From Desulfatiglandales bacterium (GTDB taxonomy: Bacteria; Desulfobacterota; DSM-4660; Desulfatiglandales; Desulfatiglandaceae): a stretch of DNA of 64,000 nucleotides. The notes beneath the pieces are model-generated. The model searched no databases, was not told the origin of the DNA, and saw nothing but the letters and a program-made list of their open reading frames with translations. Below, in pieces: positions 1 through 64,000 of this stretch. Both the position numbers and the translations under genes were made by a program. Numbering within the stretch: the first letter of the stretch is position 1; every line of letters starts with the position of its first letter. Location: the NCBI GenBank assembly GCA_963666345.1, contig OY762721.1, forward strand, positions 3,872,001 through 3,936,000, given 5' to 3'.

Positions 1-364
1 ATCCTTTCACCTCTGTTTTTGTGAGGGTATCAGCCGGATCTGTCTCCTGTGTCCGTTCAGCATCCATCGCAAGAAACTCTAAAAAGGATGTAAAGACAAA
101 TCTTTTCTGATTAACTGTGTTCTCTGCAAGCCCCTTGATTGTCGCGCATTCTTGTAAATACTGACCTACTAGATCGCCAAGTGTTATCGTTGGGGGATGG
201 TAGGGAAGGGCCTTTAGTTCCGCTCTTCTTAGAGCCTCTGCCTCCATAGAGCGCTTTTTGGTTGGAAAGCCTTCCTTTTTGTACTGCTTCCCCGCATGGC
301 GAAACGAGTACGCCCACACATGCCCTGTCTTGGACTTTTTCCTGGGAACTTTGTATGCTGACAT
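1..364 (-). CDS. Tyrosine integrase, N-terminal part (arm-binding + core-binding region); runs off left edge
   Basis: Not in ORF track. Minus-strand ATG at 364 reads open to the window edge: MSAYKVPRKKSKTGHVWAYSFRHAGKQYKKEGFPTKKRSMEAEALRRAELK...TITLGDLVGQYLQEC...LAENTVNQKRFVFTSFLEFL, typical of phage/ICE integrase N-termini. Overlapped by an upstream excisionase-like ORF. Confidence 0.75.
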   Translation of the reverse strand, partial: MSAYKVPRKKSKTGHVWAYSFRHAGKQYKKEGFPTKKRSMEAEALRRAELKALPYHPPTITLGDLVGQYLQECATIKGLAENTVNQKRFVFTSFLEFLAMDAERTQETDPADTLTKTEVKG

Positions 365-554
365 AATTTTCGCCCCGTCTATTTTTAAGGTAAGTGAGTA
401 CATCGTCTATAAAAAACCTGGCGCTTCGTGCATTTTTTTTCATGCCCGGTAGGTAGAAATGGGGTAGCTCCCGCCAGTCTCGAAGCTCATGGACGCCTAG
501 GACTTTGCAGAGCTGAGAATATCTCATGATAGAAAGGTCAATGTTCCAAGTCAT
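111..554 (-). CDS. Excisionase/AlpA-like small DNA-binding protein (3' part overlaps the integrase in another frame)
   Basis: N-terminal ~60 aa (YSQLCKVLGV...WRELPHFYL...ARFFIDDVLTYLK) has the wHTH xis pattern; position directly upstream of the integrase. Confidence 0.5.
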   Translation of the reverse strand: MTWNIDLSIMRYSQLCKVLGVHELRDWRELPHFYLPGMKKNARSARFFIDDVLTYLKNRRGENYVSIQSSQEKVQDRACVGVLVSPCGEAVQKGRLSNQKALYGGRGSKKSGTKGPSLPSPNDNTWRSSRSVFTRMRDNQGACREHS

Positions 555-771
555 GTTTCTGCATCATTGCCAGTAGTTTTTGTTCTGTTTTCTCTAGAGA
601 ATTAAAAGTTATCTGTAATATTGCCATGACTTTATAAATCACAGAGTGATGTGATTGTAAAGGGCTTTTTGGATAATTCTTAAAAATTGATGTGAATTAA
701 ATTTATAGACGTTTTTGGAGGTAACGATTCCAGGCAAAAAATAATCCGCTGTTAGAGGCTGGTAAGAACTC

Positions 772-1188
772 CTAAGTCGAGCGGGTTTTTTGCCCGTCGA
801 TTTTTTTCGACGCGTAACTTAAACAGCTTCTGAGAAAGTCAAGATCGGCCGTATCATCAGACTTTGCGGTAAGATTTGCGGCCAGAATGACTTGCTCGAG
901 AAACGGGAATCTTAGGGTTGCTTCATTTGTCAATCCAGAAACCGATCTGTGAACGGTAACAGTATCATATCCCAGAAATAGATCTTCCAAAACAATATGG
1001 TCAAGTTTTGTCAGCATTTTGTCGAGATCGTCCAAAGTTATGGGGACAACCCCCGTTTCCTTTTTCGTGTATGCAGTTCTTTGCAGGCCCAACGCATCAG
1101 CAATGTCCGCTTGTTTAAGGCGAAGAACTTTCCGTATTCTTTGAAGGTTTTTCCGTACGCAAGACGAAAGTAAAAGCTCGTTTTTCAT
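772..1188 (-). CDS. XRE-family HTH transcriptional regulator (repressor-like)
   Basis: NLQRIRKVLRLKQADIADALGLQRTAYTKKETG HTH_3 pattern; GGGGAGAG RBS upstream. Confidence 0.85.
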   Translation of the reverse strand: MKNELLLSSCVRKNLQRIRKVLRLKQADIADALGLQRTAYTKKETGVVPITLDDLDKMLTKLDHIVLEDLFLGYDTVTVHRSVSGLTNEATLRFPFLEQVILAANLTAKSDDTADLDFLRSCLSYASKKIDGQKTRST

Positions 1189-1989
1189 GTCTCTCCCCTT
1201 TTTTTGATGATAACGTCAAAGGCATAAAACTGTTAGTGTTTCAACTCATTCTATAAGACCGGATATTTCTTGTGGAACCTATTGAATGCAAAATAGTGCT
1301 TTATAGGCACAATGTCAATAATAAAAGCGAGGAGGGTGTGAAATGTAATTTTTGAAAACGGTTCCGAATTGGTGCTTAGACTTTATACCCTATAAAGACT
1401 GGAGCGACAAAGGTATCCAGCCCCAGGATGCCTGCGAAGAAAAGGCGATTTGAGCGGCCGTAGCATCCGAAAAGTCATATGCTGATACTTCACGAAGAAC
1501 ATTGGCGATAATTGCATGGTTTGGTATTCGGCTCTCACAGAGTGCGAACGGTTAACGGGGCCGATCAGTGTTTGTGTTGAAATATTTTTGTAAACCTATT
1601 AAGGAGACGGTTTTGTAGCTGTTTATTAATGGGTCTCACACAACCGGCTTACCATTCTGCAACAGACGGCTGTAGAAGCAAGAGAGGTTATAGTAGATCG
1701 GTTAATTTCTGAAAGCATTCATGGTTTTCCAGCCTATCTACAAACATAGGTACCCCATGACCTAGGCTAGTAGATTAATACTGGTTGCCACAAGTGAGGC
1801 ATTCCCCAGCAGTCTGTTTGCTAATGTCCGTGCAAGACAAATTACTGGTATATGGGGGCCACCACATAGTGTCATCATTTATCGTGAAAAGCTATGAAAC
1901 CTGAAAAGCCTTTAACAAAAGGCTTTCATGCTGTTATGCCTAGTGTATCATGCTTTTTATACATTCTTAAAAACCTGATATAACCTACT

Positions 1990-2087
1990 TAGCGGGTACA
2001 TTTTTCCATTTTTTAAACTTTATTTGCTATGGTTTTTTACCATTTTAGGGGTACCTTTTCCTGGTATAATCGGCACTTTTTTCCAGG
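1990..2087. repeat. Imperfect iteron-like repeats immediately downstream of rep-like gene (putative origin)
   Basis: Minus strand has four related units: TGGAAAAAAAGTGCCG, AGGAAAAGGTACCC, TGGTAAAAAAACCAT, TGGAAAAATGTACCCG; AT-rich context. Confidence 0.35.
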
Positions 2088-2822
2088 TCACATTTCATGT
2101 TGGTAAGATTTAATGATCTTCTTATTCAAAAACTCTCTCGTGTAAATGCGGAACGGCTGCAGGTAGACTTTGAAAAGAGGGGTATCATCATAGTACCTTC
2201 CACTTGGCTCTATCAGGAAATTTCTTGCAAGATCGTCCAATGCGCTTTTAATTGACTTTTTCGAGATACCTGCAAATTGCGCAAGGACATCAGGATCGGC
2301 AGTACAATAATCGTATTTTCGGTTTCGATATACTTCTTCGAAATCGTTTACCTCTGAATCGATATCGTCAACGTCAACGTACCAGTGGATGTCGAAAAAA
2401 CCAAAACATCTCATGACCGGGTAGAGTGCTTGGGCGGTTGGTTTGAGCTCTCTCCAATTTCCGCATTCAAGGACCAATTTATGAAAGGGAAATTTTCTTC
2501 CGTTTTCATCCGTCGACGGAATTTTAATAAAATACTCTTTCGCCCTTCTGCCACGGGAAGTAATATAGTCACTTACTCGAAATCCGGGAAAGTCCTCCAA
2601 TCCCCTGATCCCTTCACGGACCTTCTTATCTGTACGACCCGACAGGATGGCTATCGTTCTTTCCCCTGGAAAAGCTATCCCATGTTTATTGCAATGACAG
2701 CCGATGACGGGAAATATTGCCTTAGATGCCTTTGGAAGTAAGGCCCAATTCATATTCTTTATCAGCAACTTATCGAACCAAAAAAAGACTCTATAATTTA
2801 ATTCTTCTTTGAACTGGTACAT
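2088..2822 (-). CDS. Winged-HTH replication-initiator-like protein
   Basis: Two tandem repeats of W..L...(S/A).A.(F/Y)PV followed by HTH (AFPGERTIAILSG...VREGIRGLE; LAQFAGISKKSIKSALDDL), as in HTH_36-type initiators. Confidence 0.55.
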   Translation of the reverse strand: MYQFKEELNYRVFFWFDKLLIKNMNWALLPKASKAIFPVIGCHCNKHGIAFPGERTIAILSGRTDKKVREGIRGLEDFPGFRVSDYITSRGRRAKEYFIKIPSTDENGRKFPFHKLVLECGNWRELKPTAQALYPVMRCFGFFDIHWYVDVDDIDSEVNDFEEVYRNRKYDYCTADPDVLAQFAGISKKSIKSALDDLARNFLIEPSGRYYDDTPLFKVYLQPFRIYTREFLNKKIIKSYQHEM

Positions 2823-2829
2823 TTTAATG

Positions 2830-3036
2830 CTATTTCAAAATTTCTTGTAACCAGAGTTCATCAAAGGATTTAGCATAGAGCTTTGCCAAGATTTTTTTGT
2901 GATCCTCTGATGGTTCCTTAAGATCACGTTCATACAGTGATAACATCGACTGGGCAATGCCGGTTTCCTTGGCCACTTCCCATTGCGATTTTGCGGTTTC
3001 AAGCCTGGCTTTCCTAAGGGGTTTAAGCTTTTGCAT
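2830..3036 (-). CDS. XRE/Cro-like HTH protein
   Basis: LRKARLETAKSQWEVAKETGIAQSMLSLYERDLKEP; AGGAG RBS. Confidence 0.85.
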   Translation of the reverse strand: MQKLKPLRKARLETAKSQWEVAKETGIAQSMLSLYERDLKEPSEDHKKILAKLYAKSFDELWLQEILK

Positions 3037-3401
3037 TTTTTTATTCTCCTTTTCCTAATAAGCGAGAAGATGTTTTAAGTGAAGTCGCTTAAGGTGAGAA
3101 GCAACCATGAATTTTTATTCTCATGTTATTATTATTAAATATCGTGTCAAAGTGAGATAAGTCGCAGATAGAAATTTCGGAAAACTTTGAGTCAAAAAGA
3201 GATTGGATTTATTGAATTTTATTGCTGATTGAGAGATGCTCAAATAAACACTCCAGAGTTATGGAGCCGTTATTTGAGGCGATTGGTCATTAGACGAAAA
3301 GGATTTTGAAAATGTCTATTGAGGAGTGGAAAGACCGTCTGCTTTCCACTGAAACAAAACACGAGGGGTGGTCAGATTGATGTTTTAGGTTTGTAAACCC
3401 A

Positions 3402-4193
3402 TCATGAAGACCCGTTCTTGTTTTTGTACCTTTTATATCTGCTCCTGACACTGTCAGGAAGGTGCTTGCTATCTTCCATATAGCCGTATTTTAGCATGAG
3501 GCTACCTGTTTCTATGAAAGCTCTTTTTTCGCTGAAACCATTGTCCAAAAATATGTCCGTTGTCAGACTAATTAATTGATTTAACATGCTGTTTTCAGGT
3601 CGTTGAGCAGGATTGTTAAATAGAAGAATAATATCCTCAAGTCTATTAAGGTCGGTGCCCAGACCTGTTATATCAACAGATGGAATTTTTTCGTAGGCCT
3701 TTGCATTATAATATTTCGCTTTTTGAAAATTCCTGTTCACCTCTCCTATTTCCTCAGGGGATAAGGAAACAGAAGAAAGTTCATCCAAAACTTGTGGAAT
3801 AATAGGTGCTAACCATTTTAGGGGAGCTTCAGCCATCAAAATGACATATGTCTTGTGCATATCATCTTTAAGCTTTTCGAAATTGTGTATGAATTTTGTC
3901 TCTTCTTCAGATCTAATTACTTTGTTTTTCAATATCACGATAATTTCTTCCAAGGAATCCTGCAAATAAGTAAGGATTTTGTCATATTCACCTTGGAGTG
4001 CATCCATATATAATAACAAATTATTAAAGGAATTACTCATGATTTCCTCTGCTCTTTTGGCCTTTTTGGTGACGGTAAGAGCAGAGCCGTAAGATTCATT
4101 ATTAGTTATATCGAGTAGATCACTAGATTTATGTATATAAGAAAGTCTAGCCTGAAGTTCTTTAAGAAGTTTTCCAGTATCCTGTTTAGTCAT
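3402..4193 (-). CDS. Hypothetical protein
   Basis: 263-aa AT-rich ORF, no recognised motif. Confidence 0.6.
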   Translation of the reverse strand: MTKQDTGKLLKELQARLSYIHKSSDLLDITNNESYGSALTVTKKAKRAEEIMSNSFNNLLLYMDALQGEYDKILTYLQDSLEEIIVILKNKVIRSEEETKFIHNFEKLKDDMHKTYVILMAEAPLKWLAPIIPQVLDELSSVSLSPEEIGEVNRNFQKAKYYNAKAYEKIPSVDITGLGTDLNRLEDIILLFNNPAQRPENSMLNQLISLTTDIFLDNGFSEKRAFIETGSLMLKYGYMEDSKHLPDSVRSRYKRYKNKNGSS

Positions 4194-4253
4194 GTTTTTT
4201 CAAAGGTATAGGGTTATAATTTTAGACCTCTCGACATTTAAATAGCCAAAAGG

Positions 4254-4790
4254 TCAGCGTTTATTTTGCGTTAAGCTTGGAGGCCTTCTATCTTTATTCG
4301 ATTGCTCTGCGTGTATTTTTCTGTCAAGGGTGCCAACACCATGGATCATATCCCGCAAAGATATAAGCTCAAGTACCTCGGCAGTGGAGCCCCAGCTCAT
4401 GACCCAGGATTTGAGCTCCTCAGTTCCTGAGATCTTCACCAGAAGAATGATGGAATCATCTTCCTGAGAATGGATCTGCTGGCTCTTATGCAAGATCTTT
4501 TCTTTGATATAGCCTGCCACATCGGGCGAAAACCATACCTTTACATTGATTGACTATCCCCGAAACACCCCGAAACTAGCCCCGATGAACTCTTCCAGCG
4601 TAAAATCCTTCAGGATATCAAAGGTATCGTCTGTCTGGTGGAGTATCTTTATCCGGTCAAGGGCGAATATTATTATCTCATCCCTTACATGACAGTAGCC
4701 GATAAGATAAAAGGTTCCGTTCAAAAACCATATCTTGTAATTGCCCACCTTTCTTTTGGGTTTCTCTTTCCTGCTCATGGTGTAATAGAC
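4254..4790 (-). pseudogene. WYL/WCX-domain regulator remnant (HTH lost, internal TAG at 4554-4556)
   Basis: ORFs 4554-4778 (FYLIGYCHVRDEIIIFALDRI, WYL) and 4254-4520 (SQQI...ELKSWVMSWGSTAEVLE, WCX) are in the same frame, separated by one TAG. Confidence 0.8.
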
Positions 4791-5064
4791 GATTTCTAAG
4801 GATGTTTAAAGATGAAACTTGGCGGGATGAAAGTAAAGGTGAGTTTTTCCGGCAGGGATATCACCTCACGATTAAAAAGCCGGTTGTATGGGGCCATGTA
4901 ACCGGTGACAAAGATCCCATAAAGGTAGATGGCGCAACTGACGGAATTTAAAGGTTTGAATTTGAGATACCATTAAGAGATGCTAATAAGTAGTTGAATC
5001 CTCTATGTGAGTAGCACTATAATTATATAGATGATTTGAAATATGGACGTTCCCAGTCTTAAAG

Positions 5065-6053
5065 GTGAGAATGACTAAAGTAATCCCCTTCAGAAGTCCT
5101 TTAGAAAAATGCGCCAATTGTATCCATTATGTTGCTAGGCGGGATCATGGCGTATATTTGATTGATGGACCACCAGATCAATATTGTAAACACCCTGATC
5201 GATTAAAAGGTTGTTATTTATGCGAGGATACAATCAATAAATTTCATCTTCGCAGATCGCCTGATGAATGGTGCCCTAAATATGAAAATGCTTTCCCTGT
5301 TAATAGGATACGTTCAAAGCTTAAGGTAATAGAATCGATAGACTATGAAATGGTTTATATGGAAAAGGGTTCATTTATAATGGGGACATCAGAATATCTG
5401 GGAAACAAAAAAACTCACACTCGCAATGAGAAACGACATTCAGTTACTTTAACAAGAGGATTTAATTTAGGTGTGACTGTTGTGACCCAGTCCCAATGGC
5501 TCAGAGTTATGGGATCAAAATCATGGCCATACAATGACGAAAATCTTAGAGAAGGAGATGACTATCCTGTTACATGGATTTCGTGGGAAGATTGCCAAAG
5601 ATTCATCAAGAAATTAAATGAAATTGAGGGCACAGATACTTTTAGACTTCCAACAGAGGCCGAATGGGAATATTCATGTCGTGCGGGAACAGAAACCGAA
5701 TTTTTTTTGGTAACGATGAAGGTCAACTGGATAAGTATGGTTGGTATATGAAAAATACATGGGACATAGGAGAACAGTATCCACATAAGGTTGCTCGAAA
5801 AAGTTCAAATGACTGGGGGCTATATGATACACATGGTAATGTTTTAGAGTGGTGTCAAGATTGGCATGGCCCTTATCCTGATGCACATGTTATTGATCCA
5901 GTGGGGCCAAAATCAGGTTCTGTAAAAATTGCCCGTGGTGGAGCATGGTCTATTATTGCTAATCGCTGTCGATCTGATGTTCGCAATGGTCGTCAGCCTG
6001 ATAGGCGTTATAGCCTTACTGGATTTCGACTGGCTGAATCTGTTGGAGTTTAA
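5065..6053 (+). pseudogene. Formylglycine-generating-enzyme (FGE-sulfatase/SUMF1) domain protein, frameshifted at T8 run 5701-5708
   Basis: GSFIMG, PVTWISWEDC, FRLPTEAEWEYSCRAG in the first frame; NDWGLYDTHGNVLEWCQDW, RGGAW, GFRLA in the second. One extra T restores ETEFFFGND. Confidence 0.85.
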
Positions 6054-6481
6054 GGTGTGTTTTTATGGAATAAGTTGCCTGCTGCAAGTAAGGGGGCATC
6101 TGAAAAAGAGAAAGGAACGTGGGAAGCCGTGGAAAATTCTTCGGCTACCTTTGGAGAGCTTCTAAGCCCCTGGCGTGTTAAAACTGCCATCTGTCAGGCC
6201 TTCCGGCATTTTTGCATGCAATTTTGATAGAATACAAACAAAATGCTTATGCAATATAAAGCCCTCCGTAAAGTCGGAGTTATCTGAGATCTTTCTGCCT
6301 GGTCGATATCCTGAGGTGATGGAAGATATTTGAAAATGGCACTTTCTTTATTGGGTAAGTTCTGCTATGAAAATATTTGTGAATTTTATTTAATATTATA
6401 TGGGAACCATTTCTTTTTGCATGATTTTGTATCTAAGCTGTATTTTTCTGCGCACCTTTTTCCGATTCACGTTGACAAAAA

Positions 6482-6715
6482 ATGCAAAAAAACAGGCCTA
6501 TCCATAAGAACGTATTCACCGGACGCCTCATGGGGCTTGCAACAGGAGACACCCTGTGCACTACACTGACGTTTAACCCTCCCGGCACATTTGATTCCAT
6601 AATAGACATCATGGCCTCTGTTATTTATCTGCCGGCCAGTGGGCAGATGATAGCTATGGCCAAATCGCTGGTGCCTATTATAGACATAGAGTTGTCCGCA
6701 AGGGATGTATTTTAA
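6482..6715 (+). pseudogene. ADP-ribosylglycohydrolase (DraG/ARH-like) N-terminal remnant
   Basis: FTGRLMGLATGDTLCTTLTFNPPGTFDSIIDI resembles the family start (G.LxGLAxGDALG..LEF..PG.F.PI.D); truncated and degenerate. Confidence 0.55.
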
Positions 6716-6871
6716 AAATTGTTAAAGGTAATGATGTCGAGGAGTCAGCTTTGCTTTTGTTGATAAGGAATTAGGAGGAAAATAGTCTAGGGGAAATAAT
6801 GCCTTCATGGTAATTCCACAAGACATTAATATATCTATTTGGTTTGGAGGTTTAAAAATCAAAACAGCAAA

Positions 6872-9800
6872 ATGGCTATTCTAATTGATAATAAAGGGCA
6901 AGGAAAGGTTGGGGACGTTATTGCGGAGGAGATTCAGGCAAATGCTCACGTTTCCATCCTGTCCAGTTTTTTTTCCATTTACGGTTACTCTGCCTTGAAG
7001 AAGCATCTTGCGCTTGCTGATGTCTTGCGGCTCCTTATTCCGTCGAATGATATCCGCGGCTCTGCCGAGAACGTAAAGCCGTTTCGTGTGGCAGGCTTAA
7101 CTGGAAATGAAGCAGACAGGCGTTTTCGTAATACCTTGAATATGACAGAACTTGCCCAAGAATGTTCTCAGTGGTTGCAGGAAAAAGCTGAAATTAGAGC
7201 AGTATCGTTACCTGTCCTTCAGAATCTGTTCCATATTAAGAACCCTGACGGCAACGCTATAGCCATTCATGGAAGTTCAACATTCACGTCTGCGGGGCTC
7301 GGAACTGTGCCATCGGACGGATATGAGATGAACACCTGTTTCACAACACCGGCGGAAGCCGAAAGCCTCCTAAAATGGTTTGATACGATATGGTCAAACC
7401 CTGAGGCAACTTGCAACGTAAAACTGTTTTTACTGGAACAGCTTGAAACCATCTTCTCTAATAAATCCCCGGAGCTGGTATACTTTCTGACACTATACAA
7501 CATTTTTCACGATTACCTTGGTGAACTCGAAGAAGACAAGATCATCAAGACCAGAACCGGCATCAAGGATACGCTTGTTTGGAGCAAACTATACAGATTT
7601 CAACACGATGGCGTATTAGGGGCCATCGACAAGATGGAAAAGTATAACGGCTGTATTATTGCCGATAGCGTTGGACTTGGAAAAACTTTCGAAGCGCTGG
7701 CGATCATCAAATACTATGAACTGCGGAATGACCGCGTTCTCGTTCTCTGCCCCAAGAAAATCCGCGAAAACTGGACCCTTTTCACTGTCAACGATAAGCG
7801 AAACCTTTTCGCCGCTGATCGGTTTAATTTTGATGTGCTTAATCACACAGACCTCACCCGTGAACGAGGGCGTTCCGGCGAGATTAATTTAGAGACTCTC
7901 AACTGGGGCAATTACGATCTTGTTGTTATCGATGAGTCCCATAATTTTCGGAACAACCCGCCGCGTAAGGACGGGATGACGAGATACTCCAGATTGATGC
8001 GAAACATTATCAAGGCGGGTGTAAAAACCAAAGTTCTCATGCTTTCTGCTACGCCTGTAAACAGCCGTATGAATGATTTGAAAAATCAGGTAGCTTTTAT
8101 CACGGAAGGTGTAGATGACGCCCTTTATAACCAAGGTATTTTCAGTATTGAGCAAACACTTCGTCAGGCACAGACGCGTTTCAACAGATGGCTTCGGCTT
8201 GATGCAGCTGAACGAACGACTGACGGTCTACTTGAAACACTGAATTTCGATTATTTCAAACTGCTTGATCTCCTCACTATCGCCCGTTCCAGAAAACATA
8301 TTGAAAAATACTACGATCTTAATGAGGTCGGTGAGTTTCCCGAGCGAGCTAAGCCCATAAACATAAAGTCCGACATAGACACCAAGGACTTGTTCCCGGA
8401 ACTTAGGGAGATCAACCGGGATATACGTCGTCTCAATCTCAGTTCATATGCCCCGTTGAAATATGTCCTCCCTAATAAACTTGAGGAATACAGCCGCAAA
8501 TATGACATGGAGGTATCCGGCGGGTCGGTGTTTAAGCAGATCGACCGCGAGGAGAGCCTGATCCATCTTATGAGGGTGAATCTTCTCAAACGGATGGAGA
8601 GTTCGATCAATTCCTTTGCGCTTACGCTGGCAAGACTCCTCGAAAACGTCCGCGATATCGTCAACCGAATCGACTCACATGAGGAATCTGAAATCAAAGA
8701 GCTGAGCATAGAGGAGATCGAAATTGACGATGATGATTTTGAACCGTATTTGATTGGCAGCAAGATCAAGGTGCTCCTCCAGGATGTTGATCGTGTGCGG
8801 TGGAGGCAGGAGCTTGAGGAAGATGAGGTGCTTCTGGTCAAGTTACTGCGGGAGGCGCGGGAGATTGATGCTTTGCGAGATGAGAAACTTCGCCGTCTTA
8901 AAGAACGCATCACCGCCAAATGCGGACACCCAATCAATTCTAACAACAGGAAGGTCCTTATTTTTACTGCCTTTGCGGACACGGCCAAGTACCTTTATGA
9001 GAACATCGCCCCATGGGCAAAGGACAGACTCGGCCTTCATTCGGCTTTGGTAACTGGGGGCAACAGCGGCAACAAGACCACGATGCTGAAACTTCGCAAG
9101 GATATTGCCACCATTATTACCTCTTTTTCTCCGCTTTCAAAAGAGCGCGCCAAAATCGATGAGTCTCTTACAGAGGAGATTGACATTTTGATTTCCACCG
9201 ACTGCCTTTCTGAAGGCCAGAACCTTCAGGATTGTGACTATGTCGTAAACTACGATATTCATTGGAACCCGGTTCGAATTATTCAGCGTTTCGGGCGAAT
9301 CGACCGCCTTGGTTCAAAAAATCAGGTTATTCAGCTTGTCAACTTCTGGCCGAATATGGAATTGGATGAATACATCAACCTGGAGGCTCGTGTCTCTGGG
9401 CGGATGGTCCTGTTGGATATTTCCGCGACCGGCGAAGAAAACATTATCGAATTCCCTGACGCCGGCAAAATGAATGACCTGGAGTATCGCAGGCGACAGC
9501 TCGAACGACTCCAGAATGAAGTGGTGGATCTGGAGGACCTTGGAGGTGGCATCTCAATTACTGATATGACGCTCAATGATTTTCGGATGGACCTTACCGA
9601 CTATCTAAAAGAGAACGCCGATCTTCTTGAACATCTGCCTCCAGGGGCTTTTTCCGTCACCCACATTGACGATCTGATTAAAGAGGAAGGTCTGGAACCC
9701 GGCGTTATTTTCTGTCTCCGCAGTGAGTCGGCCAAGGTAAATATAGACAGCACTTACGCACTGGCACCGCACTATCTGGTCTGGGTTTCCGAATCTGGCG

Positions 9801-10117
9801 AGGTACAGATGAATTTTACACAGGCTAAAAAGATTCTGGACCTGTTCAAGAAACTGTCTCTCGGCCGATCCCAGCCAGACGAAAGCGCTGTGGCTAGATT
9901 CAAAATCGATACCAGCAATGCTACGGACATGAGCAAGTACCAGTCGTTGTTAGCCAAGGCCGTTGCGGCCATTACTGGAAAGGCCGAGGAAAAAGGCGTT
10001 GAAAGCCTGTTCCAGCGCGGGGGAACCGTATTGAGCAAGGATTCTTTCCATGGCATCAACGACTTTGAGGTTGTGTCCTATCTTGTTATTCTTGGACATC
10101 ACAAAGGGGCGTCATGA
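6872..10117 (+). CDS. SNF2-like SF2 helicase with N-terminal PLD-like domain (type III R-M associated)
   Basis: ADSVGLGKT, VIDESH, LSATP, SEGQNLQ, QRFGRIDR motifs; N-terminal HGSSTFT...WFDTIW; ATG at 6872. Confidence 0.9.
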   Translation: MAILIDNKGQGKVGDVIAEEIQANAHVSILSSFFSIYGYSALKKHLALADVLRLLIPSNDIRGSAENVKPFRVAGLTGNEADRRFRNTLNMTELAQECSQWLQEKAEIRAVSLPVLQNLFHIKNPDGNAIAIHGSSTFTSAGLGTVPSDGYEMNTCFTTPAEAESLLKWFDTIWSNPEATCNVKLFLLEQLETIFSNKSPELVYFLTLYNIFHDYLGELEEDKIIKTRTGIKDTLVWSKLYRFQHDGVLGAIDKMEKYNGCIIADSVGLGKTFEALAIIKYYELRNDRVLVLCPKKIRENWTLFTVNDKRNLFAADRFNFDVLNHTDLTRERGRSGEINLETLNWGNYDLVVIDESHNFRNNPPRKDGMTRYSRLMRNIIKAGVKTKVLMLSATPVNSRMNDLKNQVAFITEGVDDALYNQGIFSIEQTLRQAQTRFNRWLRLDAAERTTDGLLETLNFDYFKLLDLLTIARSRKHIEKYYDLNEVGEFPERAKPINIKSDIDTKDLFPELREINRDIRRLNLSSYAPLKYVLPNKLEEYSRKYDMEVSGGSVFKQIDREESLIHLMRVNLLKRMESSINSFALTLARLLENVRDIVNRIDSHEESEIKELSIEEIEIDDDDFEPYLIGSKIKVLLQDVDRVRWRQELEEDEVLLVKLLREAREIDALRDEKLRRLKERITAKCGHPINSNNRKVLIFTAFADTAKYLYENIAPWAKDRLGLHSALVTGGNSGNKTTMLKLRKDIATIITSFSPLSKERAKIDESLTEEIDILISTDCLSEGQNLQDCDYVVNYDIHWNPVRIIQRFGRIDRLGSKNQVIQLVNFWPNMELDEYINLEARVSGRMVLLDISATGEENIIEFPDAGKMNDLEYRRRQLERLQNEVVDLEDLGGGISITDMTLNDFRMDLTDYLKENADLLEHLPPGAFSVTHIDDLIKEEGLEPGVIFCLRSESAKVNIDSTYALAPHYLVWVSESGEVQMNFTQAKKILDLFKKLSLGRSQPDESAVARFKIDTSNATDMSKYQSLLAKAVAAITGKAEEKGVESLFQRGGTVLSKDSFHGINDFEVVSYLVILGHHKGAS

Positions 10118-10869
10118 TTGAGACTCTCTACAAAAAAATGGCCATTCCTGATGCCTGTCACCTCGGGAAGCGCATCTTCAAGAAACTGTTTCACGAGAAC
10201 GCAAGGCTTGGCGCAACCGATAAGAAGGCATTTCGGGAGGACATTGATGTTATAATTTGGCAATACACGCTCAAGCCGAGCACGATTCCGATCCAGGCCT
10301 ACGAGGACGACCAGCGGGAGTACCACGAGGTTGCTATCCTACAGGTGAACCTCAAGACGCTCAATCGCACCAGCAGAATAGCTGAGATAATACATCGCGC
10401 GATTCCATACCCATTGGTTGTTGTGTTTACCTATAAGACAATGTGTACAATGAGCCTTGCCCACAAGCGATTCAGCCAAGCAGAAAAGGGGGCTATCGTT
10501 GCTGAGGACTTTCTCATCACCGATTGGATTGACCTTTTAGCTCCAACCCCCATACAGCAGGCATTCCTTGACAGCATAGCTCTGCCAGTCTTGCCGCACA
10601 CGCATTTCTATGCATTTTACTCAGCCTTAACTGACCGGACGGTGGCTTTGGATTGTGCCAGGCTGACCGGCGAGTATCGCCTCGAACCAATAACGATCAA
10701 GCACAAGGTGCGTAAGGACCAGTTGGCGCTCTGCCACGAGCTGGAAATTCAGATCGCAGGCCATAAAGCTACTATTATGAAAGAAACGCAATTCAATCGT
10801 AAGGTTGAGTTGAATATGAAAATGAAGGAACTTGAGAAACAACTTCAGGCTATAACTGCCAAGTTGTGA
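10114..10869 (+). CDS. DUF4391-family protein
   Basis: GKRIFKKLF, IHRAIPYP, KETQFNRKVELN; ATGA overlap with the helicase; usual position between helicase and mod. Confidence 0.8.
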   Translation: MIETLYKKMAIPDACHLGKRIFKKLFHENARLGATDKKAFREDIDVIIWQYTLKPSTIPIQAYEDDQREYHEVAILQVNLKTLNRTSRIAEIIHRAIPYPLVVVFTYKTMCTMSLAHKRFSQAEKGAIVAEDFLITDWIDLLAPTPIQQAFLDSIALPVLPHTHFYAFYSALTDRTVALDCARLTGEYRLEPITIKHKVRKDQLALCHELEIQIAGHKATIMKETQFNRKVELNMKMKELEKQLQAITAKL

Positions 10870-10885
10870 ATGGAGGATATATCGC

Positions 10886-12733
10886 ATGGAAAAGTTGGAT
10901 TCAAAGACCGACGGCGCATCGGCAGATATCGTTGGTCAGAATATTGACAAACTCAAACAATTTTTCCCTGATGTTTTCACCGAGGGAAACATCGACTTCG
11001 ATGTTCTGCGAGAGATGCTGGGCGACTATATAGACGACCGCCAGGAACGTTACAGCTTCAACTGGAACGGCAAGAGCCGCGCCCGTCGAATCGCCCAGAC
11101 GCCCTCGACTGGGACTTTGCGTCCATGCCCGGAAGAATCGATTAACTGGGGCACCACGCAAAACCTATTCATTGAAGGAGATAACCTGGAAGCCCTTAAA
11201 CTGCTTCAGAAGTCCTACCACAAGCGGGTCAAGATGGTCTACATCGACCCGCCGTATAATACGGGGAATCAGTTCATTTATCCTGACAAGTTCCAGGACA
11301 ATTTGCGGACCTATCTTCGTTACACAGGGCAAGTTGATGAGGAAGGCCTGAAGCTCTCGGCCAACTCGGAGGCTTCGGGCCGCTATCACACCAACTGGCT
11401 CAACATGATGCTGCCTCGTCTCAAACTTGCTCGGAATCTTCTCAGAGAGGATGGCGCTATTTTCCTATCTATCGATGATCATGAAGTAGCTAAGCTACGC
11501 CTTTTGTGCGACGAGGTGTTTGGGGAGGAAAATTTCGTTGTTTGTATCGTGTGGGAAAAAATACAGACTCGGAAAAATTCTGCGCGGTATTTCTCTGAAT
11601 CTCATGATTATATCCTTTGCTATGCCAGGAGCAAAGAAGCATGGAAGCGCAACCTTATTCCAAGAGGCGAGGACACCAACTATTCAAATCCTGACAACGA
11701 TGCAAATGGCCCGTGGAAACTGGACCGCATCTACGCAAACAACCCATACAGCGCCGATTACACTATTACCAGACCTGACGGAAAGAAGCTTAAGAGACCG
11801 GAAGGTAAATTCTGGCGTTATAGTAAAGAAAGCATAAAGAGATTCATTGAGGAGGGGAGGCTTGTCTGGAGCAAAAAGGGCACGTATCCACATGTAAAAA
11901 GATATCTCTCGGAGGTTCAAGATGGCCTTGTGCCGACCTCCCTTTTTGATCGTAAATTTGCGGGTGACAATGGCGCTGCAAGCCGCGAGCTGTCAGATCT
12001 ATTGGGTAGCGACAAAATTATGTCCTACCCGAAGCCATCTCAGTTGATGCTCAGACTGCAGCAGACCGCAACAACCAACCAAACTCAAGATATCGTTCTT
12101 GATTTTTTTTCTGGATCGTGCAGCACCGCACACTCGGTACTTCGGCTCAATAGGGAGGATAGTGGCAATCGCCGTTTCATTATGGTGCAGTTACCCGAAC
12201 CATGCGAGAAGAACTCGGACGCCTATGAAAGCGGGTACAAGAACATCTCTGAGATCGGGAAGGCGCGTATCCGGCGTGTTATTGAGAAAATGGACGTTGA
12301 CGCCTCAGATCTCGACCTCGGCTTCAAGGTCTTCAAACTCGACTCCAGTAACATTAAGCCTTGGGACGCGGACTTTGACAACCTCGAAAATTCTCTGTTC
12401 AATGCCGTGGAGAACATCAAGCCAGACCGTAGTGAAACAGATATCCTTTACGAACTATTGCTCAAATATGGGTTGGACTTAGCGGTACCCATCAAGGAGA
12501 GTGAAATTGCTAAAAACACAGTTTACGTAATCGGGGCTGGGGCTCTCGTCGTCTGCCTATCCAAACAGATCAGTCTTGAGGTCGTCGAAGGCATCGCTGC
12601 TTTGAAGGATGAACTAAAGCCGGAGGTGATGCGGGTAGTCTTCAAGGACTCCGGATTTGTCGATGATGTAGTCAAGACGAACGCCGTCCAGATTCTGCGA
12701 CAGGCCGGCATTGATGATATTAAGAGCCTGTGA
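10886..12733 (+). CDS. mod: Type III R-M methyltransferase (Mod)
   Basis: IEGDNL, YIDPPYNTG (motif IV), DFFSGS (motif I), C-terminal VVFKDSGF. Confidence 0.95.
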   Translation: MEKLDSKTDGASADIVGQNIDKLKQFFPDVFTEGNIDFDVLREMLGDYIDDRQERYSFNWNGKSRARRIAQTPSTGTLRPCPEESINWGTTQNLFIEGDNLEALKLLQKSYHKRVKMVYIDPPYNTGNQFIYPDKFQDNLRTYLRYTGQVDEEGLKLSANSEASGRYHTNWLNMMLPRLKLARNLLREDGAIFLSIDDHEVAKLRLLCDEVFGEENFVVCIVWEKIQTRKNSARYFSESHDYILCYARSKEAWKRNLIPRGEDTNYSNPDNDANGPWKLDRIYANNPYSADYTITRPDGKKLKRPEGKFWRYSKESIKRFIEEGRLVWSKKGTYPHVKRYLSEVQDGLVPTSLFDRKFAGDNGAASRELSDLLGSDKIMSYPKPSQLMLRLQQTATTNQTQDIVLDFFSGSCSTAHSVLRLNREDSGNRRFIMVQLPEPCEKNSDAYESGYKNISEIGKARIRRVIEKMDVDASDLDLGFKVFKLDSSNIKPWDADFDNLENSLFNAVENIKPDRSETDILYELLLKYGLDLAVPIKESEIAKNTVYVIGAGALVVCLSKQISLEVVEGIAALKDELKPEVMRVVFKDSGFVDDVVKTNAVQILRQAGIDDIKSL

Positions 12734-12740
12734 GGTGTAT

Positions 12741-15700
12741 ATGATGAAATTTCAATTTGATCCGAACCTGGATTTCCAACACGAAGCGATCAATGCTGTG
12801 GTGGATCTTTTCGATGGGCAGGAAGTCTGTCAGACAAACTTTACAGTTGCACTTTTAAAGCATGATCCTCAAACTGTTTTGCCTGGGATGGAAAACGATT
12901 TAGGTATTGGCAACCGACTGCGTCTTTTAGATGAAGATATCCTCAAAAACATTAAAGAGGTCCAACTCCGTAACGGCCTCGCCCATTCCGAGTCGTTGGA
13001 CTCCATGGATTTCACGGTGGAAATGGAGACCGGAACCGGCAAGACGTATGTCTACCTGCGTACAATTTTCGAGATAAATCGGTTATACGGCTTCACGAAA
13101 TTCATCATTGTAGTGCCTTCGGTGGCAGTCAAGGAAGGCGTATACAAATCGCTCCAGATGACAGAGACGCACTTTAAGGGACTCTATGAAAACGTCCAAT
13201 TTGATTATTTCGTTTATGATTCCCAGAAACTCGGCCAGGTGCGAAACTTTGCTACCAGCGATTATATCCAGATCATGGTTATCAATATCGATGCTTTTCG
13301 CAAAAGCTTTACCGATCCTGAGAAAAAAGACAAGGCCAACATTATCCACCGGCCCCATGACAGGATGACGGGGAACCGTCCTATCGAATTCATCCAGGCG
13401 ACGAATCCTATTGTTATTATCGATGAACCTCAGAGCGTAGATACGACCAGCAAAAGCAAGGAGGCAATCGCATCTTTAAATCCGCTCTGCACCCTTCGTT
13501 ATTCTGCCACTCATGTGGACAAATATCATATGATGTACAAGCTCGACTCAGTGGACGCTTATCAGAGAAAGCTTGTGAAACAGATCGAGGTGTCTGGCAT
13601 TGAAGTAAAGGATAGCCACAATAAGGCATTCATCCGGTTACTTAAGGTTGATAATAGGAAGAGTCCGATTATCGCTCAGATTGAAATTGACGCGATGCAG
13701 CGCAACGGTGACGTCAAGCGAGTGAAAAAGACAATCCGCAGCGGGGATGACCTGCTGGAGCTTTCCGGAGGCCGGAGCGTTTACGATGGTTATATCATAG
13801 AAGACATCTATTGCGAAAAAGGAAATGAGTACATTAGCTTCACCAGCAAGCCTGAAATTATTAAGCTGGATCAAGCCATTGGAGAAGTAAACGAAGATGA
13901 ATACAAACGGCTGCAAATCCGGAAAACCATTGAAAAACACCTTGAAAAGGAGATGGAGCTTCGGCCTAAGGGACTGAAGGTGTTAAGCCTATTTTTTATA
14001 GATCGAGTTGCAAATTACCGCTGGTATGATGATGAAGGTAATCCACAACTTGGAAAATATGCAAAAATATTTGAAGAGGAATATAAACGGGAGGTTCGCA
14101 AGCCAAAATACAACATTTTGTTCGAGGGTGCTGATCTTGAAACCGCCGCTGAAGGGGTTCATGACGGCTACTTTGCGGTGGATAAGAAGAAGACGACTTC
14201 GGGGAAATCAATTGAAATATTTAAGGACTCACGTGGAGAAGGAAAAACGGTCGCCGATGAGAGTGCTTACCAGCTCATCATGCGGGACAAAGAAAAACTT
14301 TTAAGCTTTGACACAAAGCTGAAATTCATCTTTTCCCATTCTGCATTAAAAGAAGGATGGGATAATCCTAATGTTTTTCAGATTTGCACGCTCAACGAGA
14401 CCACATCGGTCATGAAAAAACGGCAGGAAATTGGACGTGGACTGCGAATAGCAGTGAACCAGGACGGTGAGCGAGTCCATGGTTTTGATGTGAACAGACT
14501 TACCGTGATGGCTAATGAATCTTATGAAGATTTTGCAAAACAGCTGCAAAAAGAGATCGAAAAAGAAACAGGTATAAAGTTCGGTGTGGTCGAGCAGCAT
14601 CTTTTCGCAAACATCGCGGTACAGACAGAAGACCACCAGCCCAAGTATCTTGGGATCGATGCGTCTCAGTTAATATGGAATCATTTAAAATCTAAAGGGT
14701 ATATAGATGCGAAAGGTAAAGTCCAGGATTCATTACGAGCCGACTTGAAGGAAGGCAATGTGGACCTGCCTGATGAGATGGCGGACTATTCCGGTCAGAT
14801 TTTGGCCGTTCTTCGGAAGGTTGCCGGGAAACTTAACATCAAGAATGCTGATGAACGCAAAAAGGTTGAACTGAACAAGGCCGTATTCCTCAGTGAGGAG
14901 TTCAAACAATTATGGGACAGGATAAAATACCGGACCACTTTCAGAGTTAATTTTGACTCCAAAAAACTGATCGAAAAATGTGCAGATGACATTTGCAAGT
15001 CACTAATGGTGGGGCGGGCAAGATTCATCACCAGGACGGCGACTCTTGATGTGGATAGGGGGGGCGTTAGTGCCGATGAAGTCCATAAAAGCACATCGAT
15101 TTACGATGCACACGACTATGACCTCCCCGATATTGTAAGCTATTTGCAGAACGAAACTAACCTCACTCGCCGATCGATCGTTGATATTATTATTGGCAGC
15201 GGACGCCTGCAGGATTTTAAGCATAACCCGCAGAAATTCATCGAGCAAGTTGCAGCTATCATAAAACACCAGATACGGATCTTTATTGTAGATGGAATCA
15301 AGTATCAAAAAATAGGGGATCAGCATTATTATGCCCAAGAGCTATATGAGGAAAACGAACTCTACGGCTATCTCAGTAAAAATATGCTTGAAAGCAAAAA
15401 GTCAGTTTTTAACCATGTTGTATATGATTCTGATGTGGAGGCCGATTTCGCGAGATCATTCGAGTTAAGCGATGATATTAAGGTCTACGCTAAACTGCCA
15501 GGATGGTTCAAAATCGATACACCACTCGGGAGTTACAATCCCGATTGGGCAGTTCTTGTCGAATTAGATGGTCAGCCACGGCTATATTTTGTGGTGGAGT
15601 CTAAGGGTAGTCTCTTTAGTGAAGCTCTTAGGGTGTCTGAAAACGCCAAAATCAAATGCGGACGTGAGCACTTCAAAGCATTGGAGAGCGATGTAGGGTT

Positions 15701-15755
15701 CATGATTGCAAATAATTTCACAACATTCTCGGAAAAGGTCACTGCGACCGAATAG
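12741..15755 (+). CDS. res: Type III R-M restriction endonuclease/helicase (Res)
   Basis: METGTGKT, IIDEPQ, YSAT, EGWDNPNVF, QEIGRGLR, C-terminal NPDW...VESKG nuclease; GAGG RBS before ATG 12741. Confidence 0.95.
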   Translation: MMKFQFDPNLDFQHEAINAVVDLFDGQEVCQTNFTVALLKHDPQTVLPGMENDLGIGNRLRLLDEDILKNIKEVQLRNGLAHSESLDSMDFTVEMETGTGKTYVYLRTIFEINRLYGFTKFIIVVPSVAVKEGVYKSLQMTETHFKGLYENVQFDYFVYDSQKLGQVRNFATSDYIQIMVINIDAFRKSFTDPEKKDKANIIHRPHDRMTGNRPIEFIQATNPIVIIDEPQSVDTTSKSKEAIASLNPLCTLRYSATHVDKYHMMYKLDSVDAYQRKLVKQIEVSGIEVKDSHNKAFIRLLKVDNRKSPIIAQIEIDAMQRNGDVKRVKKTIRSGDDLLELSGGRSVYDGYIIEDIYCEKGNEYISFTSKPEIIKLDQAIGEVNEDEYKRLQIRKTIEKHLEKEMELRPKGLKVLSLFFIDRVANYRWYDDEGNPQLGKYAKIFEEEYKREVRKPKYNILFEGADLETAAEGVHDGYFAVDKKKTTSGKSIEIFKDSRGEGKTVADESAYQLIMRDKEKLLSFDTKLKFIFSHSALKEGWDNPNVFQICTLNETTSVMKKRQEIGRGLRIAVNQDGERVHGFDVNRLTVMANESYEDFAKQLQKEIEKETGIKFGVVEQHLFANIAVQTEDHQPKYLGIDASQLIWNHLKSKGYIDAKGKVQDSLRADLKEGNVDLPDEMADYSGQILAVLRKVAGKLNIKNADERKKVELNKAVFLSEEFKQLWDRIKYRTTFRVNFDSKKLIEKCADDICKSLMVGRARFITRTATLDVDRGGVSADEVHKSTSIYDAHDYDLPDIVSYLQNETNLTRRSIVDIIIGSGRLQDFKHNPQKFIEQVAAIIKHQIRIFIVDGIKYQKIGDQHYYAQELYEENELYGYLSKNMLESKKSVFNHVVYDSDVEADFARSFELSDDIKVYAKLPGWFKIDTPLGSYNPDWAVLVELDGQPRLYFVVESKGSLFSEALRVSENAKIKCGREHFKALESDVGFMIANNFTTFSEKVTATE

Positions 15756-15895
15756 ACAGATATAAAAAAGGAGAACCCAAAACCAGATAAACAAGATCTT
15801 TTAGACTCAAGTTGTTTGAAGGTAACGGAGGTTTTCTCGATTATAATACATTCCTTCCGCTCATAGTTAAAAATGCATCACCGAAGGAGGATGCC

Positions 15896-18055
15896 ATGCG
15901 GATGACAAAACTTACCATCTCAAACTACCGAGCTCTCAGAGATGTTTCGATTCCTTTGTCTCATTTCGGATGTTTGATCGGTGAGAACAATTCTGGAAAA
16001 TCATCCTTTCTCCAAGCATTATCCCTTTTTTTCTCCGGATCGAAGCTCTCTTCTAAAGATTATTTTGATGAATCACGCCCGATAAGCATTGAGATTGTTT
16101 TCGAAAATATTGAGGATGCTGACTTGGCACGTCTTGCCGAAGAGCACCGTACAAGGGTCAGTGGTATCCTAAATGATGGTCGTCTTGTACTCGTGCGATC
16201 CTATGGAACGGACGGAAAGAGCTCCCTGTTCTACGATATGCTCATGCCAACTGATGAGCGATTTTCCTCTGAGAGTTTAGGAAAGTTACTAAAAGGGCAA
16301 CGCCCTGGACCTGCATTTGTTGAAAAAGTTTCGAATACATTTCCAGAAATAAAGGACCTCATCGACACAAGCATGAATCAAGAGGCAATGAGGCAAAAAA
16401 TCCAGGATTTAGCTGACTCTTTGCCTGATGATCAGAAAGTAGCCACAGACATTCCCCTGCCAACTGGGATTGATAAAAGCATCATTCCAATGCTTCCAGA
16501 CCCTATATACATTCCGGCGGTCAAGGATCTGGCTGATGACATTAAAACAACGGAAAGCACCCCGTTCGGTAAAATACTGGCAATTCTGTTACGTGCTGTG
16601 GAGACTAAACTTCCAAATGCGCAAAAGTTGTTTGAAGAATTGAATTCAAAGCTCAACCGGGTTCAGAAGGCAGACGGAACAGTTGTTGACGGTCGCTTAG
16701 ACGAGGTCAAGCTTATCGAGTCGACAGTGGAGAAGTACGTCCGTGATAGTTTCGCCGATGTCGCGCTTCGTATAACAATACCCCCACCGGAATTAAAAAC
16801 TGTGTTCTCATCGGCCCGAATTTACGCGAATGATGGGGTTGATGGCTTGATTGAAACAAAAGGCGACGGCCTGCGGCGTGCTATTGTCTTTTCTATACTT
16901 CGTTCCTATGTCGAGCTGAATACAAAACTTGCGCCTACTGAAAGCGTTGAAGAAAAAGAACAGAAAAATATTGCACCAGCTTCATATTTGCTTCTTTTTG
17001 AAGAGCCTGAGCTATTCTTACATCCTAAAGGTCAACACATTTTGTTTGATGCATTGAGAGTGTTTGCCAAGGATCACCATGTGGTAGTAACCACACATTC
17101 CCCCATGTTTTTCGGTCCGAATGCCACAGAGACTTTTGTTAAGCTATACAAAAAAACGGATTTGAATGTTTCTGAAAAGCCGTTTACTCAAGTCCAGCCA
17201 GTAGACCTATCAGACATGAGATCCAAGGATCAGTTCCAGATTATATGCTTCGAGAACAATAATGCAGCATTTTTCGCTGATACGGTCATACTTGTCGAGG
17301 GTGACAGCGATTATCTGTTATTACCACATATCGCAAGAACCTTAAATCCAACCTGGGACATCGCGAAAATCCCTGTTCATTTTGCGCGAATTACCGGTAA
17401 GGGAAACATTCGACGCTATAGAGAATTCTTCAGACAATTTGATGTTAGGGTGCCTGTTATTGCAGACCTCGATCTACTGCTTAGCGGATTTCACCATGTC
17501 TCGCCGTCTAAAGAAATAAAATCCGCATGCAACAATCTTCTGGTGAAATTGGATGAGTTGATTGAACCTGATGCTGAAAATGAGGAGCCGACGGCTACGG
17601 AAGCACGTAAAGCGCATGATTCCGGAGAGTTAAGAGGGTTATGGAAAACTGTCCAAGAACGGCAAGCTCAATTTATAAAAGGTGAATGTGCACAAGACGA
17701 CCTCAACCAAGCTGTAGATAATTTCTTTGCCTGGCAGCGCAAGTCGGACCGTCTCGCCATATTGATGAATAGTGACGACTCGCAAATGCTGCGAATGAAA
17801 TGGCAGCTCCTTGAAATGTTAAGAAAGGAAGATGTGTATGTTTTGGAGCGTGGTGCGATTGAGAATTATTATCCAGATTATATTGCGGGACCCGATAAGC
17901 CATCCAAAGCAGAGGACTTCTGTGTGAAATGTAAGACCCGCGATGCAGTGCTCGACTGTTGCATTGAGCAGGAATTTGAGCGTGATGGTGAATTTATGAA
18001 AGAATCGGAATTTAATTTGATTTTTAGTTCCATCTTCCACGAAACGGAAAAGTAG
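15896..18055 (+). CDS. OLD-family ATP-dependent nuclease (ABC ATPase + TOPRIM)
   Basis: GENNSGKSS Walker A, KGDGLRR signature, FEEPELFLHP Walker B, TTHSP, TOPRIM LVEGDSD and DLD; AGGAGG RBS before ATG 15896. Confidence 0.9.
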   Translation: MRMTKLTISNYRALRDVSIPLSHFGCLIGENNSGKSSFLQALSLFFSGSKLSSKDYFDESRPISIEIVFENIEDADLARLAEEHRTRVSGILNDGRLVLVRSYGTDGKSSLFYDMLMPTDERFSSESLGKLLKGQRPGPAFVEKVSNTFPEIKDLIDTSMNQEAMRQKIQDLADSLPDDQKVATDIPLPTGIDKSIIPMLPDPIYIPAVKDLADDIKTTESTPFGKILAILLRAVETKLPNAQKLFEELNSKLNRVQKADGTVVDGRLDEVKLIESTVEKYVRDSFADVALRITIPPPELKTVFSSARIYANDGVDGLIETKGDGLRRAIVFSILRSYVELNTKLAPTESVEEKEQKNIAPASYLLLFEEPELFLHPKGQHILFDALRVFAKDHHVVVTTHSPMFFGPNATETFVKLYKKTDLNVSEKPFTQVQPVDLSDMRSKDQFQIICFENNNAAFFADTVILVEGDSDYLLLPHIARTLNPTWDIAKIPVHFARITGKGNIRRYREFFRQFDVRVPVIADLDLLLSGFHHVSPSKEIKSACNNLLVKLDELIEPDAENEEPTATEARKAHDSGELRGLWKTVQERQAQFIKGECAQDDLNQAVDNFFAWQRKSDRLAILMNSDDSQMLRMKWQLLEMLRKEDVYVLERGAIENYYPDYIAGPDKPSKAEDFCVKCKTRDAVLDCCIEQEFERDGEFMKESEFNLIFSSIFHETEK

Positions 18056-18148
18056 TAGCAAAATGGTGTTAAAAAACAACGTGCCCAAATAGAAGACAGG
18101 GCAACTGAAACCCACGAATTTTTTCCGACCCTTTCAAATGCAGAAAGG

Positions 18149-19831
18149 ATGCGAAACATGACAAAGGAACCATCCCGTAATCAACAGCCTCAAAACACAA
18201 GTAATGTATTATCTACTCAACCGCCTTTTATCTGGCCGGAAGCGAGATGGCATACCAAAGACATTATTTACGAATACCACCCCCCATTCGATTCTTCCCT
18301 TATGGATGCTGATTTAATCAATGGTGTTATCGTGGGGGCTTGGAATGGGACCGTTGAATGGGTCAATACCTTAATGAAAAAAGACGGGGCCTGCGTGGTT
18401 GTTTTGGTTTTGGTTGTCTATCCTGCTTGCCCTACGCGAGAGGAGCATCTCCGGAGGTTATTGCAATTTCAAAATCAGCTAATTGGGGATGACAAAAAGC
18501 TCGAATTGCGTCTTCTGCTGTTTGACCGGTCCCATGGGAAGGATTTTGAGAGGATGGTGCTTCCACCCACCGTTCTTCAGGCGCATGATTCGAAATCAGG
18601 CAAGACCATGTTTTGCGTAGGTTCTGTTGGTGACTCCGGGCGAGATAAGGCAGAACTCGGCAGCTTCAATATGGCTTTTCAGCCGGACGACGGCTTACGT
18701 AACGAGTGGAGGAAATGGTTCCAATTTATTTTTTCTAGCTCCGCGCCACTTATGTCTGAGACCGCTCAAATACCACATCTCATACCCGAGGAGGGAGACC
18801 CTGCTGCAGCCAAGATATGGACTGCATTCAGTAACATATGCTTAGGATCATACGGAAATGAAGTTGCTCTGGCAAAGATAAATCCTGAAACAGGTGAGGT
18901 TTCGAAAGAACCGGATGGAACAGCCGTTGAACCATGGGACGATAACAAAACCAAGCTTGATCCCCTGGCGCAGTTGCTTCAACAGGTTTACTCGAACGGG
19001 TACTTGGTCACTATAGATGAAAGAACTAGAATCAAGCCCTTGGCCACCCCCGTGAAAGCTGCGTTGCTTGGCCAGAGGTCGGAACGAACAGTCGGGGCCC
19101 TTACTCAAAAGCAATCCTTCAAGCTGCAGGTTTTGGATGAATTACTAGACAAACAAATTGAAAAATGTCGTTTGGTTAACGATATTATGGAGTTGCTTAG
19201 CTACCTGCTGAGCATGGGGAATAGGTGGCTCCCTGAGGCTGCAAAAAGCCTTTTGGAGAAAGAACTGAAAGCGCGTAATGAAAGAGGCTGCGCCATCCTT
19301 AAGGAGGGGCTTGGTGGAAATGACGTTCGTGAGTTCATAAAAAAACGCCGGGATAAAATCCGGGATGATCTGGATGCGATGTATCGACAGCTTGGCCAAG
19401 GAAAATTTGTCCCAAACGACAGGGTTAAGAGCGTACTTGATGAAATCGAAGATCGTCTCACTGTAGCCCTGAATTCTCGCATCACCCCCTGTGCCATATG
19501 CAACAAGATCGCTCCACCCGATCTAACTTCCAGCGTTCCATCCGAGAACTGGAGCCAGCCGTTCTCTCTTCTGCTTCGATCGGCCCGCCTTATGCGAGAG
19601 TCCTTGATCGACAGCTATTTCCCCCGTAGGTTCAAGGGCCTTTCATTTAATGAAAATAATTTCCGAGATGCTATGAACATCTTTGACGATGCAATCGTCA
19701 AGGCGCCTTACTTGCATAGGGCTCGCGCTGAGCTGTTGGACCTCGAAAAGATTGAAAAGAGTTCCGAAGGACCAAAAGAAAAATGTACCGCCGTCTGGCG
19801 TATCATAACTGGAAAATTGCAGCCTGATTAG
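18149..19831 (+). CDS. Hypothetical protein, possible degenerate PLD-like N-terminal domain
   Basis: 560-aa ORF inside the defence cluster; FCVGSVGD...FNMAF...WRKWFQFIF echoes the PLD GS.N...N.E...WF..LW layout but has no HKD. Confidence 0.65.
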   Translation: MRNMTKEPSRNQQPQNTSNVLSTQPPFIWPEARWHTKDIIYEYHPPFDSSLMDADLINGVIVGAWNGTVEWVNTLMKKDGACVVVLVLVVYPACPTREEHLRRLLQFQNQLIGDDKKLELRLLLFDRSHGKDFERMVLPPTVLQAHDSKSGKTMFCVGSVGDSGRDKAELGSFNMAFQPDDGLRNEWRKWFQFIFSSSAPLMSETAQIPHLIPEEGDPAAAKIWTAFSNICLGSYGNEVALAKINPETGEVSKEPDGTAVEPWDDNKTKLDPLAQLLQQVYSNGYLVTIDERTRIKPLATPVKAALLGQRSERTVGALTQKQSFKLQVLDELLDKQIEKCRLVNDIMELLSYLLSMGNRWLPEAAKSLLEKELKARNERGCAILKEGLGGNDVREFIKKRRDKIRDDLDAMYRQLGQGKFVPNDRVKSVLDEIEDRLTVALNSRITPCAICNKIAPPDLTSSVPSENWSQPFSLLLRSARLMRESLIDSYFPRRFKGLSFNENNFRDAMNIFDDAIVKAPYLHRARAELLDLEKIEKSSEGPKEKCTAVWRIITGKLQPD

Positions 19832-20054
19832 GCGCACGTCCATAAATAATTGGAACTGACCTAAAAGCAGATGGCATTCAATAAAGAAATTTAAAATGAA
19901 TTAACAACTATAAATTATTAGCGCACCCTATGGCTTATCACGGGACGCTGGTAAAAATGTAAAAATGGGCGCTCCTTCTTTTATGCATCTCTATCAATAT
20001 TGATTGTTTTTAATTTATACCGTATTTTAATGAACCTTTGCTAAGGGAAATTTT

Positions 20055-23000
20055 ATGGGTGGAAAGGCAAACAACTTCCAGTGGGACCACGAACATGTCC
20101 GTCGTATAAGAAAGGAAAAAGAAAGGTACAGAGGTGACAAGGATAAAGAGAACCTTTTAAAAATGGTCACCGAAAGTGTCTACAGCGAAGAAACCCATTA
20201 CGTTCTTGAGTTGATTCAGAATGCGGAGGACGAGGGGGCAAAAGCCATCACGTTCACCATTACGAATGATTCAATCATAGTTGAAAATGACGGAGAACCC
20301 TTCTCGGCTGATGATGTTTTCTCGATCTGTTCCGCTGGCCAGAGCAGAAAGGAAAATAAAATTGGCTTCTTCGGTATCGGTTTCAAGTCGGTCTTCAATA
20401 TCACCAAGAATCCTCAGGTTATATCAGGCAAGTATAATTTCCAGATAAGCGAATACATCTATCCTGACACGACCGATGAAGTGCCTGTTTCGATTGAGAG
20501 CTTCGACCAGTCAAGAGGAGCTTCCTTCGTTCTGCCAATCAATGCCATGAAAGGTTTAAATGGAAAGAGGCTTGCGAAAGGCCTCTACGAGGTGAATGAA
20601 AGACTGATGCTTTTCCTCCAAAGTTTGGAGAGAATAGTCTTAAATGACATGACAGGGGAGGAGGGGAAGACTTGGGAGATAAGGAAAGAGGAGCTTGTAG
20701 GTGGCTTCATAAGGATTGTGAATACGGGAACGGGATTAACCAGTACATGGAAAGTATTCAGGAAGACAGTAAGGGTACCACCTAACAAGGATATCCGGGT
20801 CAAGGGTAAGGAAAAGGCCGTGCGGTCGACGGTAGTCATAGCTTTTCCTCATCCGGTTGAAGACACTGATGTTAAGGCCGAGAAAGTCTATTGTTTCCTT
20901 CCCACAAGAACAAGGACAGACCTCCCTTTTCTTATACAGGGGGATTTCATTCCGACTCTCGGACGTGAGAGTATCGAGAAGAATGAGTGGAACCGTTGGC
21001 TTCTAAAGAAATTAGGGGAGCTTGCAGCCGAGAGCATTTTAGACATGAGAGAGGATAAGCTGTTCTCAAAACAGCTCTACAACCTAATTCCACTCCCGGA
21101 CGAGGTTTTGGACGAAATAATAAGAAAAGTCCCTGAAACTATATTAGCTAAGCTCCGGAAGAAGCGGATTGCAGCCTGCGAGGGCTCATGGGAAAAGATC
21201 CAAGATGCAGTAATGCTCGACCAAGGCTTAAGCGGGCTCATCTCAGAGAGGGACTTGAAAGCGTTTTACCGAAGGAAAGTACGCAAGGTCAAAGATGAAT
21301 TGGATGACAGGGCAAGAAAGGTCCTTACTGAGTTTGGTGCAAGACGGTTTGGTGTAAAAGAAATCGTGGGTTTGCTTAAGCTTACACAAGTCATCAGATC
21401 GAAGAAGGGGGAATGGTTCCTGGATGTCTATGACTACCTAAAAAGCAAAAAGAACGGCCATTGGAGGGGGAATAGTATCTGGAAAGAAATTCAGGTTTTG
21501 AAATTCCTGCGCACCAGCACCGGCGAGCTTGTAGCCCCCAAAGACGAGAGGAGGCCCTTCAGGCTGCTTACCCATTATCCGCAGAAGAAAGACATAGGCA
21601 ATCTGGATAAGATATTCGACGAGGGCGAGCTCATTTTTCTGGACAAATTCTTTCAGCTTGCGAAAAAGAGAGCCAATGCGCGAATAGATCCTGAGCTGGA
21701 GGAAAAGAGACGAAGGGTCAAGGATTTTCTCAAGGAATACGGCGTAGAAAAATTAATGGAGGAGTACCACATAATAGACAAGGTGGTTCTTAACAGCTTT
21801 GATTCCAGAAGATGTAAACGATTCAGCAAGAAGAAGCTTGTGATATTCACAAACTTTATCAGAGAAAACATGTCCCTCTATGCCAATAGAATAAGATCGC
21901 AGAGGTCAGGTATTTCTGATGACAAGGTATTCGAGGACATCAGACAGAGGCTGTTCCTCAAAGGGTTCTATTTCGAGAATGGTAAAAGAAAGGAGGACCT
22001 GTTCAGGCCCGAGGAGCTTTATTTCTATAAGATTAAAGGTGAAATCACGGATATCTATAAGCTTTTCAAAGGTATAGATGGAATGCCGTTCCTTTCCCCT
22101 GCCTATTATGAAGAAAAGTTCGTTAAGGGATATTCAACCGTCGATACCGGACAAAGGCGGGGAAGGGTGAGGGAGGTACCTGAATGGGACGATTTTTTCA
22201 GAGAAATGGGAGTCTGGTCTTCGCCGAGGCTGCTTGCTCAAGACATAAACATTGACGAGGGCGAACTGAAATACAAAAACATCTCTTTTCAGTATTCGAC
22301 AGAGGGTCACAAGCTGATTGATGACCACTATTTCCCGGACCTGAAGACCTTGGTCGAAAGCCTGGAACGCGAGAAACCTCAAACAAAGCATTCCAAAATG
22401 AAGGTGTTCCTGAATCTTGTTGGCAGAAGCTGGGACAGAGAGTACAAGAAAAGGGCAACGTCCAGATACAGACGGTTCTATTACACCCAATATATCACTG
22501 AAGTGAACTTCTCTTCATTCATCAACCAGATGAAGTGCCTAGAATGGGTACCAACGGAAAATCTGTTCAGTCTATTTAGGCCCGGGCAATGCTATGTGGG
22601 TACTTCGGAGAACAAACTCCTGCTCAGCGAGGATACCCCATTCGTTCTAAACTTGTCTGCATACAGGGCGTTATATAAGGCGATAGGGGTGAATGATTCT
22701 CCTACTACAGAACATCTCCTGAATTACCTAGTCGAGCTCAAGAAAGAATGGAAAGGTGATTATTTCCCCGCTGACTGGCTGGGGAAGATGGAAGCAATAT
22801 ACGGTTTCCTGTATGAAGATATCAAGAAGGACAAGGACCTTTTGGAATCGGCTGCGATATTACAGAAATTCCAGAGCGAGGATTTGATTTTTCTGCCAAC
22901 GGAAAGGAGAAACTGGTGGAGCATTAAGGACGTTTATTGGAATAAATTTGACAAGGTATTTTCATGGATGAAAGGCTACCTCTCCCCGGAGTATCGGCCT

Positions 23001-24608
23001 GAGCTTGAGGGCTTTTTCAGGGTAATAGGGGTCAAGCAATCCCCCGACCTTGAGGACCTTGTGGGCATTCTTGAAGAGATAAGACATTCATACGTTAAAA
23101 GGCCTACCGGTAAAGATGCGCTTGAGCTCAAAGGAATAATCGATCCTGTTTATAGTGAGATGTCGGAGAGACTTAAAGAGGCCATTCCAAACGAAGTAGC
23201 AGCGAATGTCCATCTATTTGACAATGAAATTTTCCTAGCCTCGGACAATAGCTTCGCATCACCAGGTGCGCTGGTTTACTGCGATAATGAGAAACTCAGA
23301 CGGATGTTCGGTGAAAACGCAAAGATCATGTGGCTGAGGTCTGATTGGAGAAAGCTTTCTCCCTTGTTTATAGAATCAAAAATTGACAGTCTTTCAAGCA
23401 GGGTGAGAGTGAAACTGGGGAAGGGGGTCGAAAGGGATATCACGGATGAAGAAAAGGAAACCATAAATTCACTATCTGAATATATTGGCGCATACATTAA
23501 ATACTTCGATCCAAGCGGTTACGCCACAGTTGAGAAAAACAATGAGCTTCGAAGGATTGGTGAAATGGAAGTCAAGCTGGTATCTAGCCTTTCCCTCAAG
23601 CATGTGTTTTCTCCGAAAGGGGATAAAAGAAGATTTACGGTCACTGAGCCTAATGCCGAAGCCCATTATGATGAGGGAAGCAATACTTTGTACGTGCTGG
23701 ATGCCGAAGATTGGTTAGAAAACTTCTGTATTACTATAGGTGGAGAGGTTTGCAGGATACTGAAGTCAACGAGCTTGCCAATCGGGACCCAGATAGAATC
23801 GCTTCTATCAGCAGGATGTGATGAGCAATTACGTGACAGGAAGTTTGCCTCGTTCGATATCCCGCAAGATGTCTTGAGGGATTTCATAGAGCCTGGCGAA
23901 CAAAGACTGAAGAAAGGAAAGGAATCAGCTTCAGGAGAAGCCGACAAAGATAAGCGTGAACCCGAGATAGATACTGACAACCAGAAAGAGGAAAGTGGTG
24001 AGAAGGATGTTACTAGGGGACGTAAACCTTCGGACACCTTCAGTTTCAAGGAAGAGGAATTGATATCCTCTGATGAAATCGTAAAATTCAGGTACAACAA
24101 GAAAGGCGAGACTGCCATAGATATCGATATAGAGAGGCAAAAAGGGAAGCCTCAAGGAAAGCCTAAATCCGGTTCCAGAGGTAGCGGGGGAACCACCAGA
24201 TTTTCAAAATCAGTTATCTCTAGGCATGAAACAGAAAGTAGGGCGATTGAAATAGTCGAGATGTACGAATCAGAAAGGGGGCGCGACCCAAAGGATGTAA
24301 GAAAGGATGGAGTAGGCTATGATGTCGATTCATCTGATAGGAAGATAGAAGTAAAATCATTCAAGGGCAGTCCCGGAGCAATAGAACTTTATTATAGCGA
24401 GTATGATGCAGCTAAAGTTTACGGCGAAGATTTCTATATTTATGTTGTGTATAATATGCTCAAGGGAAGCCAACCAAAGATAGAAATAATTAGAGACCCT
24501 TTTAATTCTGTGGTTTTTGTGGCCCAAAAGAGAACCGCTAAAAATTGGAAAAATTCTATTATAGAAGAAGTTGAAGTTTTGAGTAAAATTGAAGACAAGG
24601 TAGATTAG
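20055..24608 (+). CDS. Sacsin-like GHKL ATPase fused to C-terminal DUF3883/NO-VEIN PD-(D/E)XK nuclease
   Basis: ELIQNAED, NDGEPF, IGFFGIGFKSVF (GHKL motifs); C-terminal GYDVDS..RKIEVKS...SEY. Confidence 0.85.
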   Translation: MGGKANNFQWDHEHVRRIRKEKERYRGDKDKENLLKMVTESVYSEETHYVLELIQNAEDEGAKAITFTITNDSIIVENDGEPFSADDVFSICSAGQSRKENKIGFFGIGFKSVFNITKNPQVISGKYNFQISEYIYPDTTDEVPVSIESFDQSRGASFVLPINAMKGLNGKRLAKGLYEVNERLMLFLQSLERIVLNDMTGEEGKTWEIRKEELVGGFIRIVNTGTGLTSTWKVFRKTVRVPPNKDIRVKGKEKAVRSTVVIAFPHPVEDTDVKAEKVYCFLPTRTRTDLPFLIQGDFIPTLGRESIEKNEWNRWLLKKLGELAAESILDMREDKLFSKQLYNLIPLPDEVLDEIIRKVPETILAKLRKKRIAACEGSWEKIQDAVMLDQGLSGLISERDLKAFYRRKVRKVKDELDDRARKVLTEFGARRFGVKEIVGLLKLTQVIRSKKGEWFLDVYDYLKSKKNGHWRGNSIWKEIQVLKFLRTSTGELVAPKDERRPFRLLTHYPQKKDIGNLDKIFDEGELIFLDKFFQLAKKRANARIDPELEEKRRRVKDFLKEYGVEKLMEEYHIIDKVVLNSFDSRRCKRFSKKKLVIFTNFIRENMSLYANRIRSQRSGISDDKVFEDIRQRLFLKGFYFENGKRKEDLFRPEELYFYKIKGEITDIYKLFKGIDGMPFLSPAYYEEKFVKGYSTVDTGQRRGRVREVPEWDDFFREMGVWSSPRLLAQDINIDEGELKYKNISFQYSTEGHKLIDDHYFPDLKTLVESLEREKPQTKHSKMKVFLNLVGRSWDREYKKRATSRYRRFYYTQYITEVNFSSFINQMKCLEWVPTENLFSLFRPGQCYVGTSENKLLLSEDTPFVLNLSAYRALYKAIGVNDSPTTEHLLNYLVELKKEWKGDYFPADWLGKMEAIYGFLYEDIKKDKDLLESAAILQKFQSEDLIFLPTERRNWWSIKDVYWNKFDKVFSWMKGYLSPEYRPELEGFFRVIGVKQSPDLEDLVGILEEIRHSYVKRPTGKDALELKGIIDPVYSEMSERLKEAIPNEVAANVHLFDNEIFLASDNSFASPGALVYCDNEKLRRMFGENAKIMWLRSDWRKLSPLFIESKIDSLSSRVRVKLGKGVERDITDEEKETINSLSEYIGAYIKYFDPSGYATVEKNNELRRIGEMEVKLVSSLSLKHVFSPKGDKRRFTVTEPNAEAHYDEGSNTLYVLDAEDWLENFCITIGGEVCRILKSTSLPIGTQIESLLSAGCDEQLRDRKFASFDIPQDVLRDFIEPGEQRLKKGKESASGEADKDKREPEIDTDNQKEESGEKDVTRGRKPSDTFSFKEEELISSDEIVKFRYNKKGETAIDIDIERQKGKPQGKPKSGSRGSGGTTRFSKSVISRHETESRAIEIVEMYESERGRDPKDVRKDGVGYDVDSSDRKIEVKSFKGSPGAIELYYSEYDAAKVYGEDFYIYVVYNMLKGSQPKIEIIRDPFNSVVFVAQKRTAKNWKNSIIEEVEVLSKIEDKVD

Positions 24609-25123
24609 GTGAATCGCAGGTAAAAAAAGCGTTTCGACGGTCTCACTCTCAGATGAGAGCGACTAGATTGTAAAAGAGGGACGGTGTTGATTTGTTGCGT
24701 TTCCCGCTGAGGGTTTAACGGCCTTTTGAAATAGTTCCCAGAATGTGGACGGGCGGGCAGGCTGTATGTTTTTCCTGACGCATATTTTCCTAAGCAACCT
24801 TTAAAGGGCAATCTCCATGGCCTGTAACAGACCTATGGCTTTACGCCTTACATACAGGTCATTATACTGTATAAAGACCATGGAAAAATATGGTGAAAAA
24901 TAACTGCTAGAAAAGTCCCAATGCTTTCTAAAAACCGCTTTCCGGCAGGACTTCAGTGCTCCACAACCACCTGGAACACCACGTTTCCAGCCGCCGGAAA
25001 GGTTCGGTTGCAGGCGGGTTTTTTTCATGTCCTCGATCAGTTTCGTTTGTTCCGTTTTGGCAAGACTTGAGGTGCAGGCTCACGTCGGATATAATACAAA
25101 CCGTGCCGGCACAAGGAGGCTCC

Positions 25124-25342
25124 ATGAAGGATATCATCGTTCAATGCACGTGTGGGCGGAAATGCCGGGTTGATGCCTCGGATGGATCCACCTGGCGATG
25201 CCCAGAGTGCGGAAGAATCGTCAGCCTTCCCAGCAAGGAGAATGATCCCTCCCGAAGGGACAGCATGGAAAGCTTTGTCGATGCGACTTTTGAGCTCTTA
25301 AACGAGGTAGACGGGGCTTTTCCCACGTCCGGGGCGCGGTGA
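25124..25342 (+). CDS. 72-aa Zn-ribbon microprotein, copy 1
   Basis: AAGGAGG RBS; CTCG...WRCPECG; near-identical copy at 53669-53887. Confidence 0.75.
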   Translation: MKDIIVQCTCGRKCRVDASDGSTWRCPECGRIVSLPSKENDPSRRDSMESFVDATFELLNEVDGAFPTSGAR

Positions 25343-25775
25343 TTGCCCGGTGCAGGATTTCAAGAAAGGCCTTCCGCTCATAACAAAACCGTAATGGCTG
25401 CAACGAGAAGCATCGTCTGTCCTACTTCATAATGATCGCAGTCCTCGGGGTTGTACTCGTCCTCGCCGCTGAAGCGTGAGCTAAGCTCCTCGAGGTGAAC
25501 AAGGTGGCCGAGCATGCCAAGCTTGTAACGCGTACCTGAAAAGCACGATCGAATCGGACCGGGATTGCTAAATTCACAAAATTTACATAAAAAAAATTAT
25601 AGCAAATTCTACCAGAGGATTTAACCTTTATTTTTCCTTCCCCTTATCAGGCATACCCCAAAACATCACTATGTGTATCTGGTCTGGAATTTACAGGGCT
25701 GGAAGAATACAGATCAGCATCAATTGGCTGTGATTATAGCCCCTGTGTCCAAAAGTAATATTTTATGTGGTATCG

Positions 25776-25811
25776 AGGGTTGTCAACTGAAAGAAAGTGA
25801 CAACCCTTTTC
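25776..25811 (+). terminator. Intrinsic terminator-like hairpin
   Basis: AGGGTTGTCA-N12-TGACAACCCT followed by T residues. Confidence 0.5.
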
Positions 25812-26006
25812 TTGGCCTAGGTGTTATATCGAAAGGTTGAAGCTTGGTCAGTTATGCTTGAACACTGGTATGGTCCAATTGCCAGGTGTCAATTTTAGAT
25901 GAATATTTTAAGATATTCTTTTATGCGATGGAATATCAAAAGGGTATAAGGGGAAACGATTTTTCTCCCTAACATCGGGAAATGCAAAAAAGACATAAAA
26001 AAGTAC

Positions 26007-26035
26007 TTGACAAATATGTCATGAGAGGTTAGTTT
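26007..26035 (+). promoter_or_regulatory. Sigma70-type promoter of the IclR/reductase operon
   Basis: TTGACA (26007-26012), 17-nt spacer, TAGTTT (26030-26035). Confidence 0.6.
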
Positions 26036-26055
26036 TGTACAAAAGTATAAATAAC

Positions 26056-26070
26056 TTACGCAGAGCGTAA
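26056..26070. promoter_or_regulatory. Palindromic operator, probably bound by the adjacent IclR regulator
   Basis: TTACGC-AGA-GCGTAA perfect inverted repeat between promoter and iclR start codon. Confidence 0.55.
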
Positions 26071-26079
26071 TTATCTATT

Positions 26080-26886
26080 ATGGAACGAACAAAAGAACAT
26101 AGATATTTTATTCAGTCCTTGGCTAAAGGATTGGCTGTATTTGAGGCTCTTGCAGAGGCACAGTCTCCTATTACTCTTTCAGAGATCGCCCAGGCTCTTG
26201 GTACTAATAATGCTACGGCAACGAGGCTCTGTTATACCTTAACGAAATTGGGATTCCTCAGTCGTGATAAACAGAAGCTGTACCACTTAACACCAAAAGT
26301 TCTTGCTTTAGGATCTCACTCCATATGTACTTTGGGTTGGCAAAATATAGCTCAATACTATTTGGAGAATCTTTTCGAGGAGATTCAGGAAACGGTAAGC
26401 CTGTCGATTTTAGACGGTATGGATGTTTTGTATGTAATCAGAATCAGAAAAGAACGCCATCTGCCTTTTGATATTCGGATAGGAACCAAGCTTAAAGTAT
26501 ATTACTCAGCAATGGGAAAGGTGCTTATGGCAATGGGAAATCAAGAAAAAACGCAAAATATATTAAAAGCATTAACCTTTGACCCTTTAACTAATCATAC
26601 TATTAATAGCTTAGATAACTTTTGTGTGGAATTGGATGAGGTTCGGAAAAGAGGTTATGCCATTAATGATGAAGAACTTTCCATCGGAAATCGTGCAATT
26701 GCAGCTCCTTTGGTTGATGCAGAAGATGTTGCAGTGGCAGCGATAAACATCGCTGTTCCGACCATACGATACAGCAGAATGGATTTGGAGGAACGTCTTG
26801 CACCTAAATTAATTAAGGTTTCAGGGGAAATTTCCAAAGCTTTGATTCAATCAGATATGTCTATCGTTTTAGGCGAAGAAACTTAG
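26080..26886 (+). CDS. IclR-family transcriptional regulator (PcaR/PobR-like)
   Basis: IQSLAKGLAVFE HTH start; SAMGKVLMA; VRKRGYAINDEEL..G.RAIAAP. Confidence 0.95.
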   Translation: MERTKEHRYFIQSLAKGLAVFEALAEAQSPITLSEIAQALGTNNATATRLCYTLTKLGFLSRDKQKLYHLTPKVLALGSHSICTLGWQNIAQYYLENLFEEIQETVSLSILDGMDVLYVIRIRKERHLPFDIRIGTKLKVYYSAMGKVLMAMGNQEKTQNILKALTFDPLTNHTINSLDNFCVELDEVRKRGYAINDEELSIGNRAIAAPLVDAEDVAVAAINIAVPTIRYSRMDLEERLAPKLIKVSGEISKALIQSDMSIVLGEET

Positions 26887-26992
26887 ATGAGTACCAAGTC
26901 AGTTTTATGTATGCAAAACATGCGGTCAGAGATGCAGATATTGAAATAAATAAACAATAAAAACCAAAAATATATTTTTAGGGAGGCACTGG

Positions 26993-27487
26993 ATGAACAA
27001 CTGGTTGAAAGGTAAAAAGGCCGTAGTTATCGGAGAAAGGGATGGAGTTCAGGGGCCATCAATTGCAAAGTGTCTTGAGGCAGCAGGTTCAGACGTCGTA
27101 TACGCTGTGACTGAGTGCTTTGTCTGAACGGCTGCCGGAACAATGGATGCGGAAAATCAAGCCCGAGTGAAGAACATCGCTGAAGATTCGAGTGATGAAG
27201 ATAGCTCAAACAACATCATTGTTGTGCTAGGCGCTAGTGATATAGAAGGGGCATTGATTTCAGCGGAAACGGTCACTGAAGGTGACCCGAGCTTTACCGG
27301 TCCATTGGCAGGGGTCTCGTTGAGGCTCCCAGTTTACCATATATTGGAACCAGAGATGAGGGATGCCATTCCAGAGGGAATCTATGAGGAAAATGTTGGG
27401 ATTTGGGCAATGACTGTGGACACCGACACGATAGGCGAGGAGTTCAGAGCAATTCGTGAAAAAGCTTTGAGAAAATCTTCTGGATAG
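26993..27487 (+). CDS. grdA: Glycine/sarcosine/betaine reductase selenoprotein A (Sec at codon 45, TGA 27125-27127)
   Basis: GGGAGG RBS; ATG 26993 reads MNNWLKGKKAVVIGERDGVQGPSIAKCLE...TECFV-U-TAAGTMD...ETVTEGDPSFTGPLAGV in frame with ORF 27143-27487; CxxU motif. Confidence 0.93.
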
Positions 27488-27533
27488 AATTGAAAATTTA
27501 TTGCAATGGAAACATAGATAGAGGAATTCCAAA

Positions 27534-28826
27534 ATGAGACTTCAGATCGAATCCATTGATATAAAAGATGTAAAGGTTGGCTCAAAGAGTTATGTGCTTG
27601 AACATGTGTTGCATCTTAGTCTTCTTGATTTAAAGGAGTTAATTTTAAAAGACGTCAGAATCAGTTCTGTTGAAGTCGATGTGGTATTTCCAGGCGATCA
27701 GGTACGCATTGTAAATTTGGTTGATGTGATTCAGCCACGATGTAAGATAGATCTAGAGGATGCGGATTTCCCCGGTTTTATTGGAAAAGTTAATACGGCT
27801 GGTCATGGGAGAACAAGGTCTCTCCGGGGTGTAGCCGTTCTGGTAGCCGACCCCCAGACTACGAGGAAGTATTCTGCATTTCTCGATATGGCTGGTCCAG
27901 CGGCCAAGCTCAGCCGCTATGCTAAAATGCCGAATATCGTAGTTGCCCCACAGAAGACAGAAAATACGGAGGAACGGGATTTTGAGGACGCCGTAAAGAT
28001 AGCGGGGCTGAAGACAGCGGTTTATTTGGCTCAGGCCGCTGAGGGTCATCCAGTTGATGACACTGAGGTATTCGATCTTGATCTGCCTCGCTTGCCAAAG
28101 GATTCGAACCTTCCCCGAATTGCCTATTACTATCAGCTCTACAGCCCTCAGCACGATCATCATGGCATTTCAGACAAGTGCTTTTATGGTATTGAGGTTG
28201 GCAATCTTCTTCCTACCATAATCCATCCGAATGAAATCCTGGATGGTGGAGTAACCGGCCATCAAACGATCAGAAGTCTTGACACTTACAGCATCCAGAA
28301 CCATGGCGTCGTCAAGGAACTGTATCGACGTCATGGGAAGGATTTGCTCTTCGCTGGCGTCGTTTGCGGGGTGGCGAACATGGAGCCTGTTCAGCGGCAA
28401 CGCAAAGCGATGATGGCTGCAAACCTCATTGCTCACGTGCTAGGGGCCAACGGCTCGATCCTCACGAAAATTCATGGTGGTATGCCACATGTTGATCTCG
28501 CCTTGGTCGGAGAAGAGTGTGAAAAGCGGGGAGTGAAAACAACGTTGTTCGTACAGCCGCTGGTTAGCCAGGGTACACTGTCTGAGACCTCTCTGTTCAG
28601 CTCCGAGTTGCTCGATGCTATAATTGTAGTAGGCGCCACTCAGGAGAGGATCAAGGTGCGATTTCAGCCGGAGAGAATCCTAGGTGGCACAAAGGAGACG
28701 CATCTTTTTACCCCGGATCCATTTGTTCAAAAAGCTGGGGAATCCGTCATAGACACAGAAGAGTTTCTGATAGCCGGTATTCATGACCACATAGGCGGGG
28801 CAAAGATTATCGCAACCGAGTACTAG
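27534..28826 (+). CDS. Reductase component B proprotein-like subunit (GrdE/GrdG/GrdI family)
   Basis: PGDQVRIVNLVDVIQPRCK, AGLKTAVYLA, PTIIHPNEILDG, QNH.VVKELY.RHGK; the usual SGNCVSAC segment is replaced. Confidence 0.9.
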   Translation: MRLQIESIDIKDVKVGSKSYVLEHVLHLSLLDLKELILKDVRISSVEVDVVFPGDQVRIVNLVDVIQPRCKIDLEDADFPGFIGKVNTAGHGRTRSLRGVAVLVADPQTTRKYSAFLDMAGPAAKLSRYAKMPNIVVAPQKTENTEERDFEDAVKIAGLKTAVYLAQAAEGHPVDDTEVFDLDLPRLPKDSNLPRIAYYYQLYSPQHDHHGISDKCFYGIEVGNLLPTIIHPNEILDGGVTGHQTIRSLDTYSIQNHGVVKELYRRHGKDLLFAGVVCGVANMEPVQRQRKAMMAANLIAHVLGANGSILTKIHGGMPHVDLALVGEECEKRGVKTTLFVQPLVSQGTLSETSLFSSELLDAIIVVGATQERIKVRFQPERILGGTKETHLFTPDPFVQKAGESVIDTEEFLIAGIHDHIGGAKIIATEY

Positions 28827-28852
28827 TTCGAACGTTAGGAAGGAAAGAAACC

Positions 28853-30214
28853 ATGAGCGATAAGAAATTGAGAGTAGCTTACTATCTCAACCAGTTTTTT
28901 GGTCAGGAGGGGCGTGAGGAGAAGGCTGACATGAAGCTGATGCTCAAAGAAGGGTCGGTGGGCCCTGGCTTGGCTCTTCAGAATGCTTTGGGGGGAGAGG
29001 CAGAGGTGGTAGCCACCATAGTCGGCGGTGATAACTACGTGGCTACCCATACGGAGGATGCCTCAGCTGAAGTCCTCAGGCTTCTAAAACCCTACAAAAT
29101 CGATTTGTTCTTCGCGGGACCTGCATTTGAGGCAGGACGTTATGGTATAAGCTGCGGGGCCTTGTGTAAAGCAGTGGGAGAAGCGCTTGGGATTCCGGCA
29201 ATTACCGGAATGTATGAGGAAAATCCAGGAGTGGAACTCTACCGAAAGACCAGTTATGTCGTCAAGACAGGGAATTCGGCTATAAAAATGGCCGCAGATC
29301 TGGGGAGAATGGTGGCAATTGGAAGGAAGTTGCTAGGTGAGATAGATGCATCGAGGCTGCTTTCAGGGGAAACGATTGGGCAACCTTCGGAGGATGGGTA
29401 TTTCCCGCGTGGGTTGGTTAAAAATGAATATGTGGAAAAGACGGCTGCTGAACGCGGGGTAGATATGCTCCTAGCGAAACTGGGAAATCTGGACTTTGTC
29501 AGCGAGTTGCCGTTGCCCAAATTTGAAAGGATACCACCTCCGCCTCCGGTAATGGACATCACTTCCTGCGAGGTTGCTCTCGTGAGTGATGGTGGCCTGT
29601 GTCCGAAGGGGAATCCGAATGGCTTGAGCGGTCGGGGAAACAAGATTTGGTGCACCTACGAAATAGATAGCTTATTCTCGAAGGATGTTACTGAGATCGA
29701 GTGCGAAGTGGTACACACCGGATACTATCCGCTGGAGGTTATGGAGAATCCTTTCAGACTGGTACCTGTTGACGTTCTACGGGACCTCGAAAGGGAAGGA
29801 GTTATAGGAAAACTGCACCCAACCTACTTCTGTACCTCCGGCAATGCTACGATCGCAAAGGTGTGTAAGGACATGGGCGATGAGATAGCTACTGAACTCC
29901 TTAACAGAGGTATTCAGGCTGTCATCCTTACGTCAACATGAGGTTCAAGCACTCGTTGCGGGTCAACGATTGCCTCAGCCATAGAAAAAATAGGCATTCC
30001 TGTTGTACAGATTACCGCGGTACCACCAGTGGCTAAAATGGTGGGAGTTAATCGCGCTCTCCGGGGGCAAAAGGTTACCAATGTATTGGGCGATAGTAAT
30101 TTACCTCCGGATAAGGAGAAAGAGCTAAGGCGACGTTACATCAATCGTTCCCTTGAAATCCTGCAATTAAATGTAAAAGAACCACAAATGTTCACGTTGG
30201 ACGGAATAGAATAG
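28853..30214 (+). CDS. Reductase selenoprotein B (GrdB/GrdF/GrdH family; Sec at codon 363, TGA 29939-29941)
   Basis: YYLNQFFGQ.G.EEKAD, AGPAF.AGRYG, ILTST-U-GSSTRCGSTIA...IEK.GIPVVQIT; reads through into ORF 30029-30214. Confidence 0.93.
29949..29973 (+). promoter_or_regulatory. Bacterial SECIS hairpin of selenoprotein B gene
   Basis: GCA-C-TCGTTG[CGGGT]CAACGA-T-TGC stem-loop with a G-containing loop starting 18 nt after the UGA. Confidence 0.7.
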
Positions 30215-30255
30215 AATAAATTCCGAAGGCAATTTGCCAAGGAGAGGAGCGATAT

Positions 30256-30579
30256 ATGGCAAACGAAATAACTGGCGAAAAGTTCGATGAACAAGTTGTT
30301 CAGTCTGAACGGCCTGTACTTGTTGATTTTTGGGGGCCCCTGTGTGGTCCCTGCTTGGCTATGATGCCAGCAGTGGAGGAACTAGAGCGTAAGTACGCTG
30401 ATAAAATCAAGCTCGTCAAAATAGATGCGTCCCGGAACAAGAGATTCTGTTTAACTCTAAAGGTTTTAGGCCTTCCCACCTATCTATTTTATAAAGATGG
30501 CAAAGAGGTGGGTCGTCTTACCGGAGAACATGCTGCCATTGACAACATCGAAGCTACATTGAAGAAGATGATTGGGTAG
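30256..30579 (+). CDS. trxA: Thioredoxin
   Basis: VLVDFWGPLCGPC, GLPT. Confidence 0.95.
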   Translation: MANEITGEKFDEQVVQSERPVLVDFWGPLCGPCLAMMPAVEELERKYADKIKLVKIDASRNKRFCLTLKVLGLPTYLFYKDGKEVGRLTGEHAAIDNIEATLKKMIG

Positions 30580-30602
30580 AATAAAGGAGTGAAAATATAG
30601 CA

Positions 30603-32036
30603 ATGACTGTAGTCATCAAAGAAGTTGCGTATGAGTTGATTTGTGTGCCTGATTTTGTACGGTACGGATCGAAACCCTTTAGGGATATCCCGGAAAAGAG
30701 GGAGTTGTTGCAGGAGATAACAGATCACCTTAGGAACTATGAAGATGTTGTAAACTACCCACCCCATCAGGTCTTCATAGGCAACAAAACTCCTGATGAA
30801 CTCGCTGAAATTCCCAAACCGTGGTACGAGAATCTGAGCAAGGATGGCACGCGACAAGGACCATTTGGGGAAATTATGCCAGAGGATGAATTCTACGGAT
30901 GGATGAAGATCGCTGACGACTTCGATTTGATCTGGTTAGAGGCCGAGTTTGTCGATCAGATTAGAGATACCTTTGCCGTTCACCCATATATCGGTGAAGC
31001 CCAGGTGAGAAAACTTGGAGAAGGGAAATCCTTTTACAAGATAGAGGAGATTATTGATAAGGGGGAAGCGGTGCCTTTGTATTTTCAAGGAAAAATGGTG
31101 GGCTCCCTGCGGCGTGACCATGCCAAAGATGACACATTGAAGCCCCTTGTGCTAATGGAAAATCTTATGGCGAGGGCTTCTGGCTCGCTGGCGATGCTTC
31201 ATCTATTAACTAGGGCAGCGATTTCGCCAACGGAGGTAGATTTTGTTTTAGATTGTACTGAAACGGCCATAGGTGACAGGTACAATAGAGGTGGAGGTAG
31301 TATGTCAAAGGCTATGGCCGAGATGGTGGGTTGCCTGAATGCCACTGGAAATGACATACGGGCTTTCTGTTGTGCTCCCAATCACGCAATCATCAACGCA
31401 GCAGGTCTTGTGGAGGCCGGTATCTTCGAAACCGTCGTGGTAGCCGGAGGTGGTTGTTTAGCCAAGGTTGGCATGAAGTATATGGGGCATCTAAAAAACA
31501 ACATGCCTATTCTCGAGGATGTTTTAGGTGCTATTGCTTTTCTGATAACCAAAGATGATGGATATAGCCCAGTGATTCGATTGGATTCAGTGGGAAAGCA
31601 CGATGTTGGTGCAGGATCACCACAGCAAGCTATCATGACCTCTCTCATCATCAAGCCCCTCGAGAAATTAGGCATGAAAATGACCGATATTGATAAGTAT
31701 TCCACTGAGCTCCACAACCCAGAAATAACAGTGCCCTCAGGCAGTGGAGATACCCCCGCTACTAACTACAAAATCATGGGTGCTCTTGCTGCCTTGAATA
31801 AACAAATTGATAAAACGGAAATTGAACAGTTTGTCAAAGAACGGGGTATGTTGGGGTTTTCTCCTACACAGGGCCATGTACCATCTTCGGTTCCATTTTT
31901 AGGGCATGCAATTCAGGCGATGAAGAGGGGTGAGATTAATAATGCAATGTTCATAGCCAAAGGTAGCCTATTTCTTGGCCGAATGTCTCAGTTGTCTGAT
32001 GGATTATCATTTATCCTTGAGGCAAATCGTACTTAG
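30603..32036 (+). CDS. grdC: Reductase complex component C, beta subunit (FabH-like)
   Basis: YPPHQVFIGN, GDRYNRGGG, RAFCCAP, ELHNPEIT, PTQGHVPS, KGSLFLGRM. Confidence 0.92.
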   Translation: MTVVIKEVAYELICVPDFVRYGSKPFRDIPEKRELLQEITDHLRNYEDVVNYPPHQVFIGNKTPDELAEIPKPWYENLSKDGTRQGPFGEIMPEDEFYGWMKIADDFDLIWLEAEFVDQIRDTFAVHPYIGEAQVRKLGEGKSFYKIEEIIDKGEAVPLYFQGKMVGSLRRDHAKDDTLKPLVLMENLMARASGSLAMLHLLTRAAISPTEVDFVLDCTETAIGDRYNRGGGSMSKAMAEMVGCLNATGNDIRAFCCAPNHAIINAAGLVEAGIFETVVVAGGGCLAKVGMKYMGHLKNNMPILEDVLGAIAFLITKDDGYSPVIRLDSVGKHDVGAGSPQQAIMTSLIIKPLEKLGMKMTDIDKYSTELHNPEITVPSGSGDTPATNYKIMGALAALNKQIDKTEIEQFVKERGMLGFSPTQGHVPSSVPFLGHAIQAMKRGEINNAMFIAKGSLFLGRMSQLSDGLSFILEANRT

Positions 32037-32114
32037 TAATACAATGAAATTAATGAGATAGCCAATATTCATTTTTTTAGGTTGAAATACCACATCATAT
32101 AAGAAAATAGCGAT

Positions 32115-33083
32115 ATGGATGACTTCGAAGTTATTATAATTGGTGGAGGACCAGCGGGATTGACTGCAGGACTGTACGCTGCACGTGCTCATCTTAATAC
32201 TGTTCTCCTCGAGGCCAAAGTCCCTAGTGGTCAAGTAGCGATGGCTAATACCATAGAAAACTATCCGGGTTTCCCAAAGGGTATTTCAGGGGTTGAGCTC
32301 ATTGATAGGTTTGCCCAGCAGGCATTGGGAGTCGGCTTGACAATTCGTAAATTTAATATTGTAGAAAAAATGGAGCTGAAAAATGGTAGCAAGATCATCA
32401 CTACGGGGCGCGATAAATATTCAACGTCAACCCTTATAGTTGCAACCGGTGCTCAGTGGAACAAATTAAATATCCCAGGGGAAAAGCAGCTCGCCAATAA
32501 AGGAGTCTCCTATTGTGCAACTTGCGATGGTGCTTTCTTCGAAAATCTGGAAGTAGCTGTAGTAGGTGGAGGAGACACTGCAGTAGAAGATGCCCTCTAC
32601 CTATCTAAAATTGTCAGCAAGGTGTTTCTGGTACATCGTAGAGACAACCTGCGCGCTCAAAAAATATTACAGGACAGGGCGTTAAACAATCCTAAAATTG
32701 AACCTATTTGGGACACTGTCGTCAGGGAGATAAAGGGTGAGGAAATGGTGCGCAGTTTGCTGCTGCAAAACCTCAAAGATTCCAGCACTGCGGAATTATC
32801 GGTCAGCGGTGTTTTTATAGCTGTAGGCCAGCAACCAAATGTGGAATATTTGCGTGGTTTAGTCGATATGGATAAAACGGGCTATATCCTCACTGATGAA
32901 CACTGCGCTACCTCTGTGCCTGGGATTTTTGCTGCGGGAGATGTTCGAAAAAAAGATCTTCGGCAAATTTCCACGGCTGTTGGTGACGGTGCCATCGCAG
33001 CAATGGCAGCGGAGAGGTACATCGAGGAGCAGATACAAGATGAAATTGTTAGTCTAAAAGGAATAGAAGCTTCTCTTCTTTGA
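32115..33083 (+). CDS. trxB: Thioredoxin-disulfide reductase
   Basis: IIGGGPAG, SYCATCDG, GGGDTA, HRRD, FAAGDV. Confidence 0.95.
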   Translation: MDDFEVIIIGGGPAGLTAGLYAARAHLNTVLLEAKVPSGQVAMANTIENYPGFPKGISGVELIDRFAQQALGVGLTIRKFNIVEKMELKNGSKIITTGRDKYSTSTLIVATGAQWNKLNIPGEKQLANKGVSYCATCDGAFFENLEVAVVGGGDTAVEDALYLSKIVSKVFLVHRRDNLRAQKILQDRALNNPKIEPIWDTVVREIKGEEMVRSLLLQNLKDSSTAELSVSGVFIAVGQQPNVEYLRGLVDMDKTGYILTDEHCATSVPGIFAAGDVRKKDLRQISTAVGDGAIAAMAAERYIEEQIQDEIVSLKGIEASLL

Positions 33084-33186
33084 ATTGATTAACCAAGAAA
33101 ATAAGAGGGAATGATATTTATTAGGTGAACAGGGGCCAAATTTGAAACCAAAATACTCTAACTACATTAAAAGGGAGGGAAACGAT

Positions 33187-34134
33187 ATGAAAAAATTTGG
33201 AGCCTTTTTAGTCTTGATATTTTGTTTAGGCCTAATAATTTTGCCTTCAGAGAGAGCATTTAGTAAAGATCTATATGTGTCAATAGCAACCGGAGGGACG
33301 GGAGGAGTCTTTTACCCGGCAGGAGGGGCTATATCCGATTTAATCCGAAAACATTGTCCGTCGGTAAAAGGTGCTACTGCCGAAGTTACAGCTGCGTCTT
33401 TAGAAAATGTAAAACTCGTCAATTCGGGACAAAGTGATTTTGCAATGATGTCTTGGGTCGCTGTTGTATCAGCGGGCATGAAAGACAAAATACCAAACGT
33501 GAGGTCTGTCTTCTTGTTGCACGGAAGTCCACGTCAGTGGATAGTACTCGCAGATAGCAAAATCCACTCTCTTTTGGACTTCAAGGGGAAAAGAGTTGTA
33601 GTAGGTGCTCCCGGAAGTGCTACAGAAGAATGCTCTCGAGCAGTATTTGAATTGATTGGATTGAGTTTTGATGACATTAAGCCAGCATTTCTATCGTTTA
33701 GGGAAGGCGTAGAAGCACTTAAGGATAACCGTGTTGATGTGGCATGTGTCCAAGCGGGGTTTCCAACCTCGACGGTGATGGACATAAACACTGTGCGTGA
33801 TATTAGGCTTATTAACATTAGTAAGAAGAATTTAGAGAAAATAGAGAAGGCATTCCCTTCTATGCCGCCAATTACGATACCAGCGGGAACTTACCGTGGA
33901 CAAGATCAAGATGTTCATACTTGGAACACGCCGGGGCCGATGATTTGTAATAAGGATTTGCCGGAGCAAGCTGTGTATGAAATAGTCAAAGTATTACACA
34001 AGCATAAAGACTGGCTGGTAGAAAATGTACACAGGTTCTGTAAATATTGGGAATTTAGTCCGGTAGTTCAAAAATACTGTCCGCTTCACCCTGGAGCAGC
34101 GAGGTATTACAAGGAAATTGGGTTGTTGAAGTAG
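33187..34134 (+). CDS. TAXI-family TRAP transporter solute-binding subunit
   Basis: Signal peptide; IATGGTGGVFYP, TAASLENV, PLHPGAARYYKE. Confidence 0.93.
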   Translation: MKKFGAFLVLIFCLGLIILPSERAFSKDLYVSIATGGTGGVFYPAGGAISDLIRKHCPSVKGATAEVTAASLENVKLVNSGQSDFAMMSWVAVVSAGMKDKIPNVRSVFLLHGSPRQWIVLADSKIHSLLDFKGKRVVVGAPGSATEECSRAVFELIGLSFDDIKPAFLSFREGVEALKDNRVDVACVQAGFPTSTVMDINTVRDIRLINISKKNLEKIEKAFPSMPPITIPAGTYRGQDQDVHTWNTPGPMICNKDLPEQAVYEIVKVLHKHKDWLVENVHRFCKYWEFSPVVQKYCPLHPGAARYYKEIGLLK

Positions 34135-34543
34135 AAAAACAATGAGGGACACTGGATGTTAGCCTTTCCTATTTGTACTAACGCAGAGCTTTGATGAATA
34201 AAACATATTAATATTATATTAATGAGTTGTTTTTAATAGTGTTCTGTTCGTATTGATGGGTCGATTATTGGGGAATAGTGGCCAAAAGCCTTTTCATGAT
34301 TGGTAAGATTTTCATAAGGATGCGAAAAAGATGGAAAAGGAGATATATGATATCAATTTGTACTAATATAACCAGCGGAAACGCTAAATATTAAATAGTT
34401 AAGCTATCTAATGCTCTATGTCAGTAATTTATAGTTAGCATTTTAATTAAATCAAACAGACCTAAATATGTTAGGAAATAGTATAAATTATCAGAAATAT
34501 AATTGCTTATTGCATTGAATTTAATCTAAAATATTAAACGATA

Positions 34544-35086
34544 TTGAGTTTGAAAACAATGAAGCACTTTATATTTTTATTACTACTAATATTTAGTATA
34601 GCACCAGGCACTAATGTGTTTGCATCAGTGTGTGGCAGCGAATTTCATATAGAACTTATAAACCATTCCAAAGGCAATAGCCTAATATTGTCTATGATAG
34701 CATCTCCCGAGGATACATTCGAACTCAAATACATCCATTCTGTAGAGAAAACGCCTGTTTTTGAAATCTATAACTTTGATAGTAAGGGACAAATCTATCT
34801 AACTGAAACCACCGTGGAATCATCAGGTTACGGCCTGCCGTTGGCTGAAGATGGGGATAAGGTTGTTTATGGTGAAAAAACTATGACAATCACTGGAATG
34901 CACAAGAGAATCGATTGTTTGTTGATGAGGGTGAGTTATTTGAATGATATGTTCCTCTCTTTTTCTCTATGCAGCATTAACCTGCGTGATGTGGCTTGTA
35001 GTGGGGATCAGATTGAAATAAAAATAAGTGTTGCTGTCAAAAGGGAGATTTTGAATGAGGGAAGTTGCCAATACAGGTGGCGGTGA
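34544..35086 (+). CDS. DUF1850-family TRAP-associated protein
   Basis: YIHSVEKTPVFE...ESSGYGLP; lies between TAXI and fused permease. Confidence 0.75.
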   Translation: MSLKTMKHFIFLLLLIFSIAPGTNVFASVCGSEFHIELINHSKGNSLILSMIASPEDTFELKYIHSVEKTPVFEIYNFDSKGQIYLTETTVESSGYGLPLAEDGDKVVYGEKTMTITGMHKRIDCLLMRVSYLNDMFLSFSLCSINLRDVACSGDQIEIKISVAVKREILNEGSCQYRWR

Positions 35087-36998
35087 AAACGAACTTGCGT
35101 CAGGAGAAAAGGCTCAGGGTTTTTTGGGAAAGCTTATTTTTCTTTTGGGCATTGGAATGTCTTTGTTTCACATCTACTTCAGCACGATCGGTCTCATTTC
35201 GACAATAAGTGTGAGAAGCGGGCATCTAATTTTTGCCATGGCCATAATTTTTCTCTCTTACCCGCTGACCAAAAAAGGGGGAAAGGTGAGATTTATAGAT
35301 TGGCTATTTGTTTTTTTGGCCTGTATTAGTGGCTTCTATATTATCTTTATGTATCCAGAAATGCGATATCATATTGGAAATTTGACTTTAGCTGACAAAA
35401 TATGTGGCGTTATTTTAATTTTTCTGACTGTAGAAATTACCCGTCGAACCATCGGATTGTCGTTAACTCTCATCGCATTGGCAGCTTTAGCCTATGGTAT
35501 TCTTGGGCCTTATGTGCCCGGTATCTTAGGCCATCGCGGATACAACCTCTCTCGAATTATAAGTCAGATGTATTGTTGCTTGGAAGGCATTTATGGGATC
35601 CCCTTAGGGGTTATGGCGACAATGGTGTATCTGTTTGTTTTGTTCGGTGCATTTCTGGAAAAAACAGGGGCGTCTGAGTTTTTTATTGACCTAGCCTATG
35701 CTCTTACAGGGAAATACGCAGGAGGCCCTGCTAAAACTGCCCTTATTGCCTCTGGCTTAATGGGGTCGGTATCTGGCAGTGCGGTTGCGAATACAGTTAC
35801 AACGGGATCGGTGACTATTCCACTAATGAAATCGGTGGGGTACAAGCCTGAAGTTGCAGGAGGTATTGAAGCTGCAGCATCGACAGGAGGGCAGCTTATG
35901 CCTCCCTTAATGGGAGCAGGCGCTTTCATTATGTCAGAGTACACTGGAATACCTTATTTGACTATTATCACCGTTTCAGTAATTCCTGCCCTACTCTACT
36001 ATTTAACATTAGGATTTTTTGTCCACAACGCCGCAGTGTCTACAGGGTTAAAGGGGATGTCAAAAGAACAGCTTCCTCATTTAGGGAAGGTTTTACTAAG
36101 TGGATGGCATTTGTTTGTTCCTCTTGGAACTCTAATTTGGTTATTGGTAAGTGGATATTCGCCTACTTTCTCTGCTAGCATCTCTATTCTTGTATTAATT
36201 GTCGTAAGCATGTTTCGATCTAGTAGCCGATTAAGTGTACGAGACTTTTTCGAAGCTCTTGCAGCCGCCTCTAAAATGGCTGTACCTATTTCTGCCGCGT
36301 GTGCTGCTGCAGGACTTGTGGTAGGCATTGTTGGTTTAACCGGTCTAGGGCTGAAGTTTTCAACAATGATTCTAGAAATTGCTGGAAATAGTGTGTTTAT
36401 TGCTATGATACTTGTAATGTTTGCTTCGCTCATATTGGGGATGGGACTTCCCGTTACGGCCGCCTATATCATGCTTGCAGTTTTGGCCGTGCCAGCATTA
36501 GTTAAGTTGGGCATTACAATGTTAGCTGCCCATTTAATTGTATTTTGGTATAGCCAGGATTCTAATGTAACCCCACCAGTTTGTCTGGCAGCGTATGCAG
36601 GAGCTGGTATTGCAGAGGCTAATCCAATGAAAACCGGTTTTTATGCCTGGAAGTTGTCTAAGGGTTTATATCTAATTCCTTTCCTTTTTGCCTATCGACC
36701 TGAGATTCTGGTAACTCAAGGATGGTATCAAGCAATTATTATAGGGCTTCAAGGTCTCGTTGCACTAATGGCAGGTGTTGCCGCGTTAGACGGCTTCTTG
36801 TTTGTGCGCTTGAATATTTGGTATAGATTAATTTTAGGTTGTATATGCATAGTTATATTTTGCCCGAGTTTAACCTTGAGGCTTATAGGACTTTTCACAT
36901 TTTTTGGTATTTTTGTGTTTATGTTTATAGTCAAAGCTTATTCAAAAATGAAAGCTGAAAAGGGAGAAGAGTTATATGAGTCTTTAGTTAAACATTGA
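35055..36998 (+). CDS. TRAP transporter fused 4TM/12TM permease
   Basis: GGPAK, SGSAVAN, ASTGGQLMPPLMGAGAF, LGMGLP, TPPVCLAAY; highly hydrophobic. Confidence 0.95.
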   Translation: MREVANTGGGENELASGEKAQGFLGKLIFLLGIGMSLFHIYFSTIGLISTISVRSGHLIFAMAIIFLSYPLTKKGGKVRFIDWLFVFLACISGFYIIFMYPEMRYHIGNLTLADKICGVILIFLTVEITRRTIGLSLTLIALAALAYGILGPYVPGILGHRGYNLSRIISQMYCCLEGIYGIPLGVMATMVYLFVLFGAFLEKTGASEFFIDLAYALTGKYAGGPAKTALIASGLMGSVSGSAVANTVTTGSVTIPLMKSVGYKPEVAGGIEAAASTGGQLMPPLMGAGAFIMSEYTGIPYLTIITVSVIPALLYYLTLGFFVHNAAVSTGLKGMSKEQLPHLGKVLLSGWHLFVPLGTLIWLLVSGYSPTFSASISILVLIVVSMFRSSSRLSVRDFFEALAAASKMAVPISAACAAAGLVVGIVGLTGLGLKFSTMILEIAGNSVFIAMILVMFASLILGMGLPVTAAYIMLAVLAVPALVKLGITMLAAHLIVFWYSQDSNVTPPVCLAAYAGAGIAEANPMKTGFYAWKLSKGLYLIPFLFAYRPEILVTQGWYQAIIIGLQGLVALMAGVAALDGFLFVRLNIWYRLILGCICIVIFCPSLTLRLIGLFTFFGIFVFMFIVKAYSKMKAEKGEELYESLVKH

Positions 36999-37148
36999 TT
37001 TGTTTCAAGTTCCTATTAGAAGAAACGGTACGCTGTAACAATATGAGTGGAGCTACTTAAATTTTTTTAAATGGCAGAAAAATGAACTTAGCTTGGGTAT
37101 ATAGTTGGGATTGTAGAAATATTATTAAAAAATTCAGGAGGGATAATT

Positions 37149-37571
37149 ATGAAAAGATTTATCAACAGCAAGGCAACCCAATTTGCTCTAGTTTCGATGT
37201 TCTTTATTTTGGCGGTAATCTTTCATTGTTATGGAGTGCAAGCAGAAGCTTCGAGTACGCCTGCCTTTACTGGGGATGTGACATGGAAAGTCGATGCCGA
37301 AGTTGAAGCTACTCTTTTAAGCTGCGAGGTAAAGCCTTATAAGGGATGGAAAAAATCCGTATGTCACTTTGAATTAAACATTAAAAACAAGGCTGATCGC
37401 TCTTTGCGCTTTCGTGTAAGAATTATGTTATCAGAAGAAGGACTTGGATGTGGTGGGTTTGTGCCTCGTAAAACTAAACTTAAGCCAGGCGAAGAAATGA
37501 AAGTAGTATATCCTGTGAGATACGAGAAGATACCTGAGGCCATTGTCATTACTGTTAATACAGTAGAATAA
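37149..37571 (+). CDS. Hypothetical exported protein
   Basis: AGGAGG RBS, N-terminal hydrophobic signal, beta-rich body. Confidence 0.6.
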   Translation: MKRFINSKATQFALVSMFFILAVIFHCYGVQAEASSTPAFTGDVTWKVDAEVEATLLSCEVKPYKGWKKSVCHFELNIKNKADRSLRFRVRIMLSEEGLGCGGFVPRKTKLKPGEEMKVVYPVRYEKIPEAIVITVNTVE

Positions 37572-37891
37572 AAAACCAGGGTCATGAGATGACAGTTGCA
37601 TCTAGCAAAGTTATCGGTAACATGGTTGACTCTGAAACGCTTTTTATAACCAAGATCAACAAAGCCAGCATAGCCCCTCCAGTCATAACCATGAATGACT
37701 GTTGCATAATTTATGCGTCCTTTGATAGCCTATTGCAGTGTAGTTATGGAATGCTATGATGTTTTGAATACTTGCTTTTAACAGCCACAGCTAAAATTTC
37801 TACTACTTTTTAGTGCCTTGTACTAATCGGGGTATTTTATAAAACGCAACCGGCATGGTTAGCTAAAGTAATAAATACAAAGGAGTTGGGT

Positions 37892-39373
37892 ATGAGCTTA
37901 AAGGAAGTAAAGGAAAATTATGGAATGCTGAAGTTATTCATCAATGGGGAATGGGTTGAATCGGAAGCTACAGAAATAAATCAGACCGTAAATCCGGCGA
38001 CAGGTGAGGTTATTGCGGAATTCCCAACCGCAACCATGAAAGAAGCTCGATCTGCAGTTGATGCAGCGCATGGAGCCTTCAAGGAATGGAGAGAGATGCC
38101 TTTGCGAGATAGGGCAACATTGCTCTTCAACATGCGGGGAAAAGTTGTTGAAAAATACGATGAGCTTTGCCGTATCCTGACTCAGGATCATGGAAGGACA
38201 ATGGCGGAATCAAAAGGTTCGTTAAGCCGCGTTATTGAAAACATTGAGTCGGCGTGCTCTGCGCTCTACGGTTTGGTCAAGCGTAACGAGCATATGGATC
38301 AAGTAGCGACCGGTATTGACCAATATCTTATATGGGAACCGCTGGGCGCATTTCTCATCATAACTCCAAGCAATATTCCTATGCATGCTTGGTCATCTTT
38401 TGTTCCATATGCCATGGCGGCTGGCTGCACGGTCGTGGTGAGTCCAAGCAGACAAGATCCTGTCGCTGGGGAAGCTATGTGCAAAGTGGCACAAGAGGTG
38501 GGCTTCCCCCCTGGGGTGATAAACATGATCCACGGTGGAAGGGATATTAACAAGGAAATACTCCTCCAGCCTGAAATTAAAGGGGTTGGGTTTATAGGCT
38601 CTAATAGGGCAGGGTGGGAGCTGTTTGAATTATGCGGGAAACTTGGAAAGACTTCATCTATGAACGGTAATGGTAAAAACCACTGTGTTATTATGCCAGA
38701 TGCCGACGTTGATCAATCTGTTGAATGGCTTGTCAGGGCATGCTTTGGATTGACAGGACAGCGCTGTCTCGGTGTCGATAACGTAGTCATCATTGGGGAC
38801 ATCTACGATGAGGTAAAAACTAAGTTTAGAGAGGCTGCCGCAGCTATGAGGCTCGGATATGGACTTGATGAGGAAACTACACTTGGGCCAATGACCACTC
38901 AGACCGGAAAAGAGAAAGTGATCAACTGGATTGAGCAATCAGTCGCCGAAGGCGCTAAAGTATTACTTGATGGAAGAAATGTGCAGGTTAAGGACTATTC
39001 AGATGGATACTTTATTGGCCCCACTATCCTTGAAGAGGTGAATGTTGATATGTCGATGGCCAAAGAGGAGGCTTTTGGACCAGTGGCGAGCCTGATCCGA
39101 GGAGATAGCCTCGATCAGGCGATAGAATGGATTAACAGCAAGACAAATCTTGGACACTCTGCTTCCATAATGACCCAGGATGGTAAGAAGGCGCGTAAGT
39201 TTATCAGGGAGGTTAACGTGGGCAATGTTGCAGTGAATGTGGCCGTTGCTCAACCTTACGCATTCTTCCCACTGGGGTCTAGGAGAGAATCCTTTTTGGG
39301 TACTGCTAAATCGAGAATGTCTTCTATGAGGATGTTTATGGATGAAAAAACGGTTGTTTCGCGCTGGATATGA
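37892..39373 (+). CDS. Aldehyde dehydrogenase, CoA-acylating (methyl)malonate-semialdehyde dehydrogenase-like
   Basis: GQRCLG catalytic Cys; NGNGKNH in place of ELGGK (as in MmsA/IolA GAKNH); EEAFGPV; PYAFFPLG. Confidence 0.8.
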   Translation: MSLKEVKENYGMLKLFINGEWVESEATEINQTVNPATGEVIAEFPTATMKEARSAVDAAHGAFKEWREMPLRDRATLLFNMRGKVVEKYDELCRILTQDHGRTMAESKGSLSRVIENIESACSALYGLVKRNEHMDQVATGIDQYLIWEPLGAFLIITPSNIPMHAWSSFVPYAMAAGCTVVVSPSRQDPVAGEAMCKVAQEVGFPPGVINMIHGGRDINKEILLQPEIKGVGFIGSNRAGWELFELCGKLGKTSSMNGNGKNHCVIMPDADVDQSVEWLVRACFGLTGQRCLGVDNVVIIGDIYDEVKTKFREAAAAMRLGYGLDEETTLGPMTTQTGKEKVINWIEQSVAEGAKVLLDGRNVQVKDYSDGYFIGPTILEEVNVDMSMAKEEAFGPVASLIRGDSLDQAIEWINSKTNLGHSASIMTQDGKKARKFIREVNVGNVAVNVAVAQPYAFFPLGSRRESFLGTAKSRMSSMRMFMDEKTVVSRWI

Positions 39374-39422
39374 TTTTTGGGAGCGCTATTAGTTCTTAAC
39401 CAGTATAAATGAAGACATGTAA

Positions 39423-40367
39423 TTGAATAAAATCCTCAAATGTGACAAGGGAGTAAAAGAATTGGGAGATGTAATTGGGTTTATTGGTCTCGGCATAATG
39501 GGGATGCCTATGTCGAAGAGATTGCGAGAGACTGGTTATGAGGTGATTGTTTACGATATATCGTCAGAGCCTGTAGAAAAACTGGTTGAAGTGGGTGCTA
39601 AGAAAAGTGCGTCTCCAAAAGATGTCGCATGTCGAAGCGATGTGGTGATATCAATGCTACCAACGCCTACTATTACAAAGAAAGTCATCTTTGGGGAAGA
39701 TGGTGTCAATGCCGGGATTCGGAGAGGCTCAGTGTACATTGATATGAGCACATCTGACCCTTTGCTGACGAGTCATATTGCTGAAGTATTTGAAGAGAAA
39801 GGTGTGCGAACGTTAGATGCGCCAGTAAGTGGCGGAATAAAAGGAGCTAGAGAGGGAACCTTGACAATCATGGTTGGGGGATGTCGGGCTACCTTCGAGA
39901 GAGTTAAAGATGTATTGTCTTGCATGGGTAAGAATATCATGTACACGGGTAGGGTAGGATCTGCGCATACACTTAAAGTTATCAACAATATGTTATTAGC
40001 AATGAATATGGCCGCCACTTCTGAGGCTCTAGCCTTGGGGGTAAAAGCTGGGATTGAACCGACGATGATGCGAGATATTATGTCTGTTAGCTCGGGCAGA
40101 TCCTATGCCTTAGAAGTAAAAGTTAGAGATTTTGTTTTTCCACGAAACTTCGCTCCGGGTTTTACGGTAGATCTTCTAAACAAAGATATAGATATTGCTT
40201 TGAATCTTGGGAGAAGATTAGGAACCCCAGTGCTATTAGGAAACTCGATCAGACAATTGTATGAATCTTTAGTGGCTAAAGGGCAAGGGGGGAAGGATGC
40301 TTCTATCATTATAACCTTTTTTGAGGAAATGATGCATACGAAAAAAATCAAAGGCAAACCAAGTTAA
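39423..40367 (+). CDS. beta-hydroxyacid dehydrogenase (3-hydroxyisobutyrate dehydrogenase/GarR/sulfolactaldehyde reductase family)
   Basis: GFIGLGIMG, DAPVSGG, KVINN, KDIDIA; alternative TTG start at 39462. Confidence 0.9.
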   Translation: MNKILKCDKGVKELGDVIGFIGLGIMGMPMSKRLRETGYEVIVYDISSEPVEKLVEVGAKKSASPKDVACRSDVVISMLPTPTITKKVIFGEDGVNAGIRRGSVYIDMSTSDPLLTSHIAEVFEEKGVRTLDAPVSGGIKGAREGTLTIMVGGCRATFERVKDVLSCMGKNIMYTGRVGSAHTLKVINNMLLAMNMAATSEALALGVKAGIEPTMMRDIMSVSSGRSYALEVKVRDFVFPRNFAPGFTVDLLNKDIDIALNLGRRLGTPVLLGNSIRQLYESLVAKGQGGKDASIIITFFEEMMHTKKIKGKPS

Positions 40368-40587
40368 TGAGTGGTAAGAGAGATTGTTGATAATGGAATT
40401 TTTTCACCTGCTTTTTAGTGGTTTAAAGAGATTTAGCGGAACGGATAAACCATTAAGTGATAGAGCTGTGCATTTTTAGAGAAAAATTAAAAACAAAAGT
40501 GAATGAGGAGCAATCAAAGATTTATAGAGGACGCCGAGCCTGAACTTGAAGATGAACATATAAGTTTAATCCTACTGGAGAAAACAA

Positions 40588-41865
40588 ATGAAACTGAGTA
40601 GAGAACAAGAAGACATGCTGGCAGGAAATGAAGGCTATGGTGTGCAAAAGGCCATGGAGATCCTTACAGCTATGGGAGATGCAGTTGGAGCGGAAAAGAT
40701 GGAACGGATCACCTATGCCCACCTTATGCCCCCGGATCTCATGTTTTTCCCTTATGGTAAGCAGGGCGCATGGGCACATGACATGACTGCAGAGTTAACA
40801 AAAGACCTCAAAGGTTTCAAAGTTATCACAACTGTGGAACCTAAATTCTGTGATCTTTGTATTGCAAAGGACCTTCAATTCACTGATGACATAATAGAGG
40901 AAATGCACAGAATCCAAGGAAATGCCGTGAACTTCTATGAGCGGCTCGGAATTATGACTACCTATACTGCGATGCCTTTTCTTTATTACCAGACCAAACT
41001 AGGAGACCACGTAAGCATTTCTGAGTCAATTGCCACTCTGTGGTCCAATACTATGTTCGGCTCCCGTTGCGAGCGTGACGATGGTGTAACTTCTTTAGCT
41101 GCTGCCATAACTGGTTATATACCCCTATCGGGTGCCCATTTAGATGAACAGCGTTATGCCGAAGTGGTTATAAGACCTGGAGAAGATATCAGCTTTGCCA
41201 AGTTCAACGATGCGGACTGGGATGCCTACAGCCTAGCCGCTAGCCGCAAATGCAAGGAAAAGAGGCCCGTATTTGTAGGGTTACCACCTAAGCCCGGAAT
41301 CACGGCGCTGAAGCACCTTTTGTCGGTTATCGCAGTGGAATCGGGACTTGCTGTCATGCACATCGTAGGCATCACGCCGGAAGCTCCAACTCTAGAAGCT
41401 TCTTTGGCGGGGCACTCGCCCTTGGATGAGTGCATTGTCGGACAAAGGGAAATTGATGAAGCTTACCAGCTTGCCAATACGGCAAAGGGAAGAGACATTG
41501 ACTTCATTCTGCTTGGGTGTCCACATGTAACTATGAGTGAGATGAGAGACTTGGCTCAAACACTTGACGGAAAGAAGCTAAGCAAAGATGTCACCATGAT
41601 CGTCTCCACCACTCGGCTCCTGCTGGAACAGGCAGAGGATATGGGGTATGCCGATATAATCCGCAATGCCGGAGGCATCATGACCAGCGACATGTGTATT
41701 GCCTTTGCTGGATCTAATGTTAAAGGAACCATCGCAACCAATTCCATTAAGGCAGTGTTTTTCTATGCTGGTTTCTGTGCAAGCGCCCCGAACGAAGTGA
41801 AATTTGGAAGCATGACGGAATGTGCTCGATCCGCAGTGAGCGGGAAATGGGAAGGGAGGTTTTAA
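40588..41865 (+). CDS. Aconitase X catalytic (large) subunit, DUF521
   Basis: MKLSREQEDMLAG.EG, SES.A..WSNTMFG.R, HIVGITPEA, LGCPH, DMC, ATNS.K. Confidence 0.88.
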   Translation: MKLSREQEDMLAGNEGYGVQKAMEILTAMGDAVGAEKMERITYAHLMPPDLMFFPYGKQGAWAHDMTAELTKDLKGFKVITTVEPKFCDLCIAKDLQFTDDIIEEMHRIQGNAVNFYERLGIMTTYTAMPFLYYQTKLGDHVSISESIATLWSNTMFGSRCERDDGVTSLAAAITGYIPLSGAHLDEQRYAEVVIRPGEDISFAKFNDADWDAYSLAASRKCKEKRPVFVGLPPKPGITALKHLLSVIAVESGLAVMHIVGITPEAPTLEASLAGHSPLDECIVGQREIDEAYQLANTAKGRDIDFILLGCPHVTMSEMRDLAQTLDGKKLSKDVTMIVSTTRLLLEQAEDMGYADIIRNAGGIMTSDMCIAFAGSNVKGTIATNSIKAVFFYAGFCASAPNEVKFGSMTECARSAVSGKWEGRF

Positions 41866-41868
41866 TTT

Positions 41869-42282
41869 ATGGCCGTATTTAAGGGAAAGAGTGTCGTGAA
41901 AATGGGAGTGGTTGAAGGAGAGGCTTTGGTAACCAAAGATTTGGTTGCTTTCTGGGGAGGAGCGGACTGGGAAACTGGAGAAATTGTGGAAGTAGGCCAT
42001 GACGCAAGAGGTAAGATAGTGGCTGATAAGATATTGGTTTTTCCTATTGGTAAGGGAGGAGGAGGTGAAACCTTTGGTTATTACTATCTGGGCCGTAGCG
42101 GCAAGGCGCCGAAGGCCATTGTGTGTAATCGTTCTCTAGGCCAGACCGTAGCCGGAGCTTTGCTTATTGGAACCCCCATGGTGTATGGTTTCCAGGAAGA
42201 TGTCACTGCCGAGATTGAAAGCGGCGATTGGGTTCGAGTAGATACCGAAAATGGTCAAGTGGAAGTTTTGAAAAAAGGATAA
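41869..42282 (+). CDS. Aconitase X swivelling (small) subunit, DUF126
   Basis: VEGEALVT....FWGG.D..TG.I...GH, KILVFP.GKG, APKAI. Confidence 0.88.
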   Translation: MAVFKGKSVVKMGVVEGEALVTKDLVAFWGGADWETGEIVEVGHDARGKIVADKILVFPIGKGGGGETFGYYYLGRSGKAPKAIVCNRSLGQTVAGALLIGTPMVYGFQEDVTAEIESGDWVRVDTENGQVEVLKKG

Positions 42283-42286
42283 GGAT

Positions 42287-42595
42287 ATGCCAATTGATGC
42301 AATAATGATAAAGCCTAGTGACAATGTCGCTACAGCTCTAAGGGAGCTTTCACCCGGTGATATTGCCAGAGTTGGGATTGGAAAGGATACGAAGGAAATT
42401 ACCATAAGGGATAACATAGCTTACGGTCATAAGTTTGCGACTAGGGATATTGTGCAGGGTGAGCATATTGTAAAGTACGGGGAAATCATGGGCTGTGCAA
42501 CTTTAGATATCGGTGCTGGTTTTCATGCTCACATTCAGAATATAGAAAGCTTAAGAGGAAGAGGCGATCTTGGAGATGCGAGGATTAAAAAATAG
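42287..42595 (+). CDS. UxaA-family SAF-domain small subunit (SuyA-like)
   Basis: DNVATAL, GHKFA, KYGE..G.A...I..G.H.H..N. Confidence 0.88.
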   Translation: MPIDAIMIKPSDNVATALRELSPGDIARVGIGKDTKEITIRDNIAYGHKFATRDIVQGEHIVKYGEIMGCATLDIGAGFHAHIQNIESLRGRGDLGDARIKK

Positions 42596-42596
42596 C

Positions 42597-43757
42597 ATGG
42601 AATTTATGGGCTACAGGCGAGCTGATGGGCGCATTGGTACACGAAACTACGTGGGGATAATTTCGACCGTAGTTTGCGCTAATGAAGTTACCGATTCAAT
42701 ATCAAGGGCAGTTGCCGGAACTACTGCTTTTTTACACCAGCAGGGGTGCTGTCAGACACCGGTTGATATTCAAAGGGTAAATGACACCCTGACCAACCTT
42801 GGAAAAAATCCCAACTTGGCTTCTGTACTCCTGGTGAGCCTGGGTTGCGAGAGCACTGAGGTGACTGCGGTAGAGGAAGCAATAGCTGGGACAGGAAAGC
42901 GTGTTGAAACAGTAGTAATCCAGGATATAGGAGGCTCTGCAAGAACCTTAGCAGAAGGTTCGCTAATTGCACAGGACATGGTTCAGGAAGCGTCTAGCCT
43001 CAAGCGTGTAGCTTGCCCCTTGTCGGAACTCATGCTGGGACTCAAATGCGGGAGCTCGGATACTACATCCGGGCTTGCACCTAATCCTGCAATGGGAATT
43101 GCATCAGACATGATCGTGGAACAGGAGGGTACCTCTATACTAGGCGAGGTAACCGAATTCATAGGGGCTGAGCATATCCTTGCCGGACATGCTAGAGATG
43201 AAAAAATTGCAGGTCAGATTCTCTCTCTGGTGGAACGCATGGAGGCAAGGGCTAAATCCGTGGGAGCTGATATTAGGGGCGGTCAGCCGACTGGGGGAAA
43301 TATCAAGGGAGGGCTTACCACCATTGAGGAAAAATCCCTGGGTGCCATCGCCAAGGCAGGTAATGCTCCGATTCAGGCAGTGTATGAATACGGAGAAATA
43401 CCAAAGGTCAAGGGCCTAGTGGTTATGGATTCTCCGGGAAGGGAACCTGAAATTCTAACAGGCCTTGCGGCGGCCGGATGCACGGTAATTGCTTTTGCCA
43501 CAGGTCGGGGAGCACCTCAGGGATTTCCTTTCGTGCCTGTGATTAAAATAACGGGCAATCCCTTGACTTGGGAAAAACTTCGCGATCATATGGACCTGAA
43601 TGTAAGTGGTTTGATGGAAGGAAATAGTTCACTTCCGAAGGAAGGCGAGAAGATTTTCAATGAAATTCTTGCGGTTGCCTCTGGAAAACTCACCAAGGCT
43701 GAAATCTCCGGGTACACTAAGGCTATGGATATATACATGGTTGGACCGGTGATTTAA
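42597..43757 (+). CDS. UxaA-family dehydratase/sulfo-lyase large subunit (SuyB/altronate dehydratase-like)
   Basis: GYRRADGRIGTRN, HQQGC, LGCE, KCGSSD, GNIKGGLTTIEEKSLG, FATGRG. Confidence 0.9.
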   Translation: MEFMGYRRADGRIGTRNYVGIISTVVCANEVTDSISRAVAGTTAFLHQQGCCQTPVDIQRVNDTLTNLGKNPNLASVLLVSLGCESTEVTAVEEAIAGTGKRVETVVIQDIGGSARTLAEGSLIAQDMVQEASSLKRVACPLSELMLGLKCGSSDTTSGLAPNPAMGIASDMIVEQEGTSILGEVTEFIGAEHILAGHARDEKIAGQILSLVERMEARAKSVGADIRGGQPTGGNIKGGLTTIEEKSLGAIAKAGNAPIQAVYEYGEIPKVKGLVVMDSPGREPEILTGLAAAGCTVIAFATGRGAPQGFPFVPVIKITGNPLTWEKLRDHMDLNVSGLMEGNSSLPKEGEKIFNEILAVASGKLTKAEISGYTKAMDIYMVGPVI

Positions 43758-43895
43758 GAATCGTTTCAATCACTATCTAGCGACTTTTGAATTGTAAAAT
43801 ATTATGACCAGTATTTATTTACACATACACGTGAATTTTTTTAAGGGCGCATTCATATTGGTAGATAACAGCTGCGCCCCGGTTAACCTGTCAAA

Positions 43896-45161
43896 GTGGA
43901 GCGATCAATGGCCTACCCGAGCATGATAATGCTTCGTCAACAGCTGGACAATACTGAGGTGGGTGATGTCCATGCCGCAGTTAAAGAAGAGCTGAAACGA
44001 ATTAATCTCCCCGCACGCATCACTCCTGACTCCAAGGTGGCTATCACCGCTGGTAGCCGCGGGATTACCGACATTGTTCCCGTGCTGGGTGCTATTGTTA
44101 GGGAGGTGAAAGAAATTGGGGCGCAGCCCTTCCTGGTGCCTGCGATGGGCTCCCACGGCGGTGCCACTGCAGAAGGCCAGCTGGAGATACTCAAAGACTA
44201 TGGCATTACCGAGCAAAGCGTGGGTGCATCCATAGTTTCTTCCATGGAAGTTCTTGCCATCGGGAAAACCGAAGACGGAATATCTGTTATGATAGACCGA
44301 AATGCCGCAGACGCTGACCACATAATAGTCGTAAACCGGATTAAGCCTCATACCGAGTTCCAGGGAAGTGTCGAGAGCGGCCTAATGAAAATGATGGTGA
44401 TTGGGCTTGGTAAGCACGAGGGAACAATCATTGCACACGACTATGCTGTCAAATATGGATATGAGCACACTATCCTCTCCATCGGCCAGTGCATCCTGGA
44501 CAACGCCCCCATAGCATGCGGTGTGGGAATAATAGAAAACGGCTATGGTAAAACCGCTCGAATTGCAGCAGTCTCGCCCGAGGTTTTTGCTGATAGCGAA
44601 AGAGCCCTCTTGACAGAAGCAATTAAAAAAACTCCCAAACTGCCCTTCAATAAAATAGATGTTCTCATAGTTGATGAATGCGGAAAAGAAATCAGCGGGA
44701 CCGGTATGGACACCAAGGTTGTGGGCCGTATAATGAATATCTATGAACTGGAGGTTGATAAACCTTCAATAACACGTATCATTTTGAGGGATTTAACTCA
44801 AAAGACTCATGGGAACGCTTTGGGTATGGGGCTTGCTGATTTTATAACAAGAAGGGCTGCTGACAAAGTTGATTTCCGTTCGACCTATGTTAACTGCGTC
44901 ACTGCCGTGACCCCGGAAAAGGGACGTCTACCAATAGTATGTGAGACAGACCGTGATGCAATTGACTTTGCTATCGCAACTGCAGGCCCGGTTGACGCCA
45001 AGAGCCTTAGGCTTGTCTGGATCAAGAATACCTCCAAACTGGGAGAGATGTTTGTTTCAGAGGCCCTTATGGCTGTTGGCAAGAAAATGAGAGGGATTAC
45101 CCTGTACGGAGAACCGTGCACCATGGACTTCGATGATGAAGGAAATCTCAAGAGGCCCTGA
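43896..45161 (+). CDS. LarA-like (DUF2088) nickel-pincer-dependent racemase/epimerase homologue
   Basis: AITAGSRGI, PAMGSHGG, NRIKPHT, GKEISGTGMD, GNALGMGLAD. Confidence 0.8.
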   Translation: MERSMAYPSMIMLRQQLDNTEVGDVHAAVKEELKRINLPARITPDSKVAITAGSRGITDIVPVLGAIVREVKEIGAQPFLVPAMGSHGGATAEGQLEILKDYGITEQSVGASIVSSMEVLAIGKTEDGISVMIDRNAADADHIIVVNRIKPHTEFQGSVESGLMKMMVIGLGKHEGTIIAHDYAVKYGYEHTILSIGQCILDNAPIACGVGIIENGYGKTARIAAVSPEVFADSERALLTEAIKKTPKLPFNKIDVLIVDECGKEISGTGMDTKVVGRIMNIYELEVDKPSITRIILRDLTQKTHGNALGMGLADFITRRAADKVDFRSTYVNCVTAVTPEKGRLPIVCETDRDAIDFAIATAGPVDAKSLRLVWIKNTSKLGEMFVSEALMAVGKKMRGITLYGEPCTMDFDDEGNLKRP

Positions 45162-45399
45162 TCGATCAATGCTTTCGCATTATGGAGATTGCTTTTTATC
45201 TCGAACGCGGATGGATAGCAGGACCAATCCTCCGATTCATGGAGTCATCTCACAAACCCTCGTCAAGTTGGTGGTATCCAGCATTGATGAAGTCCCTTAG
45301 TGAAAGAGAGACATTCCCCACGTCCATCCCGGAGATTTCTAAAAGACAATTTGTGGTGGTATTCATTTTTTTCTTAAAGCCATAGCATCCTCCATCGGT

Positions 45400-45906
45400 T
45401 TAGTTTAGCTGGCATTTCTGAGGCATCGCCCTTGTTGATTTATTTACCAATTTGACCACCTTGTCGTTACCCATGGGGAGAGCCTCGACCTCTGTGGCCT
45501 TTTTCTTGAGAAGTTTATATTCCCTCTCAAATTCCCGCTGTATAAAGGGGACCTCCTTTTCCGTAATCAAGCTCAACCTGTGGGGACCTAACACATTGTA
45601 GACCCTAGTTGCGATAGGGTCTTCAAGTTGCTCTATCCGTTTAGATCCTGTCAGCACATCTTGGAATTTCATCCATGCGGTAAGGGCTTGATCATCGTTT
45701 GATTCCAAGAAATCCATTAAGTCAGGAAGCAGGTCTTTATAAAACCGCCCCTTTCGGATTACCGATCCAAACGCTGCCGAGCAGGCTTGATCATCATAAG
45801 GTGATAGGGAATTCCAAATAAGTTTTGCCATTATTTGAGATACCTCAACTTGATATTTTTCTGAAACCAATGTGATAAATTGCTTGAACATCTTTTGATC
45901 TTTCAT
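45400..45906 (-). CDS. Phage replication accessory protein (helicase loader/inhibitor-like)
   Basis: ATGA-coupled directly downstream of the replication initiator; W...L..Y......AF pattern. Confidence 0.5.
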   Translation of the reverse strand: MKDQKMFKQFITLVSEKYQVEVSQIMAKLIWNSLSPYDDQACSAAFGSVIRKGRFYKDLLPDLMDFLESNDDQALTAWMKFQDVLTGSKRIEQLEDPIATRVYNVLGPHRLSLITEKEVPFIQREFEREYKLLKKKATEVEALPMGNDKVVKLVNKSTRAMPQKCQLN

Positions 45907-46748
45907 GATAGCTCCAATCCCTTGAGGTTATTTATTGTGTCCACGGTCTTGTTTGAGAAGATACTCCGTGGCTTAACTGCATCGAACCACCGGCCTTGAT
46001 TAATGTATGTCGATGGATTTGGGATGTATCTCCCGTTTTCCTTGGTCCAGTCATAGCTCTCTTTTTGAGCTTCAAGTTTATCGAGAATATCCTGAAGAGA
46101 GGGCATCCTATTTTTCTTCTTAGGAACGCACCAACATTTGTATGCATATTCCTTCCCAACTTTTTTGGGATAGGCCTCCCAGAAAGTTTCAAAATCTTTC
46201 GAGTAAAAAGTCTGGGGGTTTGGGGGTGTAGTAGTTATATCAGTATTAGTATTAGTATCTTTAGTAGTGGCACGCCCCCTGTCCCCCTTCTGTCCTCGAT
46301 CTGTCCTTACCATGTCCTTTCTCTCTTCTAATCCATTGATATCATTAAAATTCGCCTGCCCCTGATCTGCCCCTGATCTGTCCAATATCTGTCCAATATC
46401 TGTCCTTTTTTCTTCAGCCTCATTTTTCCATGATAAATCCTTGTTATCAATAAGCTTTGGCTGAGCTTTGCAGCTTGAACTTGGTAGGATCGAGAGCGTT
46501 CCTTTCTGATTTTGCTTATAGCGTGATTCATCGGGATAGGTGATTTCTACGTTGATGCGGTTGAGAAAATTCCGCGCTTTATTCCTGGACCATCTCCAGC
46601 ATTTTGCCAACCCGGCTATTGTGACATTGTTGTCAGCATCAAAATCAAGCTGGAGAGAATACATAGCTTCCAACTCTGTATATCCCCGATCAAGAGGTAA
46701 TGAGCTCCGCAGGGCTTTAGATATCGGCACCCAATTCCCCGATCTCAT
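45903..46748 (-). CDS. Phage replisome-organiser/initiator-like protein
   Basis: N-terminal HTH (TIAGLAKCWRWSRNKARNFL), low-complexity linker with iterons, C-terminal FETFWEAYPKKVGK...YIPNPSTYINQGRW; ATG 46748. Confidence 0.8.
   Translation of the reverse strand: MRSGNWVPISKALRSSLPLDRGYTELEAMYSLQLDFDADNNVTIAGLAKCWRWSRNKARNFLNRINVEITYPDESRYKQNQKGTLSILPSSSCKAQPKLIDNKDLSWKNEAEEKRTDIGQILDRSGADQGQANFNDINGLEERKDMVRTDRGQKGDRGRATTKDTNTNTDITTTPPNPQTFYSKDFETFWEAYPKKVGKEYAYKCWCVPKKKNRMPSLQDILDKLEAQKESYDWTKENGRYIPNPSTYINQGRWFDAVKPRSIFSNKTVDTINNLKGLELS
46279..46405. repeat. 11-bp-period iterons inside the initiator gene (putative ori)
   Basis: CTGTCCCCCTT/CTGTCCTCGAT/CTGTCCTTACC (46279-46311); CTGCCCCTGAT x2, CTGTCCAATAT x2, CTGTCC (46356-46405); adjacent AT-rich tract. 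Confidence 0.7.
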
Positions 46749-46921
46749 TCCGCCCTCCACCAATCTGGAGAATTGCGATGGCTTTCCTCTCTCCTTACAT
46801 CTTTTGCTTCCAGGCACCGCTCGCAAAAAAAGCGGTCGATACGATAGAAAAGGTAATGGTAGGGTCCATCTGCCCTCATTCCATAGGCAGTCTCGATGTG
46901 AATAAATTTATGGTCAGCCAT
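46745..46921 (-). CDS. 58-aa hypothetical phage protein with CxxC
   Basis: AAGGAGG RBS; MADHKFIHIETAYG...FFCERCLEAK...WWRAE; ATGA overlap with the initiator; below the ORF-track cutoff. Confidence 0.5.
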   Translation of the reverse strand: MADHKFIHIETAYGMRADGPYHYLFYRIDRFFCERCLEAKDVRREESHRNSPDWWRAE

Positions 46922-47182
46922 TGGTCCCCTCCTTGTGGAAGGAACCAGACTTCCCTGAAAATTCTTCTTTATGATATTGAGATTGATTTACGGTGTGATG
47001 TTGGGGGGCAAGACTACAACCCCCTTGGGGTTTGAATTTCTGCATAATTTATGCTCCTATAGCGTAGCGGTTGCGTAGCGCTTTATCTACGCGGCACCCG
47101 TCGGCACCCGTTTAGTGACGTTCTTACGCTAAATCTGGATAAATGTTGCTTAATATCAGATACTTACAAGGGGGTTCCTTGG

Positions 47183-47243
47183 CCTGCTAAGCGAGTGTGG
47201 GGAGAAATCTCCACCGAGGGTTCGAATCCCTCTCTCTCCGCCA
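47183..47243 (+). tRNA. tRNA-Ser(GCT) 3' fragment (att-site duplication, not a full tRNA)
   Basis: CTGCTAA anticodon loop, GCGAG, long variable arm GTGGGGAGAAATCTCCAC, GAGGGTTCGAATCCCTC T-arm, TCTCTCCGCCA acceptor end; no D-arm or 5' acceptor strand upstream. Confidence 0.88.
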
Positions 47244-47670
47244 CTTCAATAACTTAGCACCTCTTTTATCACCTACCTTATCATTCACTCAGCTTATTTA
47301 TCGTAGTAGATCGTAGTGTTTTTTTCAGAAAGTGAATCTATGGTGCTATGAAATTCCCATTGCTGTTTATAGACTCCTGCCACAAAGTTCTTATTTCCAT
47401 GCACCTACTCCCTGATTAGTGCAAATATGACATCCCTTTATTTGCAGAAAGGCACTTTTGTGCAAATATGCATTTTTATTATTTGCACTTGCAAAGTGAA
47501 ATTATCCACTTTTGACCGTATCTCTCTCATCCCCCTGTTAAAATGTCTTAAAATTTTGTGAATCGGCATGCAAAAATGACCCACCTATAGGGCGAATCGG
47601 CGTCCAAAATTGACCCACCCCTGAAAGCCTTCTATTCTGCTGTGACTATGGTAGAAGGAGGCGGAAAGGG

Positions 47671-49188
47671 ATGCTCACAGTGGAAACAATCCGTAAGATA
47701 CGATTAGCTGTTCTCAGAGATGGCAAATCCATACGTCAGACAGCGAAGGATCTGCGCCTTAGCAAAAATACAGTAAAAAAGGCGATAAGGAGCGGAGAAA
47801 CATCTTTTCAGTACGAACGAAGCAACCAGCCGAGACCCAAGCTAGGACCGTTTATAGACATGCTGAAAGGCTTTCTGGAAGAAGATGAGAAACTGCCCAG
47901 AAAACTGCGCAGGACAGCCCAGATACTTTTTGAAGAGCTGCAACTCAACGGCTACGAAGGTGGCTATGACAGCGTAAGGAGATATGTTCAAAGATGGCAC
48001 CAGGATCAAAGGAGCTTGCCAAAGGAGGTATTTATACCTTTGGTATTTGATCCTGCAGAAGCCTTTCAGTTTGACTGGAGTCATGAGTGGGTAGATCTGG
48101 ACGGAAGCAGAGTAAAGGCAAAGGTCGCACATATAAGGTTATGTCACAGCCGCTACTTCCTTTGTATTGCCTACCCCAGAGAGACCCAGGAGATGGTGTT
48201 TGATGCCCATATCAGGGCCTTTGAGTTTTTTGGAGGAGTTTGCCGTAAAGGCATATATGACAATCTCAAAACAGTGGTTAACAAGATCCTGGGAGGAAGG
48301 GAAAGACAGTTCAACAGCCGCTTCAGCCAACTGTGTTCCCATTATTTATTTGAACCGGTAAGCTGCACCCCTGCTGCAGGCTGGGAAAAGGGTCAGGTGG
48401 AAAACCAGGTAGGTGTGGTCAGAAGGAGATTTTTCACTCCCCGAATCAAGGCCAGGGATTTCACACACCTAAACGAGCTGCTTAGAGAACAATGCATCAC
48501 CTGGGCAAAGACCCGTAAGCATCCAACAATATCTGATAAGACGGTTTGGCAGGTCTACAGTGAAGAGAGACCCTATCTGATAAATCTACCACCTCCCTTT
48601 GATGGATATGCACAACGTCCAGCCAGGGTTACCCCCAGCTCACTTGTAACCTATGACCGGAACCGATACAGCGTTAATTGCAGCCAGGTGGGTAAAGCGG
48701 TCTATATGAGAGTATATGCCGATCGGATAGTGATAGTAAATAACGGTTGTATCGTAGGAGAGCATGATAGGCATTTTGGAAAGAACAAGACTATTTTTAA
48801 TCCCTGGCATTATGTCCCGGTCCTTGAACGTAAGCCCGGGGCTCTCCGTAATGGAGCACCCTTTAAAGACTGGCAACTTCCTCATCCTGTGCAAGGCGTC
48901 CTTAATGGGCTTCAAAACCGTTTTTCCGACTGGGACCGTCAGTTTGTGGCCATTCTAAATGCTGTCCCTTTCTACGGACTTGAGGCTGTAAGTAAAGCCT
49001 GTAAGGAGGCCCTAGAGATCAGGGCCGTAAGTAAAGAGGTGGTTCTCAATCTTTTAAACAGGGATCAGGATCAGGATTGCACGCCTGATTTGGGTATCCC
49101 CTCCCATCTGATTCTCAAGCAAGAGCCCATAGCAGACTGCCACCGCTATGAACGTTTGGTAAGGGAGGGATACCATGCTGCGCAATGA
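47671..49188 (+). CDS. istA: IS21 transposase
   Basis: HTH start, FQFDW, YDNLKT, EKGQVEN, NRYSV. Confidence 0.95.
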
Positions 49189-49906
49189 TATCATGGACCA
49201 TATGGAAAAACTAAAGTTGCGGGGTATGCAGTCCATTTATGATGAAGTTGTCTCCAATGGACGCAAGAGCCATTCAACGCCTGAAAAGGTAATCCTGGAA
49301 CTGCTCAAGGCTGAAGCTGCCGAAAGATATATAAGGAGTATCCGATATCGTATGGGACAGGCCAGGTTTCCTGTCCTTAAAGATATCGATGGCTTTGATT
49401 TTAACGGGGCCTGTGTTGATGAAGCCCAGATTAGGTCTATTTATCAGGGTGATTTTATAGCCGAACATATCAACCTGATTTTTGTAGGTGGCACCGGTAC
49501 GGGCAAAACCCATTTAGCCATAACTATAGCGGCCCAGGCCATAAGGAATGGCAGGAAGTGCAAGTTTTATAACCTGGTGGATCTGGCAAATGAGCTTGAG
49601 CAGGAAAAAATGATTGGATTGGCCGGCAAAATCACAGCAAGACTACTTCGATTTGATCTTGTGGTCCTCGATGAACTGGGTTATCTGCCTTTTTCCAAAA
49701 ACGGCAGTCAACTGCTCTTTCATCTTATATCAAAACTCTACGAACAGACATCCATAGTGATTACCACCAACTTGACCTTCGGTGAATGGCCCCAAGTCTT
49801 TGGAGATAAAAAGATGACTACGGCCATGCTTGATCGATTGACTCATCATTGTGAAATTATAGAAACAGGTAACGAAAGCTGGAGAATGAAACACGCAGCT
49901 TCATAG
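49175..49906 (+). CDS. istB: IS21 helper AAA+ ATPase
   Basis: [28 protein letters not shown]. Confidence 0.95.
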
Positions 49907-50009
49907 ATAAAGAAGGGATCAACTACTCAACTATTTAACCATATTTTTTTCTCAGGGGTGGGTCAATTTTGGACGCCGATGATGGGTCAATTTTCAACGC
50001 CTATTGACA

Positions 50010-50201
50010 CACTTACTCGGGAAAGAAGATTTGTTACGGCTCGATCCCAAAGTGCCGGACGGCCTGTTCGCTCTTGATCGAATGAAAGAAGAAGAACTGC
50101 TCAGCAAAGCAGCCCATGAAAGCCGGCCTATCGCACCTTTGTTCAAACAAGGATTTACCAGACATATAGCTGAAAAATTTAAACCTTTTCACCTTGTATA
50201 A
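50010..50201 (+). pseudogene. C-terminal remnant of a CBASS patatin-like phospholipase effector, truncated by IS21
   Basis: Reading frame begins at the IS end: HLLGKEDLLRLDPKVPDGLFALD...AEKFKPFHLV*, resembling patatin/CapV-CapE C-termini (R..P.V..G.F.LD); 14 nt upstream of the CD-NTase. Confidence 0.6.
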
Positions 50202-50215
50202 AAGGAGGTCCCTCA

Positions 50216-51424
50216 ATGCTTGATCAGGAAAGAAAAAATCAATTCGGCAGGATACTTGGCTACATTGCGGATTCACTTGATATTTCAGAAGCATGTTTTG
50301 AGGAGGCAGAGGAGAGATATCAGGCTGTTGGTAAATGGCTGGAGCGGGACGGATCCATCGTCGAAAAATATAATCCTGCCATCTATACCCAGGGCTCTTT
50401 TCGACTTGGTACGGTTATTAAGCCTATTACAGACGAGGAAAAATACGACATTGATCTCGTCTGCGAATTGAATCTTACTAAAAAACAGGTCAGTCAGAAA
50501 TTATTAAAGGACCTGGTAGGCATTGAAATCAAAGCCTATGCCCGTGCCAACAACATGAAGCATCCGGCCGAAGAAGCAAGAAGATGCTGGACCCTGAATT
50601 ATGCTGATGGGACTCAATTCCACATGGATATCCTTCCCTGCATTCCTGACAGCGCGGCCTTTAAATTGATACTCGAATCTCGGGGCGTTCCCCGCAGCAT
50701 ATCCGACCATGCAATTGCCATTACAGATAATACCCTGCCAAATTATGACTACCTTGATAAAAATTGGCTGAGAAGCAACCCAAAAGGTTACGCTGAATGG
50801 TTTAAAGAGCGCATGAAAATCCAGTTTGAAGCCAGGCGGATGATTGTGGCTAAATCAATCAGCGCCAAAGCTGAAGATGTTCCTGATTATAAAGTTAAAA
50901 CAACACTGCAGAGGGCTGTCCAGATCCTTAAGCGGCATCGTGACATAATGTTTGAAAAGACACCGGATGATAAGCCGATCTCCATGATTATCACAACACT
51001 TGCGGCCCACACATATAATAATGAGGCCGATCTTTTTGATGCGCTTTCTTCGATTATTGATGGTATGCCCAATTACATATTAGAGAAAGGTGGAAATGCA
51101 TGGATTCCCAATCCGGTGAACCCCGACGAAAATTTTGCGGATAAATGGAAGGAAGATCCCAAAAAGGAATTAAATTTTAGAAGATGGCTTGACCGGGTAG
51201 AAAAAGATCTGGTATCCGCATTCAATAAAATAGGGATTCATAGGGTGGCGGATAGATTAAAGCCGGTATTCGGAGATCGAACAGTAAATGAAGCAATGAA
51301 AAGAATGGGTCATGATTTTCGATCAAAACGCGAATCAGGTCTACTCAGTATGGCAGCGGGGACGGGGATTCTTGGTAATATGGGCGCCACATCAGTCAGG
51401 GACCACACATTCTATGGCAAGTAA
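50216..51424 (+). CDS. CBASS cGAS/DncV-like nucleotidyltransferase (CD-NTase)
   Basis: QGSFRLGT, YDIDLVC, FHMDILP, SNPKGYAEWF, KRHRD, NPVNPDENFADKW, C-terminal HTFYGK. Confidence 0.92.
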   Translation: MLDQERKNQFGRILGYIADSLDISEACFEEAEERYQAVGKWLERDGSIVEKYNPAIYTQGSFRLGTVIKPITDEEKYDIDLVCELNLTKKQVSQKLLKDLVGIEIKAYARANNMKHPAEEARRCWTLNYADGTQFHMDILPCIPDSAAFKLILESRGVPRSISDHAIAITDNTLPNYDYLDKNWLRSNPKGYAEWFKERMKIQFEARRMIVAKSISAKAEDVPDYKVKTTLQRAVQILKRHRDIMFEKTPDDKPISMIITTLAAHTYNNEADLFDALSSIIDGMPNYILEKGGNAWIPNPVNPDENFADKWKEDPKKELNFRRWLDRVEKDLVSAFNKIGIHRVADRLKPVFGDRTVNEAMKRMGHDFRSKRESGLLSMAAGTGILGNMGATSVRDHTFYGK

Positions 51425-51833
51425 GATCGGGAATAAAAAAATCAACCTTGCCGTTCAGTTACATCACCTGAAAAGGTTATTTCCCCGGTCACATGTCCGG
51501 ATTCAACGTAATTGCCTGGTTTGGCATGGTGATTTGATGCCAACGGTACTTAGTCAAGCATACACAGTCAGATTGAGCTATAAGCTTGCCAAGTCCCCTC
51601 AAGTTAATGTCCTGAAGCCTGAATTAATTATTCCTGAAGGCAAAAGGCTCCCTCATACCTACCCTGGAAAGAGTCTTTGTCTATATTATCCAGGAATAGA
51701 TGATTGGCGCGGGGATATGCTTCTTGCTGAAACAGTCATTCCCTGGATTTCAGAATGGCTTTATTTTTATGAAATCTGGCTTGTCACCGGCGAATGGTAT
51801 GGTGGAGGTATACATCCCAAAAAGCAGTTTTGA
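51414..51833 (+). CDS. Stand-alone prokaryotic E2 (short type II CBASS Cap2-like)
   Basis: LPHTY....LCLYYP catalytic-Cys motif, IPWISEWLYFYEIWL.TGEW.GGG.HP; overlaps the CD-NTase stop. Confidence 0.85.
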   Translation: MASKIGNKKINLAVQLHHLKRLFPRSHVRIQRNCLVWHGDLMPTVLSQAYTVRLSYKLAKSPQVNVLKPELIIPEGKRLPHTYPGKSLCLYYPGIDDWRGDMLLAETVIPWISEWLYFYEIWLVTGEWYGGGIHPKKQF

Positions 51834-52401
51834 ATATCAGCAGATTGTTTAGGTTTTGTCCTGTTTAATGGCTTTATATTGCGAATACAATTTGACCATC
51901 AATGCTGACATCGTAAAGGAATAACAGCTTCTATGCCGAATCTCGAATTATGGGTCGGACCACGGACCACGGCAACTGATAGAAAATAAAAGATAAAAGG
52001 CCAAAATTATAGCTGACCAGGGCTTAAAAGGCCATTTTTGATACCGAAATGAACCTTCTAAAAATCGTGAGAAAGCCGTTACAGGTCACATCGCGGTAAC
52101 TGAAAATGATTGGTAAACTCCATAAGGGGAGATATGGGCAGACTCATCTGTATTCTGCCGGGGGGCAAACGGAGCTTTCCGGCCGCTGATGCAATGCCAG
52201 AGTGGTCTGCAGGTAGTGCGGAATGGAAGCGAAAGCCGGATGATTACCGGGATCAGATCGAGGAGCGATTGGTGATTGGGGGGGGGGGGGGAGCAGCTAT
52301 CAAAGGGAAATATTTCCCTCATTAATTTGATTAAAAAAATGAGTAAAATCACCTATAATCTACTTTACTCATGAGTAAAATCGTGTTATGTCTATTTTAC
52401 C

Positions 52402-53541
52402 ATGGCGAAAATCAAGGCACGGTACCTAAAAAAACCGGTAAAAGAAGACCTAAAAAGCAAGATGGTTTTTGTCGGTGGCCCCAGACAGATTGGAAAGACG
52501 ACTTTTGCCTTGACCTTTCTGCCCAAAGCCTCTGAAAAGCATCCAGCCTACCTCAATTGGGATGACATATCCATTAGAAGTGGCCTTTTAAAGGGTGAAT
52601 TGCCCGGAAGACAAAAGTTGTTAATTTTTGATGAGATTCATAAATTTGCAGGATGGCGAGGCCTGGTTAAAGGCTTCTATGATACAAACAAGTCCGAGTT
52701 GTCATTTATCGTTACGGGTTCCGCGAGGCTGGATTATTACAAAAAGGGTGGGGATTCCCTTCAGGGAAGGTACCATTATTACAGACTCCATCCCTTTTCA
52801 ATGACTGAGTTAAATACAAATCCAACGATTAATGATTTTAATCTTTTACTGAAATTCGGAGGGTTCCCTGAGCCTTGTTTGCGAGGGGAAGAGAGATTCT
52901 GGAGGAGGTGGCAGAGGGAGAGACTTCAAAGGGTAATTTATGATGACATCAGGGATCTGGAAAATGTCAAGGAAATAAGTCTTCTCGAACTTCTGGCGGG
53001 GGAACTTCCAAACAGGGTTGGCGCACCCCTCTCAGTTAAAAATTTAAAAGAACTTCTACAGGTCGCTCATGAAACTGTTGATCGGTGGATAAATATATTT
53101 GAAAGGATGTATTACTGTTTTCGTATCCCTCCCTATGGCACCAAGAGGATCCGAGCCGTAAAAAAAGAACAAAAGTTATATCTGTGGGACTGGTCCATCA
53201 TATCGGATTCAGGCCCCAGATTTGAAAACTTTGTTGCATCTCATCTATTGAAATACTGTCATTTTATGGAAGACACTCAGGGATTTGAGATGGATCTGAG
53301 ATTTCTGCGTGACACGGATAAAAGGGAGATAGATTTTGTGGTACTTAAAGACAAAAAGCCTTTATTCGCGGTTGAATGCAAGACCGGCGAAAAAAATATA
53401 AATCCTTCCATGTTTTACTTTATGGAAAGGACACAAATCCCAAAATTTTTCCAGGTGCATACCGGAACGCGGGATTATGAAAAAAAGGGAGTAAGGGTAA
53501 TCCCTTTTAGAAAGCTTATGAGAGAACTTTCCTTACCATAA
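52402..53541 (+). CDS. AAA_14 ATPase with DUF4143 domain
   Basis: GPRQIGKTT, FDEIH, TGSA, SLQGR, GGFPE, KLYLWD, REIDFV...AVECK. Confidence 0.9.
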   Translation: MAKIKARYLKKPVKEDLKSKMVFVGGPRQIGKTTFALTFLPKASEKHPAYLNWDDISIRSGLLKGELPGRQKLLIFDEIHKFAGWRGLVKGFYDTNKSELSFIVTGSARLDYYKKGGDSLQGRYHYYRLHPFSMTELNTNPTINDFNLLLKFGGFPEPCLRGEERFWRRWQRERLQRVIYDDIRDLENVKEISLLELLAGELPNRVGAPLSVKNLKELLQVAHETVDRWINIFERMYYCFRIPPYGTKRIRAVKKEQKLYLWDWSIISDSGPRFENFVASHLLKYCHFMEDTQGFEMDLRFLRDTDKREIDFVVLKDKKPLFAVECKTGEKNINPSMFYFMERTQIPKFFQVHTGTRDYEKKGVRVIPFRKLMRELSLP

Positions 53542-53668
53542 ATCAGCGAACCGGAGGCGGTACCAAATATATAAGATAGAGGGATGAGGATTTCCTACTG
53601 GCATGGTTTGGGGAAGAAAACTACCGCAAGCAGTTTACAGATGCCCTGAAAAATTATAAGGAGGCTCT

Positions 53669-53887
53669 ATGAAGGATATCATCGTTCAATGCACGTGCGG
53701 GCGGAAATGCCGGGTTGATGCCTCGGATGGATCCACCTGGCGATGCCCAGAGTGTGGAAAAATCGTCAGCCTTCCCAGCAAGGAGAAGGACCCTGCCCGG
53801 AGGGACAGCATGGAAAGCTTTGTGGATGCAACTTTTGAGCTTTTAAACGAGGTAGACGGGGCTTTTCCCACGTCCGGTGCTCGGTGA
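53669..53887 (+). CDS. 72-aa Zn-ribbon microprotein, copy 2
   Basis: 69/72 aa identical to 25124-25342; same RBS. Confidence 0.75.
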   Translation: MKDIIVQCTCGRKCRVDASDGSTWRCPECGKIVSLPSKEKDPARRDSMESFVDATFELLNEVDGAFPTSGAR

Positions 53888-53947
53888 TTACCAGGCGCTG
53901 GATTTAGAGGAAGACAGCCGGTTGCCTGACGTCACCCACTTTTTATT

Positions 53948-54142
53948 TCAGGCTGTTTGCAGTTTATGTCCCGACTGTATATTGCTTGAAAAGCGCTTTA
54001 TCTTTTCACCCGGCCTTCGGCGGATAATATTGCCGGTACCTGATTGAGGTATCTGCTGCTTTTGTTCATCTTTGGTTTGATCCAGCTTATTAAGCATCTT
54101 CTTAAGTTGTGCTTCCAATTCATTCCTTGTATCTTCGTTCAT
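53948..54142 (-). CDS. Small hypothetical protein
   Basis: AAGGAG RBS; 64 aa. Confidence 0.5.
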   Translation of the reverse strand: MNEDTRNELEAQLKKMLNKLDQTKDEQKQQIPQSGTGNIIRRRPGEKIKRFSSNIQSGHKLQTA

Positions 54143-54744
54143 TACTGCTCCTTATTTCCTTCAATATTAAGTATTTCGAGATTTGCATCTCTGAATTTTG
54201 TCCATCTCATTACGGAGAGAGATCCGCGCAGGGGCGAGTGATAATGTCACTCCGATTCGTGCGCGCAAGCAACATATAGAGTTTTGAGAGTTCTATGTCT
54301 GAATTGTCTCTAGGTTAAAATGAAAAGTATAATGAGAGAAAGTCTCGATTATTCCTTACTATAAACTAATCAATCATTGGTGAAAATCAAGCCCTTTTCC
54401 GAGAGCTTATATCCGAAGGCCGATAAAATCTTTTCCTCCGGTCTAAAACCTGTCAATAGTCAATGGGGAAGCCCCCTGATATCTCACCGGTTTGCCTACA
54501 ACCGGAGAGCACCCCATGGGCTTTTCCATGGAACAGGAAAACAACCCGGAAAGAAACTATCTTTTTTTCACCATAAACGCAAGGAAATATTCTCAGTTGT
54601 TTTTCCTACTACCACCCACTGCGATATTTATATGTAATGATCTTGAGTTAGCCCTAATAAATTGCTATATATAAGATTGGGTCATCTCCAAAAGAGTTGG
54701 TCTAAATGAAGGATTGGAGGGGTCAAGGGGCCGCGGGTTCGAGT

Positions 54745-55110
54745 GAAAAGCTTAAAGATCATAGGAAGTTAAACGTTCGGCAAAAATTGTATACACCTTG
54801 TTTGCATATGGATAAAGGAGTTAAACGTTTTTTTAAAGATGAGCAATACTATTTTACCTCCCGAATCAGAAGATCCGCTGTTTTCATATCAAGGGATACC
54901 GCCTGAGGGTATGGGAAAAAAACGGCTATAGAGTATATGCAATTTTTCTTTATTGCATATGGTTCAGACTGTGAATTGGAAACCCGGGACATGACATCAG
55001 CTGGCCTGGGTTATTTGAAAGAAGAGCGGCTTCAGAGATTAAGAAGGGAAATAAGGGGTGTCGGGGCAATGTCCAAAGCGATGATCAAATCCCTGGAAAG
55101 AAAACCCTTG
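54745..55110 (+). pseudogene. Four-helix-bundle (23S-IVS protein family) pseudogene
   Basis: LKDHRKLNV.QK...FFKDEQYYFTSRIRRSAV..S...A*GYG...EYMQFFFIAYGS.CELET; TGA at 54904-54906 at the AEG position; several degenerate residues. Confidence 0.65.
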
Positions 55111-55311
55111 AAACCGGGAACCCGCCCTGAGCTGGCCGAAGGGTGGGACTGCGCGAAGCGTAAGCGAAGCAAAGAATCCTTGACTCCTTGACTCCTTGGC
55201 CCCTCTTAGACAACTAAGTTGGAGAATAACCATCAATTTCAATAGATGAGATGTCTTTAATGGAGAAATATTTGATCAGCCTTTGATAGAAGTAGAAGGG
55301 AATCGCTAAAA

Positions 55312-55683
55312 ATGAAGCAGGAAAAGGGGATGAAGGGCCTGATCGGTCTTGCAGTGGAATCCTTGGGAGTGGCGGTGACCATTATTGATACAAAGGGAAT
55401 CCTTCTTTATTACAATGAAAAGGCGGCGCAGATCCTGGACCGCAGGCCTGAATACATCGGAAAGGATGTCTATTCACACCACAAGAAGGCGGCTTCCAGC
55501 AAGAAACTTGAAACGATGATTCAAGCGTTCAGTAAAGGCAGGAGGGAGCCCTTTCACTATAAAGCCAGGCCGTATGGAAAAGACATTCTTGTTACTCTTT
55601 CACCGATTTTAGAAAATGACGAATTCATCGGTTGCGCTCAAATTGTGCATCTTAAAGAGGATCTTGAGTCCAATTTTTCATAG
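55312..55683 (+). CDS. Stand-alone PAS-domain protein
   Basis: VTIIDTKGILLYYNEKAAQIL......IGKDV...H. Confidence 0.85.
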   Translation: MKQEKGMKGLIGLAVESLGVAVTIIDTKGILLYYNEKAAQILDRRPEYIGKDVYSHHKKAASSKKLETMIQAFSKGRREPFHYKARPYGKDILVTLSPILENDEFIGCAQIVHLKEDLESNFS

Positions 55684-55847
55684 GGAAACGGATCTGTCAG
55701 CAGCAGGGTTATTATATGTCTGAATAAAGATTCGAGATAAGGTCAAAAAGATGCCCTGTATGTTGCCCTGTTTGATTCCGGACGGGTGGTTACCGCCTGC
55801 TGTTAATGACGGGATCGAGGAGGTTGATCCCTGAAAGGAGGATAAAC

Positions 55848-56369
55848 ATGAAAGGATGGACTGAAGAAGAGATCGGAAACAGGGACCTGATGGCGCCGTG
55901 CGGAATGTACTGTGGTGCCTGCGCGATTTACATGGCGACAAGGGATGGAAACGAGAAGCTGAAGGGTATTCTCAGTAAGATATATGGAACCGGGCCTGAG
56001 GAGATAGAATGCTACGGATGCATGCAGGTCGACCCGCCTGAGAAGCTTTTCAGCTTGTGTGAAAAATGTGATATAAGGCAGTGCATAAGGTCCAAAGGGT
56101 ATTATTCCTGTCACCAGTGCGGCGAATGGCCATGCGCCCTGGTGGAGAACTTCCCGTATGCTACAGGCGTAAGGGTTATGAAAAGGGCAATTCCCGACAG
56201 GCTTGCCAAAGAGGCCGAACTTGGATATGAGAAGGGGGCGGTGGAATGGGCACGATCGGAATGTGAAAGATATCATTGCCCGGCTTGCGGCGAACCGCTG
56301 TTCAGGGGCGCGCAACAGTGCAGGAAGTGCAAAAGATCAGTGGCTGATGAACTTGACGGGTCGCTTTAG
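55848..56369 (+). CDS. DUF3795-family Cys-rich protein
   Basis: APCGMYCGAC, CYGC, CDIRQC, CHQC.EWPC; AGGAGG RBS. Confidence 0.8.
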   Translation: MKGWTEEEIGNRDLMAPCGMYCGACAIYMATRDGNEKLKGILSKIYGTGPEEIECYGCMQVDPPEKLFSLCEKCDIRQCIRSKGYYSCHQCGEWPCALVENFPYATGVRVMKRAIPDRLAKEAELGYEKGAVEWARSECERYHCPACGEPLFRGAQQCRKCKRSVADELDGSL

Positions 56370-56587
56370 AGTAAAATACGGGAAGAGCCGCCAATGGGTT
56401 TTCCCTTATGAAATATCGTTCATTGCCCGATAGCTCCTGAGCGGACATGGAAAAAGTGGTATTTAAAAACTTCGGACCGTATGGGCTTTTCCATTGACCC
56501 AGTTACTGTGAACCGGTAAAATTAATTGTAAACATGGGGCCGTGTCCGGAACCAATCCGGGGACGGCATCTTTTTTTGAGGAAAAAC

Positions 56588-57781
56588 ATGAGTAACGATT
56601 CATCAATCAAATCAACGGACTCCCGTTTTAATTACAAGGTTATCTTCGCCCTTTTCCTGGTGCATTTCCTGGGTGATTTCTACATGTCGTTTATCAGCCC
56701 GCTGCTTCCCGTGCTGGCGGAAACCTATTCTCTCACCCTCACCCAGGTGGGCATGATCACCGGCACCAGCATGTTGATGGCCTTCATTGTCCAGCCTTCG
56801 GTGGGTTACCTGGCCGACCGCTACAGGACCAGGGTCTTTGTGCTGGGAGGGCCTCTTCTTACGGCTGTTTTCATACCCCTGTTCGGGTGGGCCGGAGGAT
56901 TCATAACCATACTGGCCTTCACCGTTCTGGGTTCCATCGGTCAGTCCATGTTCCACCCCCCGGCCGCCGGCATGGTCCCATCTTACGCGGGCCGCCGTCT
57001 GGGTTTTTCCATGGCCCTGTTTATTCTTGGCGGGACCATCGCGTTTGCCGCCGGACCTGTCTTTGTCACCTGGTATGTGAGCCGGTTTGAACTGGTCAAT
57101 CTGCCGTACGTGGGTCTGGCCGGGGCAGGGCTGGTAAGTATACTGTTTCTGATCGTGCCCAGGCCTGAAGGGGAGGGGTTGAAAAAGCTGGGGTTCCGGG
57201 GGGCCGTAAAGGACGCGCTCGGCCCGGTCTGGAAGCCCCTTCTGATAATCTGGCTCATTATCGTATTCAGGGTATACGTGGTTCAGTCGATCATGACCTT
57301 TATGCCGATCATGCTCAAGGCGGAGGGCTGCTCTCTTATAACCGTGGGAGGTATAATCTCATCCTTTGTGGTGGGAGGATCACTCAGCAGCCTGGCGGCC
57401 GGATGGCTGGCCGACCGGGTGGGCTACAAACCGGTCTTTCTGGCGGGGTATCTGCTTGCAACTCCCAGCCTGTACCTGTTTTTGCATCTGCAGGGATCAA
57501 TGATCCTGGCAGGGGCCTTTGTTGCGGGATTTTTCACCCTGGCCACCATGCCCCTTGCAACCGCCATGGCCCAGACCTTTGTGAAGCGGGGAAAATCTCT
57601 TGTAGCAAGCCTGACCATGGGCCTGGCCTTTGGGACGGGCGGAATCCTCTCGCCCTTTACAGGCAGGATGGCCGAGATCTTCGGAATCCGCCCGGTCTTG
57701 GGGGTGGTGATTTTGGTGCCGCTGGCCGCCACCGTGCTGATACTGTTTCTACCCAGGCCCGAGGACTTTAACAACGAATAG
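56588..57781 (+). CDS. MFS transporter (Fsr-like)
   Basis: HFLGDFY, QP.VGYLADR, FHP, GWLADRVG; 12 TM pattern. Confidence 0.9.
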   Translation: MSNDSSIKSTDSRFNYKVIFALFLVHFLGDFYMSFISPLLPVLAETYSLTLTQVGMITGTSMLMAFIVQPSVGYLADRYRTRVFVLGGPLLTAVFIPLFGWAGGFITILAFTVLGSIGQSMFHPPAAGMVPSYAGRRLGFSMALFILGGTIAFAAGPVFVTWYVSRFELVNLPYVGLAGAGLVSILFLIVPRPEGEGLKKLGFRGAVKDALGPVWKPLLIIWLIIVFRVYVVQSIMTFMPIMLKAEGCSLITVGGIISSFVVGGSLSSLAAGWLADRVGYKPVFLAGYLLATPSLYLFLHLQGSMILAGAFVAGFFTLATMPLATAMAQTFVKRGKSLVASLTMGLAFGTGGILSPFTGRMAEIFGIRPVLGVVILVPLAATVLILFLPRPEDFNNE

Positions 57782-57851
57782 TATTGATTCATTAGGCGGC
57801 CGGAGTGAAATCCGTTGCTGATCATTTTGAATCCAACCGCCTTGCGCCGCT

Positions 57852-58694
57852 TCAGGCCGCGATCAGGGCGAGTGCGGCGATCGCCGCGGCAACTCCCGCC
57901 CACTGCTGGGGGAGCAGCTTTTCCTTCAGTATGAGCCAGGCCAGGAGCACGGTTGAACCGGGATAGAGGGAAGAAAGCACCGCTGATACGTCCAGGCGGC
58001 CGATATGGGCGGCAAGGGCGAAAAAGGCGTTGCCGGCGGCATCCAGGATGCCTGCCAGGACAATGAAAGGGACCTGCCTTTTTGAGGGTGCCCCTATCTT
58101 ACGGGTTGTAACAAGAATCGCAGATATAAGGATTATGGATGCGATCCTGGCCGCCACGAGCGGCCACAGGATTGACAGTGTGCTCGCCTGATCCATAAAG
58201 ATAAAAAATAACCCGAAGCAGACCCCTGCCGTAAGCGAAAGACGGAGTTCCTCCCCTTTTATTTTCAAGCCCCTGCCGGGATAAGAAAGAAGCCATACCG
58301 AAACAATAGCCACCGCGAATCCTGAAACCTGCGGGAGGCGTGGCAGCCCTTCAAAAAGAAAGGAAAATGTCATGGGCAGGAGTGCCGTTATCACGGCTGA
58401 AAGGGGTGCCACTATCCCCATCCGACCCAGGGCCAGACCCTTATACAGCGCGGTTAATCCAAGGACACCCGAGATGCCTGCCATGGCCCCGAAGATGAGA
58501 TGTCGAACCTCCGGGACCTGCTCAGCGAAGAAAAGGGCAAGTGAGAAGAGAAGCAGGGCGCCCAGAAGCTGGGAAAGGAGGATAACCATCAGGACCTTAC
58601 CCCGCTTTGTAGCAAAACCGCCGCTGAAATCACCCGCCCCCCATGTCAGCGCGGAGGCAAGGCCGTATGTGATTGCAAGTGTTTCATTGGTCAT
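57852..58694 (-). CDS. DMT/EamA-family transporter
   Basis: WGAGDF.GG, MGIVAPLS, LSSLYP, LKEKL. Confidence 0.88.
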   Translation of the reverse strand: MTNETLAITYGLASALTWGAGDFSGGFATKRGKVLMVILLSQLLGALLLFSLALFFAEQVPEVRHLIFGAMAGISGVLGLTALYKGLALGRMGIVAPLSAVITALLPMTFSFLFEGLPRLPQVSGFAVAIVSVWLLSYPGRGLKIKGEELRLSLTAGVCFGLFFIFMDQASTLSILWPLVAARIASIILISAILVTTRKIGAPSKRQVPFIVLAGILDAAGNAFFALAAHIGRLDVSAVLSSLYPGSTVLLAWLILKEKLLPQQWAGVAAAIAALALIAA

Positions 58695-58904
58695 GATTCA
58701 TTCCGCTGTAAATCGATTTATCAGCCTTTACCCGATTATCCTGGAGGCTGCCACAGTGATGACGGGGTGAACCACACCCCCGGGCGTTTTAATTTGAGGG
58801 CTGGTCAGATTCAGAAAAAATCAGCTCAACATACCCCGCTGCGTGCAGCGGGGGGCTTCATCGGGTTTGACCATCCCCGCCCGAAAAAAGTATTAATCAA
58901 AGAC

Positions 58905-60419
58905 TCATGGAATGAACAGGTCCTTTGAAGAGAAATTGGGGTCGCTTGTCAGGTTGACTCCAAGGCGCCTCAGGCCGCCTTCATCGCCCGGGGTAGGGAT
59001 GTGCGTCATGTGGACCTCGCAACCCTGGAGATCTTTCAGCTTCTCCATGGCAAGCTGGGCCGCCGGGTTTGCCGTAGCGCTTATGCTGAGAGCTATGAGC
59101 GCTTCTTCAAGGTCGAGACTCAGGGTCTTTTCGTTTAGGATCTCCGTCTTGAGATCCCTTATGGAGTCGATAATATAAGGGGGCAGCAGCTTTATCTTGG
59201 CCGGGATCTCTGCCAGGTGCTTTACGGCGTGAATAATGAGGCTCGATGCCGCATGCATGTGAGGCGAGTTGCTGCCCGTAATAATGGATCCGTCTTTAAG
59301 CTCCAGGGCGGCACCGCAATAGATCCCCTCGTTTCCTTTTTCAGCTTCCCTTGCCTCCACTGAGGCCTTGCGGGCCGGTTCGACCACACGCCTGTATTCC
59401 GGTGTGAGGTTGAAATCCTTGATAAAAAGCTCCACCCTCTGGACCGTTTCCCTGTCGGTGAAACCCATGACATATTCACAGCGGTATCTGAAATAACGCC
59501 TGATGATTTCCTGCTTGGCAGCCTCCATCGTGATTCCATCATCCGTAATGGCGAATCCAACCCGGTTGACGCCCATGTCCGTGGGTGATTTATAAAAGAC
59601 CTCTCCATTCATTATCCTTTTAAGTATCCTCTTAACAACGGGAAAGACCTCCACATCGCGATTGTAATTAATCGCCTTCAGATCATATGCCTCCAGGTGA
59701 AAGGGATCTATGAGATTAAAATCCCTGATATCGGCTGTTGCGGCCTCGTAGGCCACGTTGACCGGATGCTTGAGCGGGAGATTCCATATGGGGAAGGTCT
59801 CAAACTTGGCATAGCCTGATTTTTTTCCTCTTTTGTGTTCATGGTATAATTGAGAAAGGCAGGTGGCCAGCTTGCCGCTGCCGGGGCCGGGACCAGTCAC
59901 GATAACCAGGGGGTTTTCCGTTTCAATATAATCGTTGGCCCCGTAGCCTTCATCACTGGCGATCAGCTCGACATCGGTGGGATAACCCTTTGTGAATCGA
60001 TGTGTATAGACCTTGATGTTATTTCTTTCCAGTTTATTTTTGAACATCTTGGCGGCCGGCTGGTTATCAAAGCGTGTTATGACCACTCCCAGCACATTTA
60101 TATCCCAGCTCCTGAGGTCATCGATCAGTTTGAGGGCGTCCGAATCATATGTTATGCCGAAATCGGCTCTTATCTTTTTCCTCTCGATATCTCCGGCATA
60201 GATGCACAGGAGTATATCCGCCTTGTCTTTAAGCTGCTGCAGGAGTTTCATCTTAATGTTGGGATTGTACCCTGGCAGTACCCTGGAGGCATGATAATCA
60301 TAAAGGAGCTTTCCGCCGAACTCGAGGTAAAGCTTGTTATCGAATCTTTCAACCCTTTTGAGGATCTCTTCGGTCTGTTCGCTTATGTATTTGTCGTTGT
60401 CAAAAACGTTTCTATTCAC
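58905..60419 (-). CDS. DUF1846 (UPF0371) family protein
   Basis: LYLEFGGKL, GPGSGKLATCLSQ, YAKFETFP.WN, SPTDMGVN. Confidence 0.9.
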   Translation of the reverse strand: MNRNVFDNDKYISEQTEEILKRVERFDNKLYLEFGGKLLYDYHASRVLPGYNPNIKMKLLQQLKDKADILLCIYAGDIERKKIRADFGITYDSDALKLIDDLRSWDINVLGVVITRFDNQPAAKMFKNKLERNNIKVYTHRFTKGYPTDVELIASDEGYGANDYIETENPLVIVTGPGPGSGKLATCLSQLYHEHKRGKKSGYAKFETFPIWNLPLKHPVNVAYEAATADIRDFNLIDPFHLEAYDLKAINYNRDVEVFPVVKRILKRIMNGEVFYKSPTDMGVNRVGFAITDDGITMEAAKQEIIRRYFRYRCEYVMGFTDRETVQRVELFIKDFNLTPEYRRVVEPARKASVEAREAEKGNEGIYCGAALELKDGSIITGSNSPHMHAASSLIIHAVKHLAEIPAKIKLLPPYIIDSIRDLKTEILNEKTLSLDLEEALIALSISATANPAAQLAMEKLKDLQGCEVHMTHIPTPGDEGGLRRLGVNLTSDPNFSSKDLFIP

Positions 60420-60998
60420 CTTGGCTCCCCTGTCTAATCATATGGTTTTTCCTGAAGGACTCGTAAAAGGCTCAATTGCGCCCCGCTTCAGCGAGAGGGC
60501 CTTTAGATTGCCTCCAAATTTTGACTCTTTACGAACGCATCTTTTTCCTCTTTCAAATTCGTTTAAAAACCTACTTTATGGATGAAGATAATTCAAGAAA
60601 GAAACCGCTATCAGATCGGAATGTCGAGCCGGTTGATACTTCCCGGAGACCTTCGAAGTCTGTAACGGCGCGGAAATCCGATATTTCGAGGGTAAGACGG
60701 TTTGCAAAAAGAGCATGAATTGAATAAAATCGATTCATCGTTTTGCATGCTTTGCCGTCTCTTTTTTGGGGGGGACATGGCCTTGCTTCGGTTTGTAGGA
60801 TGAATGGTCTGCCGCACCAGGGATATGGTCAGGGCCCGGTTTGCCGACCTGCGCGCCTATCTCCTTTCCATTGAAAAATAACGGTTTTGACCTGTCATAA
60901 ACCTGTCACTCTTCCAGTATTGTATTATGCCTACCCTTTTGATTATATTGACAGAAAGATATAAGACCATGATAATCCAACGATAGGGAGGTGAAAAA

Positions 60999-61186
60999 AT
61001 GCTGTGCAGCCTTTCCTGAAGGATCAGGACCTTGACGGAATCCGTTCCCTGGAAACTGAGATGGGGAAAACCGTCCTCGCCTTTTCATGTCATTCGGCGG
61101 CACCCGCAAAACTGGATGAGCCGGATCTTGCGAAAATCCAGGGTTTGGAAAATGATCCGGGATTGTCTCTGGTCGCGGTTGATTAG
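60999..61186 (+). pseudogene. Small hypothetical gene, frameshifted after MLCSLS
   Basis: GGGAGG RBS, ATG 60999 stops after 6 codons; an internally repeated body (LDGIRSLETEMG / LAKIQGLENDPG) continues in another frame. Confidence 0.35.
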
Positions 61187-61238
61187 ATATGAGCGGATCG
61201 GCGTGGGACCGCAGGCGGAACCGGCCTTATTCCACCGC

Positions 61239-63131
61239 TTACTGATGCCCTATGAGAGATATGGTTATGGTGCATCCGGGGCCGTCATTATTCCTGGCCG
61301 AGATGGAGCCTCCCATGGCGGTCACGAATTTTTTGACCAGTGAAAGACCTATACCTGTCCCGCTGGTGCTTCGCGTGAGCGGTCCTTCCACCCGGTAGAA
61401 ATCATCAAAGACCTTTTTCAGGGCATGCCTGGGGATACCGGGTCCTGTATCGGATACCCTTATCCTTATCCACTTTCCCTCGGGTCTCACCGATATGGTG
61501 ATCTCCTTTCGAGGGAGGGCCTTTCCGAATTTTACGCTGTTCTCGATAAGGTTGATAAGTATCTGTATCATTACCTCCCGGTCGTATCTGAAGCCTGGAA
61601 TATCCACCTCCTCCACATTGAGAGCAAAGCCTTCCTGCCTCAGCTTTTCCTGCATGATTTCCACGGTTTCCTTGATGACATCCGCAAGATTTCCTTCCCG
61701 CATGTCAAAGGAACGCTGTCTGTTTTCCAGCTTTGAAAACTCGAGTACATTGTCTATCAGGCGGGAGAGCCTGGCGCTTTCAGATCCCAGTATGCGGAAA
61801 TAACTCTGCTCTTTTTCAGGATCGGAAGCCATCTTCTGCTCAAGCATTTCCGCGTACATCCTTATATTGGTGAGTGGAGTTTTCACTTCATGGGTAACCG
61901 AGGAAACGAATCTCGTGCGCCTGTCGGCGAGATCCACCACGGCCCGGGCGCTTTTGTAGATCGCAAAAAGACCGATAAGCATTGTTACTGCAAGGGCGGT
62001 CAGCATTATATTGAGTGTCTGTCTGCCTTCGGATAAGGGGATCCGGTCACAGGCCAGCTCAGCCTGCAAAAAGGCAAAGGGCCTGGGAAAACCCCTGTTG
62101 AGAGAGTATCCGGGGCGTTTTGAGAATGCCCCTGTCTGAATGAATCTGACTTCCCTTTCCCTGTCCATGACCTTGAGGCGAAGTTGTGAAAAACGTGACA
62201 TAGGCTGGCTTGAAAAGTAGTTGTCCGCCAGGTGACTGAGAAGTCCATCTATCTTGATAACCAGGCCCTGACGGTAGATCTGGTTGTGAATCATTATCCG
62301 TCTGAAGAGAAGGACCCTTTCATCATCTATAAAGACGGACTGCATCGGATCGACTTCAACCCGAAGATCATTGGAGTGGAGTTCTTTTTCAGGCGATGAT
62401 TTCCGGTCGTCCTCTTGCGCAGGGCTTCGGCCAAGTAGATCTTCACGATAGAATTCAGCCTTTTCTGAAAGCATCATATCCCGGTTCTCGTCGACCGGTT
62501 TGCTCCGTACTCTTTTTGAAATGTTCAGGGCCTTTTTGGCGGGAACCTGCTCTATCCTTTTCTGTTCCTGCCCAAGGGTGTCCTTCTGTCTTTTCGATCT
62601 GGAAAAACTGAGATATCTGTCGGCAAAACCGGCCTGTTTATCGGTCCTTTCCTTATCCGGTGCCTTCTGTTGTTCAACAGCAGGGCTTTCCGCCTCTGAA
62701 GTCCGTTTGAGATTGAAGATCTCGTTTGTCTGTCTCAGCATTGAAAACAGATTGCTTCGATCCTCTGGTACGGCATCCTGGTTCTCTACCAGGGGGGTTT
62801 CAAAGGTGCCGTCCGGATTGTTCTGAAGGTATCCAAGAATATAAGGTTTATCCGGGATCTTCGATAAGGGCGACCTCGATATCCCTTCAAAACCGGGCAC
62901 CTGGTCCGACGGTATGTAATTGTAACGGTATTGATCTATGTCGCGTTTTTCTTCTCTAAGGACAAGGCCTTCCAGCTCCTTTTCCATTTCCCTGAACATG
63001 GCCTCTGCGAAGTAACGAAGCTGGCTGATTTCCTCATGCTGCAGACTTTGATATGTCCTCAATACAAGGTAGGAAAGAGGAATAGATAGCGCCAGGCAAA
63101 AGATGATAATAAGTAGTTTAAGCCTCTTCAC
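61239..63131 (-). CDS. Membrane sensor histidine kinase
   Basis: Two TM segments, THEVKTPL H-box, NLIENSVKF, DTGPGI, GTGIGL. Confidence 0.95.
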   Translation of the reverse strand: MKRLKLLIIIFCLALSIPLSYLVLRTYQSLQHEEISQLRYFAEAMFREMEKELEGLVLREEKRDIDQYRYNYIPSDQVPGFEGISRSPLSKIPDKPYILGYLQNNPDGTFETPLVENQDAVPEDRSNLFSMLRQTNEIFNLKRTSEAESPAVEQQKAPDKERTDKQAGFADRYLSFSRSKRQKDTLGQEQKRIEQVPAKKALNISKRVRSKPVDENRDMMLSEKAEFYREDLLGRSPAQEDDRKSSPEKELHSNDLRVEVDPMQSVFIDDERVLLFRRIMIHNQIYRQGLVIKIDGLLSHLADNYFSSQPMSRFSQLRLKVMDREREVRFIQTGAFSKRPGYSLNRGFPRPFAFLQAELACDRIPLSEGRQTLNIMLTALAVTMLIGLFAIYKSARAVVDLADRRTRFVSSVTHEVKTPLTNIRMYAEMLEQKMASDPEKEQSYFRILGSESARLSRLIDNVLEFSKLENRQRSFDMREGNLADVIKETVEIMQEKLRQEGFALNVEEVDIPGFRYDREVMIQILINLIENSVKFGKALPRKEITISVRPEGKWIRIRVSDTGPGIPRHALKKVFDDFYRVEGPLTRSTSGTGIGLSLVKKFVTAMGGSISARNNDGPGCTITISLIGHQ

Positions 63132-63829
63132 GGTTCAGGCTCCAGGCGGTATCCCTCACCGCGGATTGTTAGAATTATCGGATTATCCTTTTCGGCCAGG
63201 GAGGTGATTTTTTTTCGAAGTTTGATGATATGGATATCCACGGTTCTGGTTTCAACGGTAGTGTCGGCATAATGCCAGACTTCTTTCAGGAGTTCCTTTT
63301 TTGAGACGATTCTATCCTTGTTATGATACAGGTAAGCGATTATATCCATCTCCCGTCTGGTCAGTTCCCTGGAGCGATTCTTAAAGCTTGCCGTGAGAGT
63401 CTTTCCGTTGAAGAATATACCGAAATAGCTGATCTGTTCGTTTCCGAAAGATTTGCCGCTTCTCCTGAGAAGCGCTTCGATCCGTACAATCAGTTCTCTT
63501 AGCGAAAAGGGTTTGCTTATATAATCATCGGCTCCTGCCCTGAACCCTGTTACAATATCCTCCTCAGCCCCCTTGGCCGTCAGCATGATTATGCCCTGTC
63601 CCGGCATTTTCCTGCGCAGCTCCGAACATATTGAGAAGCCGTCAAGGCTGGGCAGCATCACATCAAGTAAGATCAGATCGAAGTGCTCTTTCAATGCCTT
63701 CTGAAGTCCTTTCTCACCGTCTTTTTCCCCAACGGCCCCGTATCCGTTAAACACAAGGACATCTAAAAGACCTTCCAGGATGGCAGGGTCATCCTCAACA
63801 ACAAGGATCATGGCTTTAGGATCTTTCAT
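63128..63829 (-). CDS. OmpR-family response regulator
   Basis: VVEDD, LLDVMLP, LTAK, DDYISKPF, RTVDIHI..LRKK, TIRGEGY. Confidence 0.95.
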   Translation of the reverse strand: MKDPKAMILVVEDDPAILEGLLDVLVFNGYGAVGEKDGEKGLQKALKEHFDLILLDVMLPSLDGFSICSELRRKMPGQGIIMLTAKGAEEDIVTGFRAGADDYISKPFSLRELIVRIEALLRRSGKSFGNEQISYFGIFFNGKTLTASFKNRSRELTRREMDIIAYLYHNKDRIVSKKELLKEVWHYADTTVETRTVDIHIIKLRKKITSLAEKDNPIILTIRGEGYRLEPEP

Positions 63830-64000
63830 GGAATCTCCTTTGATATTAAACAAAGAACGCTAGTTTGTGCCCATCCGGAAATTAAACCAAGGGTACTAAT
63901 AAGATTTCCGCACGGAAACTAGGTCAGTTTATAACAAACAAGGGAGGTTTAAAAGCAAAAGTTATGCAAAAAAATCCTGTTTCTTTTTACAATTCTTTGA

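Follow-up and report, generated by a model that had tools for sequence, protein, structure and literature searches.

What does the selenium-dependent Grd-type reductase encoded in this Desulfatiglandales genome reduce, and do the transporter and hydroxy-acid genes that follow it belong to the same pathway? The locus lies in a 64-kb stretch of DNA, hereafter the window; coordinates are positions within it, and scores written as x vs y are bits against the model cut-off. The first-pass annotation had described a cluster on a single strand, and its gene list and coordinates both prove right: all 18 genes are present as consecutive open reading frames (ORFs) of the + strand, spanning 26080-45161 (a block of about 19 kb):

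26080..26886, + strand: IclR-family regulator (PF01614, 1.4e-40; PF09339)
26993..27487, + strand: GrdA, selenoprotein A (NF040748, 197.5 vs 130; Sec at codon 45, in-frame TGA 27125-27127)
27534..28826, + strand: GrdE-like B subunit (PF09338, 1.8e-85; GrdG 225 vs 780; FarE 188 vs 675)
28853..30214, + strand: GrdB-like selenoprotein B (PF07355, 1.6e-123; TIGR01918, 438.6 vs 65; motif UGSSTRCG; Sec at codon 363, in-frame TGA 29939-29941)
30256..30579, + strand: thioredoxin TrxA (PF00085, 3.5e-25)
30603..32036, + strand: GrdC of a lone lineage, without GrdD partner (NF040746, 662 vs 450; Cys-Cys at 256-257)
32115..33083, + strand: thioredoxin reductase TrxB (TIGR01292, 381.5 vs 343)
33142..34134, + strand: TAXI-family TRAP solute-binding protein (TIGR02122, 253.8 vs 84; solved TAXI structures matched at ~1e-37)
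34544..35086, + strand: DUF1850 protein of TAXI-TRAP operons (PF08905, 9.2e-17)
35055..36998, + strand: fused TRAP permease (TIGR02123, 684 vs 321)
37149..37571, + strand: 140-aa protein with a hydrophobic N-terminus, as judged by eye; no family match in Pfam or NCBIfam
37886..39373, + strand: aldehyde dehydrogenase (ALDH), nearest to CoA-acylating MMSDH (TIGR01722, 396 vs 448.5; second family 293 bits)
39423..40367, + strand: beta-hydroxyacid dehydrogenase of the HIBADH/tartronate-semialdehyde reductase family (PF03446, PF14833; TIGR01505, 272 vs 341; TIGR01692, 267 vs 292)
40588..41865, + strand: AcnX large subunit (PF04412, 1.5e-91; PDB 7cnr, 2.9e-41)
41869..42282, + strand: AcnX small (swivel) subunit (PF01989, 3.2e-19)
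42287..42595, + strand: UxaA/GarD-type dehydratase, N part, 102 aa (only a weak match, 3.8e-7, to the N-terminus of galactarate dehydratase, TIGR03248 positions 3-73; 47% and 60% identical to ORFs preceding UxaA-C homologues in loci L012 and L140)
42570..43757, + strand: UxaA/GarD-type dehydratase, C part (PF20629, 1.8e-86; PF04295; PDB 6u7l, galactarate dehydratase, 6.4e-54)
43896..45161, + strand: LarA-like nickel-pincer isomerase (NF052515, 'NPN isomerase group 22', 512.5 vs 400)

The genome encodes tRNA-Sec and SelB (393.8 bits vs 242) as well as LarC, and the TGA position of GrdB is identical in all 62 GrdB-family rows that were read. The genes of 26080-33083 make up a complete and self-contained reductase system of a separate, uncharacterised lineage within the glycine/sarcosine/betaine reductase family. 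Four traits set this lineage apart from the characterised enzymes: an E subunit without the pyruvoyl Cys, Ser at position U+3, an HGGxD motif that has lost its Asp, and the absence of GrdD.

The B subunits had been called atypical and outside the characterised clades, a description that holds on both counts. The GrdB-like protein scores below all of the specific models (GrdF, 443 vs 800; GrdH, NF040795, 399 vs 775; GrdB, TIGR01917, 396 vs 602), as do 31 of 32 GrdB homologues from related loci. In the GrdB tree, the nine rows that include the cut-off-labelled GrdB, GrdF and GrdH all fall on one side of a branch with support of 100, and the window protein lies across it, within a 28-row clade (support 97) that contains no labelled member; the GrdE tree places its counterpart within a 26-row set (support 99). 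Nesting of the B subunits within glycine or betaine reductase clades was not observed. No FarE reference for the tree was found in five Synergistota genomes. Glycine, sarcosine, betaine, fluoroacetate and proline reductase were each rejected by every curated cut-off.

The lineage also departs at individual residues. By alignment, the Cys of 'SGNC' is residue 242 in all three GrdE proteins and 244 in GrdG, in agreement with the pyruvoyl peptide of C. difficile GrdE, given as aa242-266 in PMC9908766. In the window's GrdE-like protein this pyruvoyl-precursor Cys242 is replaced by Thr (Thr245), and a lineage-specific Cys216 is present; the same site holds Phe in the GrdI that adjoins a cut-off-passing GrdH, and Val or Ala in Geobacter-type relatives. 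Position U+3 of the GrdB-like protein is Ser, where characterised enzymes have Cys; the Sec motif reads UGTCTRCG in each of the 9 rows from the characterised side and UG[ST]S[ST]RCG in all 53 others. The HGGxD of GrdB becomes HTGYYP, with loss of the Asp (VHTGYY, set against the published GrdB motif AHGGxD, PMC9751293). That Asp, common to GrdB, GrdF and GrdH as H[GA]G[YF]D and replaced by Tyr in the window, may be the partner of a cationic nitrogen.

Cleavage to acetyl-phosphate using the C/D components, as worded in the first-pass annotation, fails as written, because GrdD, the acetyl-phosphate-forming subunit, is absent from the host genome (one contig, 96.7% complete), a point which that annotation had overlooked. 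The window's GrdC belongs to a lineage in which an adjacent GrdD was found in 0 of 19 rows, compared with 16 of 16 for the other GrdC lineage; a Cys-Cys pair marks 18 of 20 rows of the lone lineage, while paired GrdC proteins have Cys-Ala (16/16). Some close relatives (L010, L016, Geobacter type) have both GrdC and GrdD alongside a B module of this type, in one case with acetate kinase as well, and the B-module chemistry is thus compatible with an acyl-phosphate output. In the host, the lone GrdC may itself release the product, and the ACD and CoA transferase genes that follow a lone GrdC in genome G201 are consistent with an acyl-CoA product.

Of the known systems, glycine reductase (Peptoclostridium acidaminophilum, Clostridium sticklandii, C. 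difficile; GrdA, GrdB-GrdE, GrdC-GrdD, TrxA, TrxB) resembles the window in its Sec-containing GrdA, in a GrdB-family selenoprotein adjoining a GrdE-family protein, and in the clustering of GrdC, thioredoxin and thioredoxin reductase. The window differs in having no GrdD, no Cys242, Ser at U+3, an altered HGGxD, a TIGR01917 score below cut-off and a place on the opposite side of the 100 branch, and additionally has an IclR regulator and a TAXI-TRAP transporter attached. As in betaine reductase (GrdH-GrdI), its E-family subunit has no Cys from which pyruvoyl could form, which makes attack on the substrate without a Schiff base probable; however, the protein lies outside the GrdH clade (NF040795, 399 vs 775), and GrdH retains both UGTCTRCG and the Asp of HAGFDP, which the window does not. 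The FarB-FarE fluoroacetate reductase of Cloacibacillus, put forward on genomic and transcriptomic grounds (PMC10838667), sets an example of a GrdB/GrdE-type module for X-CH2-COO- substrates with X other than nitrogen, and of a reductase operon with its own transporter. A radical-SAM gene and an MFS antiporter gene form part of the far operon, which depends on shared GrdA/C/D (PMC10838667); on the FarE model, the window's GrdE-like protein reaches 188 vs 675.

Whether the downstream enzymes are tied to the reductase, as the first-pass annotation had suggested, receives a divided answer. Hydroxy-acid-type enzymes do recur beside the core: in a Synergistota cluster (L012), both parts of UxaA, N and C, lie between GrdB and TrxA, together with aldehyde:ferredoxin oxidoreductase and Fe-ADH; in L004 and L052, PrpD is accompanied by SDR and a Liv-type ABC transporter; and in G201 the core is followed on its own strand by genes for a 2-hydroxyacid dehydrogenase, an ADP-forming acyl-CoA synthetase, a CoA transferase, a Liv-type ABC transporter and the two AcnX subunits, large and small. 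Corrinoid methyltransferases or other dehydratases/dehydrogenases stand beside other loci of the lineage. The specific set, however, does not recur. Among the other 25 loci whose GrdE reaches 58% identity or more, the only ALDH match was one of 26%, on the opposite strand (L018), UxaA lay beside the core once (L012), and neither the HIBADH-like gene nor LarA group 22 was found in any; AcnX was found within 10 kb in 0 of 25, and once about 9 kb after GrdC (G201, 29%/39% identity), a genome whose closest UxaA (76%) and LarA (62%) are 53 kb from the Grd core. Four further downstream stretches did not contain the window's downstream genes, and none of 10 LarA group 22 contexts examined lay beside a Grd gene. 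Since the set does not recur, one pathway joining reductase and downstream genes is plausible but unproven.

Of the known counterparts of the downstream enzymes, MmsA and MmsB are methylmalonate-semialdehyde dehydrogenase and 3-hydroxyisobutyrate dehydrogenase, and the window shares the Pfam families of these enzymes, of AcnX cis-3-hydroxy-L-proline dehydratase, of GarD/UxaA and of the LarA 2-hydroxyacid racemases, with the ALDH closest to MMSDH. The function-specific models are not reached (MMSDH, 396 vs 448.5; HIBADH, 267 vs 292; the AcnX large subunit on LhpI, the cis-3-hydroxy-L-proline dehydratase model, 175 vs 700; galactarate dehydratase, 215 vs 731), and the LarA-like protein passes NCBIfam group 22, whose model name assigns no reaction.

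The proposed tie between transporter and reductase likewise stands in part. TAXI-TRAP genes adjoin the reductase core in five other loci (L003, L006, L008, L010, L011), but these are of another lineage and not orthologous to those of the window (28%/34% identity), and none of the 80 nearest metagenome relatives of the window's TAXI-TRAP lies beside either module. The DUF1850 arrangement of the window is found in L060 and L088, and a 29% relative of the 140-aa protein precedes TAXI in L060.

Direct attack without a Schiff base is the presumed mode of betaine and fluoroacetate reductases, and the best explanation of the whole locus, to which we give roughly even chances, is a distinct Grd-family reductase served by import and by a host-specific peripheral hydroxy-acid pathway. 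TAXI-TRAP would import a carboxylate, X-CH(R)-COO-, whose alpha-carbon would be attacked directly by the B-subunit selenolate. The acyl-seleno group would then pass to GrdA and on to GrdC, from which, because GrdD is missing, the acyl group probably leaves as a free acid or CoA thioester and not as acetyl phosphate; GrdA would be re-reduced by NAD(P)H via TrxB and TrxA. The seven downstream genes (ALDH, HIBADH-like, AcnX, UxaA, LarA group 22) would constitute the peripheral pathway, either producing the reductase substrate or using up its leaving group, and other members of the lineage would have different peripheral sets.

It is possible, if doubtful, that two or three independent units instead lie side by side on one island: a Grd reductase with or without the transporter, next to ordinary hydroxy- or sugar-acid operons (ALDH with the HIBADH-like gene; AcnX with UxaA and LarA) that use TAXI-TRAP and are metabolically unconnected with the reductase. 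LarA group 22 occurs in 68 of 401 phylum genomes, compared with 5 of 401 for the reductase, and away from Grd genes it is accompanied by sugar-acid genes, GlcD-like oxidases or TRAP transporters: in L160 and L161 it is flanked by TAXI and TRAP genes, and in L158 its neighbours are DctPQM and a GlcD-like oxidase. The UxaA and LarA group 22 pair of G201, away from the Grd core, is accompanied by SDR, PrpD and Liv-type ABC genes, and PrpD follows a relative of the window's TAXI-TRAP in L060. Gaps of 409, 314 and 220 bases leave room for separate promoters within the block; the latter two favour separate units, as does the failure to find a common operator motif between the intergenic gaps (34 common words vs a shuffle mean of 28.9, no excess). 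Against such a division, 18 of 18 genes share one strand with no further regulator after iclR, no terminator-like site was reported in the gaps (a weak test), and four families of dehydratases/dehydrogenases lie directly beside reductase relatives (L012, L004, L052, G201), while UxaA, AcnX and PrpD were unmatched in other Grd-clade loci by tblastn with the window proteins and the L004 PrpD only.

Two further readings concern the substrate. The enzyme could be a divergent but genuine glycine reductase serving as electron sink, with glycine supplied by varied peripheral pathways, which would account for the varied neighbours. All parts belong to the family, source annotations name the relatives 'glycine reductase', neighbours vary by genome as expected of a hub metabolite, corrinoid methyltransferase sets (L006, L153, L013, L052) could demethylate N-methylglycines, and some relatives have GrdC with GrdD and acetate kinase. 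What the GrdE pyruvoyl group does in glycine binding is, moreover, debated (PMC9908766), so that an enzyme lacking it might still use glycine. This reading is nonetheless unlikely given the TIGR01917 score (396 vs 602), the loss of Cys242, a published GrdB motif that differs at three places, and the position of the protein outside the GrdB/F/H side of the 100 branch; genomes such as G605 and G206 also hold canonical or near-canonical GrdB beside non-canonical paralogues, which argues for different specificities. Reduction of a quaternary ammonium or sulfonium acetate (another betaine, dimethylglycine, dimethylsulfonioacetate), betaine-reductase-like and needing no carbonyl cofactor, would fit the missing pyruvoyl Cys, as in the GrdI adjoining a cut-off-passing GrdH, the fact that 4 of 17 related loci have genes for corrinoid methyl transfer (URO-D type, B12-binding protein, MtrH, RACo) next to the core, and the frequency of relatives in sediment metagenomes, by contig names. 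We consider it quite unlikely, as the protein lies outside the GrdH clade and far below its cut-off (399 vs 775), the Asp of H[GA]G[YF]D is Tyr, and methyltransferase genes were not found in the 64-kb window.

The reductase itself is conserved as a unit. The six-gene core recurs in Desulfobacterota metagenome-assembled genomes, IclR homologues (48-67% identical) stand directly upstream of GrdA in 13 other loci, and thioredoxin follows GrdB in 11. Among the 401 phylum genomes, the five that carry the lineage are the host and 4 of 400 others sampled; it was not found in 96 other genomes of the host family, one of which had a distant match (37% identity) at E <= 1e-30. The window's block sits among defence and mobile genes, which we count towards a foreign origin: the flanks carry restriction, OLD-nuclease, IS21 and SMODS genes, and a 256-nt direct repeat brackets 25369-53657. 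The host offers a whole-genome setting for finding what a widespread reductase branch reduces.

The cluster at 26080-45161 of the window encodes, as the first-pass annotation had proposed, a selenium-dependent reductase of an atypical kind together with a transporter of its own, and the proposal can now be sharpened by the absence of GrdD, the absence of a pyruvoyl precursor and a changed selenocysteine (Sec) motif. The 18 consecutive ORFs, all on the + strand, were assigned with Pfam and NCBIfam, and ORF calls and family matches bear out the gene list and coordinates of that annotation:

Genes 1-4, + strand: IclR; GrdA; GrdE-family protein; GrdB-family protein
Genes 5-7, + strand: thioredoxin (TrxA); GrdC; thioredoxin reductase (TrxB)
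Genes 8-11, + strand: TAXI binding protein; DUF1850 protein; fused TRAP permease; 140-aa protein with no family match
Genes 12-13, + strand: aldehyde dehydrogenase (ALDH) closest to CoA-acylating MMSDH; beta-hydroxyacid dehydrogenase (HIBADH-like)
Genes 14-18, + strand: AcnX large subunit; AcnX small subunit; split UxaA/GarD-type dehydratase; LarA-like protein

In-frame TGA codons occur at codon 45 of GrdA and at codon 363 of the GrdB-like gene, the latter aligned with the Sec column of its family, and the host genome contains both tRNA-Sec and SelB. An Rfam search over 24500-46000 returned no match at E <= 0.1, and neither promoter-like sites (32 versus 37.6 expected) nor terminator-like sites (13 versus 15.9 expected) gave a signal.

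GrdA (197.5 against a cut-off of 130) and GrdC (662 against 450) pass their family models. The GrdB-like protein belongs to the Grd/Prd selenoprotein-B superfamily (TIGR01918, 438.6 against 65; PF07355, 412.9) and its partner to the GrdE family (PF09338, 287.5). Every characterised specificity was rejected, including glycine reductase (GrdB, TIGR01917, 396.3 against 602.2), sarcosine reductase (GrdF 443 against 800 and GrdG 225 against 780, by NCBIfam exception-model cut-offs), betaine reductase (GrdH 399.3 against 775, with a tree position apart from the GrdH row), D-proline reductase (PrdB, TIGR04483, 78.4 against 300) and fluoroacetate reductase (FarE, NF053623, 188.5 against 675). For the last of these the tree holds no FarE reference, none over the cut-off being present in five Synergistota genomes. 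The GrdB-like protein has no solved relative in the PDB.

Phylogeny places the B subunits outside the characterised clades, a comparison that the first-pass annotation had named as a check. References were labelled by the same NCBIfam cut-offs, as GrdH with GrdI (locus L141), GrdF with GrdG (L142) and GrdB with GrdE (L143, L145 and L053). In a GrdB-family tree of 62 rows, the labelled references and four near relatives lie together on one side of a branch with a starred support of 100, separated from the window protein, which falls in a 28-row clade (97, starred) without a labelled member. The GrdE-family tree is concordant, with the window protein inside a 26-row set (99, starred); both trees were built by a 'quick' method whose output flags some long rows. 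Only one of the 32 GrdB homologues from related loci passes any equivalog, indicating that the uncharacterised share of the family is large. No curated model names this lineage and literature searches found no paper describing it, although the complete Grd phylogeny of PMC9751293 (supplementary Fig. S6) may show it.

The sequences of the lineage depart from the canonical proteins at several sites. Canonical GrdE and GrdG share 'SGN-C', whose Cys is residue 242 or 244, and in C. difficile GrdE, according to passages of PMC9908766, this Cys gives rise to the pyruvoyl group, the labelled peptide comprising aa 242-266. In the alignment the site is occupied by Thr245 in the window protein, by Phe in the GrdI beside GrdH and by Val or Ala in Geobacter-type relatives; the 'ACDK' stretch is also missing from the window protein, which is therefore rejected as a GrdE proprotein with Asn-Cys242. 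Cys216 of an 'SDxCFYG' motif is invariant within the lineage and missing from canonical proteins. The motif following Sec (U) reads UGTCTRCG in all nine rows on the characterised side of the tree versus UG[ST]S[ST]RCG in all 53 others. Passages of PMC9751293 give the GrdB motif as YxNx6GGE ... CGD ... AHGGxD[QTAP] ... TxGNxTxV, in place of which the window protein has GRE, GGD, VHTGYYP and TSGNATIA. From these features we infer that the enzyme holds its substrate without a Schiff base. Such a mode would resemble that of betaine or fluoroacetate reductase, and the window enzyme belongs to neither of these. A caution is that the discussion of PMC9908766 calls the function of the pyruvoyl group in GrdE itself unsettled.

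A second departure concerns protein C, which in the classical system, as passages of PMC9908766 describe it, consists of GrdC and GrdD and forms acetyl phosphate. The GrdD model (NF040747) finds nothing in the one-contig, 96.7%-complete host genome, and the best tblastn hit there to the GrdD of locus L010 spans 137 aa with 27% identity (E 5.5e-4), so that a glycine reductase protein C made of both halves is rejected. Across loci, GrdC copies fall into two groups by their identity to that of the window. Copies 51-78% identical (19 rows from 17 genomes) never have an adjacent GrdD, with more than 1.2 kb of downstream room in all rows but one, whereas GrdD adjoins all 16 of those 44-48% identical. 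The lone form is about 30 residues shorter than the paired form. At positions 256-257, 18 of its 20 rows read Cys-Cys, as against Cys-Ala in 16 of 16 paired rows. In genome G201, genes for an ADP-forming acyl-CoA synthetase (ACD) and a CoA transferase follow the lone GrdC, an arrangement that would fit an acyl-CoA product. The B module also has close relatives that are accompanied by both GrdC and GrdD, once together with acetate kinase, which argues that the B chemistry is compatible with the classical output. The absence of GrdD raises the mechanistic questions of how the acyl group is released and whether ATP is conserved. In one MAG, a homologue of the ferredoxin:thioredoxin reductase catalytic chain (PF02943; L153, 6432-6734) separates TrxA from the lone GrdC, which hints at ferredoxin instead of NAD(P)H as electron donor there.

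The downstream genes are less easily assigned to precise functions. The binding protein (253.8 against 84) and fused permease (684 against 321) are members of the TAXI-TRAP families. The ALDH falls short of the CoA-acylating MMSDH model (TIGR01722, 396.1 against 448.5), a model that scores about 100 bits above every other ALDH family. It has NGNGKNH at the position of the general-base Glu of hydrolytic ALDHs and an Arg before the catalytic Cys. Both AcnX subunits pass their Pfam families, and assignment as cis-3-hydroxy-L-proline dehydratase is rejected (NF051439, large subunit 175 and small subunit 45, against 700). The LarA-like protein falls in NCBIfam NPN isomerase group 22 (NF052515, 512.5 against 400), a group on which passages of a LarA paper (PMC11770544) contain nothing; its cofactor pathway was judged by LarC, a nickel-pincer cofactor gene carried by the host genome (458.8 bits). 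That genome also has two further group 22 paralogues (G000:C1:1050823-1052076, 45% identical, and 1815498-1816682, 42%) and three classical LarA homologues.

The first-pass annotation had envisaged a single pathway running through AcnX, UxaA, LarA and MmsAB-type enzymes. Comparison of neighbourhoods gives a mixed picture: other dehydratases and dehydrogenases recur beside the core, but the set found in the window does not, and likewise the core and a TAXI-TRAP pair are conserved between genomes while the ALDH, HIBADH-like and LarA group 22 genes are not. The TAXI-TRAP pair adjoins the core at five related loci (L003, L006, L008, L010 and L011), where the copies are 65-68% identical among themselves; the transporter of the window is of another lineage (28%/34% identity). 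At L012, from a Synergistota MAG, N and C parts of UxaA (47-48% identical to those of the window) stand between GrdB and TrxA-GrdA, in a locus that also encodes an Fe-ADH, an aldehyde:ferredoxin oxidoreductase and a Liv-type ABC transporter. The core is followed at L004 and L052 by PrpD, an SDR and a Liv-type ABC transporter, and in G201, on the same strand, by a 2-hydroxyacid dehydrogenase, the ACD, the CoA transferase, a Liv-type ABC transporter and both AcnX subunits (29%/39% identical to those of the window). The loci of other Grd clades gave no match to UxaA, AcnX or PrpD (tblastn, the window proteins and the L004 PrpD being the only queries). Corrinoid methyl-transfer genes (URO-D-type methyltransferase, B12-binding protein, MtrH and RACo, the last fused once to a pyridine-nucleotide oxidoreductase) are immediate neighbours of the core in four MAGs, at the following coordinates:

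L006, 9900-12181, and L168, 14320-19817: corrinoid methyl-transfer genes
L153, 8329-9300: corrinoid methyl-transfer genes
L013, 6620-8173: corrinoid methyl-transfer genes
L052, 6711-8276: corrinoid methyl-transfer genes

On the other side, an ALDH was found near only one of 25 other loci (a 26% match on the opposite strand, L018), and the HIBADH-like gene and LarA group 22 near none of the 25. Four extended downstream stretches contain none of the downstream genes of the window, and the UxaA (76%) and LarA (62%) of G201 are 53 kb from its Grd core. LarA group 22 is present in 68 of 401 genomes of the phylum, with TRAP or TAXI transporters, GlcD-like oxidases and sugar-acid genes, and none of ten contexts examined included a Grd gene. 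In a metagenome scan the best relative of the TRAP permease was 53% identical, and none of 80 loci was next to Grd, AcnX or UxaA genes, a result that tells nothing about linkage. A search for a common operator across nine intergenic gaps gave 34 shared 14-mers (at most 2 mismatches), which does not exceed shuffled sequence (mean 28.9, maximum 49); a near-palindrome at 26907, which has a relative at 37758, is likewise within chance. One pathway is plausible, about evenly balanced against a mosaic of neighbouring operons. Neighbours as heterogeneous as these suit a reductase whose substrate is a small hub compound that several peripheral routes lead to.

A more specific scheme, to which we give no more than an outside chance, departs from C-N cleavage. 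The B module would cut another carbon-heteroatom bond, C-O or C-S for instance, in a compound such as a carboxymethyl ether, thioether or sulfonate, and the acyl group would pass straight to CoA via the lone Cys-Cys GrdC. The freed hydroxy acid would be racemised by LarA, dehydrated by UxaA and AcnX, and oxidised to acyl-CoA by the HIBADH-like and MMSDH-like enzymes, returning electrons to TrxB. If true, a class of compounds for which no anaerobic route is known would be fermented by a selenium-dependent internal redox reaction.

Members of the lineage are abundant, and are annotated by public pipelines as glycine or sarcosine reductase, so that inferences on carbon flow and the 'reductive glycine pathway' in anoxic sediments and digesters may be mistaken where these organisms are concerned. 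GrdE-like relatives form more than 120 clusters at 90% identity, metagenome-derived, 62-81% identical and nearly all exactly 430 residues long. A single-sequence GrdE-like query of genome contigs found no relatives, and an alignment-based scan with one genome per species found 55 loci, with lineage members in Desulfobacterota and other MAGs. Thirteen loci have an IclR homologue (48-67% identical) immediately upstream of GrdA, eight loci have the full IclR-GrdA-GrdE-GrdB-TrxA-GrdC run, and the IclR-bearing loci are from Desulfobacterota MAGs (Syntrophaceae, Desulfobacterales, Desulfobaccales and others). Passages of PMC7547702 report a glycine reductase in D. desulfuricans G11 (DsvG11_1441-1448); a search begun from the Desulfovibrionaceae relative L032 gave no named isolate.

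Closer to the host the system is rare: one of 96 other genomes of the family has any match at E <= 1e-30, and that a distant one (37% identity), and the lineage occurs in four of 400 other genomes sampled from the phylum. On one side the cluster borders restriction-modification, OLD-nuclease and NOV_C genes, and on the opposite side IS21 and SMODS genes. A 256-nt stretch occurs twice (25113-25368 and 53658-53913, 92% identity), and the two copies bracket 28.5 kb (25369-53657) that hold the whole cluster and the IS21 and SMODS genes. Given its rarity, its flanks and these bracketing copies, we read the cluster as a horizontal acquisition. Each copy starts at an RBS-like AAGGAGG followed by ATG and contains a small Cys-rich (zinc-ribbon-like) ORF, and the pair may represent either island boundaries or a duplicated small gene. 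The defence-type run at 6839-24608 (+ strand) comprises an SNF2/ResIII helicase, DUF4391, an N6/N4 DNA methylase, a ResIII plus RE endonuclease, an OLD-family AAA/TOPRIM nuclease, a 560-aa protein without family match and a 1517-aa Sacsin plus NOV_C protein. At 47671-53541 are an IS21 pair (rve/Mu-transposase-C protein and IstB), a SMODS/DncV-like nucleotidyltransferase (CBASS-like) and, lastly, an AAA_14/DUF4143 ATPase.

The host genome, in one contig, contains a single GrdB-family gene of full strength, that of the window, and so offers a clean background for substrate finding; this single-copy, complete system for experiments is the main reason for interest. Elsewhere, up to four GrdB-family selenoprotein genes of different clades are found in single genomes. 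G605, the genome of L032, combines one near-canonical GrdB (597.5 against 602) with three non-canonical family members, and G206, the genome of L038, has GrdH, GrdF, GrdB and a member of an uncharacterised gut clade, sets that suggest several further substrate specificities in the GrdB family. The L012 MAG has two identical copies of its GrdB-like gene 9 kb apart (2477-3832 and 11326-12681), one alone ahead of ABC transporter genes and the other after GrdE, which could be a true duplication or an assembly repeat.
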